The notes under the pieces are model-generated. The model ran no database searches. It saw nothing but the letters and a program-made list of their open reading frames with translations, and had not been told where the DNA came from. From positions 1 through 41,696 of the forward strand of contig CAMCTH010000001.1 in NCBI GenBank assembly GCA_945877965.1: a DNA stretch of 41,696 nt. Reading direction: 5' to 3'. Source of the DNA: Planctomicrobium piriforme. Its GTDB lineage: Bacteria > Planctomycetota > Planctomycetia > Pirellulales > PNKZ01. Made by a program: the position numbers and the translations under genes. Positions 1 through 41,696 of this stretch are shown here, piece by piece (the first letter of the stretch is position 1; every line of letters starts with the position of its first letter).

Positions 1-24
1 GATATCCCTAACTTCCTTCCAGGA

Positions 25-1407
25 ATGAATCCGATGCTTCCGCTCACTCGTCGCGACGTGCTTCGGTCGGCCTCGTGCGGTTTCGGCTATTTGGCGTTGG
101 CCGGTTTGACGGCGAAGCAAGCCGCGGCCGCGGTGAAGAGCTCGGCCCATCATCCGTTGGCGCCGCGCGAGCCGCACTTCGAAGGGAAAGCCAAGCGGGT
201 GATCTTCCTCTGCATGCGCGGGGCCCCGGCTCACGTCGACATGTTCGACTACAAGCCGCAGACGACGAGCAAGGAACACGCCGGTTCGGTCTTCAAGTTC
301 AATCAGGCCGGGCAGAGCGGACTCTGGATCTCGGAGTTGTTGCCGGAGTTGAGCAAACAGGCCGACAAGCTCTGTGTGCTCAACGGCATGCACGCCGATG
401 TGCCGAACCATCCGCAAGCGTTCTTGCAGATGCATACCGGCGAGTTCCGCTTCCCGCGCCCGAGCTTGGGATCGTGGACGTTGTACGGACTCGGGAGCGA
501 GAACGACAACCTGCCGGGCTTCATCACGATCAATCCCGAGACGCGGGTCGGCGGAGCACAAAACTATTCGAGCGGCTTCTTGCCGCCGATCTATCAAGGG
601 ACGGCCATCGGCTACGTCGGGGCCGACATTGCCAAGGCGGGAATCAACAACGTCGTCGGCGAACATCTCTCGCCGGCTGCGAAGCGCCGTCAGTTGGACT
701 TGGTGCAAGCGATGAACGCCGAGCATCTGGCGTCGAAGCAGACCGACGCGAATCTCGAAGCGGCCATTGAATCGCTCGAGCTCGGCTTCCGCATGCAGGC
801 CGCCGTCCCAGACTTGCTCGATCTGAAGGGCGAAACGGCGGAGACGCTGGCGGCGTACGGCGTCGGACAGACGAAGGCCGTCGGTCGCTGCCTGGACGAC
901 GATTTCGGTCGCCAATGTCTGTTGGCTCGGCGCTTTGCCGAGGCCGGTGTGCGGTATGTCGAAATCTGTCACTCCAACTGGGATCAGCACGGCAATCATC
1001 GCAAGGAACTGACGGCCAACTGCGAGGCGATCGATCGACCGATCGCGGCTCTGTTGGCCGATCTCGAAGCCCGCGGCATGCTCGACGAAACGCTCGTCGT
1101 TTGGGGGGGCGAGTTCGGTCGAACGCCGCTGACCCCCTCGGGAAAAGAGAACGGCAGCAATCACAACTCGGCAGGCTTCACGTTCTGGATGGCCGGCGGC
1201 GGCATCAAGGGGGGCATGTCGTACGGCAAGACCGACGAGATGGGCCGCCGCGCGGTGGAGGACACGGTCAACTTCCACGATCTGCACGCCACGATGCTGC
1301 ATCAGTTGGGCCTCAACCACGAGAAGCTCACCTATCGCTACGGCGGCCGCGACTTCCGCCTGACGGGCGTCGAAGGGGGCCGCGTGGTCCGCGAGATCCT
1401 CGCCTAG
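25..1407 (+). CDS. DUF1501 family protein (sulfatase/alkaline-phosphatase-like fold) with Tat-type signal
   Basis: 460-aa ORF. The N-terminus LTRRDVLRS...AKQAAAA resembles a twin-arginine signal. Blocks [32 protein letters not shown] and [12 protein letters not shown] parallel the second copy at 15815-17161. Confidence 0.85.
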
Positions 1408-1619
1408 CGGATTCTCGATCGTGACGACTTCGCATTGTGGACCGCCGCGCAGGGGCCGGCCGCGGCGGCGTTCTATCGACGCATGTCGTCGCGTCGTTGT
1501 TTCTTCGTCGTCTGCTTCGTTACCGAGAGCCTGTGGTTTTCGCGCCGGCTTTCGATCAGAATGCACCCCTGTCGTTCCGCGCTCCCCGCATCCGAGTCTT
1601 CAGACTGAGAGTTCGCATC

Positions 1620-2621
1620 ATGAAAAACGGTTTGTCCTTGGCGGCCCTGGTGTTCGCACTCCTTGCCACTTCGGTCTCGGCGGCGGAGCCGGTGAAGCCG
1701 GTCCGCATGGGGTGCGGTCTGATGACCTTTGATACCGTGCCGGGTTGGGGACTTCGTCCCGACGGCTCGTCGGCCTTGGGCGGCACGCACGGCGGCGTCG
1801 TGCTCGATAAGGCAGGCAACGTGTTCGTCAGCGCGAACAAGGGGATCGTCGTCTTCTCGCCCGACGGCAAGGTGATCAAAGAGTACTTGGGCGAAGACTA
1901 CGCGGCGTGCCACGACGTCGAGATCCGCGAAGAGGGGGACGCCGAGTTCATTTACGCCGCGCGAAACACGAAGGCCGAGGGGATTAAGTTCAACGCCCAC
2001 TCGGGCGAGATCGTGCTGCGTCTCCCCTTCCCGACCGAGTCGGGCCTGACGCTCAAAAAATTCAGCCCGACGGCGATCACCGTCGCTCCGAACGGCGACA
2101 TTTATTTGTCCGACGGTTATGCCAGTAATCACATCTTCGTCTTCGACAAGGCGGGCAAGTACTTGCGTCACTTCGGTGAAAAAGGGAACGACCTGAAGCA
2201 GTTCAACACGGCGCACGGCATGACGCTCGACACGCGCTACGATCCGCCGCGGCTGTTGATCTGCGATCGGAACCACACGCCGAAGGGACGCTTGCTCCAC
2301 TACGATCTCGCCGGCAACTATATCGAAGAAGTCGTCACCGGCTTGGGGATGCCGACGTCGGCCGCCGTGCAAGGCGACTACGTTTCGGTCCCCGACCTGC
2401 ACGGCCGAGTGGTCATTCTCGACAAGAGCAACACGATCATCGCCGTGCTGGGGCACAATCCCGATCCGGCCAAGCGGGTGAATTTTAACGTTCCGCAGGA
2501 CCAATGGATCGAAGGGATCTTTAGCGGCACGCACGGTTCTTATTGGGACAAAGACGGCAATCTCTACGTGCAAGATTGGAACGTCGCGGGGCGGATCATG
2601 AAGCTCGTCCGGGTGAAGTAA
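1620..2621 (+). CDS. Secreted NHL-repeat / six-bladed beta-propeller protein
   Basis: ORF 1437-2621 trimmed to ATG 1620, which gives the signal peptide MKNGLSLAALVFALLATSVSAAEP. Repeated blade-like segments are present (NGDIYLSDGYASNHIFVFDKAGKYLRHFG, AHGMTLD, DGNLYVQDW). Confidence 0.75.
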   Translation: MKNGLSLAALVFALLATSVSAAEPVKPVRMGCGLMTFDTVPGWGLRPDGSSALGGTHGGVVLDKAGNVFVSANKGIVVFSPDGKVIKEYLGEDYAACHDVEIREEGDAEFIYAARNTKAEGIKFNAHSGEIVLRLPFPTESGLTLKKFSPTAITVAPNGDIYLSDGYASNHIFVFDKAGKYLRHFGEKGNDLKQFNTAHGMTLDTRYDPPRLLICDRNHTPKGRLLHYDLAGNYIEEVVTGLGMPTSAAVQGDYVSVPDLHGRVVILDKSNTIIAVLGHNPDPAKRVNFNVPQDQWIEGIFSGTHGSYWDKDGNLYVQDWNVAGRIMKLVRVK

Positions 2622-2683
2622 GCCCGACGATCGGTCCGCTTGCGTCGTTGGTTTGTTTCCGTGCTCGGTGTGGTTCCATTGCC

Positions 2684-3409
2684 ATGAAGCTCAAGCTGCT
2701 CATCGTCCTGCTCGCGTTGGTCGTCGCCGCTTCACCGGTGTCGGCGGCGAAGCAAAAGGGGGCGAAGCCGCGCGGCGGGCCTGTGACGATCGATCCGGCC
2801 CTGCCGAACGTGTTGATCTTGGGGGACTCGATCTCGATCGGCTACACGCCCGGCGTGCGCGAAGAGCTCAAAGCGAAAGCCAACGTGATTCGACCGAATG
2901 CGAATTGCGGTGACACGATGATCGGCCTGGCGAACATCGACAAGTGGCTCGGCGACGGCAAGTGGGACGTCATCCACTTCAATTGGGGACTGTGGGATTT
3001 GTGCTATCGGCACCCGGAGTCGAAAGAGCAAGGTCGGCGCGACAAGGTAAACGGCACGCAATCGACCTCGACCGCGGACTACGAGAAGAATCTCGAAACG
3101 CTCGTCGCGCGGCTCAAGCAGACCGGGGCCGTGCTGATCTGGGCCGAGACGACCGTCGTGCCGGAAGGAGAAGCGGGGCGGTTCGTCGGCGACGACGCGA
3201 AGTACAACGCCGTCGCCGCGCGGGTGATGCAGAAGCACGGCATTCGCACCGACGACCTGCACGCGCTGACGAAGACTTTTGGGCCGGAACTCTTCACGAA
3301 GCCCGGCGACGTCCACTACACGCCCGAGGGTTACGCGAAGATTGCGAAGCACGTCGCCGCGAAGGTCGCGGAAGCGTTGCCGGGAAAAGCCAAGAACGGC
3401 AAGCCGTAA
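2684..3409 (+). CDS. SGNH/GDSL family hydrolase, secreted
   Basis: ORF trimmed to ATG 2684 (signal peptide MKLKLLIVLLALVVAASPVSAAKQ). GDS block LILGDSISIGY, FNWGLWD block, and C-terminal GDVHYTPEGY block. Confidence 0.8.
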   Translation: MKLKLLIVLLALVVAASPVSAAKQKGAKPRGGPVTIDPALPNVLILGDSISIGYTPGVREELKAKANVIRPNANCGDTMIGLANIDKWLGDGKWDVIHFNWGLWDLCYRHPESKEQGRRDKVNGTQSTSTADYEKNLETLVARLKQTGAVLIWAETTVVPEGEAGRFVGDDAKYNAVAARVMQKHGIRTDDLHALTKTFGPELFTKPGDVHYTPEGYAKIAKHVAAKVAEALPGKAKNGKP

Positions 3410-3441
3410 GCTTGTTTCGCATCGCTTGAGAACGACGGCAT

Positions 3442-4797
3442 TTAGCGGCGCGGACGGAGCGGCCAGTCGGGGCTCGGCTTGTGGCCTGCTTGCAGCAGCG
3501 CGGCGGCCTTCGTCGTCAGATCCGGATGTCGCTCAGCAACATTGTTCGACTCGGCGACGTCGGACTTGAGATCGTACAGTTCGATCGGCCCGTTGCTGCC
3601 GCTGCGGACCCCCTTCCAATCGCTGAAGCGGACGGCCTGCAACGTCGGCCGATCTTTCCCTTCGTGCAACTCCCAGTAGAAGTAATCGCGCTGCGGGGCT
3701 GCGCCGCCGCGGAGGAACTCGACCAGCGAATGACCGTCGGATTGAAAGCCCGACGGCAGTGACGCGCCGGCCAACTCCGTCGCCGTCGGCAAGTAGTCCC
3801 AAAACGCCCACGGCTCGTCGCACACGCGTCCTGCCGGAACGTGGCCCGGCCAACGTGCGAGGGCCGCTTGTCGCAGGCCTCCTTCGTACAAGCTCCGCTT
3901 GAAGCCGCGCAGTCGGCCCCCTTGGCTTTGGTCGAAGAGCTTGCCGAGATCCGACTTCGCATCGAACGACGAGCCGTTGTCGCCGGCGAGCATGACGAGC
4001 GTGTTGTCGTCGAGCTTCAGTTCGGCCAACAGATCGAGCAAGCGTCCGACGTCGGAGTCGATCCGCGTCACTTGCGCGGCATACGACTTCTGTTGTTCCG
4101 TCCACGGACGATCGCGATAGATGCCGACGTCGTCGATCTCATGCCGACCGTGCGGCAACGTGATCGCATAGTACAGGAAGAACGGACGATCGCGTTGCGC
4201 CCGAACCCAGGCGAGCGCTTCGTCGGCGATCAGATTCTGCGCATACGTTCGGCCGATTCCTTTGCCGTCGTTGCCCGGCAGTTTGATCCGCTCGGCGTCG
4301 CGATAGAGATACGTCGGAAAATAACTGTGGGCATGGCGCTGGCAGTTGTAGCCGAAGAAATGATCGAAGCCGACGGCAAGCGGACTGCCGCTCGTGTCGA
4401 ACATTCCCATTCCCCATTTGCCGACGCAGGCCGTCGCGTAACCCGCCGACTTTAGAATCTGCGCGACGGTGACGGTCCCCGGCGGCAGCGGCTTCTGGCC
4501 CTCGGGCTGGACTTCGCGATTCGCGCGAATCGGCGCATGGCCGCTGTGCAATCCCGTCATCAACGACGTTCGGCTCGGCGCGCAGACGCTCGTGCCGCAA
4601 TAGGCCTGCGTGAATCGCGTCCCTTCGCGAGCCATCTGATCGAGCCGCGGAGTTTGAATCAGCTTCTGTCCGTAGCAACCGAGATCGCCTTGCGCCAGAT
4701 CGTCGCACAGAATGAAGATCAGATTGGGCCGCATCGGTTCGGCGACCGCGACGTTCGCAAGCAGGAGCAACGATAGAAAGCAGATGGCAAGTCGCAT
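3442..4797 (-). CDS. Formylglycine-dependent sulfatase (arylsulfatase family)
   Basis: Signal peptide from ATG 4797 ([21 protein letters not shown]). Metal-site block [15 protein letters not shown], Cys-x-Pro-x-Arg motif in [13 protein letters not shown], and GKWGMG. Confidence 0.9.
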
Positions 4798-4983
4798 GAA
4801 ATCCTCGGGGCGAATTCGGAACACGATTGGCCGTAACGGGACGGCGGCGTATCGTCGCCTCATGATAAGTCGCCGCCGACGGCGATGCGACCACGATGCG
4901 GACGACCGTATATTTCAGTATTTCCACGATTCTGAGGTGAATCTCGGCTAAGTTTTGGTCCGGCGAGGTCATAGAGGAATGTG

Positions 4984-5508
4984 ATGGCAAAAACCGACGA
5001 TCCGACGCTTCGCGTCCAACAACTGTTTGTGCGGCATCAGGGGCAACTCAAGGCCTTCGTGCTGGCGCTCTGGCCCGACTTCGCGCGAGCCGACGACGTG
5101 TTGCAGGAAGTCTTCCTCGCCGTCTCGGCCAAAGCGGCGGAGTTCGAGCCGGAGACGAATTTCTTGGCCTGGGCTCGTTCAATCACGCGCTTCAAACTGC
5201 TCGAAGCGCGCCGCAACGCGCCGCGGACCGGCGCGATGAGCGACGACGTCTTGGCCTCGCTCGCGGCGTCGTGTCCGGAGGATTGGGGGAGCGATCGCAA
5301 GCTGGCCGCGCTGGCCAAGTGCCTGGCGAGCCTCGCGCCGAAAGCGCAAGAGATCGTCCGGCTGCGCTATCATCGCGAGCATTCGCCGCCGGAGATCGCA
5401 CAGTTGCTGTCGCGATCGGTGAACTCGATCGGCGTGGCGTTGGCGAAGGCCCGGACCGCGCTGCGAGAATGTATCGAGCGACAATTGAATCAGGAGGGGG
5501 CCCGATGA
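4984..5508 (+). CDS. ECF-type RNA polymerase sigma-70 family factor
   Basis: Region-2-like DVLQEVFLAV...FLAWARSITRFKLLEARR and region-4 HTH PPEIAQLLSRSVNSIGVALAKARTAL. AGAGGAA lies 4 nt before ATG 4984, which I prefer over GTG 4981. Confidence 0.85.
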   Translation: MAKTDDPTLRVQQLFVRHQGQLKAFVLALWPDFARADDVLQEVFLAVSAKAAEFEPETNFLAWARSITRFKLLEARRNAPRTGAMSDDVLASLAASCPEDWGSDRKLAALAKCLASLAPKAQEIVRLRYHREHSPPEIAQLLSRSVNSIGVALAKARTALRECIERQLNQEGAR

Positions 5509-6488
5509 CCGAAGCGTATTGGGACCGGCTCATCGAGGGGCATCTCGACGACGGGCTGTCCGAGGCCGAGCAAGCCGAGTTCACGGCGCTGCTGCGCGAT
5601 TCGGAAGCGGCGCGGAGCCGGTTCTGGGAACTGGCCGAAGTGCACGGCCTGGCGCGCGACGCGGCGCGGATCGCCTGGCCCGACGCGGAGCTCGACGATG
5701 AGGTTGCCCAGAAGGCGCCGCCGCCGCTCATCATTTCTTCCGCGCGCGGTCTCGTCGCTTGGTTTCGACCGGTCGGGTTGGTCGCGGCGGGTTTGGTGCT
5801 CGGCATTCTGACGACCGGCTTAGCCTGGGCGATCGCGCTGCCGCAGCGCGATTCGGTCAAGGTGTTGCTCGCTGAGAGTTTTGAGTCGACGCCGCCGCCG
5901 ACGGCCGGCGGCGTGCCGATCGTCGCCGATGTTTGGAGCGGCGATTTTACCGAGTTAGTCGAGGCGCAATCCGGCGTTCAGCCTGCCAGCGCGCGGCGGA
6001 TGCTCCGCTTTCTCCGCGCCGATTACGCCGGCAAGCCGAATCCCGGCGGCTACATCAGCGAGGTTTATCGCCTGCTCGACGTTCGCGGTCGACGTCGCGA
6101 GTTGGTCGAAGGCGATGGGGTTGTGCAGGTGTCGGCCCTGTTCAATGCCGCGCCGTTCGCGGCCGACGAAAAGTACCACTACAGCCTCTCGATGTTCGCG
6201 CTCAATCAAGAGACGGCGACCGACGGCACGACGCGCAACGGTTCGGCTATGCTGGATCAATGCCTGGCGTCGACGCGACGGAGCAACGACCTGCTCGATC
6301 ACGATTCGCAGACCTGGCAGAAGATGTCGGCCGAGTTGCGCCTGCCGCCGAATACCGATTTCCTCTTGCTTCGCATCTCCGTGGCCCATGGCGGACGGTC
6401 GCGCGAATCGCAGGGACACGAAAAATTTACCGCCCACTATGCCGACGACGTCCGCGTCGTGTTCGCGCGTCGTCCCCTGTTGCCGTAA
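5505..6488 (+). CDS. Putative anti-sigma factor (single-pass membrane protein)
   Basis: ATG 5505 overlaps the sigma stop (ATGA). The N-terminal helical segment MTEAYWDRLIEGHLDDGLSEAEQAEF is typical of ECF anti-sigma partners. One TM (VGLVAAGLVLGILTTGLAWAIAL) is followed by an extracytoplasmic domain of unknown type. Confidence 0.6.
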   Translation: MTEAYWDRLIEGHLDDGLSEAEQAEFTALLRDSEAARSRFWELAEVHGLARDAARIAWPDAELDDEVAQKAPPPLIISSARGLVAWFRPVGLVAAGLVLGILTTGLAWAIALPQRDSVKVLLAESFESTPPPTAGGVPIVADVWSGDFTELVEAQSGVQPASARRMLRFLRADYAGKPNPGGYISEVYRLLDVRGRRRELVEGDGVVQVSALFNAAPFAADEKYHYSLSMFALNQETATDGTTRNGSAMLDQCLASTRRSNDLLDHDSQTWQKMSAELRLPPNTDFLLLRISVAHGGRSRESQGHEKFTAHYADDVRVVFARRPLLP

Positions 6489-6502
6489 GCACCTACCCCA
6501 CG

Positions 6503-9205
6503 ATGATGAATCACCGAATCCCTAAAATGATTTTGTTCGCAGCGACGCTGCTGCTCGCAGCCGCGGTCGCGGCGCAGGCCGACGAATCACGCGTCGCCGT
6601 GAGCGAACGTCAGCGGGCCTTTCTGCAAAGTCATTGTGCGAAGTGCCATGATGCGACGACGCAGGAAGGGAAATTCCGCGTCGACGATCTGCCGTTGCAC
6701 CTAGCCGATCTGCCGACGGCCGAGCGCTGGCAGAAGATTCTCAACGCCCTGAACTCGGGCGAGATGCCGCCGGCCGACGAGAAGCAACCCCCGGCCCAAG
6801 CGAAGGCCGACTTCTTGGACGAGTTGGCGAACGTCATGGTCGCGGCGCGGAAGAGTCTCGGCGATCAGCGCGGCGTCATCACGATGCGGCGGCTCAATCG
6901 TCGCGAGTATCGTAACACGCTCCGCGAGCTGCTCGGCGTCGAGATCAACGTCAGCGAGTTGCCGGCCGACGTCGGCACCGGCGGATTCGACACGGTCGGT
7001 TCCAATCTTTTCATGTCGGGCAATCAGTTCGAGCAGTATCTGGCGCTGGGGCGCGAGGCGCTCGACGAGGCCTTCGCCCGACAAGCGGCTGCCGCGGAAC
7101 AACCGAAACTCCGCTTCGAAGCGGAAGAGACGCTCGTCCGAATCCAAAAGTTTTACGACGATAATCTCGACGCGCTCGAACGGGCCAAGCGTTGGGTCAA
7201 AGCCCTCGATGCCGCGGCGGCCAAGCCCGAGAACGCCGCGATCGTGGCCGAGATTCGCAAGACGGCCAAAGACGATTCGTTCTTTCGTCGCGATTGGAAG
7301 AAGATACCCGGGGCTCCCGCGCCGGAAGAGTTTGGCTTTCAAACCGTCGAGAACAACGCCGACAAAGCGAACCGCGCGCTCGGCTACGCCAACGGATTCA
7401 TGCGTCCGTATCACGAATACTATCTGCGACAGGCGGCCCTCGACGCCGGCGCGTATCTGACGATCGGCATCGGCAACGATCTGAACTCGCACCTGCCGCA
7501 GTTGGTGCCGTTCGGGTGGCCCGTCGGCGAGTACGTCGTCCGCATTCGTTTGGCGGCGACGGACCACGCCCCGCCGGAACGACGCTTTATTGAGTTCGGC
7601 GTCCATCCGCGTCACGGCCAAGTCCTGAGTACGCACGAAGTGACCGGCACGATGAACGCCCCGCAAGTAATCGAGATTCCGCTCACGATGACGCGCGGAC
7701 ATGCCGAGCGCGACAACCGCACGCTCTTCCTTCGCGAAAAAGGAAGCAGCGATCACTACACGCGAACCCGGGTGATCTTCGATCAAGCAAAGCGACAAAA
7801 CGGCATCGGCCCCGAGGTTGCGATCTGGGTCGATTGGATCGAAGTTGAACGTCGGCCGACGACGGACCGACCGCCGGCACCGGGTTTGGCGGCACTCGGC
7901 GTTCCACTGGACGACAAGGCACCGCTCCCGATGAAAGCCGAACTCCGCGCGACGCTCGAACGATTCGCCTTCGAGGCGTTTCGGGGCCGCACGCCGCCGG
8001 CGAGTTATCTCGATCGATTGCTCGGCCTCTATGCAACGCGCCTGAAGGCCGGCGACAAGCCGACCGCGGCGTTGAAAGAGACGCTCGCCGTCGTGTTGGC
8101 TTCGCCGATGTTCCTGTATCTGGCCGAGCCGGTCGAGTCGGCGACGCACCGTCCGCTGACGGATGAAGAGTTAGCGACGCGACTGTCGTACTTCCTGTGG
8201 GGCGCGCCGCCCGACGCGCAACTCCGCGATCTCGCCCGGCGCGGCGAGTTGAAGCGGCCCGAGGTGTTGGCGGCCGAAACGGAGCGGTTGCTCAACGATC
8301 CGCGCTCGGTCGGCTTCACGCGACCGTTCGTCTCGCAATGGTTGGACCTCGACCGGCTCGATTTCTTCGAGATCAATCGGGTCCTCTACCCTCGGTTCGA
8401 CGACGCGACGAAAATGGCCGCGCGGGACGAGGTCTATGAAATGTTCGAACATCTGCTCCGCAGCAAAGACTCGCTCGGCGATCTATTGCAGGCCGATTAC
8501 GTCGTCGTCAACGGCGTGCTCGCGAATTACTACGGGCTGGCCGACGTTCACGGCGACGCCTTTCGCAAAGTGCCGTTGCCCCAAAAATCGCCGCGCGGCG
8601 GCTTGCTCGGGATGGCGGCCGTGCATGTGATGGGAGGCAACGGCGAGCGGACGAGTCCGGTTGAGCGCGGTGCGTGGGTGTTGCGAAAGCTGTTGAACGA
8701 TCCGCCCCCTCCTGCCCCCGCCAACGTCCCGCAAATCACGCGACTCGCCGGCAAGCTGCTGACGACGCGCGAACGCCTGTCGGCCCATCAAGAAGAGCCG
8801 CAGTGCAACAGTTGCCATCGCAAGATCGACCCGATCGGCTTCGGTTTGGAAAACTTTGATGCAGCCGGGGCGTGGCGGACCGAAGATCGCTATCAAGTGA
8901 CCGACGCCGACGGTAAGCCCGACCCGAAGTTGGTAAAGACGTGGAAGATCGACTCGGCGGCGACGTTGCACAACGGCCCGAGCTTTCGCGATTACTTTGA
9001 GATGCGGGAAATCATCGCGTCGAAGTCGGACGACTTCGCGCGGGGCTTCAGTTCGGCTCTCATTGAGTACGCACTCGGTCGACCGTGCGGATTCAGCGAC
9101 GAGCCGCTCGTCGCAGCGATGCTGGAACGAGCCGCTAAGCAGAACGGGAGGATGCGCGAGTACATTCACGCGCTCGTCGGCAGCCCCACCTTTCAATCGA
9201 AGTGA
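6503..9205 (+). CDS. Planctomycete cytochrome-like multidomain protein (DUF1587/DUF1592/DUF1595/DUF1588/DUF1585 architecture)
   Basis: ORF trimmed to ATG 6503 (signal [26 protein letters not shown]). N-terminal CAKCHD and C-terminal [19 protein letters not shown] haem-motif-like blocks. Classic pairing with a downstream DUF1552 gene. Confidence 0.85.
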
Positions 9206-9225
9206 CGACCTAAGGACTTTTCAAG

Positions 9226-10527
9226 ATGACCATGCCGCAAACGCGCCGCCGTTTTCTCCAGTCGGGCTCGGCGATCGTCGCGCTCCCCGCGATGGAATCG
9301 CTCGGCTTTCGTCGCTTTGCTTCCGCTGCGGCGAAGGCCCCCGCGGCTCCGCCGAAGCGCGTCATTTTCCTCGGCTTCGGCTGGGGCGTCACCGAGACGA
9401 CGTGGTTCCCGCGGATGGATCAGCCGGGCGCGGCGTACGATCTGCCCGAGGGGTTGAAGCCGCTGGCGCGGCACAAGGCCGACTTCACCGTCGTGCAAGG
9501 GCTCTGGAATAAGTTCTCAAACGAAGGGCACTGGGGGAGCACGATGTGGCTCACCGGCGCGAATCGTTACGCTCAGGCCGGCCAGAGTTTTCATAACACC
9601 ATCTCCGCCGATCAGGTCGCCGCCGCACAGTTCGGTCGACACACCCGGTTCGCCTCGCTGCAATTCACGGCGAGCGAAAGTGCCGGCGGCTCGGGCCACG
9701 GTCCGGGTCTGTCGCTGGCTTGGGATGTGCGCGGCAAGCCGATCGGCGGCCAGAGCACGCCGCTGGAAGCGTATCATCGGTTGTTCTCGAAAGATGCGAC
9801 GCCGATTGAGGAGCAGCAAGCTCGACTCGCCGAGAAGCGGAGCGTGCTCGACACGGTGCTCGACAATGCTCGCGACTTGCGGCGCGGTCTCGGCAAGCAG
9901 GACGTCGACAAGCTCGACGAGTATTTTGAGGGGATTCGCGACATCGAGACGCGGCTCAGCAAAGACGAGCAATGGCTCGGCGTGCCGCAATCGAAAACGT
10001 CGCTCCCCGAGCCGAAGCCGGGCCTCGCCGGTCGCGACGAAATCAAGCTGATGTACGACATCATGACCGCGGCGTTGCAGACCGACGCGACGCGAGTGCT
10101 GACCTATCGCCAGCCGGTGAGCACGCTGCTGACGAGCCTCGACATCAAAGTTCATCCGCACGACATGAGCCACTACCACGGCGTGCTCGGTGAGAAGCTC
10201 GACGCGTCGCAGCGCCGCGACACGGCGCAAAGCGAACTGCTGGCCGGCTTCATCGATAACTTGAAGGCGACCAAGGAACCCGACGGCACGTCGCTGTTCG
10301 ATCACGTCACGCTGGTCTACGGCAGCAACCTGCGGACGAGTCACAACCTCGACAACTGCCCGACGATCGTGACGGGCCGCGGGGCGGGCATTCGGCTCGG
10401 CGAAAATTTCGTCGCCCCGAAGGGGACGCCGCTCTGCAATCTGTGGCTCACACTGCTGCGGGGAATGGGGGTCGAAGCGGAACGTCACGGCGACAGCACC
10501 GGCACGATCTCGGAATTGACCGTATGA
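9226..10527 (+). CDS. DUF1552 (HXXSHH) family protein with Tat signal
   Basis: MTMPQTRRRFLQSGSAIVALPA twin-arginine signal. HPHDMSHYHG block matches the HXXSHH family signature. Lies directly downstream of the DUF1592-type gene. Confidence 0.85.
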   Translation: MTMPQTRRRFLQSGSAIVALPAMESLGFRRFASAAAKAPAAPPKRVIFLGFGWGVTETTWFPRMDQPGAAYDLPEGLKPLARHKADFTVVQGLWNKFSNEGHWGSTMWLTGANRYAQAGQSFHNTISADQVAAAQFGRHTRFASLQFTASESAGGSGHGPGLSLAWDVRGKPIGGQSTPLEAYHRLFSKDATPIEEQQARLAEKRSVLDTVLDNARDLRRGLGKQDVDKLDEYFEGIRDIETRLSKDEQWLGVPQSKTSLPEPKPGLAGRDEIKLMYDIMTAALQTDATRVLTYRQPVSTLLTSLDIKVHPHDMSHYHGVLGEKLDASQRRDTAQSELLAGFIDNLKATKEPDGTSLFDHVTLVYGSNLRTSHNLDNCPTIVTGRGAGIRLGENFVAPKGTPLCNLWLTLLRGMGVEAERHGDSTGTISELTV

Positions 10528-11825
10528 TCGCGATGCGAGGTTGGGTCATCGTCGTATGCGGCGTGTTGTACCTCGCGCACGTCGCCGCTGCGGTCGATAA
10601 GCCGGATGCGAAGAGCAAGCCTGCGACGGCCCCGACGAACGGCGGCGGTCAGTTCGGCATCAATCAAGCCGGCATCACGTCGCCCGCGATGCTCGACGCC
10701 TTGAACCGGCTGCATGCCGCCGGGGTTGTCGAAGGACGTCGCGGCACGCTGACATTTTTTCGTTGGACGAACGCCGAGCCGCCGAAACTGGCCCATCTCG
10801 GCTTGTGGGGCGCGCTGATCGGCAACGAGCATGCGGTCCTCGCGTCGTCGCTGCCCGACTTGGAATTCGTCAGCCTGTACGAAACGAACATCGACGACCG
10901 TGGGGTACAGGCCTTTGCACACTTGCCGAAGCTCCGCCGTTTAGCCGTCGCGCCCATCGCCCGTTACGAAAAGCCCGGATACGGCCCGCCGCAATGGTCG
11001 TATCCGTTCATCGCTGAGCGCGAAGATCGCCCGCGCATCACCGCCGCCGGGTTGCGCGCCTTCGCGAACGTCGCGACGCTCGAAGGCCTCGATCTTCTGG
11101 GCGCGAGGTTGTCGTCGGCCGATCTGGCGTTGCTCACCTCGTGGCCGAAGCTGTCGTCGCTGAGTCTGCCGAACGTCATTGACGCCGAAGCGGTGCGACA
11201 TCTGCAAGCCTGCTCTAAGCTCAACCAGTTGACGTTGGGTTATCGCGAAGTGACGGCCGAGGAGTTGAAATGCTTGGCCGAGTGGAAATCGTTGCGGACG
11301 TTAGTGCTGATCCATGCCCGACTCTCGGACGAGGCGCTGCAGGCACTATCGAAGCTCGACACCGTCGAGCAACTCGAACTCGAAGATTGCGGACTTACCG
11401 ACGAGCGGTTGCAGCATCTCCATGGCTCAAAGAAGCTGACGCACTTGTCGCTCAAGCGGAACGAGATCGACGGTCCCGGCTTGGTCCACATCGCCAAACT
11501 CAAATTGAAGACGCTCGGGCTCGAGTTCAACAACCTCAACGACGATACGCTGAGCTATCTGCCGCAACTGACGAGCCTCGAAGAGTTGTGGCTGGCGCAC
11601 TGCCGCGGCATCACCGACCGCGGCCTCCGCAACGGCACGTTGCAGAAGATGACGCATCTCCGGCAACTCAACCTCCGCGGGCTCCAGCAAGTGACTGACG
11701 CGTCGCTCGACGATCTCGTTCGATTTCAGCATCTCGCCCACCTCGGCATTCGTGAAACCAAGATCAGCGCCGACGGCGTCGCCCGCCTTAAGCAGGAATT
11801 GCCGAAGACCGTCGTCTTTAAGTAG
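10524..11825 (+). CDS. Leucine-rich repeat (RNI-like) protein with N-terminal signal anchor
   Basis: ATG 10524 overlaps the DUF1552 stop (ATGA). Hydrophobic N-terminus. About 24-25-residue LRR periodicity, e.g. LKTLGLEFNNLNDDTLSYLPQLTSLEELWLAHCRGITDRGL. Confidence 0.75.
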   Translation: MIAMRGWVIVVCGVLYLAHVAAAVDKPDAKSKPATAPTNGGGQFGINQAGITSPAMLDALNRLHAAGVVEGRRGTLTFFRWTNAEPPKLAHLGLWGALIGNEHAVLASSLPDLEFVSLYETNIDDRGVQAFAHLPKLRRLAVAPIARYEKPGYGPPQWSYPFIAEREDRPRITAAGLRAFANVATLEGLDLLGARLSSADLALLTSWPKLSSLSLPNVIDAEAVRHLQACSKLNQLTLGYREVTAEELKCLAEWKSLRTLVLIHARLSDEALQALSKLDTVEQLELEDCGLTDERLQHLHGSKKLTHLSLKRNEIDGPGLVHIAKLKLKTLGLEFNNLNDDTLSYLPQLTSLEELWLAHCRGITDRGLRNGTLQKMTHLRQLNLRGLQQVTDASLDDLVRFQHLAHLGIRETKISADGVARLKQELPKTVVFK

Positions 11826-11866
11826 CACGGTCTTGCCGCGGCGATGACGCAGCGGATTGGCACACC

Positions 11867-13138
11867 CTACGATCGCCAGAACGTCGATTCGCTCGGTGCT
11901 TGATATTGCACTGCCAAGTGGGGAGTCTCGCGGCGGGTTTGACCGTCGGCCAGCGACTGTAAGCCGGCCTGTACGAGCCCGCTCGTGAGCAACGTTCGTT
12001 CGGCCGGATACGGCGCTCGGCCGGTGACGAACATCTGCTCCACTTGCGACATCAACGCCGCCGAGTAGACGACGTTCGGGTTCGGCGGCAGATAAAACAA
12101 CGTCGAGAGCGGCTCCGCTTGGTCCTTCAGTTGAGCGGCGACGAGAAAATCCTGCGTCAGTCCGTTCAGCAGCAGCATCGTCGCTTTCAATCCGTCGCGA
12201 TACTCGAACCGATAGGCGATCGGATCTTTGACCCACTCGCGCAACTGCGCCGGCGTGGGATAGCGATGGCTGAACGTGTCGGGCTGCCGCAGCGTGTGGC
12301 TTCGCGATAGGCACGCTTCGAACAATCGCGGGCTCCAGCCGCCGGCGTTCCAATCGCCGGCCTCGAACGCCTTCCAGACCGCGTCGCCGCGCAGCGCTTG
12401 CAGCCACTTCACGCCGGTCTCGCCGCCCTGCCGTCGCTCGACGAACGATTGCAATGCTTCCAACGCGTGGAAGTCGTAATGGTCCGGCGCGCCGTGCGCC
12501 ACGCAGAGCGCTTCGTCGACCTCTGCACCGTACGGCAGGTCGATCGCCGGCATCCGCCACGTGACGGGCAGCGACGATCCGGCGAGCAACGGGAACTTGA
12601 GTTCGTGCGCCGTGTCGACCATCGCTTTGGCCCATTCGAACTTCCACGAGAGATGCTTGTCGTTGTAGACGGGCGTTGCGCGACCGTCCTGGCGAAAGAC
12701 CTCCGCGATCTGCTGAAAGAACTCGTAGCGTGGATATTGCTTCTGCCCGATCTCGTTGACCGGATAGTCGCCATGCTCGCCGATCACCAAGACCGCATCG
12801 ACCGCGAGTTCGTCGCCCCCTTGGCGGAGCGCCGCTGCGATCGTGGGATAAATCTTGAAGCCGAACTCTTCCGCGCGCTTGCGGCTTAAATCGTTTGTCG
12901 GAGTTTGATCGACGTACGCCGACACGACGTCGATCGGAGGTCGATGCCACTTTCCTTGCGACGGATAGCCGACGAGGAACCGCTCGGCCATGTGCCACGC
13001 ATGCGAGCGATAGTTCCAGACCGTCGTGACGACGGCGAGCCGTTTGCGCGGGGCCGACGCGGCCGGTGCGCCGCCGATGAGCGGAGCCGCTAGCAAGCCT
13101 GCACCCAACGATCCGACGAATTGACGACGATTAGGCAT
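11867..13138 (-). CDS. Hypothetical Tat-signal protein (possible degenerate Gfo/Idh/MocA-like fold)
   Basis: ATG 13138 gives MPNRRQFVGSLGAGLLAAPLIGG...AS. Coding-like composition throughout. I recognise no catalytic motif; the fold guess rests only on the pattern around AVDAVLVIGEHGDYP. Confidence 0.65.
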   Translation of the reverse strand: MPNRRQFVGSLGAGLLAAPLIGGAPAASAPRKRLAVVTTVWNYRSHAWHMAERFLVGYPSQGKWHRPPIDVVSAYVDQTPTNDLSRKRAEEFGFKIYPTIAAALRQGGDELAVDAVLVIGEHGDYPVNEIGQKQYPRYEFFQQIAEVFRQDGRATPVYNDKHLSWKFEWAKAMVDTAHELKFPLLAGSSLPVTWRMPAIDLPYGAEVDEALCVAHGAPDHYDFHALEALQSFVERRQGGETGVKWLQALRGDAVWKAFEAGDWNAGGWSPRLFEACLSRSHTLRQPDTFSHRYPTPAQLREWVKDPIAYRFEYRDGLKATMLLLNGLTQDFLVAAQLKDQAEPLSTLFYLPPNPNVVYSAALMSQVEQMFVTGRAPYPAERTLLTSGLVQAGLQSLADGQTRRETPHLAVQYQAPSESTFWRS

Positions 13139-13371
13139 GGGCTGACCTGCAACGAGAGGGCGAGGAAGGAAAATAGAATCGCTGCGGCGAGTCGGTCTGT
13201 AACGTAACAAGCGACGGCGACGGGTCCTAGGATTTACGTCGACGGTGACGACCAGGCCGCAACGGCGTCGGTTTTGTCTTGTGGCTGCATAAGCATCGGC
13301 GTAAATTGATAAGTCTCGCCTGCTTTGTTTCCCCGCCCCCTCGGCCGATACGGTCGATCGGAAGTTTGCCG

Positions 13372-15795
13372 ATGTTTGGCACTACCTTCCTCGCGCTGCT
13401 GTTCACGGTTTCGGCACCGCCGCTGCCGTCGGATAGCGCGCTGCGCATCGAGCCGGCGACCGTGACGTTGCGCGGATCGGACGGGCGGCAGCAACTGCTG
13501 GTAACGGCCGTGCGCGACGGTCGCGAGATCGATGCCACGTACGCCGCGACGTACGCCTCGTCGCAACCGACGATCGCCCATGTCGGCCCCGACGGCGTGG
13601 TGCTGCCGGTCGGCGACGGCACGACGATCGTCACCGCGACGTACGAGAATCGTTCCGTTTCCGTCGAAGTGAAAATCGAACAAGCGACGCAATCACCCGC
13701 CCTGCACTTCGGCCACGACATTATTCCGTTGCTGACGAAAGCCGGCTGCAACTCCGGCGGCTGTCACGGCAAGCAGAGCGGACAGAACGGCTTCAAGCTC
13801 TCGGTCTTCGGCTTCGACGTCGAGGCTGACTATCGCGCGATCGTGAACGAAGGGCGCGGGCGACGACTATCTCCCGCCGCACCGCGCGAGTCGCTGCTGC
13901 TGACCAAGGCGGTCAACAGCGTCCCGCACGGAGGCGGACAAAGGATTCAAGAAGACTCGCCCGAGTATCGGCGGCTGCTCCGCTGGGTGTCGGCCGGCAT
14001 GCCGCGTGGCGACGATCAGGTCCCGCACGTCGTCGCCATCGACGTCCTCCCGAAGCAGCGCGTACTGCAAGAACGTTCGCAGCAGCGGTTGCTGGTGACG
14101 GCGAAACTTTCCGACGGTACGCTCCGCGACGTCACGAGCGAAGCGATCTACACGGCCAACGACGACGTGCTGGCGACGGTCGACCGGCACGGCCGGATCG
14201 CGACGACGATGATGGCCGGCGAGTCGGCGATCGTCGTCCGCTATGAAGAGCATGTCGCGGCAAGCTATGTGTCAGTCCCGTTGAATCGCGTGACGACCGG
14301 CGCGCAGCAACTCGCCGCCTGGGATCGTTCGCATTTCATCGATCGCTTGGTCGCCGACAAATGGGAGCGACTGCAACTCTCGCCATCGCCGCCGGCCGAC
14401 GACGCCACATTCCACCGCCGCGCATTTCTCGATCTGATCGGCAAGTTGCCGACCCCGGCCGAGGCGACGGCGTTCCTCGCCGATAAGTCGGCCGACAAGC
14501 GAGTGCGACTCGTCGACACGCTGCTCGCCCGCCCCGAGTATGCTGACTTTTGGGCGTTGAAGTGGGCCGACTTGCTGCGTGTGAATCGCGAAGAACTCGG
14601 GGCCAAGCCGGCCTATCGCTATCACGAATGGCTCCGTAGTTCGCTCGCACGCAATCAACCGTACGACCAGTTCCTCCGCGAGTTGATCACCGCGCAAGGG
14701 AGCGAAGAGCGCAACGGCGCGGTCAATTTCTTCCGCGCCTTTGCGAACCCGAACGATCTCTCGGTTGCGGTCAGCCAAGTCTTTCTCGGCGTGCGGCTCG
14801 AGTGTGCCAAGTGCCATCATCACCCGTACGAAAAATGGGGCCAGGACGATTTCTACGGCCTCGCCGCTTTCTTCCCGCGACTCCAGCAGAAAAAATCGCT
14901 CAAGTCGGACGGCGTATTCTTCATCGCCGACAAAGGCGAAGTGAAGCATCCGCAGACGAAAGAGACCGTCAGCCCGCGCGTCCTGCTCGGCGAATCGTTC
15001 GATGCGGCGCAAGAATCCGATCCGCGGCGACGGTTGGCCGACTGGCTTGCCGCGCCGGAGAATCCGTTCGTCGCGCGGTCGTTGGTGAATCGCGTTTGGG
15101 CCCAACTGATGGGACGCGGCTTGGTCGAGCCGATTGATGACTTGCGCGACACGAACCCGCCGACGAACGAGCCGTTGCTCGCCGCGCTCGCCGCCGACTT
15201 CGTCGAGCACGACTACGACGTTCGCCGATTGATCCGGACGATCGCCGTCTCGCAAGTGTACGGCCTCAGCTCGCAGCCGAACACCGACAACGTGCGCGAC
15301 ACGCAGAACTATTCCCGCGCGTATCGTAAACGACTCAGCGCCGAGGTGCTGCTCGATGCCGTGAGCGACGTCACCGGCGAGCCCGAGTCGTTCGCAGGCA
15401 TGCCCCCCGGTACCCGCGCGACGCAGCTCTGGGACCATCGTCTGCCGTCGGCGTTTCTCGACACCTTCGGTCGTCCGCAACGGAAGACGGTGTGCCAATG
15501 CGAGCGGGCGGCCGACGTCTCGCTCGGCCAGGTGCTGCATTTGATGAATGCCCCGCCGGTGAACGACAAGATCAGTTCGCCGACCGGCCGCGTCGCGCAA
15601 CTCGCGGCGAGCGAGCGGTCGCCGGACGAAATCATCGCCGAACTTTATTTAGCCGCGCTCGGCCGCCTGCCCCGCGCCGATGAAAAGAGTGCGGCGGGCG
15701 CGGCGTTCCAGGCCGCGGGGGCCGATCGTCGGACGGCCGCCGAAGACGTTTTGTGGGCTCTACTCAACTCCGCCGAGTTTGTTCTGAATCACTAA
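13372..15795 (+). CDS. DUF1549/DUF1553 (PSCyt2/PSD1) protein with Ig-like Big_2 domains
   Basis: ATG 13372 gives a signal peptide. Two Big_2-like segments, CNSGGCHGK and CAKCHHHPYEKW blocks, and the C-terminal CQCER...HLMN block are typical of the family. Followed by a DUF1501 gene. Confidence 0.85.
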   Translation: MFGTTFLALLFTVSAPPLPSDSALRIEPATVTLRGSDGRQQLLVTAVRDGREIDATYAATYASSQPTIAHVGPDGVVLPVGDGTTIVTATYENRSVSVEVKIEQATQSPALHFGHDIIPLLTKAGCNSGGCHGKQSGQNGFKLSVFGFDVEADYRAIVNEGRGRRLSPAAPRESLLLTKAVNSVPHGGGQRIQEDSPEYRRLLRWVSAGMPRGDDQVPHVVAIDVLPKQRVLQERSQQRLLVTAKLSDGTLRDVTSEAIYTANDDVLATVDRHGRIATTMMAGESAIVVRYEEHVAASYVSVPLNRVTTGAQQLAAWDRSHFIDRLVADKWERLQLSPSPPADDATFHRRAFLDLIGKLPTPAEATAFLADKSADKRVRLVDTLLARPEYADFWALKWADLLRVNREELGAKPAYRYHEWLRSSLARNQPYDQFLRELITAQGSEERNGAVNFFRAFANPNDLSVAVSQVFLGVRLECAKCHHHPYEKWGQDDFYGLAAFFPRLQQKKSLKSDGVFFIADKGEVKHPQTKETVSPRVLLGESFDAAQESDPRRRLADWLAAPENPFVARSLVNRVWAQLMGRGLVEPIDDLRDTNPPTNEPLLAALAADFVEHDYDVRRLIRTIAVSQVYGLSSQPNTDNVRDTQNYSRAYRKRLSAEVLLDAVSDVTGEPESFAGMPPGTRATQLWDHRLPSAFLDTFGRPQRKTVCQCERAADVSLGQVLHLMNAPPVNDKISSPTGRVAQLAASERSPDEIIAELYLAALGRLPRADEKSAAGAAFQAAGADRRTAAEDVLWALLNSAEFVLNH

Positions 15796-15814
15796 GCGGA
15801 ACGAAAGAATTGTC

Positions 15815-17161
15815 ATGACGAATCATTATTGCGACGGCCGTTCGCGGCGCAACTTCTTGCAGCTCGGCCTCGGCGGCACGGCGGGTCTCGGACTCGCCCC
15901 GCTGTTGCGCGCGACGACGAACCAACTCGCTGCAAATGAAGCCGCGCCGAAGCCCGGCCTCGCCAAGGCGAAGCGTTGCATTCTGATTTGGATGGACGGC
16001 GGGCCGAGCCATCACGAAACGTTCGACATGAAGCCCGACGCGCCGGCCGAGATTCGCGGGCCGTATGACTCAATCGCCAGCAGCCTCCCCGGTCTCGACG
16101 TCTGCGAGTACCTGCCGAACGTCGCCAAGGTGATGCACCTCACGACGGTGATCCGCTCGGTGTCGCATCGTGATCCTGGGCACGGGGCCGGCAATCATCA
16201 TCTGACGACCGGCAGTCCTACGCCCGTGCCGATCGGCTGCGGCGATGCCGTGAGCTTTCATCCCAGCCTCGGGTCGTTCATCGCCAAAGAGCGCGGGTCC
16301 CCGCCGGGCCTGCCCGCGTACGTCCAGTTCGCGTTGCCGGTGCCGATGCGATCAGGCGGTCCGAACTTTCTGGGAAGCAAATACGCGCCGTTCTTGATCG
16401 CCAACAATCCGAACAATCCCGACTTCCAATTGCCCGACGTCACGTTGCCGCCGGGCATTGCCGAGGGTCGGGCTCAATCGCGGGCCGCCCTCCGCAAGTC
16501 GCTCGACAACCTGGAGCGGATCCACGACGAATCGGCAGCCGATCCGGCCCGCGGCTTCGACAGTTTCCACGAACAAGCGCACCGGCTCGTGACGTCGTCG
16601 CTTGCCAAGCAGGCGTTCGATATCAGCACCGAGTCGGAACAAACGCGCGATGCCTACGGTCGCACGATGGTTGGCCAGCAATGTTTGTTGGCCCGTCGCT
16701 TGGTCGAGGCGGGAGTGCCGTTCGTCACCGTGCAGCATGCCGGTTGGGATCATCACAACATGATCTTCAAGTACTTGAAGGATCGCTGGCTGCCGACCTT
16801 CGACGTCTCGTTCGCCGCGCTGTTACTCGATTTGGAACAACGGGGACTGCTCGAAGACACGCTCGTCTTGGCGCTCGGCGAGTTCGGTCGGACGCCGAAG
16901 ATCAACAAGGACTCCGGTCGCGATCACTGGCCGGGGGCGATGTCGATCGTCGCTGCGGGGGCCGGCGTGCCGCGCGGTTGCGTCATCGGCTCGACCGACA
17001 AGCAAGGGGCGTACTCGCAAGATCGACCGCTCAAGGTCGAAGACCTGTTCTGCTCGATCTACACGAAGCTCGGCATCAATCCGCACAAAGAATTGCTGAC
17101 ACCCGAGGGCCGCCCGGTCGCGATCGTCAACGGCGGCAAGCCGATCAGCGAGTTGTTTTAG
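15815..17161 (+). CDS. DUF1501 family protein with Tat signal
   Basis: GRSRRNFLQLGLGG Tat motif. WMDGGPSHHETFDMKP, WDHHNM and LGEFGRTPKIN blocks are paralogous to 25-1407. Confidence 0.9.
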   Translation: MTNHYCDGRSRRNFLQLGLGGTAGLGLAPLLRATTNQLAANEAAPKPGLAKAKRCILIWMDGGPSHHETFDMKPDAPAEIRGPYDSIASSLPGLDVCEYLPNVAKVMHLTTVIRSVSHRDPGHGAGNHHLTTGSPTPVPIGCGDAVSFHPSLGSFIAKERGSPPGLPAYVQFALPVPMRSGGPNFLGSKYAPFLIANNPNNPDFQLPDVTLPPGIAEGRAQSRAALRKSLDNLERIHDESAADPARGFDSFHEQAHRLVTSSLAKQAFDISTESEQTRDAYGRTMVGQQCLLARRLVEAGVPFVTVQHAGWDHHNMIFKYLKDRWLPTFDVSFAALLLDLEQRGLLEDTLVLALGEFGRTPKINKDSGRDHWPGAMSIVAAGAGVPRGCVIGSTDKQGAYSQDRPLKVEDLFCSIYTKLGINPHKELLTPEGRPVAIVNGGKPISELF

Positions 17162-17189
17162 ACGACGCCGAATCACCGAGTTTTACATC

Positions 17190-19460
17190 ATGCTCTGCGG
17201 TCGTCGTCGGGTTGTTCTAAACGTTGCCGGGTTTGTCGTTGCGCTGGCGGCGATGAACTTGCCGTCGGCTCGCGCGCAGGCGACGCCGAAGATTGAGTTT
17301 CTGTTTCCTGCCGGAGCGCAGCGCGGCACCGAGGTCGAGGTGCAACTCGGCGGCGACTACATGCCGGGTCCGTGTCGACTGATTTCGGCCGGCGACGGAC
17401 TGACGGTCGAGCCCGTCGAGGGGACGAATCGCTATCGCTTCCGCATTGCGGACGAGGCGACCGTCGGGCTGCGTGAAGTTCGGCTCTCGTCGGTGCAAGG
17501 CGCGTCGTCGCCGTTTCCGTTCGTCGTCGGCGATCTGCCGGAAGTCGTGCAGGTCGAGAGCCCGCAACCGCTGGAAATCACGAAACTGCCGGTGACGGCG
17601 AACGGGCGACTCGAAACGGCCGGCGACATCGACGAGTATGCCGTGACGCTGGCGGCCGGCGAGCAGATCGTTTGCGCGGCGACGACGCGGAGTCTTCGTT
17701 CGTCGGTCGATCCGATGCTGCGGCTGCTCGACGCGGTCGGCAAACCGGTGGCTGAGAGTTTTGCCCATCGCTCGGCCGATGCGCTGCTGACGTTTCGCGC
17801 GCCGCAGGCGGGGCGATATGTGCTGCAACTCTTCGACTTTCAAATGGGAGGCGGGGCCGACTCCGTCTATCGCCTGACGATCACGACCGGACCGTGGCTC
17901 GATTATGCGTTACCCGCCGGAGTTTCTCGCGATAGCGAAACGGCGGTGACGGTGTTCGGCTGGAATCTGCCGGGGCCGAAGGGGGAATCGCACGTCGTCC
18001 GCGTCCCGCCGCAATCGGCCGACGCGTACGAACTCAAATTGCCCGGCGGCGCGAATTGGTTGTCGCTTCCCGTCGGCAAGGCTGCGGAGATCACCGAGAC
18101 GGAGCCGAATGACGTCGCGGCGCAAGCCGTCGTGCTCACGATTCCGACGACCGTGAACGGACGACTCCAAACGCCGGGGGACGTCGATGTCTTTGCGTTT
18201 GATGCGAAGCAAAAAGAAAAAATCGCGCTCGAGTTGCAGTCGGCCGAACTCGACTTTCCGACCGACGGCGTGCTCGCGATCTTCGATGACAAGGGGAAGC
18301 AACTGGTTGAGTTGGACGACTCGAAGACGTCGCGCGATCCGAGTCTGCGGTTCACCGCGCCGGCCGACGGTCGGTACTTTGTTTCGCTCCGCGATCGGAG
18401 CGGCGGCGGCGGAGTGGAGTACGTCTATCGTTTGCAACTCTCGGCGCTCCGGCCCGAGCTGACGGCTCGCGCGAATGCGGCGTCGCTTTATGTGTCGACG
18501 GGGCAGACGGTGAACCTGCCGGTGTTGGTCGAGCGCGTCGATGGCTTGGCCGATGAACTTGAAGTGACGGCCGAGGGTATGCCGGCGGGCGTCACGGTCG
18601 CGTCCGTCGCCGTGCCCGCCAAAACGCCGGGGACCGTGCAACTGCCGTTCACCGCCGGTGACAAGATCGCGCCGATCGCCGGCTTGGTGCGGATCGTCGT
18701 CCGGAGCAAAGCCGCCGGGGCAACCGGCGAGCGCTTCGCGCGAATTGCCGAGTCGGCGGCCGCGACGACGACGAGCGAGTCGTTGTGGCTCGCCGTCGGC
18801 CCGGAGATTCCGTTCACGCTGAAGACCTCGACGACGATTCTCGACGCCCCGCGGCTCGCCGGGTTTCCGTTTCCCGTCAGCGTGACAAGGAAGGAAGGTT
18901 TCACGGGTCCGATCCGTTTAATCGGCGTCGAGCCCGACCGGCGCGGCACCCTGCTGCCGCTCGAAGGCGAGATTGCGGCGGGGGCCGACGAGGGGACGAT
19001 CCCGCTCGTGTTGCAAAACAAAGTGACCGAAGGGACGACGCACCGCTGCCGCGTGATGGGCGTAGCGGATGTGAAGGGGCCTGACGGCAAGTCGTACGCG
19101 GTCTTCCACATCGCTGCCGGCGCGATGTCGGTTGGCTGCCAGCCGAGCCTGCTGACGCTGACGGCCGAGCCGACGATCATTGCCTGGCGACCGGGCGGCA
19201 CACAGCAGATCGACGTCCGCCTGATGCGCCGCACGACGATGCAGCCGATCACGCTCCGGCTTGCCTTGCCAACCGGCGTGACAGGCATCGAATGCGAACC
19301 GCTCGAAGTGCGCGGCGATCAAAACCAAGCCACGCTGACGCTCCGCTTTGCCGACGCCCCGCCGAGCGTCCCGAGGACGACGATCCGGATCGAAGCCGAA
19401 TCGTCGCAAAGCGGCCTGCCGATCTACGGCATGACGAGCCTGCGCCTCGAAGCGCGGTAG
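17190..19460 (+). CDS. Secreted protein with pre-peptidase C-terminal (PPC)-like domains
   Basis: Signal peptide ending ARAQ. Segments such as TEPNDVAAQAVVLTIPTTVNGRLQTPGDVDVFAFDAKQKEKIALEL and NGRLETAGDIDEYAVTLAAGEQI fit the PPC pattern. Confidence 0.75.
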   Translation: MLCGRRRVVLNVAGFVVALAAMNLPSARAQATPKIEFLFPAGAQRGTEVEVQLGGDYMPGPCRLISAGDGLTVEPVEGTNRYRFRIADEATVGLREVRLSSVQGASSPFPFVVGDLPEVVQVESPQPLEITKLPVTANGRLETAGDIDEYAVTLAAGEQIVCAATTRSLRSSVDPMLRLLDAVGKPVAESFAHRSADALLTFRAPQAGRYVLQLFDFQMGGGADSVYRLTITTGPWLDYALPAGVSRDSETAVTVFGWNLPGPKGESHVVRVPPQSADAYELKLPGGANWLSLPVGKAAEITETEPNDVAAQAVVLTIPTTVNGRLQTPGDVDVFAFDAKQKEKIALELQSAELDFPTDGVLAIFDDKGKQLVELDDSKTSRDPSLRFTAPADGRYFVSLRDRSGGGGVEYVYRLQLSALRPELTARANAASLYVSTGQTVNLPVLVERVDGLADELEVTAEGMPAGVTVASVAVPAKTPGTVQLPFTAGDKIAPIAGLVRIVVRSKAAGATGERFARIAESAAATTTSESLWLAVGPEIPFTLKTSTTILDAPRLAGFPFPVSVTRKEGFTGPIRLIGVEPDRRGTLLPLEGEIAAGADEGTIPLVLQNKVTEGTTHRCRVMGVADVKGPDGKSYAVFHIAAGAMSVGCQPSLLTLTAEPTIIAWRPGGTQQIDVRLMRRTTMQPITLRLALPTGVTGIECEPLEVRGDQNQATLTLRFADAPPSVPRTTIRIEAESSQSGLPIYGMTSLRLEAR

Positions 19461-19475
19461 CTGCCGCCGCTTTTT
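19452..19475 (+). terminator. Possible intrinsic terminator overlapping the stop codon of the PPC gene
   Basis: GCGCGG/CCG(C)CGC stem (6 bp, one bulge, 6-nt loop containing the TAG stop), followed immediately by TTTTT (19471-19475). Confidence 0.35.
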
Positions 19476-19534
19476 ACGACGTCGCCGCCGCTCGGCCGTC
19501 GTGCACACCTCTTTCTGGGCTGAACGGCGCGCCG

Positions 19535-19552
19535 GTGTGCCGCGCCGCACAC
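19535..19552. promoter_or_regulatory. Dyad GTGTGC-N6-GCACAC (core GTGC-N6-GCAC), candidate enhancer (UAS) for an NtrC-type activator
   Basis: Perfect 6-bp arms read directly. The centre is about 73 bp upstream of the GG of the -24 element at 19617. The same core dyad occurs at 32983-32996 and 37317-37330. Confidence 0.4.
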
Positions 19553-19615
19553 TCTGGATTCGGCTCGCTTTCCGAATCGGGCTGTGCTTTCGCGAGAACG
19601 ACGAATTACCGCCTT

Positions 19616-19631
19616 CGGCACGAGGAATGCA
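19616..19631 (+). promoter_or_regulatory. Sigma-54 (-24/-12) promoter-like element
   Basis: CGGCACGAGGAATGCA versus consensus TGGCACG-N4-TTGCW. GG and GC have the canonical 12-nt register. About 50 bp upstream of ATG 19681. Confidence 0.5.
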
Positions 19632-19680
19632 ATTCTCGGCGAGCAACGACCGCACTCGTTCTTTCGCCGAGGAGTAACCC

Positions 19681-20079
19681 ATGTCGACGTCGTCGCCGTC
19701 CGGAATGCATCGCGATCATCGCGAATGGGAATCCGAAAATGCGTTGTGGCGCGATCAACTCCGCGAATGGCAGCGTGAGAACGAGCAGGCCGTCGCCGAA
19801 TTGAATCGGGCGCAACAGGTATTTCGCAATCACGAGCGGACGCTCGAAACGCACGCCGCCGGGATTCGGCTGTTCGGTCAGGCATGTGCCGAACACGAAC
19901 ATGATCTGGCCGCGAAGGCTCAAGCGGAAACGCCGCAAGCGTGCGGAATGTGCGGCCATGAACAAGAAGCGATCGACCACCGCCGCGAGCGCGAGATTCA
20001 TGAACGGATCAAACGCCGACATCACACGCTGATGGCTCAACTGGCGATGCTCATGCGTTCGCTGACCGAGACGGTGTAA
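19681..20079 (+). CDS. Hypothetical His/Glu-rich helical protein (132 aa)
   Basis: ATG-initiated ORF with coding-like codon bias and heptad-like helical sequence. Many H/E pairs (HRDHREWESE, NHERTLETH, EHEHD, HEQEAIDHRREREIHERIKRRHH) plus CGMCGH. Confidence 0.6.
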   Translation: MSTSSPSGMHRDHREWESENALWRDQLREWQRENEQAVAELNRAQQVFRNHERTLETHAAGIRLFGQACAEHEHDLAAKAQAETPQACGMCGHEQEAIDHRREREIHERIKRRHHTLMAQLAMLMRSLTETV

Positions 20080-20088
20080 GAGCAAGTC

Positions 20089-20112
20089 GGCCGCGGATCG
20101 GCCCGTTCTTTT
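20089..20112 (+). terminator. Weak hairpin plus T-rich tract (possible attenuator/terminator)
   Basis: GGCCG-cggat-CGGCC (5-bp stem) followed by cgTTcTTTT. Lies between the 132-aa gene and the cytochrome c gene. Confidence 0.3.
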
Positions 20113-20174
20113 CACGCTAATTGCTGAGCAAGCCGTCCCCTTTTTGATCGTACTGCATTGTGAGGAGTCGTCGG

Positions 20175-21236
20175 GTGAAGTGGAGTTCTTGGTTTCTGAC
20201 TGCGATCGGCTGCCTTTGTTTGAGCGGCTGTCAGCGGAGTGAAGTTCCGACGTACGAGCCGAGCAGCGCCGTGAAGGGACTGCCCGAAAAGGTGCAAAAG
20301 CAAGCGCACGAGGAACTCGTTAAGTACTTTGGAACTCCGCTCCGGCCGAAGCAGATCGGCGGCGAGACGATCGAGGCCGAGCATTTAGCGTACGGGGCCG
20401 AGGTCTATCGGCTGCGCTGCGCCGCGTGCCACGGAGTGACCGGAGACGGCAACGGGCCCGCGGCGTCGACGATGCATCCGCGCCCGCGCGATTATCGGCT
20501 TGGCATCTTCAAGTTCACGTCGACCGCCAACGGCCAGAAGCCGCTCCGAGAAGACTTGATGCGGACCGTCCGACGCGGAGCCCGCGGCACCTCGATGCCG
20601 GCCTTTTCCCTGCTGCCGGAGAAAGATCTTCAGGCCGTCGTCGATTACGTCTTGGTGCTCACACATCGCGGCGAACTCGAGTTGCTGTTGGCCGAGGAAG
20701 GGGATAGCGAAGGGGAGATCGACCCGGCGAACACGAAGAGCAACGTCCAGTCGATCTTGCGGCAATGGGAGGCGGCCAAGCAGCACGTCATCTATCCCAA
20801 GACGGCGGAGCCTCCGTACACGTGGGAGAGCATTCAACTGGGACGCGAGGCCTTCGTCAGCACCAGCGGCGATTGCTACAAGTGTCACGACAAAGACGGC
20901 AGCGCGCGAGTGACGGAGAGCGTCGGCAAAGATCCGTGGGGGCAACCGGCCCGCGCGGCCGACATCACGAGCGGCATGTTTCACGGCGGCGCGACTTCGG
21001 AAGATATTTATCGCCGCATCTATGCCGGCGTCACGCCGATGCCCGCCTTCGCGCTGAAGTACGCCGATCAACCCGAGACGATCTGGCACCTCGTGCATTT
21101 CGTGCAGTATACGTCGGGGGCTCGGCGGCGTGAGACGATGGCGCAGCAGGCGGCGATTCACAAACGGGCCGTTCCCGAGGCGGCAACGAGCGGTGTCGCC
21201 TCGCCGGCGACCTCGACGACGGCGGGAGGAAACTGA
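20175..21236 (+). CDS. Dihaem c-type cytochrome lipoprotein (possible CcoP-equivalent)
   Basis: GAGGAG lies 7 nt before GTG 20175. Lipobox LCLSGC. Two CxxCH motifs (CAACHG, CYKCHD). Directly upstream of ccoN/ccoO. Confidence 0.85.
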   Translation: MKWSSWFLTAIGCLCLSGCQRSEVPTYEPSSAVKGLPEKVQKQAHEELVKYFGTPLRPKQIGGETIEAEHLAYGAEVYRLRCAACHGVTGDGNGPAASTMHPRPRDYRLGIFKFTSTANGQKPLREDLMRTVRRGARGTSMPAFSLLPEKDLQAVVDYVLVLTHRGELELLLAEEGDSEGEIDPANTKSNVQSILRQWEAAKQHVIYPKTAEPPYTWESIQLGREAFVSTSGDCYKCHDKDGSARVTESVGKDPWGQPARAADITSGMFHGGATSEDIYRRIYAGVTPMPAFALKYADQPETIWHLVHFVQYTSGARRRETMAQQAAIHKRAVPEAATSGVASPATSTTAGGN

Positions 21237-21237
21237 C

Positions 21238-21915
21238 ATGAGCGATCGCCAAAATCCTCGCTGGACCGACGACGTCGCGGCGGAAGAAGACGAACGCCGT
21301 CAGAAGACGGCCGAGTTGGGCGCGCTGAAAGAACGCGTCGAAATGCTGGAAAGCGAACTTGCCGCGATGGGCGCGCCGCGCGGCGGCTTTCACGGCTACT
21401 ACACCGCCTACTATGCCACGAGCGGCTTCATGCTCGGCATGTTCGGCGCCTGCACGAGCTTGTTGTTCAACATCGTCGGCTCGTTGCTCGTCTCGCGCGG
21501 CGGAGCCGAAGAACAGCATCCGTTGCGATTAATTCAGATCTATCTCACATTCCCCTTGGGCGAACGGGCGCTGCATATGCAAAGCGGCCTCGCGCTGGCC
21601 GTCGGATGTTGCTTGTACATTGCGACCGGCATGCTGATGGGGATGTTGTTTCATTTGTTTCTGACTCGCTACACGGCCGGCGATTCGTTTGTCAAGCGCT
21701 TTGCGATCGTCAGCGTCCTGTCGTTGGCGGTTTGGATCGTCAGCTTCTATGGCATTCTCTCGTGGCTTCAGCCGCTGTTGTTTCACGGCCGCTGGATCGT
21801 CGATCTCATCCCGCCGTGGGTCGCTGCCGCGACGCATCTCGTCTTCGGCTGGACGATGGTCTTGGTCTATCCCTGGGGTCTCTACGTCCCGTATCAGGTG
21901 GAATCGGATAAGTAA
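21238..21915 (+). CDS. Hypothetical 4-TM membrane protein with N-terminal coiled-coil segment
   Basis: ATG 21238 is 1 nt after the cytochrome c stop. The stop TAA overlaps the ccoN ATG by 1 nt. Four hydrophobic helices. I do not recognise a family. Confidence 0.7.
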   Translation: MSDRQNPRWTDDVAAEEDERRQKTAELGALKERVEMLESELAAMGAPRGGFHGYYTAYYATSGFMLGMFGACTSLLFNIVGSLLVSRGGAEEQHPLRLIQIYLTFPLGERALHMQSGLALAVGCCLYIATGMLMGMLFHLFLTRYTAGDSFVKRFAIVSVLSLAVWIVSFYGILSWLQPLLFHGRWIVDLIPPWVAAATHLVFGWTMVLVYPWGLYVPYQVESDK

Positions 21916-23339
21916 TGAACGCACCGGAAATGGAATCTTCGTCCGCGATCGGCCCGGAGTCGGCGGCCGATCTCGAACGCCTCGTCGAGCGGAAGCTCGT
22001 GCTGTGGTATTACTTCGCCGCGCTCACCTACCTCATCGTGTCGATGTTGGGCGGATTGTTGATGGCGCTGCAACTCATTCAGTGCAATGAGCTGCAAGGG
22101 ATCGAGCTCCTGTCGCCGGGGCGGTGGCGAATGTTGCACACGAACGCCATCGCGTACGGCTTCTTGGCCAATGCATTCCTCGGCACGCTGCACTGGGCGA
22201 TCCCGCGGCTCACGATGCGGCCCGTGTTGAGCAAGCCGCTGTCGTATCTGATCTTCGCCGCGTGGCAGATCGTGGTCGTCAGCACGGCGGTGGGGATTTT
22301 GCTCGGCCAGGCGCAGGCCGTCGAATGGGGCGAAACGCCGGTCTGGATCGACCCCGTGGCGCTGCTGGGACTGCTGCTTGTGGCGGTCAACTTCATGGCG
22401 CCGATCGCCGGGGCGAAAGGGCCGATGTACGTCTCGTTGTGGTATTTCATGGCCGCGTTCGTCTGGACCTTTTTGACTTATGCGATGGGGAATTTCATTC
22501 CGCAGTACGTCGTCTGCGGCACGAACGCCGGTGCGATCGCGGGATTGTTTATCCACGATCTCGTCGGGCTGTTCGTCACGCCGCTCGGCTGGGGTTTGAT
22601 GTACTACTTCGTGCCGATTCTGCTCAAGAAGCCGATCTGGAGTCACGGATTGTCGCTCGTCGGCTTCTGGGGCTTGGCGTTCTTCTATCCGTTGCAAGGG
22701 ATTCACCACTTCCTCTACACGCCGATCCCGATGTTCTTGCAGTACGGGGCCGTCATTTCGACGATCGCCGTCGAGTTCGTCGTCGCCACGGTCATCGTCA
22801 ACTTCTTCGGGACGTTATACGGCTCGGGGCGAGCGGTCGTCACGAACTTGCCGATCCGCTGGTTCTATACCGGCATGATTCTGTACTTCGTCACCTGCTT
22901 TCAATGCGCGTTGCAAGTGACGCTGACGTTCCAGCAGCTGATTCACTTCACCGACTGGGTCGTCGGCCACGCGCATCTCGTCATGTTCGGCGTGTTCAGC
23001 CAATGGTTGCTCGGCATCATGACGTACTTGATCCCGCGCCTGACCGGCAAGGAATGGTACAGCCGGACGTTGTGCGAATGGCACTACTGGCTCTCGGCGA
23101 CGAGCATCGTCGTGATGTTCTTGGACCTGACGATGGCCGGGCTGTTTCAAGGTTGGTCGTGGAGCAGCATGCAGTACTGGGACCATTCGACGCAGGTCTC
23201 GCAACCTTTCTGGATCGTGCGCGTCTTCGCCGGCTTGGCGATGTTCAGCGGACAGATCGTGTTCATCTACAACATCTACCGCACGCTGAGCGGCCCACGA
23301 ACGGCGCCGGCGACGGGACTGCAACCCGCAACGGCGTAA
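21915..23339 (+). CDS. ccoN: cbb3-type cytochrome c oxidase subunit I
   Basis: 474 aa with about 12 TM helices. Conserved His-containing blocks LQGIHHFLY, DWVVGHAHLVMFGVF and WYFMAAFVWTF. Followed by ccoO. Confidence 0.95.
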   Translation: MNAPEMESSSAIGPESAADLERLVERKLVLWYYFAALTYLIVSMLGGLLMALQLIQCNELQGIELLSPGRWRMLHTNAIAYGFLANAFLGTLHWAIPRLTMRPVLSKPLSYLIFAAWQIVVVSTAVGILLGQAQAVEWGETPVWIDPVALLGLLLVAVNFMAPIAGAKGPMYVSLWYFMAAFVWTFLTYAMGNFIPQYVVCGTNAGAIAGLFIHDLVGLFVTPLGWGLMYYFVPILLKKPIWSHGLSLVGFWGLAFFYPLQGIHHFLYTPIPMFLQYGAVISTIAVEFVVATVIVNFFGTLYGSGRAVVTNLPIRWFYTGMILYFVTCFQCALQVTLTFQQLIHFTDWVVGHAHLVMFGVFSQWLLGIMTYLIPRLTGKEWYSRTLCEWHYWLSATSIVVMFLDLTMAGLFQGWSWSSMQYWDHSTQVSQPFWIVRVFAGLAMFSGQIVFIYNIYRTLSGPRTAPATGLQPATA

Positions 23340-23390
23340 AGTCGTCGCGATCGGATCGTTACTCCTCATCACCCTCCACTGCACGCGACT

Positions 23391-24101
23391 ATGTTTGAAA
23401 GTAAAGCAGGCGTTCTGTTCATCGGCGGGCTCGGGTTCTTTGTGCTGGCCTTTATCGCCAACGGCGCCGTCCCGATGCTCATGTATCGCGACATGCCGGA
23501 GCAGACGGTGCACGAAGTCGTGAACCCGAACGTGATGTATCAGTTCGAGGATTTGAATCGCCGCTTCCCCGAGGCGTTCAAGAAGTACGTCGGCGATGCG
23601 GCCGCCGAGAAGTGGGACGACAAGCAGTGGAACGAGCACTGCGCCCAACTACTCAAGGAAGGTCGCGATATTTACGTCGGCGAAGGTTGCTGGCACTGTC
23701 ACAGTCAGTTCGTCCGTCCCGTTTCGAATGAGTCGCTCCGCTACGGTCCCGTCGCCAAGACGGAGGAGTATCAGAATGAGTTGCAACGACCGGTCTTGTT
23801 CGGCACGCGTCGCGTCGGTCCCGATCTGTCGCGCGAAGGGGGCCGTCGTTCAAGCGACTGGCATGCCGTCCATTTTCTCAATCCCCCGCTGCTCTCGCCC
23901 CACTCGCCGATGCCGCGCTACACTTGGTTCTTCGACGAAGGGAACGCCGGCAAACCGAATCGCCGCGGACTGGCGATCATGACCTATGTGCAATGGCTCG
24001 GCTCGTGGTTGGAAAGCTATCCGTACTTTGAAGATTACCAAGCGACGTCGAATCTGAACCCCGAGCCGGCCGCCGCCGCTCCGAAGGCCGCGACGCCGTA
24101 G
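23391..24101 (+). CDS. ccoO: cbb3-type cytochrome c oxidase subunit II (monohaem)
   Basis: N-terminal TM anchor. CWHCHSQFVRP haem c motif. GPDLSREGGRRS and WHAVHFLNP blocks are typical of CcoO/FixO. Confidence 0.9.
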   Translation: MFESKAGVLFIGGLGFFVLAFIANGAVPMLMYRDMPEQTVHEVVNPNVMYQFEDLNRRFPEAFKKYVGDAAAEKWDDKQWNEHCAQLLKEGRDIYVGEGCWHCHSQFVRPVSNESLRYGPVAKTEEYQNELQRPVLFGTRRVGPDLSREGGRRSSDWHAVHFLNPPLLSPHSPMPRYTWFFDEGNAGKPNRRGLAIMTYVQWLGSWLESYPYFEDYQATSNLNPEPAAAAPKAATP

Positions 24102-24151
24102 TCTGCGTGTGACATCTCATCTGTGACCAATGTATCCCGAGAACTTTTCCT

Positions 24152-24463
24152 ATGCCTGCGCCCAATCGTCGTAAGAACCGTGTTTGGACCGTCGTGACGG
24201 TGCTGTTCTTTCTCGGGCCGGCAATGTTCGGTTTCGGCACGAAGTTCTACGAGCTTGTGCAGGTCTTTCGCGGCGATGCCTCGGGGGCGTTCGCCGTGAC
24301 GCCGATCGTGAACTATCTGCTGGCCGGTTGCGGCTTCTTGTTGCTCTTCGGCTGGGCGGCGAAAAACGGCATGTTTCGCGATATCGAACAGCCGAAGTTT
24401 CTCATGCTCGAAAACGAGAATCGTCTCGATGCCGTCGAACGGTCCGCCGCGCCGCACGCTTGA
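24152..24463 (+). CDS. Hypothetical 2-TM membrane protein in the oxidase operon
   Basis: 103 aa with two clear hydrophobic helices. Sits in the position where ccoQ/ccoP normally lie. Confidence 0.6.
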   Translation: MPAPNRRKNRVWTVVTVLFFLGPAMFGFGTKFYELVQVFRGDASGAFAVTPIVNYLLAGCGFLLLFGWAAKNGMFRDIEQPKFLMLENENRLDAVERSAAPHA

Positions 24464-24501
24464 TCCGACGGCTCCGCTATTTCGCTAAGGATTTGTCGCT
24501 C

Positions 24502-24690
24502 ATGCCGACTTCGAACTCGCAATCGCCTCAGGCCGAACATCAGCATCACCGTTACGTCACGAACAGCATTCCCTGGTACGTGCGGTTGGTGTGGGTCGGT
24601 TTTTGGGCCTTCGCCATTTATTACACGATCCAGTATCTGTTCCCGGCCTTGCAGGGAGAACTCGTCATTCCGCCGAGCCCGCCGCAGTAG
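24502..24690 (+). CDS. Small single-TM protein (CcoQ-like position)
   Basis: AAGGA lies about 10 nt before ATG 24502. 62 aa with one TM (WYVRLVWVGFWAFAIYYTIQYLF). Internal to the longer track ORF 24184-24690, whose upstream part is Arg-rich shadow. Confidence 0.5.
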   Translation: MPTSNSQSPQAEHQHHRYVTNSIPWYVRLVWVGFWAFAIYYTIQYLFPALQGELVIPPSPPQ

Positions 24691-24729
24691 TGTCGCGGTG
24701 CGACGGTAGTTTGGATTCACGAGACGACG

Positions 24730-26928
24730 ATGGCGATCCCCCCTTCTCCGTTCTGCGCGCATTGCGGCTTGCCGATACCGGGCGTTGCGATCGCTGCGCC
24801 GGTCGGAGAAGTCGACGAGCCGGAGTACTGCTGCTTCGGTTGTAGTCTGGCGGCGGCCGCAGATCGCGAGCGCATCGTCGACGGCGAGATCGGCGCGACC
24901 TGCTTTCGCTTGGCCCTGTCGGTCTTTCTGTCGCTCAACGTGATGATCTTCACGATGTGGCTCTGGACGCAGGAGATCTACGGCAGCGAAGGAACGAACG
25001 GCACGGCGACGGCCGTCTTGCTTTGGAGCGTCTGTCGCTATCTTTGCCTCGTCTTTTCGTTACCCGTGTTGTGGATGCTCGGCGGACCGGTGGCCGAGGG
25101 GGCGTGGAAGTCGCTGCGGCGCGGCGTGCCGACGACCGATCTGTTGCTCGTCGCCGGAACGTTGGCGGCCTATGCCTACTCGGTCGTGTCGACGGTCCGC
25201 GGCTCGGGACCGGTTTACTTCGAAATCGGCTGCGCGGTGCTGGTACTTGTGACGCTGGGACGCTGGCTCGAAGCGCGCGGCAAGCAGCAGGCGGTCGCAG
25301 CCCTCACCTCTTTGGAAAAGCTCCTCCCCGCCGAGGTTCGTCGCTACGACGGCGATGAGCTGCGGAGCGTGCCGCTCGATGCAGTCCAAATCGGCGATCG
25401 ACTGCACGTCGTCGCCGGCGAGCGGTTGCCGACCGACGGCCGGATTGTGCGCGGCGTCGCCTCGATCGATGCCCAACTGTTGACCGGCGAGAGTCGGCCG
25501 ATCGTGCGCGAGCCGGGCGACTCCGTGCTCGGGGGAACCCTCAATCTCGACGGCGATCTGACGATCGAGGTGACTGCATCGCCGCGCGGCGGCAGTTGGC
25601 AACGGCTACTCGATTGTCTGCGGGCTGCACGACAGATGAAGGGCCGATATCAGCAACTGGCTGATCGTGTTGCGGCCTGGTTCATGCCGGCCGTCGGCGT
25701 CGTCGCGCTGGCGACGTTCGCCTATCACACGACGCACTATGGTTTAGATCGCGGCCTGTTGGCGGCCTTGGCGGTCGTGCTGGTCGCGTGTCCCTGCGCT
25801 TTGGGGTTGGCGACGCCGTTGGCGGTGTGGGCCGCGTTGGGGACCGCCGCCCGCGCGCAGGTCTTGTTCCGTCATGGGGAGGCCTTGGAACGACTCGCAG
25901 GCGTGCGCGTCTTCGGCTTCGATAAAACAGGAACGTTGACCGACGGGCAACCGAGCGTCGAGCAGTTGGCTGTAGCCGATGAGACGTTGCTCGCGGAGAT
26001 TCTCGGGCGAACGTTAGCGACCGCCTCGGCCACGACGCACGATCTCTCGCGAGCGCTAGTCGCTTACTGTCGCACGCGGCACGTCGGGCCGGTGCCGTCG
26101 TGCAACGTCCGGACCTTGCCAGGGCGCGGACTGGAAGCTTCGTTCGTCGAACTCGCGACGCCCCTCTGGCTCGGCAGCGAACGCCTGATGCGGGAACGCG
26201 AATTGAAAGTGCCCCGCGCGATCGCCGCGGCTCTGCAACGTTTTCGCCACCAAGCCGTACCGTTTACATGCGTCGGCTGGAACGGTGAGGTTCAAGCGGT
26301 CTTTAGTTTCCGCGAACAGCTGCGCACGAGTTCACGCCCTGCGCTGGCTGCGTGCCGCGACGCCGGTTTGGCGGTGGAAGTGCTCACCGGCGACCATGCG
26401 GCCCGCGGACAACTGCTGGGGCGCGAACTCAGCGTCGTCGTTTGGGCGGAGCTTTTGCCCGAGGATAAAGTTCGCCGGCTCGTGGCGTTGCGATCGAAGG
26501 TCGGTCCGATCGCGATGATCGGCGACGGCATGAACGACGCTCCGGCGTTGAGCGCCGCCGACGTCGGGATGGCGCTCGGCTGCGGGGCCGACGTCTCGCA
26601 GCAGTCAGCCGACGTCTGCTTGTTGGGGAACGATCTGAGTCGCGCCCCGTGGGCTTACGGCTTGGCGCGACAGACGATTCGGATCGTGCGACAGAATCTC
26701 TTTTGGACGTTCGCATACAATCTCGTCGCCCTAGCGTTGGCGGCGAGCGGCCGATTGAACCCGATCTGGGCCGCGGCGGCGATGGCGGCCGGCGGTTTTT
26801 GGGTCGTCGGCAACTCACTGCGTTTGGCGCACTATCCGTTGCCCGTCGAGCCGTCGGCGGACGAACTTGCAGTGACGCCGCAACGCGACGCTTCGATCTC
26901 GCAGACGTCGCCGGAGTCGGTGCCATGA
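24730..26928 (+). CDS. ccoI: Heavy-metal (Cu) translocating P1B-type ATPase, CcoI/FixI-like
   Basis: N-terminal CAHCGLP...YCCFGCS metal-binding domain as in FixI. TGES, CPCALGLATP, FDKTGTLT and GDGMNDAPAL motifs. Located in the cbb3 context. Confidence 0.9.
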   Translation: MAIPPSPFCAHCGLPIPGVAIAAPVGEVDEPEYCCFGCSLAAAADRERIVDGEIGATCFRLALSVFLSLNVMIFTMWLWTQEIYGSEGTNGTATAVLLWSVCRYLCLVFSLPVLWMLGGPVAEGAWKSLRRGVPTTDLLLVAGTLAAYAYSVVSTVRGSGPVYFEIGCAVLVLVTLGRWLEARGKQQAVAALTSLEKLLPAEVRRYDGDELRSVPLDAVQIGDRLHVVAGERLPTDGRIVRGVASIDAQLLTGESRPIVREPGDSVLGGTLNLDGDLTIEVTASPRGGSWQRLLDCLRAARQMKGRYQQLADRVAAWFMPAVGVVALATFAYHTTHYGLDRGLLAALAVVLVACPCALGLATPLAVWAALGTAARAQVLFRHGEALERLAGVRVFGFDKTGTLTDGQPSVEQLAVADETLLAEILGRTLATASATTHDLSRALVAYCRTRHVGPVPSCNVRTLPGRGLEASFVELATPLWLGSERLMRERELKVPRAIAAALQRFRHQAVPFTCVGWNGEVQAVFSFREQLRTSSRPALAACRDAGLAVEVLTGDHAARGQLLGRELSVVVWAELLPEDKVRRLVALRSKVGPIAMIGDGMNDAPALSAADVGMALGCGADVSQQSADVCLLGNDLSRAPWAYGLARQTIRIVRQNLFWTFAYNLVALALAASGRLNPIWAAAAMAAGGFWVVGNSLRLAHYPLPVEPSADELAVTPQRDASISQTSPESVP

Positions 26929-27635
26929 TGGAACTCCCGCTCGTAGCGCTCGGCGGATTGCTCGGCTCGGCGCATTGCGTCGGCATGTGCGGTAGTTTTG
27001 CGCTGCGACTTGGGGCCGACGCGACGTCGTGGCGGGCGAATCTGCTACGGCAGACGATCTACGGCGGCGGACGATTGTTTAGCTACGCCGTGCTCGGCGC
27101 GGCGGCGGGTTACGGCGGACGGCAGCTGATTCACGCCACGTCGGTCGTCAACGTTCAGGCCTGGCTGGCGGTGATCGCCGGCGGCTTCTTGGTCTGGCAA
27201 GGATTGCAGTCGACCGGCTTGCTGCGTCGTCGCGCGGTGCGCGCCGGCAATCTCACATGCTTGGGGCCGGGCTTGATCGGCACGTTATTGCAGACGCGCG
27301 GCTTCACGGCGCCGTTGCTCGCCGGCGTGCTGACGGGCTTGCTGCCGTGCGGATTGGTCTACGCGTTTCTTGCGCTGGCCGTCAGCAGCGGGACGTTGCC
27401 GTGGGGTATGGCGACGATGGTTTGCTTCGGCCTCGGTACGTTGCCGTTGATGACCGCGTTGGGAATGGGAACCGCGTTGCTGGGGCTGGTCGGACGTCGG
27501 CGCATGCTGCAGTTTGCAGCTTGGTGCGTCGTGCTCACGGGGACGTTGTCGATCGTTCGCGGCGCGGGGGTGCTGCAGGCCGAGCCGGTCGCAGAGCAAA
27601 CGGCACCCGCCTGTCCGCTCTGTTTGGAACGTTGA
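26925..27635 (+). CDS. DsbD_2 / TauE-SafE-like membrane protein (HCVGMCG motif)
   Basis: ATG 26925 overlaps the ATPase stop (ATGA). Multi-TM. The N-terminal SAHCVGMCGSF motif is typical of the family often found beside ccoI/ccoS. Confidence 0.75.
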   Translation: MMELPLVALGGLLGSAHCVGMCGSFALRLGADATSWRANLLRQTIYGGGRLFSYAVLGAAAGYGGRQLIHATSVVNVQAWLAVIAGGFLVWQGLQSTGLLRRRAVRAGNLTCLGPGLIGTLLQTRGFTAPLLAGVLTGLLPCGLVYAFLALAVSSGTLPWGMATMVCFGLGTLPLMTALGMGTALLGLVGRRRMLQFAAWCVVLTGTLSIVRGAGVLQAEPVAEQTAPACPLCLER

Positions 27636-27656
27636 AATCGCAAACGACCGACGATG

Positions 27657-28097
27657 TTAGCCGTTCGGCCGCGTCGTGCTCGGCGTCGCGGCTCGCGACG
27701 TTTCGGCACTCGGTTCTTCGATCGCCATCGTCGCCGCGCCGATGACGAGCCCGGCGAGCAAGAAGAGCAAGACCAGCAGGCCGACGCCGTAAACGGTTTG
27801 GTTCGCTTCGTCGATGCGGACGGTTCGGCCGAGCCGTTTGGTCAGCCGTTGCCCGACGACGCCGCAGACCCAACTCCAGTGCAGCATCACGTGAAACAAC
27901 ACGAGCAGCGCGAACAGCGCAAAGAGATTGAACCAAGCGGCGACCCAAGCGTCGTACCCCGAGCCCCAGAGGGTCCAGCCGTCGGCCTGCGTACCGGGAG
28001 GGAACACGAACCGCACGATAAGGGCGACGATACTCAAGCCGGCAAAGGTCCCGAGCAACAGCGTATCGAGCAGAAAATTGAGCAGCGTGCGAGACAT
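27657..28097 (-). CDS. Hypothetical 4-TM membrane protein (DUF4405-like, tentative)
   Basis: 146 aa with hydrophobic helices and a His/Trp-rich segment FHVMLHWSWV. Last gene on the minus strand after the kinase and regulator genes. Confidence 0.55.
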   Translation of the reverse strand: MSRTLLNFLLDTLLLGTFAGLSIVALIVRFVFPPGTQADGWTLWGSGYDAWVAAWFNLFALFALLVLFHVMLHWSWVCGVVGQRLTKRLGRTVRIDEANQTVYGVGLLVLLFLLAGLVIGAATMAIEEPSAETSRAATPSTTRPNG

Positions 28098-28193
28098 ACA
28101 ATCTACCAGAAAAGTGCCGATCCTCGAGGTGTGATTCGCCGCCGAACTAAACCGCCGCGATGCGGACTCGCGCCGACTCGAACCGTTTGCGAA

Positions 28194-28916
28194 TCATACT
28201 CGGCTCAGACGTTCGACAAGGGTGAGAAATTGCGGAACGTTGAACGGCTTGTAGCAGATGGCGTCCGCCTCCGCGCTTTGTAACCGTTCCCGAGATATCT
28301 CGGCCTGAAAGCCGGTCATCAGGATCGTGCGGGCCTGCGATTCGACCTGCTTCACCGCGCGAAAGACTTCGGTCCCGTCGCCGTCGGGGAGTCGCATATC
28401 GATCAAAACGATCTGAAAGCCGCCGTCCTGCAGCCGCTCGGTCGCCGAATGGATGTCGTGGGCGATGCTCACGCGGAAGCCGCGCTCCCAGAGCAGATCC
28501 CAGAGATTCGCACAAAGGTCGACGTCGTCGTCGACAAGCAGAACGACCGGCAATCTGAGCGCCTGATCGAAGAGCGACAGCAAATGCTTCAGGTCGAGCG
28601 GCTTCGGAACGATCTGCCACATGCCGCTCTTGCGACTCTCTTCGGCGCGGGGATGATTCGGAAAGGCGGTGGCCAAAACGGCGACCGTCTCGGGATGCCG
28701 TCGCTTGATCTCTTGATACAGCGACACGCCGTCCATGTCGGGCATCATCAGATCGAGCAACGCGACGTCGAACCGCGCGTGCTCGAGCTTCGCCAGCGCC
28801 GTCGCTCCGTCGTAGGCCGTGTCGACCGTGTAGCCGAGGTCGGAAAAAATGTCGGCTAAGTTGCGGCAGGTGTCCGCTTCGTCGTCGACGATCAGTAAGG
28901 TGGGTGCGCGATTCAT
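28194..28916 (-). CDS. Response regulator with two receiver domains and no output domain
   Basis: ATG 28916 is 2 nt after the kinase stop. REC1 is LLIVDDEAD...VALLDLMMPDMDG...KP; REC2 is VLLVDDDVD...VLIDMRLPDGDG...KP. Confidence 0.85.
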   Translation of the reverse strand: MNRAPTLLIVDDEADTCRNLADIFSDLGYTVDTAYDGATALAKLEHARFDVALLDLMMPDMDGVSLYQEIKRRHPETVAVLATAFPNHPRAEESRKSGMWQIVPKPLDLKHLLSLFDQALRLPVVLLVDDDVDLCANLWDLLWERGFRVSIAHDIHSATERLQDGGFQIVLIDMRLPDGDGTEVFRAVKQVESQARTILMTGFQAEISRERLQSAEADAICYKPFNVPQFLTLVERLSRV

Positions 28917-28918
28917 CG

Positions 28919-30100
28919 TCAGGAAGATTGCTCGTTCGTCTGCGCTTTTAATCGGACGCGGAAGGTGCTGCCGCGACCCCATTCGCTTTGCACGCGCAGC
29001 GTCCCTTCGTGTTTATCCACGATCGCCTTCGCCAGAGCCAGCCCGAGCCCGAGTCCCCGGGCTTTCGTGGAGTAGAGCGGTTCCATGATCCGGAGCAACT
29101 TGTCGGCGGGGATGCCCGTGCCGGTGTCGGTGAATTCGATTTCGACGTCGTCGTCGAGCTGTTGCCCTCGAATCGTCAGGCGGCCCTGGCCCGACATCGC
29201 ATCGCGGGCATTGCGAATCAGATTGCCGAAGACGATGCGCAGTTGATTCGCGTCCCCCAGGGCGGCAGGGAGCCCCGGCGCTAAATCCAGTTCGACGTCA
29301 ATCGCCGCGGGGAGATGTTCCGTTTCGAGAACCTGACGCAGGCAATCGTGCAAAGAGAACGGAATCAACTGCGGATGCGGGAGCTTGGCAAAGTTCGAGA
29401 GCGCCGTGATCGCGTCGTCGGCAACGGTCACATGCTGCTCGATGCGTCGTAAGTGTTCGCCGACTTTCTCGGGCGAGGCATTGCGGGCGTTCAGCAGATA
29501 ATAGGCCGAGGTCTTGATGACGTTCAGCGGATTGCGCAGTTCATGGGCCACGCCGCCGGCGATCTGCCCGATGGCGGCTAGGCGTTCGTCGCGCCGTCGC
29601 CGTTCCAAGTGCTCGGCTTGGTAGGCGTCTTCGATCTTCGCCAGATCGAGATCGAGCAGCTTGTCGAGCGATTGGATCGTTTCGATCAGACTGAGCTGAT
29701 CCCCTTGCCAAGTCCGGCCGAGCGCGCCGATGAGCCCATTGCGGAGTCGCGAGAGAGCGACGTTCGTGTAGACCTGATCGAGTCCGATCTCGACGTGACG
29801 CATGCCGACGCGCCAACGACGGACGACGTAAGCCTGATCGTACGGGCCCGCCAGCAGTTCCCGGAGCCATTGGATGAGCGACTGCTTGAGGCGATCGATC
29901 TGTCGGTCGCCGCCGGTGATGACGTTGCTCGCCGCCGGATGCCGTTGAATCTCGCGATAGAAATCGTCGATCAGGCCGGGAAGAAACGAATCGAGGGGAC
30001 TGGCCAGCGCTTGCACGCGGCGCGCGTCGTCGGCATCCCAGCCGACGTACGACTGCAACTCTCGATATCGGGCCAGCAGGCCGTCTGCGTCCATCACCAT
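28919..30100 (-). CDS. Globin-coupled (protoglobin-domain) sensor histidine kinase
   Basis: N-terminal about 150 aa matches the globin-coupled-sensor pattern (DDFYREI distal Tyr region, RWRVGMRHVEIGL proximal His region). Then H-box ERLAAIGQIAGGVAHELRNPLN and an HATPase domain (DTGTGIP, GLGLGLALAK). Confidence 0.85.
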   Translation of the reverse strand: MVMDADGLLARYRELQSYVGWDADDARRVQALASPLDSFLPGLIDDFYREIQRHPAASNVITGGDRQIDRLKQSLIQWLRELLAGPYDQAYVVRRWRVGMRHVEIGLDQVYTNVALSRLRNGLIGALGRTWQGDQLSLIETIQSLDKLLDLDLAKIEDAYQAEHLERRRRDERLAAIGQIAGGVAHELRNPLNVIKTSAYYLLNARNASPEKVGEHLRRIEQHVTVADDAITALSNFAKLPHPQLIPFSLHDCLRQVLETEHLPAAIDVELDLAPGLPAALGDANQLRIVFGNLIRNARDAMSGQGRLTIRGQQLDDDVEIEFTDTGTGIPADKLLRIMEPLYSTKARGLGLGLALAKAIVDKHEGTLRVQSEWGRGSTFRVRLKAQTNEQSS

Positions 30101-30364
30101 CTGCCTAAGGTTTCATATCTGTCGCGAAAGCTATGCGCTTATCTTAATGCAATCGAACGACATAAGGAGCACCGCAGTTCATAACGATTTCGTCGAGTCG
30201 GCTCGGTCGGCGCAGGCGACTCGGAAATCAGCTATATTCGGCGGTTTGCCGAAACCCTCCGGCTGCGGAGGTTGAGTTCGCATGCAGGCGACATTAGTCT
30301 TGTTTCGCAGCGGATCACGGCAGCCGAGCAGATGCTGGATTCCATCACAAACGGATCGTCGCGG

Positions 30365-31489
30365 ATGAATCGCCATATTCTCGCCGTCGAAGACGATGCC
30401 GACGCTCTGGCGAACCTGCACGATATTCTGGAACTCGATGGGTTCCAAGTGACCGGGGCCGGGTCGATCAAAGCCGCGATGGACCGCCGCAACTGGTCGG
30501 ACTTCGCCGTCATCTTGCTCGATCGCAAGTTGCCGGACGGCACGGCCGAAGAGGTCTTGCCGCTGATTCGCGCCGCGGCTCCGCGGGCGGCGATCATCGT
30601 CATCACGGGCCATGCCGATCTGAACGGCACGATCGCGGCGTTGCGCTCCGGGGCGTCGGACTACTTGCTCAAGCCGGTGAATCCCGACTTGCTGCGGGCT
30701 GCGGTCATGCGGGCCGTCAAGTTGCTTGAGATGGAAGAGAAGATCGTGCAGTCGGAGCGCCTCGCCGCTATCGGGCAGATGATGACCGTGCTGACGCACG
30801 AGAGCGGCAACGTGCTGGCGCGGGGCAATGCTTTGCTAGAAATGTTGGCGACGGAAGTCGAAGATCGACCGGCGGCCGTCGAGTTGATCGGTCGTTTGGA
30901 AAAGGCCCATCTCGATCTGCGCCGCTTGTATGAAGAGGTGCGGAACTATGCCGCGCCGATCGAGCTGGATTGCGAACGGTGGGACTTGGGCTCCGTCTGG
31001 CGGCAGACATGGCGCAACGTGACGAGCGCGAAAGAGCACGGCAAGAAATGTTCGCTGACCGAGCAGGTCGCCGGAGTCGACTTGCGGTGCGAAGTCGATA
31101 GCTTCCGCTTCGATCAGGTTTTTCGGAACCTGTTTGATAATGCCATCGCGGCCGGCCCCGATCCAGTTTCGATCGAGGTGAGTTGCTCAGAAGCGGAGTT
31201 GTCGGGCAAGCCCGCGCTGCGAATCGGAGTGCGCGACAACGGCCCGGGGCTGACGCCGACGCAGGCGAAGCGCGTGTTTACCCCTTTCTACACGACGAAA
31301 CCGAAAGGAACGGGGCTCGGGCTGGCGATTGTGGCTCGCATCGTCGAAGCTCATCACGGCGAGATCACCGTGCAGAGCGAATCGGGCTGCGGGGCGGAGT
31401 TCGTCATCACGGTTCCGCGCCGAAGTCGTCGTCATGACGAGCCGACATCCGATCCCGCGTTGGCGTCGTCGCTTCCTACGAATCTCTAA
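30365..31489 (+). CDS. Hybrid receiver-histidine kinase (REC-HisKA-HATPase) without a recognisable sensor domain
   Basis: REC is ILAVEDDADA...VILLDRKLPDGTA...KP. H-box is ERLAAIGQMMTVLTHESGN. HATPase has VRDNGPGL and GTGLGLAIVARIV. The start is uncertain (TTG 30272, ATG 30332 or ATG 30365). Confidence 0.8.
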   Translation: MNRHILAVEDDADALANLHDILELDGFQVTGAGSIKAAMDRRNWSDFAVILLDRKLPDGTAEEVLPLIRAAAPRAAIIVITGHADLNGTIAALRSGASDYLLKPVNPDLLRAAVMRAVKLLEMEEKIVQSERLAAIGQMMTVLTHESGNVLARGNALLEMLATEVEDRPAAVELIGRLEKAHLDLRRLYEEVRNYAAPIELDCERWDLGSVWRQTWRNVTSAKEHGKKCSLTEQVAGVDLRCEVDSFRFDQVFRNLFDNAIAAGPDPVSIEVSCSEAELSGKPALRIGVRDNGPGLTPTQAKRVFTPFYTTKPKGTGLGLAIVARIVEAHHGEITVQSESGCGAEFVITVPRRSRRHDEPTSDPALASSLPTNL

Positions 31490-31510
31490 ACCACGAACAG
31501 CGCGATTACG

Positions 31511-32899
31511 ATGGCTGCTTTGAGTGACTTGCTGCTGGTCGATGACGACGACGATTTTCGCAGCGCGCTCGCGCAGCGATTCACGCGGCGCGGCTATCAG
31601 GTGCAAGATGCCCCCGACGGCGTCGCCGCCTTGGCCGAGGTCGAACGTCGTCAATTTGCGGCGGCCGTCATCGACCTGATGATGCCGAAGATGTCGGGCT
31701 TGGAGTTGCTGGAGAAGCTTAAGGCAGCCGATCCCGAGTGCGAAGTGATCATGCTCACCGGCTCGGCGACGGTCGAGACGGCCGTCAAAGCGATGAAGCT
31801 GGGGGCGTACGACTATCTGACGAAGCCGTGCGTAATGGCCGAGCTCGATGCGCTGGTCGACAAGGCGGTTGAGCGTCGCCAGCTTGCCAAAGAGAACTTG
31901 CGGCTCAAGGCGATCTTGCAGCAACGGCAGCCGCAATCGGAAATGATCGGGGAGTCGCCGGCCTTGAAGGACGTGTGGCGACTCATCGAACGAGCCGGCC
32001 CGACTGACAAGGCGATTCTGATTCAAGGCGAAAGCGGCACCGGCAAGGAGCTGGTTGCCCGGGCTTTGCACCGACGCAGCACGCGCGCCGATCAACCGTT
32101 GGTGACGATCAACTGCGCGGCCCTGTCGGAAACGTTGTTGGAAAGTGAACTCTTCGGTCACGAGAAAGGGGCCTTCACCGGCGCGGTGGCGACGAAGCCC
32201 GGCTTTTTCGAAATCGCCGACGGCGGCACGCTCTTCATTGACGAAATCGGCGAGATGCCCGGCTCGTTGCAAGCCAAGTTACTTCGCGTCTTGGAAGACG
32301 GATCGATGCGGCGCGTCGGCTCGATCAAGGAACGACGCGTCGACGTTCGCTTGATCGCCGCGACGAATCGCAACATGGCGGACGAGGTGAAGGCCGGACG
32401 GTTTCGCGAGGATTTGTACTACCGGATCAACGTCTTGTCGTTGGAGCTGCCGCCGTTGCGAGAGCGCAAAGAAGACGTGCCGCTGTTGACGAAGCATTTT
32501 CTCGGTCCCGATTGGGCGATCGAGCCGCAGGCACTGCAAGCAATCGAGCGCTACGACTGGCCGGGAAACATTCGCCAATTGATCAACGTCGTCGATCGGG
32601 CGAAGATTCTGGCTGACGATCATGAGGTTCTGTTGGAAGATCTGCCGCATGAGGTTGTCGCCGGGGTGGCGGAGAAATCGTCGGCTCCGTCTCCTGCCGT
32701 CGTCGATCTCTCAAACCTGCAAACGGATGATCTTTCGGCGCTGCAGCGAGCGCACGTCGTCGAGGTGTTGAACCGCGAGCGCGGGAACAAAGCCCGCGCC
32801 GCGCGGGCCTTGGGGGTGAATCGTCGCAGCCTCTATCGCATGCTGGAAAAGTATGGCCTGCATACGACCGACGCCTCCAAGCCCGCGTCGGCCGAGTAG
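31511..32899 (+). CDS. Sigma-54-dependent NtrC-family response regulator (REC-AAA+-HTH), copy 1
   Basis: REC (LLVDDDDD...VIDLMMPKMSG). Walker A GESGTGKE. ESELFGHEKGAFTGA (GAFTGA loop). C-terminal Fis-type HTH GNKARAARALGVNRRSLYRML. Confidence 0.9.
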   Translation: MAALSDLLLVDDDDDFRSALAQRFTRRGYQVQDAPDGVAALAEVERRQFAAAVIDLMMPKMSGLELLEKLKAADPECEVIMLTGSATVETAVKAMKLGAYDYLTKPCVMAELDALVDKAVERRQLAKENLRLKAILQQRQPQSEMIGESPALKDVWRLIERAGPTDKAILIQGESGTGKELVARALHRRSTRADQPLVTINCAALSETLLESELFGHEKGAFTGAVATKPGFFEIADGGTLFIDEIGEMPGSLQAKLLRVLEDGSMRRVGSIKERRVDVRLIAATNRNMADEVKAGRFREDLYYRINVLSLELPPLRERKEDVPLLTKHFLGPDWAIEPQALQAIERYDWPGNIRQLINVVDRAKILADDHEVLLEDLPHEVVAGVAEKSSAPSPAVVDLSNLQTDDLSALQRAHVVEVLNRERGNKARAARALGVNRRSLYRMLEKYGLHTTDASKPASAE

Positions 32900-32981
32900 T
32901 TCGGGCTCGCCGCCGCCAGCAAGGATGCCCTCGCGCGGGGGACGAAGAGGGTGAGCGATCTTGCGCACTCGATGATCGGTC

Positions 32982-32997
32982 CGTGCTCAACCGCACG
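32982..32997. promoter_or_regulatory. Dyad CGTGC-N6-GCACG (core GTGC-N6-GCAC), candidate UAS
   Basis: Read directly. The centre is about 126 bp upstream of the -24 GG at 33116. A degenerate relative, GAGCGATCTTGCGCAC, lies at 32953-32968. Confidence 0.35.
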
Positions 32998-33114
32998 CGA
33001 GTCGAATCCTCCTCGTCGCCGCCGTCGCGTTATCTTACCCCGATTCGGCGAGTATCTACCCGGAATCGCGGTCGGCGGCCGCGTGTTGTCAGAAATCCGG
33101 TCGGCGGGGATTTG

Positions 33115-33130
33115 TGGAATGGAGATTGCT
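33115..33130 (+). promoter_or_regulatory. Sigma-54 (-24/-12) promoter-like element
   Basis: TGGAATGGAGATTGCT: TGG and TTGC are in the exact consensus register. About 75 bp upstream of ATG 33203. Confidence 0.45.
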
Positions 33131-33202
33131 TAGAGTTCTTGGCGTCCGGCATTCGGCTACTCCCCTTTCCCCGTTCCATCTCATCTCCTTGCGAGGCGCG
33201 TC

Positions 33203-33586
33203 ATGAAATCCGTTCTCTGGGTCGGTTTGTCTCTGTCGATGATCGGACTGGCGACGGTGCGGGGCGAGGAGCCTGCGACGGCGAAAGGGAGCGTCGTTAT
33301 GGCGAAGAAGCTGGAATACTCGCAGCAACTGCTCAGCGCGCTGATGACTGAGAACTACGACGAAGCGGATCGCAACGTGAAGTTGATGAAGATCTTCACG
33401 CGACTCGAAGAGATGTATCGCGGCAAAACGCCCGAGTACAAAGCGCAGCTAAAGAAGTTCCAAGATTCGGTCACGCAACTCTCGGCCGCCGTCGAGGCCA
33501 AGCAGCACGACGCCGCGTCGCAGGCCTATCTCGACATGCTGCAATCGTGCATCCAATGTCACAAGACCTTGCAGAAAACCAAGTAG
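33203..33586 (+). CDS. Class II (four-helix-bundle, c-prime/c556/b562-like) cytochrome c, secreted, copy 1
   Basis: Signal peptide, helical sequence, a single CxxCH at the extreme C-terminus (CIQCHK), and a Met in the first helix (VVMAKKLEY). Paralogue of 38545-38997. Confidence 0.7.
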   Translation: MKSVLWVGLSLSMIGLATVRGEEPATAKGSVVMAKKLEYSQQLLSALMTENYDEADRNVKLMKIFTRLEEMYRGKTPEYKAQLKKFQDSVTQLSAAVEAKQHDAASQAYLDMLQSCIQCHKTLQKTK

Positions 33587-33634
33587 TCCCGCGACGAAGC
33601 GCCTTCGGCGGGATGCTCCAGCGAGGATGATGTC

Positions 33635-35212
33635 ATGCCTCCCGTCGATCAACCGTCGTTGCCGATCGACCATGCCGCAGTCGTGCGCCGACTGAGCGAT
33701 CCGACGATGTACGGCAACCCGCCCGGCGGCGTCCGACGGGTCGAGACGCACATTTCGCAGGTCTTCATCACGGACCGATTCGTCTACAAGTTAAAGAAAC
33801 CGGTCCGGTTCGATTTTCTTGACTTCAGCACGGTGGAGAAGCGCGAGTTCGCCTGTCGCGAAGAGATGCGGTTGAATCGTCGGATGGCGCCCGACGTCTA
33901 TTTGGGTGTCGTTCCGCTCACCGCCTCGGCCGATGGCGTGCTGCAATTCTCAGGCGCGGGTCCGACGGTCGACTGGGTCGTAAAAATGCGTCGGCTGCCG
34001 GACGAGCGGATGCTCAATGAGTTGATTCGCCGCGGTCGGCTGACCGACGTCGATCGGCGACAGTTGGCGGAATACTTGGGGCGATACTACGCCGCAGCCG
34101 CGCCGCTCGTCGTTCGCCCTGACCAATTCATGGACTCGCTGTTGCAGCGGGTGAAAGAGAACCAGCAGGCTCTACTCTCGACGTCGGCCGCCGAGGGGGA
34201 TCAAGTCCGGCGGCTGCATTCGTTTCAACTACGCCTGCTCCGGTGTCGGCCGCAGGCGTTTCTCGACCGCCTGCTCGACGGTCGGATCATCGACGGTCAC
34301 GGCGATTTGCGGCCGGAGCATATCTGCCTGCTCGAACCTCCGGCCGTGTTCGACTGCCTGGAATTCAGCGCCGAGCTGCGTTGCGTCGACGTGCTCGATG
34401 AGCTCTGCTTCTTGACGATGGAATGCGATCGACTGCAGGCCGACGACGTCGGCGAGCAAGTGCTGCGGACCTACTGTACGCTGGCGCAAGACACGCTCTC
34501 CGCGTCGTTGATCGCGTTCTACAAATGCTATCGCGCTTGCGTCCGCGCCAAAGTCGCGGCGTTAAGGGCCGAACAGACGGCGACGGCCGAACGTGAGTCG
34601 CAGCAACTTCTCCAGCGGCAGTACCTCGATCTCGCCGACCGCTCCGTGCGCTCGGCCGGTTGTCGTCCGCTGTTGATCGTCGTCTCGGGGCTGATGGGGA
34701 CCGGCAAATCGACGCTGGCCCGAGCGCTCGGAGAGGAGTTGGCGATCGAGGTTCTGCGGACCGACGAACTCCGCGAGGAGCTGCTTCCTAAAGATCATCA
34801 GACCGCGGCGTTCGGCGAAGGCCGCTACACGCCGGAAGCGCGCGAACATGTGTATTCCGAGTTGTTTCGGCGGGCCGATCACCGGTTAGCGCAAGGGACG
34901 TCGATCTTGCTCGACGGCACCTTTAGCCAAGCCACGGTCCGGCAAGCGGCGCGGGATTGCGGCCGAGCGCGCGACGCCGACGTCGTGGAGATCGAATGCG
35001 TCTGCCCTCGCGAGATTGCTTTGCAAAGGATTCGATCGCGCCTCGGACAAGCCCAGGCCGATGTCTCCGAGGCGCGGCCGGAACTATATGATCGGCAAGT
35101 CGCCGAGCGCGAGGCGAGCGCCGCTTCAGCGTCGACCGTAACGATCGAGACGACGATGCCGCTGCACACACAGCTCGCAAACGTGTTCGCCGCGCTGCCG
35201 GCGATGGCTTAA
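33635..35212 (+). CDS. Bifunctional aminoglycoside-phosphotransferase-like / P-loop (AAA_33) kinase protein
   Basis: The N-terminal half has an APH/choline-kinase-like catalytic block IIDGHGDLRPEHICL. The C-terminal half has Walker A VSGLMGTGKSTLARAL and ILLDGTF. Confidence 0.8.
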   Translation: MPPVDQPSLPIDHAAVVRRLSDPTMYGNPPGGVRRVETHISQVFITDRFVYKLKKPVRFDFLDFSTVEKREFACREEMRLNRRMAPDVYLGVVPLTASADGVLQFSGAGPTVDWVVKMRRLPDERMLNELIRRGRLTDVDRRQLAEYLGRYYAAAAPLVVRPDQFMDSLLQRVKENQQALLSTSAAEGDQVRRLHSFQLRLLRCRPQAFLDRLLDGRIIDGHGDLRPEHICLLEPPAVFDCLEFSAELRCVDVLDELCFLTMECDRLQADDVGEQVLRTYCTLAQDTLSASLIAFYKCYRACVRAKVAALRAEQTATAERESQQLLQRQYLDLADRSVRSAGCRPLLIVVSGLMGTGKSTLARALGEELAIEVLRTDELREELLPKDHQTAAFGEGRYTPEAREHVYSELFRRADHRLAQGTSILLDGTFSQATVRQAARDCGRARDADVVEIECVCPREIALQRIRSRLGQAQADVSEARPELYDRQVAEREASAASASTVTIETTMPLHTQLANVFAALPAMA

Positions 35213-35241
35213 TCGCTGCCGTTGTCGGCGACTTCGTCGAG

Positions 35242-35442
35242 TTATAGCGTCATCAGCACGGTGCCGAACATCATCAGCGTCCCCATGACGACGATCGCCA
35301 GCAGCACGCCCGTGACGCTACGGCCCGCGAAGAGATCTTCTTCAAGCATCGCGCGACGGTCGTCCGGCGAGAACGTCCGGAACGTCGCGCCTAACGAAGA
35401 TTCATCGGCTAGTAAGTTCGCGATCGGGTCGACGTGCGACAT
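35242..35442 (-). CDS. Small tail-anchored membrane protein (66 aa), hypothetical
   Basis: High GC3 codon pattern consistent with neighbouring genes. GAGAG-type SD about 8-10 nt before ATG 35442 (alternative GTG 35451). C-terminal TM VTGVLLAIVVMGTLMMFGTVLM. Has its own sigma-54-like promoter upstream. Confidence 0.45.
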   Translation of the reverse strand: MSHVDPIANLLADESSLGATFRTFSPDDRRAMLEEDLFAGRSVTGVLLAIVVMGTLMMFGTVLMTL

Positions 35443-35517
35443 GGCGGGCACTCACTCTCTGCGTTATTAACTTGGCCGTGCCTCGTCGTCGAAGCATTCC
35501 CCGGCCAATTCTTCTAA

Positions 35518-35533
35518 CGCATCTCACGTGCCG
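35518..35533 (-). promoter_or_regulatory. Sigma-54 (-24/-12) promoter-like element (minus strand)
   Basis: The minus strand reads CGGCACGTGAGATGCG. The context TTCGGCACG-N4-ATGC is identical in pattern to the element at 19616. About 65 nt upstream of the small ORF start. Confidence 0.45.
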
Positions 35534-35644
35534 AATCGGCCCGCGTTGAGAATGTCGCTCGGACTCGTCTCGGTAATTCTCGCGTGCCAATGACTTACGA
35601 CGAATAAGACGTTTTGCAGTCGGACGCGAGCCATGAACCGTCGC

Positions 35645-35690
35645 CGTGCGGCTCCGAGACGTCTCCGCACGCGTGAGACGTGCGAGCACA
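35645..35690. promoter_or_regulatory. Cluster of dyad and direct repeats, candidate UAS region
   Basis: GTGCGG (35646-51) is inverted with CCGCAC (35665-70). Perfect palindromes GAGACGTCTC (35656-65) and CACGCGTG (35668-75). GAGACGT is repeated at 35656 and 35675. Lies 115-160 bp upstream of the minus-strand -24 element. Confidence 0.3.
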
Positions 35691-35722
35691 TTCGTCGGCA
35701 CGGCGACGACGCGGCGACGTAA

Positions 35723-37129
35723 CTACATCGACATGCTTTGCGAGTCGGCCGCGGCCGTATCGTTCAGCGTAATCTGGTATCGCTCTAACAATCGATACAA
35801 GCTCCGTCGGTTCACTCCCAAAGTCCGCGCGGTGCGGGCTTTGTTACCTCGTTCACGCCGCAGCATTTCGACGATATGCGCCCGTTCGAGCGACGCTAAC
35901 GTCGTGTCGGCTTGGGTGAACGGAATCGTGGGAGAATGCGCAGCCGCCGCCGGTGCCGCTAGCTGAGTCACGTCGCGCGGCAGGTCTTGGAGTCGCACCA
36001 GGTTGTCGTCGGCCAGAATCTTGGCGCGATCGATGGCATTGCTCAGTTGCCGGATATTGCCCGGCCACGAATAACGTTCGATCGCGATCTGCGCCGCCGG
36101 TTCGATGCGCCATTGCGGACCGAGAAACTTCTGCACGAGCGGGCCGATGTCGCCGGCCCGTTCGCGGAGCGGCGGCAGTTGCAGCGACATCACGTTGATG
36201 CGGTAGTACAAATCCTCACGGAAGCGACCGGCTTTGACTTCCGCCGCCAGATCGCGATTCGTGGCGGCCAGCAGTCGGACGTCGACGCGTCGTTCGGTGA
36301 GCGAGCCGATCCGCCGCATCGAACCGTCTTCCAACACGCGCAGCAGTTTGGGTTGCAACGAGCCGGGCATCTCGCCGATCTCGTCGATGAACAGCGTGCC
36401 GCCGTCGGCGATTTCGAACAGGCCGGGCTTTGCGGCGACGGCCCCGGTAAATGAGCCTTTTTCGTGGCCGAACAGTTCGCTTTCCAACAAGTTCTCGGCC
36501 AGCGCCGCGCAGTTGATTACCACCAGCGGTTTGTCGGCCCGCAAGCTGCGACGATGCAACGCACGCGCGACGAGCTCTTTGCCGGTGCCGCTTTCGCCTT
36601 GAATCAGGACGGCCTTGTCGGTCGGGCCGGCCCGTTCGATCAGACGATAGACCTCTTGCATGGCCCCCGACTGCCCGATCATATCCGGAGCCGATTGCGA
36701 GCGCGCCAAGATCTGCTTTAACTGCAGATTCTCTTTGGCGAGCTGCCGGCGCGCGACGGCTTTGTCGAGCACGACTTCCAGTTCGGTGAGCGGACACGGC
36801 TTGGTCAGATAATCAAACACGCCGAGCTTCATCGCTTGCACGGCCGACTCGATCGTCCCCTGCCCGGTCAGCAACACGACTTCGACGTCGGGCTGCAGTG
36901 CCTTGAGTCGTTCGGCGAGTTCGACGCCCGACATGCCGGGCATCGCCATATCGAGCAGCGCGACGTCGAAGTGACGACGTTGCGCCGCCTGCAGCGCCGC
37001 TTCGCCGTCGCCGGCTTCGGCGACGCGAAAGCCGCGACGGGCCAATCGCCGCACGACGGTCTCGCGGTAGTCGGCTTCGTCATCGACGACGAGTAGGTCG
37101 ATCGTTTGCGGACTGCGTGCTTCGCTCAT
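35723..37129 (-). CDS. Sigma-54-dependent NtrC-family response regulator (REC-AAA+-HTH), copy 2
   Basis: ATG 37129. REC (LLVVDDEAD...VALLDMAMPGMSG), GESGTGKE, ESELFGHEKGSFTGA, HTH GNKARTARTLGVNRRSLYRLL. Long runs are identical to copy 1. Confidence 0.9.
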   Translation of the reverse strand: MSEARSPQTIDLLVVDDEADYRETVVRRLARRGFRVAEAGDGEAALQAAQRRHFDVALLDMAMPGMSGVELAERLKALQPDVEVVLLTGQGTIESAVQAMKLGVFDYLTKPCPLTELEVVLDKAVARRQLAKENLQLKQILARSQSAPDMIGQSGAMQEVYRLIERAGPTDKAVLIQGESGTGKELVARALHRRSLRADKPLVVINCAALAENLLESELFGHEKGSFTGAVAAKPGLFEIADGGTLFIDEIGEMPGSLQPKLLRVLEDGSMRRIGSLTERRVDVRLLAATNRDLAAEVKAGRFREDLYYRINVMSLQLPPLRERAGDIGPLVQKFLGPQWRIEPAAQIAIERYSWPGNIRQLSNAIDRAKILADDNLVRLQDLPRDVTQLAAPAAAAHSPTIPFTQADTTLASLERAHIVEMLRRERGNKARTARTLGVNRRSLYRLLERYQITLNDTAAADSQSMSM

Positions 37130-37316
37130 GGTGTGATGGAGGAGGGCGGTGTGGGTGGGAGGGAATCGATCGACGTTCGGCACCCGCGCCGAGCACATCG
37201 TCGCGGTTCGCAGCGGACTAAATGCAATCGCCGTACCGGATTACGCAGAGCCGGTGCGAACGACGAATAGATGCCGCTTTCCCGCATATATCGTCAAAAG
37301 AGGGGCCGAACGGAAT

Positions 37317-37338
37317 GTGCGATCTCGCACGATCGTGC
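37317..37338. promoter_or_regulatory. Overlapping dyads GTGC-N6-GCAC (37317-37330) and GCACGATCGTGC (37327-37338), candidate UAS
   Basis: Both palindromes read directly. The centre is about 110 bp upstream of the -24 GG at 37437. Lies in the divergent region between NtrC copy 2 and the usp operon. Confidence 0.4.
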
Positions 37339-37435
37339 CCTGCCGCCCGTTGCTCACGCGCGCGAGCGGCGCACCGTAATCGCGAAGACCCGCGAAATGC
37401 CGAGGGAAAACGTCGCCCACGCGTTCGCGATCGGC

Positions 37436-37451
37436 CGGCACTCGATTCGCA
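37436..37451 (+). promoter_or_regulatory. Sigma-54 (-24/-12) promoter-like element
   Basis: CGGCACTCGATTCGCA: GGCAC and GC are in the canonical 12-nt register. About 100 bp upstream of ATG 37551. Confidence 0.5.
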
Positions 37452-37550
37452 TTGATTATCCACGGCGAGGCAAAACGCCGGTCGTTCGTCATCTGGGCGA
37501 CGCTGCGAAACTTGGTGCGAGCAGTGAATCTTTGTGCGAGGCAGTAAAAC

Positions 37551-38012
37551 ATGAAACTGAAAACGATTGTGTTCCCCTGCGATTTCTCCTCCAAAGGAAA
37601 CGAAGCCCTGGAGTACGCGACGACGTTGGCGCGCGAAAGCGGAGCGCGGCTGCTGATCGTGCATGTGCAAGAACCGCCCATTGCTTATGCCGAAGGGGCT
37701 TTCTACTACGGAATTCCGGACCCCGATCCGGATGCCCTCCGCGGCATGTTGCAGCAGGTCAAGCCGCACGACGCGTCGGTAACGTGTGAACATCGATTTG
37801 TGCAGGGTGATCCGGCATCGCAGATCGTGGAGTTGGCGACGAAAGAACAGGCCGACCTGATCGTGATGAGCAGCCACGGTCGCACCGGACTCGGTCGGCT
37901 GATCATGGGAAGCGTGGCCGAAAGCGTGCTGCGTCAGGCGGCCTGCCCGGTGCTGGTCGTCAAACCGAACACGCAAGTTGCGTCGGCCGCGACCGTAGGG
38001 AGCAAGGGATGA
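37551..38012 (+). CDS. Universal stress protein (UspA family)
   Basis: KTIVFPCDFS...ALEYATTLARESGARLLIVHV and the C-terminal ATP-binding-type block DLIVMSSHGRTGLGRLIMGSVAESVLRQAACPVLVVK. Confidence 0.85.
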   Translation: MKLKTIVFPCDFSSKGNEALEYATTLARESGARLLIVHVQEPPIAYAEGAFYYGIPDPDPDALRGMLQQVKPHDASVTCEHRFVQGDPASQIVELATKEQADLIVMSSHGRTGLGRLIMGSVAESVLRQAACPVLVVKPNTQVASAATVGSKG

Positions 38013-38482
38013 GCAACGACTTTCACGTTCACGAAGTGAATCCCTACTACGTGCAGGCGGTCGGCGAGCATCGCGACTTGCATGCGGCCGTCGAGCGGAT
38101 TCGGCAGGTGCTCGAAGGGCGCGCCGAACGGGACGCCGCGACGGCCGACGTCGCCGCCGCCAAGGCTTTGATCCTCGCCCTGCGCGAGCGACTGGCTCGC
38201 CACTTTGCCCAAGAGGAAGAAGGGGGCTATCTCGACGAGGCCGTCACGCGCGTACCGAAAATGGCGCCGCAAGCGAGGAGTTTGCAGCGACAGCATCACG
38301 AGTTTTTGGATCTGGCCGATGCGATGCTCGCCGACGCCGGCGGCGACGAGGCGGCTCCGGTCGTCTGGTCGAAGCTGAAGTCCGACTACGTCTCGTTTGC
38401 CAAGCGACTGAGTGCGCACGAAGCGGCCGAAGACGTGCTGCTGCAACGGGCCTTTAACGAGGACCCGGGAACGGAATTGTAA
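38009..38482 (+). CDS. Hemerythrin-like (HHE cation-binding) domain protein
   Basis: ATG 38009 overlaps the usp stop (ATGA). Helical protein with spaced H/E motifs (EHRDLH, HFAQEEEGGY, QHHEF, HEAAED). Confidence 0.6.
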   Translation: MSNDFHVHEVNPYYVQAVGEHRDLHAAVERIRQVLEGRAERDAATADVAAAKALILALRERLARHFAQEEEGGYLDEAVTRVPKMAPQARSLQRQHHEFLDLADAMLADAGGDEAAPVVWSKLKSDYVSFAKRLSAHEAAEDVLLQRAFNEDPGTEL

Positions 38483-38544
38483 CGGCCGTGGATCATCCTC
38501 CTCGGCATCTGAGCTTACTGAAATCAACTTAGCAGGAGTCCCCT

Positions 38545-38997
38545 ATGTATCGTCGCTTGCTCGCCGTCGCCGTACTCGTTGCCGTTTCGCTCGTTGCCGT
38601 CTCGGGTCGGTCGGAGCAACCGAATCAGGTGGCGCCGTTCATGAAGCTGAAGTTAAATCATGCGCAGACCTTGCTCGAAGGGATTGCGCTGGAAGATTTC
38701 GCGTCGATCGAGAAGAACGCGCAGCAGTTGAGCCTGCTCAGCCAAGATGAACGTTGGCAGATTTTGCAGACGCCTGCGTACTTGCAATACAGCATCGAGT
38801 TCCGTCGGACCGCCGACGAACTCGGTGCCGCGGCGCGCAAGCACAATCTCGACGGCACCGCGTTGGCCTACGTCGCCCTCACGCTGAAGTGCGTCGAATG
38901 TCACAAGCACGTCCGCGACGTTCGTCGGGCGAGCCTGGACGATTTGAAGCCGATTTATTTGGGCAGCTTGTTGCCGCAAGGACCGCCGGCCAAGTAG
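38545..38997 (+). CDS. Class II (four-helix-bundle) cytochrome c, secreted, copy 2
   Basis: Signal peptide, Met in the first helix (PFMKLKLNH), and a single C-terminal CxxCH (CVECHKH). Alignable by eye with 33203-33586. Confidence 0.7.
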   Translation: MYRRLLAVAVLVAVSLVAVSGRSEQPNQVAPFMKLKLNHAQTLLEGIALEDFASIEKNAQQLSLLSQDERWQILQTPAYLQYSIEFRRTADELGAAARKHNLDGTALAYVALTLKCVECHKHVRDVRRASLDDLKPIYLGSLLPQGPPAK

Positions 38998-39070
38998 TCG
39001 TCGAAGCGGCATCCGCTCGCAGCGAACGTTTCTTCTAGCTTTTAAACAGCATCCTCTCAGGACCGATACG

Positions 39071-39505
39071 ATGAAAAACAGCGCCGGCGTGTGGATCGAT
39101 CAGAAGAATGCCAAGGTCGCCTACCTGGACGAGGCGAAGAAAACGGTCGCGAAGTACTCGATCGAAGCCGACGATGCCGGCAAAACCGTCGCGGCCAAGC
39201 GTGCGAAAGCGTCGTACACACCGAACGATTTCGTCGCCGAAGATCGTCTTGAACGCAAGCAGGCAGCGCTCCGCAAGAAGCTCTACGATCAGGTGATCGC
39301 CGACCTGCAAGACGTCGAGTCGGTGCTGATCGTCGGTCCCGGCGAGGCGAAGTTGGAGTTTCAGAAACGTCTGCGGAGCAAAAAGCTGCGGACGATCGTC
39401 GTCAAGACGGAGTCGACCGACAAGCTGACCGATCGCCAGCTGATTGCCTACGTGCGCAAGTTTTTCCAGGCGGCGCCGCCCCGCAAGACCGTCCGACGGG
39501 CGTAG
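39071..39505 (+). CDS. Hypothetical protein (possible eRF1-fold / host-attachment-like, tentative)
   Basis: 144-aa ATG ORF with coding-like composition. AGVWIDQKNAKVAYL at the N-terminus and SVLIVGPGEAKLEFQKRL resemble bacterial eRF1-like (baeRF/host attachment) proteins, from memory only. Confidence 0.55.
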   Translation: MKNSAGVWIDQKNAKVAYLDEAKKTVAKYSIEADDAGKTVAAKRAKASYTPNDFVAEDRLERKQAALRKKLYDQVIADLQDVESVLIVGPGEAKLEFQKRLRSKKLRTIVVKTESTDKLTDRQLIAYVRKFFQAAPPRKTVRRA

Positions 39506-39743
39506 CGCAAGAGTGCGACGAGCACCGGTCGCGGACTTGCGCAACGGCCGGATCCGGCGCACTCCTGGGACCCCTAGCGATGCGGTTGTTGCGACGTTTC
39601 GACGATCGCCGCGGCGCACGGATGCGCCGTGTCAGGCGGTTTTGGGTCGCCGGTCGGCGGTGGGGTGCGCTTGGTTTTCCGCGACGGCTTCGCTAGAACT
39701 CCAGTCGGTATCGACAGGGACGTTTCCGGCGGGGAGTGTGCGG

Positions 39744-40313
39744 ATGAAGGAGCCTGATGCGGCGACGGTCGCGGATCAGCCGGTCACGGTGAACATCGTC
39801 CGCACGGTTCGGCCGGGGCGCGAAGCTGAGTTCGAAATCTTGATGCGGGCCTTTATCCCGCTGGCCCTAACCTTTCCCGGGCATCTGGGCGTGCACGTCG
39901 TGAAGCCGGCGGCGCAGGCCTCTCGCGACTATCACATCATCATTAAGTTTGCGACCGGCGAACAGTGGCGGAGCTTTCAGGCTTGGCCCGAGTATGAACA
40001 ATTTCGCACGATGATCGAGCCGTTGCTGGAACGGGAGCCGTGCGTGAGGGAGATGTCGGGACTGGAGAGTTGGATCACGATGCCGCATGCCGCGACGTTG
40101 CGTCCCCTGCCCCGCTGGAAGATGGCGACCGTCACGTTGCTGGCCGTCTATCCGACAAGCCTGTTCATTACCGAGTTCCTTCGGCCCCGGCTGCTGCACT
40201 GGCCCGTCGCGGCGCAGAGTTTGATCTATGCGATGTGCACGGTCGGCTTGCTGACGTGGGTGATCATGCCGCTGCTGACCCGGTGGCTGGCGCGCTGGCT
40301 CTATCCGCGTTAG
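39744..40313 (+). CDS. Antibiotic-biosynthesis-monooxygenase (ABM)-like domain protein with C-terminal TM helices
   Basis: ATG 39744. About 100-aa ferredoxin-like ABM pattern (VTVNIVRTVRPGREAEFEILMRAF...HIIIKFATGEQWRSFQAWPEY), followed by two hydrophobic helices. Confidence 0.6.
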   Translation: MKEPDAATVADQPVTVNIVRTVRPGREAEFEILMRAFIPLALTFPGHLGVHVVKPAAQASRDYHIIIKFATGEQWRSFQAWPEYEQFRTMIEPLLEREPCVREMSGLESWITMPHAATLRPLPRWKMATVTLLAVYPTSLFITEFLRPRLLHWPVAAQSLIYAMCTVGLLTWVIMPLLTRWLARWLYPR

Positions 40314-40738
40314 TAGCCGTCGTGCGCCGCGGCGTGGAGTTGCGCCTGCTCGGCGACGGTCAGGCCGGTGAGCTTGTCGGCGTCGAACGAATGGTCGCGG
40401 GTGAGGTGCGTCCAATACGTCATGCCGCTGACGCCGGCCTCGGGCGGGTCGATCGTCTTAAGCCAGATGCGGAGTTCGTCGGCCTTCAAGCTGCGGAGCC
40501 AGCGACTCGGCGGGCGACCGTGGCGGGCGCGACGCTTGGGATCGGGCGAGCCCGGCTCCCCTTCGTCCTCTTCTTCTTCGGCTTCCGGTTCGTCGTCGGA
40601 GTCGGTCTCCGGATCGGCGGCAACTTGGCCGGAACCGAGCGTCGCGGCGGCCAGACGATCGAGCGCGTTGATTCGCAACGCCTCGCCGACCTGGAACATC
40701 CCCAGGCTCACCCAGAATAAGAATCTGCGTCGCTGCAT
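40310..40738 (-). CDS. Hypothetical protein with Tat-like N-terminus and acidic tract
   Basis: ATG 40738 gives MQRRRFLFWVSLG. A DSDDEPEAEEEEDEGE low-complexity tract. Its stop codon overlaps the stop of the convergent ABM gene by 2 nt. Confidence 0.45.
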   Translation of the reverse strand: MQRRRFLFWVSLGMFQVGEALRINALDRLAAATLGSGQVAADPETDSDDEPEAEEEEDEGEPGSPDPKRRARHGRPPSRWLRSLKADELRIWLKTIDPPEAGVSGMTYWTHLTRDHSFDADKLTGLTVAEQAQLHAAAHDGY

Positions 40739-40862
40739 GTGCGCCACCCTGACGAACCCGATTGCGAAGGGCTAAACCCTAACAATTCTAGGTTAATCCG
40801 TGCGGCCGCCGGTTGTAGCGACTTTTCAGAATGAAGCGGCGGCGGGGCGATTTCGACCGTCG

Positions 40863-41396
40863 CTACTTTTGGGCCTCAGCCTGCTTCTTGATACCGGCGA
40901 GTCCTTCTTCGAACTGGCCGCCGACCATCGAGTCCATGAAGCCGACCAGGTTCATCGCCTTGCTCATGAAGTTCGCTTTGCCCCACATGCTCCAGGTGAC
41001 GACCGTCAGGTTCCCTTCGGGCACGAAGGTGAACTCGACGTCGTTGGCGCAGGCGAACGGTTTGACGAAATCGAGTTTGATGTGGATCGTTTCGTTCGGC
41101 TTGCTCTCGGTGATCGTCGCGCTCCCTTCGCCGACGTCACTGTTGCCGACCCAGGCTTGCTTCGCCCCGACGCCCGACTCGGGACCCGAGTAGGTTTGCT
41201 TCATCGCCGGGTCGAGCTTCGCCCACGGCGACCATGCTTCCCACTTATGGAAGTCGTTCACTTGCGCAAAGGCGGCGGCCGGCGGTGCGTTGACCTTGGT
41301 CCAGCGCGTGACCTTGAATTCGTCCGGTTGCATCGAAATCGCAATCGCCAGCGCGGCACCGAACAATAGCAGGATGAGCAGGATCTTTTTCAACAT
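40863..41396 (-). CDS. SRPBCC (START/polyketide-cyclase-like) family protein with signal anchor
   Basis: ATG 41396 gives MLKKILLILLLFGAALAIAI. The remainder (VNDFHKWEAWSPWAKLDP...VEFTFVPEGNLTVVTWSMWG) fits the SRPBCC ligand-binding fold family. Confidence 0.7.
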   Translation of the reverse strand: MLKKILLILLLFGAALAIAISMQPDEFKVTRWTKVNAPPAAAFAQVNDFHKWEAWSPWAKLDPAMKQTYSGPESGVGAKQAWVGNSDVGEGSATITESKPNETIHIKLDFVKPFACANDVEFTFVPEGNLTVVTWSMWGKANFMSKAMNLVGFMDSMVGGQFEEGLAGIKKQAEAQK

Positions 41397-41696
41397 CGGG
41401 ACGACTCCGCGAGAGGCGAGGCAAACGAATTGGGCGACGGACGCGATTGTACGATCGCTCCCCATTCGGCCACAAGCGGGCCTGCATTCCGCGCTAGTTT
41501 CGCAAGGCCGCGAAGCAAGCAGTCGCGGCGGCTTGTTTGACTGCATTCCTTGACTGCGGTCCCTGCGGCTGCGTAGAACGGAACGCGTGGCCTACTTTTT
41601 TCGATCGGCCGTGCCGCATGTTTGCCAGGGGTCGCCGCTATTTTTGCCGCTTACTTAGTTGCGTTTACCGAGCACGGAACCTTGCGCGAGCGCGTG

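Follow-up and report, generated by a model that had tools for sequence, protein, structure and literature searches.

The stretch of DNA analyzed here (41,696 nucleotides, referred to below as the window) probably encodes a planctomycete oxygen-sensing relay of the NmpRSTU type together with part of its sigma-54 regulon. Most likely, this haem-based relay activates a set of low-oxygen genes from sigma-54 promoters. An earlier sequence-only reading had proposed one coordinated oxygen-responsive sigma-54 module for this region, and comparative genomics supports that proposal.

Sensor relay and NtrC paralogues

Using profile searches, we found all the gene types that had been listed from sequence alone; the cbb3 oxidase with its Cu-ATPase, the globin kinase, the dual-REC protein, the REC-kinase, Usp and hemerythrin were all matched by profiles. 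The globin-coupled histidine kinase (NmpU/AfGcHK-like; 28919 to 30094, minus strand) combines a Protoglobin domain (1.2e-30) with HisKA and HATPase domains. Its distal Tyr, proximal His and H-box His are all conserved, and AfGcHK is the top solved-structure match for the globin domain (E = 6e-28; PDB 5ohe). On the same strand lie an NmpT-like protein with two receivers and no output domain (28194 to 28916), which keeps both phospho-acceptor Asp residues, and a DUF4405-like membrane protein (27657 to 28097; weak Pfam match), the final gene of the sensor operon. The plus strand carries an NmpS-like, receiver-first hybrid histidine kinase (30365 to 31489) that lacks a sensor domain and has an atypical H-box, LTHESGN. 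It is co-transcribed with NtrC1 (31511 to 32899, plus strand), the activator in the NmpR position, which consists of a REC domain, a sigma-54 AAA+ domain (GAFTGA) and HTH_8. The four signalling genes also cluster together in relatives (loci L022, L023, L024 and L027), and many Planctomycetota MAGs have the NmpUTS-like trio as a cluster.

Haem globin sensors are able to bind several gases, and the regulon includes two cytochrome c′-like proteins, a class known to bind NO and CO. The sensor might therefore read NO, CO or redox state instead of oxygen, making the module mainly a nitrosative-stress response. We regard this as unlikely, as the distal Tyr that stabilizes bound O2 in AfGcHK is conserved here and genes for NO reductase, Hcp or NorR-type proteins were found neither in the window nor in the relatives.

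The presence of two very similar NtrC-type activators was borne out. NtrC2 (35723 to 37129, minus strand) is a paralogue of NtrC1 with 67% identity and the sigma-54 contact loop GSFTGA. The two share the same HTH recognition helix, which is nearly invariant among NtrC paralogues and orthologues, and their receiver domains diverge in the helix-1 region. This divergence, the lack of a kinase gene adjoining NtrC2 and the location of NtrC2-type genes away from the sensor genes in loci L045 and L046 would fit two circuits, in which NtrC1 answers to the globin relay and NtrC2 is an orphan fed by an unlinked kinase and signal, the paralogues merely sharing promoters or forming mixed rings. Such a division is possible, but we consider a single relay the better reading: the NtrC2 gene itself stands behind a sigma-54 promoter with a shared dyad (see below), the DNA-reading helices are almost identical, and in the window both paralogues lie less than 6 kb from the sensor genes.

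Sigma-54-like promoters and the upstream dyad

We scored sigma-54 sites with a heuristic matrix on both strands of the whole 41.7-kb window. The three best matches, all intergenic and correctly oriented, are P2 (TGGAATGgagaTTGCT; 33115 to 33130, plus strand; score, 15.1), located 73 bp before a cytochrome c′-like gene; P1 (cGGCACGaggaaTGCA; 19616 to 19631, plus strand; score, 13.8), 49 bp before the start of orf132; and P5 (cGGTACGgcgaTTGCA; 37223 to 37238, minus strand; score, 13.0), 94 bp before the NtrC2 start. P5 was absent from the sequence-only reading, which had placed four −24/−12 elements at 19616, 33115, 35533 (minus strand) and 37436. All four, P1 to P4, were found at those positions and are within the nine best matches of the window. 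P4 (cGGCACTcgatTCGCA; 37436 to 37451, plus strand) lies 100 bp before the Usp start. As candidate promoters, the elements at 19616, 33115 and 37436 stand, and that at 35533, P3 (cGGCACGtgagaTGCg; 35518 to 35533, minus strand), found no supporting evidence. P3 is the weakest candidate of the set because it has no enhancer dyad and because the gene concerned, encoding a 66-amino-acid membrane protein of unassigned function (35242 to 35442, minus strand), had no detectable homologues in the related loci.

Across 103 upstream regions from the window and seven related loci, there were 15 sense matches scoring at least 12, compared with 0.52 in dinucleotide shuffles of the same regions (none of 300 shuffles reached 15). 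Sigma-54-like sites are thus enriched roughly 30-fold in upstream regions, at a density 22-fold that of coding DNA.

The window contains exactly three copies of the palindrome GTGC-N6-GCAC, all of them intergenic. They precede the −24 elements of P1, P2 and P4 by 74, 128 and 114 bp, respectively; a dyad ahead of three of the four elements had been noted previously. The first is GTGCCGCGCCGCAC (19537 to 19550; matrix score, 20.8). The second, GTGCTCAACCGCAC (32983 to 32996), forms a pair (32953 to 32996) with a weaker site at 32953 to 32966. The third, GTGCGATCTCGCAC (37317 to 37330), is shared by the divergent P4 and P5, lies 88 bp from P5, and has a weak second site beside it (37335 to 37348), with the centres 18 bp apart. 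The placement of the dyads in the window is significant. Their count alone is not, since shuffles yield 1.27 on average and 13 of 100 reach at least three. In the window and seven related loci together (180 kb), GTGC-N6-GCAC ranks first in intergenic DNA among the 3,328 palindromes enumerated, with 11 intergenic copies against 3 coding ones in sequence that is 11% intergenic; 8 of the 11 lie outside the discovery window. Both enrichments, of the dyad in intergenic DNA and of the sigma-54 sites, had been put forward for checking in the sequence-only reading. The extended consensus is TGTGC-N6-GCACA, second copies occur 18 to 43 bp away, and the dyads lie 74 to 140 bp from the −24 elements in the window and related loci.

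Conservation of the neighbourhood and its motifs, a further expectation, was also found: besides the signalling genes that travel together, the layout of sigma-54 site and dyad is repeated in three further loci (L046, L047 and L048). In the window, L045 and L046, the NtrC2-type gene adjoins and diverges from a Usp-hemerythrin-cytochrome c′ trio, and the region between them carries two promoters with a dyad in the middle. A sigma-54-like promoter with a dyad recurs before genes for Usp, hemerythrin, cytochrome c′, the cbb3 oxidase and the P-loop kinase and, in relatives, also before hydrogenase and HSP20 genes.

Could these elements be chance matches in GC-rich intergenic DNA, with ordinary promoters doing the work? 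Loose sigma-54 patterns are not enriched across the whole window, one-mismatch dyads are not enriched either, and the dyad count is within chance, as described above. Against this stand the position, orientation and co-occurrence of the elements and their replication in ten related loci, as well as the rarity of strong dyads in more distantly related planctomycete loci (191 kb). The explanation by chance is largely refuted, and we give it very little credence. The sensor operons have neither a sigma-54 site nor a dyad upstream in the window, and no rpoN was found in 609 kb of retrieved sequence. The site used by NmpR in M. xanthus, GCGCA-N5-TGCGC, is either missing here or under-represented, so we infer solely from position that the NtrC proteins of this system bind the TGTGC-N6-GCACA dyad.

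Target genes and proposed mechanism

The sequence-only reading had set the promoter elements before its listed transcription units; the positions are exact, but the gene directly behind P1, orf132 (19681 to 20079, plus strand), was missing from the list. It encodes a His-rich helical protein of 132 amino acids from no known family, with homologues among the regulon genes in L023, L024 and L048. It is followed by a weak terminator-like hairpin, a structure no more frequent than expected by chance, and then by the cbb3 oxidase cluster (20160 to 27635, plus strand). The cluster comprises a CcoP-like c-type cytochrome (20160 to 21236), possibly dihaem, with two stretches matching cbb3 subunit III; a membrane protein (21238 to 21915); CcoN (21915 to 23339; PF00115, 6.6e-63); CcoO (23391 to 24101; FixO, 1.4e-34); two small proteins (24152 to 24463 and 24502 to 24690); a P1B copper-type ATPase (24730 to 26928; TIGR01511, 1.8e-126); and DsbD_2 (26925 to 27635). 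The link from promoter to oxidase is thus indirect here, via orf132 and the hairpin, and direct in L024, where the cluster has its own sigma-54-like promoter, and in L045, where it is fused to Usp-hemerythrin.

Behind P2 are the first cytochrome c′-like protein (33203 to 33586, plus strand; PF01322, 27.9 bits against a cutoff of 26.5) and a 525-amino-acid protein (33635 to 35212, plus strand). The latter had been called an APH/P-loop kinase; its C-terminal P-loop kinase domain (AAA_33) was confirmed, and the APH-like N-terminal part found no support in Pfam, NCBIfam or PDB sequence searches. Orthologues in L023 and L048 sit behind sigma-54/dyad promoters. P4 precedes a plus-strand gene run (37551 to 40313) encoding Usp (37551 to 38012; 9.9e-34), hemerythrin (38009 to 38482; 2.4e-8), the second cytochrome c′-like protein (38545 to 38997), a 144-amino-acid protein (39071 to 39505) and, at its end, an ABM-domain membrane protein (39744 to 40313). 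The two cytochromes had been described as class II paralogues: both are cytochrome c′-like, with a signal peptide and a C-terminal CxxCH (pairwise E = 4e-12), at an identity of just 24%.

By homology with M. xanthus, which would supply the order and sign of phosphotransfer, induction at low oxygen and the identity of the NtrC protein at the dyad, the relay may work as follows. With O2 on its haem, the globin-coupled kinase would autophosphorylate. The phosphate would go both to the dual-receiver protein, serving as a sink, and to the hybrid kinase's receiver, so that the hybrid kinase would be held off. When oxygen drops, the globin kinase would fall silent and the hybrid kinase would phosphorylate NtrC1, which would then assemble on TGTGC-N6-GCACA dyads 74 to 140 bp upstream of the −24/−12 promoters and open the sigma-54 RNA polymerase complexes there. 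Its predicted targets in the window are orf132, with the cbb3 cluster by read-through; the cytochrome c′-kinase pair; and the Usp-hemerythrin-cytochrome c′ operon. The NtrC2 gene would be a further target, and NtrC2, as it has the same DNA-reading helix as NtrC1, probably amplifies or prolongs the response.

A simple positive chain of opposite polarity would instead turn the regulon on when oxygen is present. AfGcHK-type kinases are active with O2 bound (PMC8697598), receiver-kinase stimulation by phosphorylation is possible in principle, and no sequence feature fixes the sign. This polarity nevertheless seems improbable: the two M. xanthus kinases act reciprocally, with a reporter that goes up under hypoxia (PMC11841059), and the targets are typical of low oxygen (high-affinity cbb3 oxidase, Usp and hemerythrin, with hydrogenase and HSP20 in relatives).

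Comparison with known systems

The proposed low-oxygen relay shares with FixLJ-FixK and FNR the raising of a high-affinity oxidase at low oxygen, and FixL is also a haem sensor kinase. The haem domain of FixL is of the PAS type, FixJ, FixK and FNR do not act as sigma-54 activators, and the window encodes none of these four proteins. Like the DosS/DosT-DosR system of Mycobacterium tuberculosis, the relay would use a haem-based kinase for hypoxia, and the DosR regulon is likewise Usp rich, with HSP20 and CBS proteins in the planctomycete relatives adding to the likeness. The two systems resemble each other in function only, their regulators not being homologous: DosR belongs to the NarL type and works at sigma-70-type promoters, and the DosS/DosT sensors use GAF domains, not globins. 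AfGcHK (Anaeromyxobacter sp. Fw109-5; PDB 5ohe), taken as an NmpU homologue (PMC11841059), has the same haem-ligating His, distal Tyr and two-receiver partner; its biochemistry covers the sensor pair only, the output being undefined in that system.

The closest likeness in architecture is to NmpRSTU of M. xanthus, composed of the globin kinase NmpU, the dual-receiver NmpT, the receiver-kinase NmpS and the NtrC-like NmpR (PMC6211767) and characterized experimentally as controlling an "oxygen utilization regulon" (PMC6211767, PMC11841059). Like the regulon proposed here, the sigma-54 regulon of NmpR includes Usp, hemerythrin and a cbb3 oxidase accompanied by a P-type ATPase (PMC11841059). The four proteins, compared at the level of domains, have equal architectures, and their genes lie together; both systems have NtrC-type output on sigma-54 promoters via paired upstream dyad sites and, as predicted here, an autoregulated NtrC gene. 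The claim that no such arrangement had been described was thus overstated, as the signalling core is of this type and the regulons overlap (PMC6211767, PMC11841059). It was overstated for Planctomycetota as well: nmpSTU homologues in a Planctomyces genome were remarked on in 2018 (PMC6211767), and for Planctomycetia a computational survey has reported sigma-54 promoters at genes of the NtrC family and at Usp genes (PMC12316311). The planctomycete system belongs to another phylum, its sensor operons lack the sigma-54 promoter seen in M. xanthus, and it shows no tie to pilus genes here. What is new relative to NmpRSTU is the enhancer sequence (TGTGC-N6-GCACA instead of GCGCA-N5-TGCGC), a second NtrC paralogue, predicted to regulate itself from a sigma-54 promoter of its own, and additional regulon genes, namely those for the cytochrome c′-like proteins, the P-loop kinase and orf132 here and for NiFe hydrogenase, HSP20 and baeRF proteins in the relatives.

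Gene content and signalling core

All the gene types listed in the sequence-only reading were found at 19.5-40.3 kb of the window. This region encodes a copper-type P1B ATPase alongside a cbb3 oxidase cluster, and two pairs of signalling proteins, one made up of a globin-coupled histidine kinase and then a dual-receiver protein, the other of a receiver-first hybrid kinase and then an NtrC-type activator. It further codes for Usp, a hemerythrin and two cytochrome c'-like proteins that are distant relatives and both carry a C-terminal CxxCH. It also encodes a 525-aa protein that had been read as an APH/P-loop kinase; its P-loop kinase domain stood, and the APH-like half was dropped, as Pfam, NCBIfam and PDB sequence searches gave it no support.

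The globin kinase (28919-30094, minus strand) has a Protoglobin domain (Pfam, 1.2e-30) plus HisKA and HATPase domains. The best solved-structure match of the globin domain was AfGcHK (E 6e-28), and in the alignment to AfGcHK the distal Tyr and the proximal His are conserved; the H-box His is also present. Beside it, the dual-receiver protein (28194-28916, minus strand) consists of two Response_reg stretches without an output domain and keeps both Asp and both Lys residues. The hybrid kinase (30365-31489, plus strand) combines an N-terminal REC domain with a HATPase and has no sensor domain; its DHp-CA core resembles AtoS/ZraS-type kinases, and its H-box is atypical (LTHESGN). Its gene is followed after 22 bp by that of the first activator, NtrC1 (31511-32899, plus strand; REC, sigma-54 AAA+ and HTH_8 domains). 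Phospho-acceptor residues are intact in all four signalling proteins.

The presence of two very similar NtrC-type sigma-54 activators was borne out: the paralogue NtrC2 (35723-37129, minus strand) is 67% identical to NtrC1, and the loops of the pair read GAFTGA and GSFTGA. At 35640-35690, just past the NtrC2 stop, is a 10-bp perfect palindrome (GAGACGTCTC) that has GTGC...GCAC on its flanks, 17 bp apart, and could be a terminator stem or a further protein-binding site.

The gene immediately downstream of the first promoter, absent from the earlier list, encodes a His-rich protein of 132 aa and no known family (orf132; 19681-20079, plus strand). It belongs to a predicted helical, His-rich family of ~130 aa without a match in Pfam or NCBIfam, which we found amid regulon genes in four loci: the window and the related planctomycete loci L023 (1306-1710), L024 (20542-20937, minus strand) and L048 (2359-2763). 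H-x-EH-x2-W-x2-EN-x2-W and, at the C terminus, KRHH are among its conserved motifs, and the family may bind metal or haem.

The window has identical counterparts among scaffolds of ENA metagenome assemblies, such as ERZ19569073 GROS21-1 scaffold_19, and its closest named relatives are Pirellulales MAGs. Genes typical of planctomycetes (DUF1501, PSCyt/PSD families, sulfatase) occupy its first 19 kb. Within positions 1-19460, PSCyt/PSD-domain proteins each have a DUF1501 or DUF1552 partner, in repeated gene pairs at 25-1407, 5933-10527 and 13279-17161, and a PPC-domain protein is also encoded; this stretch has no sigma-54-like promoter or dyad.

Predicted sigma-54 promoters and a candidate enhancer dyad

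The whole window was scanned on both strands using a heuristic matrix for sigma-54 sites, modelled on the published consensus. All four -24/-12 elements proposed earlier were recovered at their given positions, with canonical spacing and co-oriented with their downstream genes. The two at 33115 (plus strand, before a cytochrome c'-like gene) and 19616 (plus strand, before orf132) had the top two scores in the window, and those at 37436 (plus strand, before Usp) and 35533 (minus strand) were within its top nine matches. The third best score belonged to a new site at 37238 (minus strand), before NtrC2. In the window and seven loci with public gene calls, 15 sense-orientation matches scored at least 12 in 103 upstream regions, compared with 0.52 in dinucleotide shuffles (none of 300 reached 15), and match density in these regions was 22 times that in coding DNA. 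The motif is thus enriched over both shuffled and coding backgrounds.

The palindrome GTGC-N6-GCAC had been noted before three of the four earlier elements. It occurs exactly three times in the window (19537, 32983 and 37317); with an expectation of 1.27 copies, and three copies in 13 of 100 shuffles, the count alone is unremarkable. All three copies are intergenic, 74, 128 and 114 bp, respectively, before a -24 element, which agrees with the earlier placement at 70-130 bp. The copy at 37317 lies between divergent promoters, 88 bp from that of NtrC2 and 114 bp from that of Usp. The site at 35533 (minus strand) has no dyad, and a search of the small genes in related loci gave no homologue of the 66-aa protein encoded behind it. 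Loose sigma-54 patterns and one-mismatch dyads were not enriched over the whole window; the argument therefore depends on where the sites lie and on their replication.

For dyad statistics we used the window plus the same seven loci (180.5 kb, 11.2% intergenic) and enumerated all 3,328 palindromes of the form 4-Nx-4 (x = 0 to 12). GTGC-N6-GCAC ranked first by intergenic count, with 11 intergenic and 3 coding copies, and was the only top-ranked palindrome with more intergenic than coding copies. Eight of the 11 intergenic dyads lie outside the window and thus represent replication of a prespecified motif. The flanks widen the consensus to TGTGC-N6-GCACA. In a matrix scan, second dyad sites appeared 18-43 bp from the first, the 18-bp spacing being common to the NtrC2/Usp regions of the window and L045, and in the window and its relatives the dyad centre lies 74-140 bp from the -24 element. 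These distances gave a faint hint of helical phasing (Rayleigh p about 0.02 for n = 10, with the test chosen post hoc), to which no weight was given. Only two strong dyads occurred across 191 kb of loci from more distant planctomycetes, so the motif does not extend throughout the phylum.

Some dyads counted as coding lie within Arg-rich ORFs that seem to be spurious calls. At L024 11980-12315 (minus strand) and L042 5576-6352 (minus strand), the public gene calls yield such Arg-rich, low-complexity translations, and they mask intergenic DNA with strong dyads (L024 12096; L042 5702 and 5732). Inside the copper ATPase and CcoO coding sequence of the window, sigma-54-like matches scoring 10-12 occur at 26249 (minus strand), 23868 (minus strand) and 23628 (plus strand); none has a dyad nearby, and each is probably either a chance match or an intragenic site. 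Terminator and sigma-70 scans gave counts at chance level and did not indicate operon ends. An rpoN box was found neither in the window nor in 609 kb of fetched loci.

The divergent intergenic region between the sensor operons has no sigma-54 site or dyad. At 30114-30138, between the globin kinase and hybrid kinase genes, it contains a 14-nt imperfect palindrome and also GCGAAAGCTATGCGC, the only intergenic one-mismatch match in the window to the NmpR consensus of Myxococcus xanthus. Parts of the region are common to the window and L022.

Conservation in related planctomycetes

Scanning genomes for the globin kinase turned up planctomycete MAGs that encode it side by side with the dual-receiver protein and the hybrid kinase; the corresponding metagenome scan gave only 17 loci, mostly short. 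Comparison contigs were chosen for NtrC1 homologues at 69-79% identity. Besides the window, L022, L023 and L024 have the four core genes in a cluster, as does L027 in a more distant form, and the trio lacking the activator is clustered in L001, L005, L010, L011, L028 and L036. The genes found near the regulators also recur: Usp in eight loci, the cbb3 cluster in L024 and L045, hemerythrin and cytochrome c' in L045 and L046, the P-loop kinase in L023 and L048, orf132 homologues in L023, L024 and L048, NiFe hydrogenase and maturation genes in L022 and L047, and HSP20, CBS and baeRF proteins in L042, L044, L047 and L048.

The promoter layout recurs in three more loci. L046 has an NtrC gene divergent from Usp-hemerythrin-cytochrome c', with a central dyad and a promoter ~110 bp off on each side, and in L047 and L048 a dyad and promoter precede NtrC, baeRF-led operons and a small-gene operon. 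In L045, a single operon divergent from an NtrC gene contains Usp, hemerythrin, cytochrome c' and the entire cbb3 cluster. This independent comparative evidence supports the earlier proposal of one coordinated module driven by sigma-54.

Several further arrangements were seen in these loci. Operons that combine genes for NiFe hydrogenase and Hyp maturation proteins adjoin the sensor/NtrC module in L022 (1-5618, minus strand), with paired dyads upstream at 6201 and 6230, and in L047 (12899-17386), where a strong sigma-54-like site at 10979 heads an operon that starts with a baeRF gene and continues into the hydrogenase genes. A conserved 215-aa protein with a Cys-rich C terminus (CAHCRRFRR...HxICEPCLGFYY) is encoded in L022 (11784-12431) and L023 (11618-12262) directly 3' of the NtrC1 orthologue, and its gene is preceded by a dyad and a sigma-54-like promoter; a cytochrome c'-like gene occupies this slot in the window. 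The protoglobin gene of L042 (8092-8748; 218 aa) has no kinase domains, lies directly upstream of hybrid kinase and NtrC genes and may represent a variant in which the sensor is split or has degenerated. L006, a Singulisphaera MAG, has two globin-coupled kinase copies within 7 kb (695-1876, and 7147-8304 on the minus strand), one of which adjoins a copper ATPase and a DsbD_2 gene.

A putative low-oxygen relay and its known counterparts

In M. xanthus, NmpU is a protoglobin kinase, NmpT a dual-receiver phospho-sink, NmpS a receiver-kinase hybrid and NmpR an NtrC-like regulator, and nmpSTU homologues have been recorded in Planctomyces sp. SH-PL14 (PMC6211767). The kinase activity of NmpU requires haem, AfGcHK has been named as an NmpU homologue, and hypoxia induces a reporter in an NmpR-dependent manner; NmpR target sites are paired dyads (GCGCA-N5-TGCGC) upstream of sigma-54 promoters, and among the regulon members are a CBS protein, Usp, a P-type ATPase with cbb3 oxidase, hemN with hemerythrin and the nmpU operon (PMC11841059). 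For Planctomycetia, and for Pirellula sp. strain 1, sigma-54 regulons have been described, and an in silico survey placed such promoters at Usp and NtrC-family genes in Planctomycetia (PMC12316311). The earlier suggestion that no such arrangement had been described for Planctomycetota is therefore overstated, and the arrangement is not new in kind. Matched by domain architecture and by AfGcHK, the core in the window is the predicted counterpart of NmpRSTU, and the module is a phylum-distant system of this type with its own enhancer code.

By homology, O2 would keep the globin kinase active and thereby able to hold the hybrid kinase off via the receiver of the latter; at low O2, the hybrid kinase would phosphorylate NtrC1, which may then occupy the TGTGC-N6-GCACA dyads and activate the sigma-54 promoters. 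As NtrC2 has its own predicted sigma-54 promoter and has the dyad and the DNA-reading helix in common with NtrC1, it probably belongs to the regulon itself and amplifies the response. The cbb3 genes of the window might be reached by read-through from the promoter at 19616 past a weak hairpin; in L024 and L045, the link of cbb3 to a predicted sigma-54 promoter is direct.

The haem-globin to sigma-54 low-oxygen route, studied so far only in Myxococcus, thus appears to be conserved in a distant and poorly studied phylum, with targets that appear much alike in both. Pirellulales, a common group in soils, sediments and waters of shifting oxygen, now have a predicted enhancer sequence and promoter set. 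The sequence and the promoter layout can help in annotating many metagenome-assembled genomes and in choosing, for study, candidate low-oxygen genes whose function is unknown, orf132 among them. It is possible, if rather doubtful, that Pirellulales have rebuilt the NmpRSTU relay into a larger dormancy-like programme, in which two NtrC paralogues use one enhancer code, one targets the other as a positive-feedback or mixed-ring amplifier, and the regulon extends beyond oxygen use to NiFe hydrogenase, HSP20, CBS, baeRF-type, P-loop kinase and cytochrome c'-like proteins. If true, this programme would be a sigma-54-driven counterpart, of independent origin, of the mycobacterial DosR regulon.

Unlike FixLJ/FNR or DosRS control, the module has no FixJ/NarL-type or CRP/FNR-type regulator at hand, as these domains are absent among all window genes. 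As in NmpRSTU, a protoglobin kinase, a dual-receiver protein, a receiver-kinase and an NtrC-like output are encoded in a cluster, and predicted sigma-54 promoters with paired upstream dyads precede cbb3/P-type ATPase, Usp and hemerythrin genes. The enriched dyad, however, is TGTGC-N6-GCACA rather than the GCGCA-N5-TGCGC of M. xanthus, which has no exact match in the window and is not enriched there with up to two mismatches (56 versus 93 expected); specificity therefore differs from that of NmpR, while the architecture does not. Also unlike NmpRSTU, the sensor operon lacks autoregulation, judging from the region in front of it, and the system has a second NtrC paralogue, predicted to be self-regulated, and a wider target set.

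Follow-up and report, generated by a model that had tools for sequence, protein, structure and literature searches.

A planctomycete gene cluster that probably encodes a version of the NmpRSTU oxygen-sensing phosphorelay

In a stretch of 41,696 nucleotides from Planctomicrobium piriforme (assembly GCA_945877965.1, contig CAMCTH010000001.1; hereafter the window), four genes probably form the planctomycete version of NmpRSTU, the oxygen-sensing phosphorelay of Myxococcus xanthus (Mxan_4246/4245/4244/4240; Bretl et al. 2018, PMC6211767; McAllister et al. 2025, PMC11841059). As in that system, the genes are clustered; U is a protoglobin kinase, T consists of two receivers, S is a kinase whose receiver is N-terminal, and R is an NtrC-type activator. 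Since this four-component arrangement has already been dissected in M. xanthus, the locus belongs to a known system and is not new in kind, and it leaves the knowledge of how such relays work unchanged. It does offer a model, with a name and an experimental footing, of how a planctomycete may control its genes at low oxygen; no oxygen sensor is known to have been studied in this phylum. The features of the window are as follows.

19537..19631 (+): putative control region of the cbb3 cluster, with the dyad TGTGC-CGCGCC-GCACA (19537-19550) and the sigma-54-like element CGGCACGAGGAATGCA (19616-19631)
19681..27635 (+): cbb3 oxidase cluster, comprising a 132-aa ORF, cytochrome c, a membrane ORF (21238-21915), CcoN, CcoO, orf168, a CcoI-like P-type ATPase and DsbD_2 (Pfam)
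28194..28916 (-): nmpT-like protein of 240 aa, two receiver domains only (Asp55, Asp173; Lys105, Lys223)
28919..30100 (-): nmpU-like globin-coupled histidine kinase of 393 aa, which probably starts at ATG 30094
30365..31489 (+): nmpS-like hybrid kinase whose receiver is N-terminal (Asp53 in the numbering from ATG 30365), with the H-box LTHESGN (His145) and HATPase_c
31511..32899 (+): NtrC-type sigma-54 activator copy 1 (nmpR-like), with REC, Sigma54_activat and HTH_8 (Pfam), 21 nt past the nmpS-like gene
32983..33130 (+): candidate sites upstream of the cytochrome c' gene, namely the dyad GTGCTCAACCGCAC (32983-32996) and the sigma-54-like element TGGAATGGAGATTGCT (33115-33130)
33203..35212 (+): candidate target operon of cytochrome c' (33203-33586) and a 525-aa AAA_33 P-loop kinase (33635-35212) (Pfam)
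35723..37198 (-): second NtrC-type activator (copy 2), probably starting at ATG 37129 and sharing 67% identity with copy 1
37223..37451: divergent candidate control region, with the dyad TGTGCGATCTCGCAC (37317-37330) and a repeat with one mismatch (37335-37348)
37551..38997 (+): candidate target operon of usp (37551-38012), hemerythrin (38009-38482) and a cytochrome c'-like paralogue (38545-38997)

The kinase is confirmed at the sequence level as a globin-coupled histidine kinase of the AfGcHK/NmpU type with an intact haem pocket. Pfam assigned residues 10-164 to Protoglobin (PF11563; E 1.2e-30, 107 bits, cut-off 25), residues 178-240 to HisKA (32.3 bits, cut-off 26.9) and residues 282-387 to HATPase_c (E 1.1e-24, 87 bits), all above the Pfam cut-offs, bearing out the protoglobin signature that a sequence-only reading of this DNA had noticed at the N-terminus and had proposed to check by such a search. 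In a phmmer search of the PDB, residues 12-161 aligned without gaps to residues 9-158 of the AfGcHK globin (5ohe_A; E 4.1e-27) at a constant offset of +3, so that the distal Tyr48 (DDFYREI), the proximal His102 (GMRHVEIGL) and the phospho-acceptor His186 (VAHELRNPL) correspond to Tyr45, His99 and His183 of AfGcHK. Both sets of numbers are those of that reading, which had counted from ATG 30100, and the AfGcHK residues are as given in PMC8697598; with the start at ATG 30094, which gene callers and homologues place two codons later (391 aa), the kinase numbers would shift by -2. The three residues and the remainder of the haem pocket are invariant in an alignment of nine sequences, including six planctomycete homologues, a second paralogue from the same genome and the orthologue from Anaeromyxobacter soli. 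The AfGcHK kinase (globin structures 5ohe, 5ohf and 6otd) and its partner regulator, Anae109_2438/2439, belong to a strain of another phylum, Anaeromyxobacter sp. Fw109-5; full-length identity is about 36-37% as measured against close Anaeromyxobacter relatives of AfGcHK, and the planctomycete genome differs in also carrying a second, orphan globin kinase on another contig, C41.

The partner protein contains two Response_reg stretches (E 3.1e-45) and, according to Pfam, no output domain. Asp, Thr and Lys are retained in both receivers, and residue mapping agrees with the acceptor Asp55 and Asp173 named in the sequence-only reading. The partner of AfGcHK likewise has two receivers, with Asp52 and Asp169; these positions recur in the orthologue from A. 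soli SG29, an indirect check. The kinase of that strain has Tyr45, His99 and His183 and a globin domain 83% identical to that of AfGcHK. The homologue-backed start of T, ATG 28916, lies 2 nt past the TGA of the kinase gene, while the longest ORF begins at 28982 and overlaps it. Everything accessible from the sequence thus supports the earlier proposal of a haem-based O2 (or CO/NO) sensing two-component system, in which the nmpT-like protein would probably act as a phospho-sink or modulator.

The ORF at 30272-31489, for which we chose the start at 30365 by homology, combines Response_reg and HATPase_c (Pfam) and has no sensory domain other than its receiver, implying that the nmpS-like kinase needs a kinase upstream. 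It is collinear with the A. soli NmpS homologue (31% identity, residues 10-371) and is the only full-length REC+kinase match in the genome to the Anaeromyxobacter NmpS homologue, just as the nmpT-like gene is the sole match to the Anaeromyxobacter T homologue. The Anaeromyxobacter NmpR homologue, by contrast, matches six NtrC proteins of the genome at 44-47% in reciprocal BLAST and does not separate the two window copies from the other paralogues, so that these are nmpR-like by synteny only; in relatives, an NtrC gene lies after or beside the S gene. Both copies share an identical HTH helix, LGVNRRSLYR, and the genome encodes rpoN (contig C11, E 9e-62). The sequence-only reading had named the receiver-kinase at 30272/30365-31489(+) and the two NtrC paralogues as a possible downstream route. 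This suggestion is supported, although the reading did not recognise the published NmpRSTU set, which has the same four parts; the accompanying statement that the downstream target is unknown proved too pessimistic, because the target is known in principle from M. xanthus.

Gene order in related loci points in the same direction. The four nmp genes are contiguous in about 70 related loci. S is present in at least 71 of 100 loci, and T lies beside the kinase gene in at least 81 of 100, made up of 33 of the 38 planctomycete-type loci and 48 of the 62 of myxobacterial type; many of the contigs are short, so that both tallies are minimum values. Loci L078, L071 and L086, which carry the module, come from Planctomicrobium, Singulisphaera and Anatilimnocola isolates, respectively. 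U-T-S-R form a single operon in the closest relative, at 76% identity, and in relatives at 71-72% R-S and U-T are divergent as in the window, where T-U (-) faces away from S-R (+). Anaeromyxobacter species have U-T-S with R on the opposite strand, and M. xanthus AM003 has U-T-S with a partial R, at identities of 34, 35, 33 and 41%, respectively. In the published M. xanthus order, R lies 4 kb from a U-T-S operon, which differs from the window, and identity to NmpRSTU is only 33-41%.

By homology with AfGcHK and M. xanthus NmpRSTU, U would autophosphorylate on His186 when its haem is O2-bound or ferric. The phosphoryl group would then go both to Asp55 of T, which would serve as a sink, and to the Asp in the S receiver, thereby holding the S kinase off. 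As O2 falls, five-coordinate ferrous haem would silence U, and S, losing its inhibitory phosphate, would autophosphorylate and in turn phosphorylate the NtrC activators. These are expected to bind dyads of the TGTGC-N6-GCACA type and to open sigma-54 promoters; the predicted targets are the cbb3/CcoI cluster, the cytochrome c'/P-loop kinase operon, the usp-hemerythrin-cytochrome c' operon and NtrC copy 2, the last of which, as a target of its own system, would create positive feedback. In M. xanthus, NmpU phosphorylates the first receiver of NmpT and the receiver of NmpS, with transfer to NmpS demonstrated in vitro, but not NmpR (PMC6211767), and NmpS, which is inactive when phosphorylated on its receiver, phosphorylates NmpR (PMC6211767, PMC11841059). 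For the planctomycete, haem binding, gas selectivity and the direction of the response are predictions drawn from proteins that are only 34-37% identical.

It is conceivable that U and T instead form a self-contained two-component system in which T is the output, acting by protein contact on the oxidase, a DUF4405 membrane protein encoded downstream or another enzyme, and that the receiver-kinase and NtrC proteins are separate. U and T are the most conserved pair and, with a 2-nt gap, are translationally coupled, and the conservation of Asp, Thr and Lys in both T receivers would also fit such a role; in addition, in the Polyangiales loci L039-L050 only a single-receiver protein accompanies U, and the flanks contain neither S nor R, and the role of NmpT in M. 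xanthus has been termed unclear (PMC6211767). We nevertheless consider this reading improbable, given the frequent presence of S, the single operon of the closest relative, the dependence of S on an upstream kinase and the in vitro phosphotransfer to NmpS. Suggestive evidence against it also comes from receiver helix alpha-1, where, as in NmpRSTU, a signature is common to the first receiver of T and the receiver of S but not to R: the motif xDxxxNLxD[IL] occurs in these two and in the second receiver of T and is absent from both activator copies, and identity over this helix is 40% between the first T receiver and S compared with 20-27% between either of them and R. The DUF4405 gene (27657-28097), considered as a third operon member or effector, was rejected, as no T-adjacent homologue exists in 139 other loci.

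A second question concerns the signal, since the relay could operate as proposed but respond to haem redox state, NO or CO, or with reversed sign, the kinase being active when deoxy. Two cytochrome c'-type proteins are found in the candidate regulon, and members of this family bind NO and CO. AfGcHK is active as Fe(III), Fe(II)-O2 and Fe(II)-CO and inactive only as five-coordinate Fe(II) (PMC8697598), indicating that what it senses is the coordination state of the haem and not O2 itself. The invariance of the pocket, including Tyr48, the counterpart of the O2-recognition residue of AfGcHK, speaks against these variants, as does the combination of cbb3, hemerythrin and usp, a typical low-oxygen set that matches the hypoxia-induced NmpR regulon of M. 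xanthus, in which a cbb3 oxidase with P-type ATPase is directly activated alongside USP and hemerythrin (PMC6211767, PMC11841059). We therefore regard a primary signal other than O2, or an inverted response, as very improbable.

For the proposed phosphorelay, candidate DNA sites can be named, turning a 'regulator without output' into a testable circuit with explicit target operons. A GTGC-N6-GCAC dyad followed by a -24/-12 element precedes the cbb3, cytochrome c' and usp-hemerythrin operons as well as NtrC copy 2. The dyad was proposed from the window and then tested in relatives: in the window and 36 planctomycete nmp loci, composite sites of dyad and sigma-54-like element scoring at least 17 on a scale devised here numbered 12, compared with 0.74 expected from the rest of the genome (about 16-fold, Poisson P 3e-11), and lie ahead of usp, NtrC, AAA_33-kinase and hydrogenase genes. 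The cytochrome c' promoter scores 16.5, below this threshold, and was left out of the count. All three exact dyads of the window are intergenic, compared with 9 of 111 genome-wide by an ORF heuristic. In the window, the number of dyads by itself is not significant (3 versus 1.27 expected), and plain sigma-54 consensus matches are not enriched (40 versus 38 expected); only position-aware composite sites are informative. In the genome-wide scan for further regulon members, the other intergenic dyads had no properly placed -24/-12 element; as the metagenome-assembled genome is only 75% complete, a lack of sites elsewhere carries little weight.

Matches to the M. xanthus NmpR box GCGCA-N5-TGCGC, allowing up to two mismatches, do not exceed expectation in the window (56 versus 93 expected); the box belongs to the output, at the level of the species, and does not define the relay itself. 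A site with one mismatch to this box in the spacer between U and S, 24 nt before the kinase start, was treated as a chance match. This U/S intergenic region showed neither a sigma-54 nor a sigma-70 consensus promoter, and a scan of the U/T region for sigma-70 promoters and terminators yielded nothing above chance.

The targets proposed outside the oxidase cluster have counterparts in other nmp loci. Homologues of cytochrome c' and the AAA_33 kinase adjoin nmp genes in four of them (L059, L075, L079 and L088). In the divergent control region, one sigma-54-like element points towards NtrC copy 2 (37223-37238, -) and the other towards usp (37436-37451, +), and the arrangement of usp and NtrC around a dyad recurs in L079, with the same layout in L059. 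Pfam identified the usp product (Usp, E 1e-33) and hemerythrin (E 2.4e-8), and the product of 38545-38997 is paralogous to the cytochrome c' encoded at 33203-33586 (E 4e-12); L075 carries a usp/hemerythrin/cytochrome c'-like string beside R, U, T and S.

The position of the kinase pair beside a cbb3 oxidase, part of the sequence-only reading as well, holds: the genes from cytochrome c through CcoN, CcoO and the P-type ATPase to DsbD_2 span 20160-27635(+). This adjacency and the dyad upstream could still be coincidental, with cbb3 controlled by a regulator of the Fnr/FixK type and the relay controlling only usp, hemerythrin and cytochrome c'. In favor of this view, cbb3 or ccoI genes are found in the flanks of only 2 of 38 planctomycete-type loci, and the single, GC-rich dyad at the cbb3 cluster differs from GTGCGAWTCSGCAC, the form often seen in relatives. 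Moreover, a Singulisphaera cluster with the same gene order, adjoining U-T, has neither dyad nor sigma-54 element upstream, so that the cbb3 dyad of the window is not conserved there. On inspection by eye, the product of the divergent gene upstream of the Singulisphaera cluster looks cNMP-binding, which would also be compatible with separate control. However, the window site is an extended palindrome, TGTGC...GCACA, followed after 65 nt by a -24/-12 element scoring 18 and, 50 nt further on, by ATG 19681; U-T adjoins cbb3 clusters in two orientations, in the window and in L061, and has ccoN/O/I nearby in loci of Polyangiales and Myxococcaceae; and direct activation of the corresponding operon is established for M. 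xanthus NmpR. On balance, coincidence at cbb3 appears rather unlikely, though it deserves more weight than the two preceding objections, and we retain cbb3 among the candidate targets of the relay.

Considering these differences, we tentatively suggest, at somewhat less than even odds, that in Planctomycetota the output of the Nmp relay was rewired. The recognition helix of the HTH is not that of M. xanthus NmpR, the candidate GTGC-N6-GCAC dyad (TGTGC-N6-GCACA in its extended form) replaces GCGCA-N5-TGCGC, and the activator is duplicated, unlike in M. xanthus. Module and putative regulon also share one island of about 20 kb, again unlike M. xanthus, and no link to CBS-domain, pilR or hemN genes is seen at the window locus. 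If this is true, the low-oxygen island would comprise cbb3 with CcoI, usp-hemerythrin-cytochrome c' and cytochrome c'-APH/P-loop kinase, joined by a NiFe hydrogenase in relatives; the activator copy under its own dyad and sigma-54 promoter would add a feed-forward or feedback tier, and the orphan globin kinase on C41 may provide a further input into the same T and S receivers.

A haem sensor kinase governing a low-oxygen regulon is also found in FixL/FixJ and DosS/DosT-DosR, with cbb3 under FixLJ-FixK and USPs under DosR. The sensors of those systems are haem-PAS or haem-GAF proteins rather than globins, transfer from kinase to regulator takes one step, and the outputs are of the sigma-70 type (the LuxR-type FixJ and DosR) instead of sigma-54 activators. 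Closer to the window are the neighbours and candidate targets shared with the NmpR regulon, namely USP, hemerythrin and P-type ATPase with cbb3. Their presence beside Nmp modules in two distant phyla supports the published idea that NmpRSTU is a horizontally mobile controller of oxygen utilisation, and the S2 Fig legend of PMC6211767 already records synteny shared outside the deltaproteobacteria, with Planctomycetes species marked.

The gene set in the window is an NmpRSTU system, a kind already known from NmpRSTU and AfGcHK, and its presence in Planctomycetes is already in print: in the 2018 description, the legend to S2 Fig marks Planctomycetes species among those with shared synteny outside the deltaproteobacteria (PMC6211767). 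In M. xanthus, NmpU is a protoglobin kinase homologous to AfGcHK, NmpT consists of two receivers and has been proposed to act as a 'phospho-sink', NmpS is a hybrid kinase whose receiver is N-terminal, and NmpR is an NtrC-like activator (PMC6211767, PMC11841059). The substrates of NmpU are NmpT-REC1 and the receiver of NmpS, not NmpR; the sole substrate of NmpS is NmpR. NmpS is off when phosphorylated, so that NmpR comes on once NmpU loses its activity at low O2 (PMC6211767). What our computational analysis adds is a candidate operator for planctomycetes, a candidate regulon at the same locus, a duplicated output and an orphan second sensor. The features are as follows.

28919-30100, minus: globin kinase U, 393 aa, Pfam domains Protoglobin, HisKA and HATPase_c
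ATG 28916, minus: dual-receiver regulator T, 240 aa, beginning 2 nt past the kinase U stop
30365-31489, plus: receiver-kinase S
31511-32899, plus: NtrC-type activator R1 (copy 1)
35723-37198, minus: NtrC-type activator R2 (copy 2)
19681-27635, plus: cbb3 oxidase cluster of non-canonical order

On sequence grounds, these domain architectures are established, as is the presence of sigma-54 (rpoN lies on contig C11 of the same genome). A profile search matched kinase U to Protoglobin over residues 10-164 (E 1.2e-30), HisKA over 178-240 and HATPase_c over 282-387, bearing out the globin-coupled kinase proposed in the sequence-only reading. Against PDB sequences, residues 9-158 of the globin domain of AfGcHK, the characterised Anaeromyxobacter enzyme (5ohe/5ohf/6otd), aligned without gaps to residues 12-161 of kinase U (E 4.1e-27), with a constant numbering offset of +3. 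Tyr48 (DDFYREI), His102 (GMRHVEIGL) and His186 (AHELRNPL), which that reading had placed correctly, correspond to AfGcHK Tyr45, His99 and His183, whose roles are given in PMC8697598. The AfGcHK numbers it gave, including Asp52 and Asp169 of the partner, are credible, because Anaeromyxobacter soli SG29 orthologues carry Tyr45/His99/His183 and Asp52/Asp169 at identical positions; the globin domain there is 83% identical to AfGcHK. Across six planctomycete homologues, the genome's second paralogue and the A. soli orthologue, Tyr48, His102, His186, Tyr18 and Leu71 are invariant, of which we take Tyr18 and Leu71 to be the equivalents of AfGcHK Tyr15 and Leu68. Homologues and gene callers favour ATG 30094, two codons downstream, as the start of kinase U.

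T comprises two receiver domains only, with acceptors Asp55 and Asp173 and no output domain. Judged by sequence, the haem pocket and phospho-acceptor residues are intact in the window proteins, and the interpretation as a haem-based O2-sensing two-component system is supported. Helix alpha-1 of T-REC1, S-REC and T-REC2 shares the pattern xDxxxNLxD[IL], in the window and in relatives, whereas the activators differ; the same pattern occurs in M. xanthus Nmp, where it was used to explain how NmpU serves both NmpT and NmpS.

The genome encodes a second, orphan globin kinase (contig C41:10573-11763, minus; 396 aa, 59% identical) that keeps the Tyr and both His residues. Its neighbourhood has no receiver or regulator gene; the genes after it, assigned by eye from sequence and from counterparts in locus L059, are of PSCyt/PSD1 (DUF1549/DUF1553) and DUF1501 type. 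The receivers of T and S may take input from this kinase too. Duplications of U recur elsewhere, with paired copies in Singulisphaera (L006) and in L064.

Synteny was assessed by tblastn of the window proteins against 139 fetched loci. Anaeromyxobacter has U-T-S throughout, with R on the opposite strand, and in M. xanthus AM003 U-T-S are accompanied by a partial R (34/35/33/41% identity). In the closest relative (76% identity) U-T-S-R form one same-strand operon, and relatives at 71-72% show the divergent R-S/U-T layout of the window. Of the loci that carry a full-length globin kinase, 100 in all, at least 81 have T next to it and at least 71 have an S-type receiver-kinase, both lower bounds since many contigs are short. 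The linkage of the four genes is conserved across the loci compared. The window's own genome is a MAG in 733 contigs, 75% complete; searched with the A. soli homologues, it gave window T alone for T and, for S, a collinear match over receiver and kinase in window S alone. Within the phylum, such globin kinases occur sporadically (in 7 of 201 genomes sampled), in keeping with the horizontal transfer that was proposed in 2018. A DUF4405 four-TM protein (27657-28097, minus), encoded 96 nt downstream of T on the same strand, is probably not a member of the system, as no homologue of it turned up beside T in the other loci. In loci L120-L140 (Chloroflexota, Omnitrophota, Bacteroidales and archaeal MAGs), kinases that have no globin domain match U in the HisKA/HATPase core only; the next genes again encode a T-like dual-receiver protein and, after it, one more receiver. 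The pairing of kinase and dual-receiver protein may therefore be older and wider than its globin-coupled form.

By analogy with the biochemistry of AfGcHK and Nmp, U would be active when its haem is ferric or has O2 bound, and would pass phosphate to Asp55 of T, as a sink, and to Asp53 of S, switching S off. With deoxy ferrous haem, U would be inactive and S active, leading to phosphorylation of R1 and R2, sigma-54 transcription of low-oxygen genes and, presumably, autoregulation of R2.

R1 and R2 are 67% identical and share the HTH recognition helix LGVNRRSLYR. In an A. soli-based reciprocal search, identity (44-47%) did not separate them from the genome's four other NtrC paralogues, so that their assignment as NmpR equivalents rests on position. 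Relatives usually have one activator, either R1-like beside S or R2-like and divergent from usp, while the window has both. The M. xanthus NmpR box GCGCA-N5-TGCGC was not enriched, and the recognition helix of M. xanthus and Anaeromyxobacter NmpR, ISVRKIQYRLKEY, differs from that of the window activators; a different site is therefore expected here. The window holds three exact GTGC-N6-GCAC dyads, all intergenic and each 65-118 nt upstream of a GG-N10-GC (sigma-54-like) element.

Dyad 19537: element 19616 CGGCACGAGGAATGCA, then the first start codon of the cbb3 cluster, ATG 19681
Dyad 32983: element 33115 TGGAATGGAGATTGCT, then genes for cytochrome c' and an AAA_33 kinase of 525 aa
Dyad 37317: element 37436 CGGCACTCGATTCGCA, then usp-hemerythrin-cytochrome c'-like
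Dyad 37317, other strand: element 37223 CGGTACGGCGATTGCA, leading to NtrC copy 2

The dyad count alone is not significant in the window (3 vs 1.27 expected). Across the 4.96-Mb genome, 9 of 111 exact dyads are intergenic by an ORF heuristic, two of them in the 41.7-kb window, where the third was miscalled as coding. We counted composite sites, defined as an exact dyad with an outward-facing sigma-54-like element (score at least 17 on our own scale) 20-220 nt away; the 33115 promoter scores 16.5, and its site was left out. Outside the window, the genome has 8 such sites in 4.92 Mb; inside it there are 2, and a further 10 lie in 36 independent planctomycete nmp loci totalling 0.41 Mb. The 12 in window and loci, against 0.74 expected (Poisson P 3e-11), mark the predicted sites as non-random. 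In relatives, where the common form of the dyad is GTGCGAWTCSGCAC, composite sites precede usp, the NtrC gene, the AAA_33 kinase operon and, in L057, a NiFe-hydrogenase operon; L079 has usp, dyad and NtrC gene laid out as in window 37198-37551.

The cbb3 oxidase, REC-kinase and two NtrC paralogues were found as the sequence-only reading had described. The oxidase cluster runs from a 132-aa ORF through cytochrome c (20160-21236), a 225-aa membrane ORF (21238-21915), CcoN, CcoO and a 168-aa ORF to a P-type ATPase and a DsbD_2 protein; the 132-aa and 168-aa ORFs belong to no family, and CcoP, Q, G, H and S are not recognisable within it. In Singulisphaera (L061) the cbb3 genes stand in the same order, with U-T after them and co-directional, whereas the two are convergent in the window, which argues for functional association over inherited order. 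Control of cbb3 by the relay in the window is plausible, and we consider it rather probable, yet it is the weakest part of the argument: few loci have cbb3 or ccoI in their flanks, and the region upstream of Singulisphaera cbb3 has neither dyad nor sigma-54 element; a divergent gene there encodes a product that, by eye, looks cNMP-binding.

Gene content beside nmp loci agrees with the targets suggested by dyads and promoters: Usp, hemerythrin, cytochrome c' and AAA_33 kinase genes recur in many planctomycete loci, in L075 in the order R, then usp-hemerythrin-cytochrome c'-AAA_33-U-T-S. Experiments in M. xanthus have confirmed USP, hemerythrin, and the P-type ATPase plus cbb3 oxidase as part of the NmpR regulon there (PMC11841059). 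In the 525-aa protein (33635-35212, plus), an AAA_33/zeta-toxin-like P-loop kinase domain occupies the C-terminal end, and the N-terminal part, about 340 aa long, has no Pfam match; homologues of the protein adjoin nmp, usp and cytochrome c' genes in L059, L075, L079 and L088. In a 71% relative (L057:11985-21206), U-T are directly followed by a NiFe-hydrogenase and hyp maturation operon with a dyad and sigma-54-like promoter, which suggests that the regulon of the relay differs between lineages.
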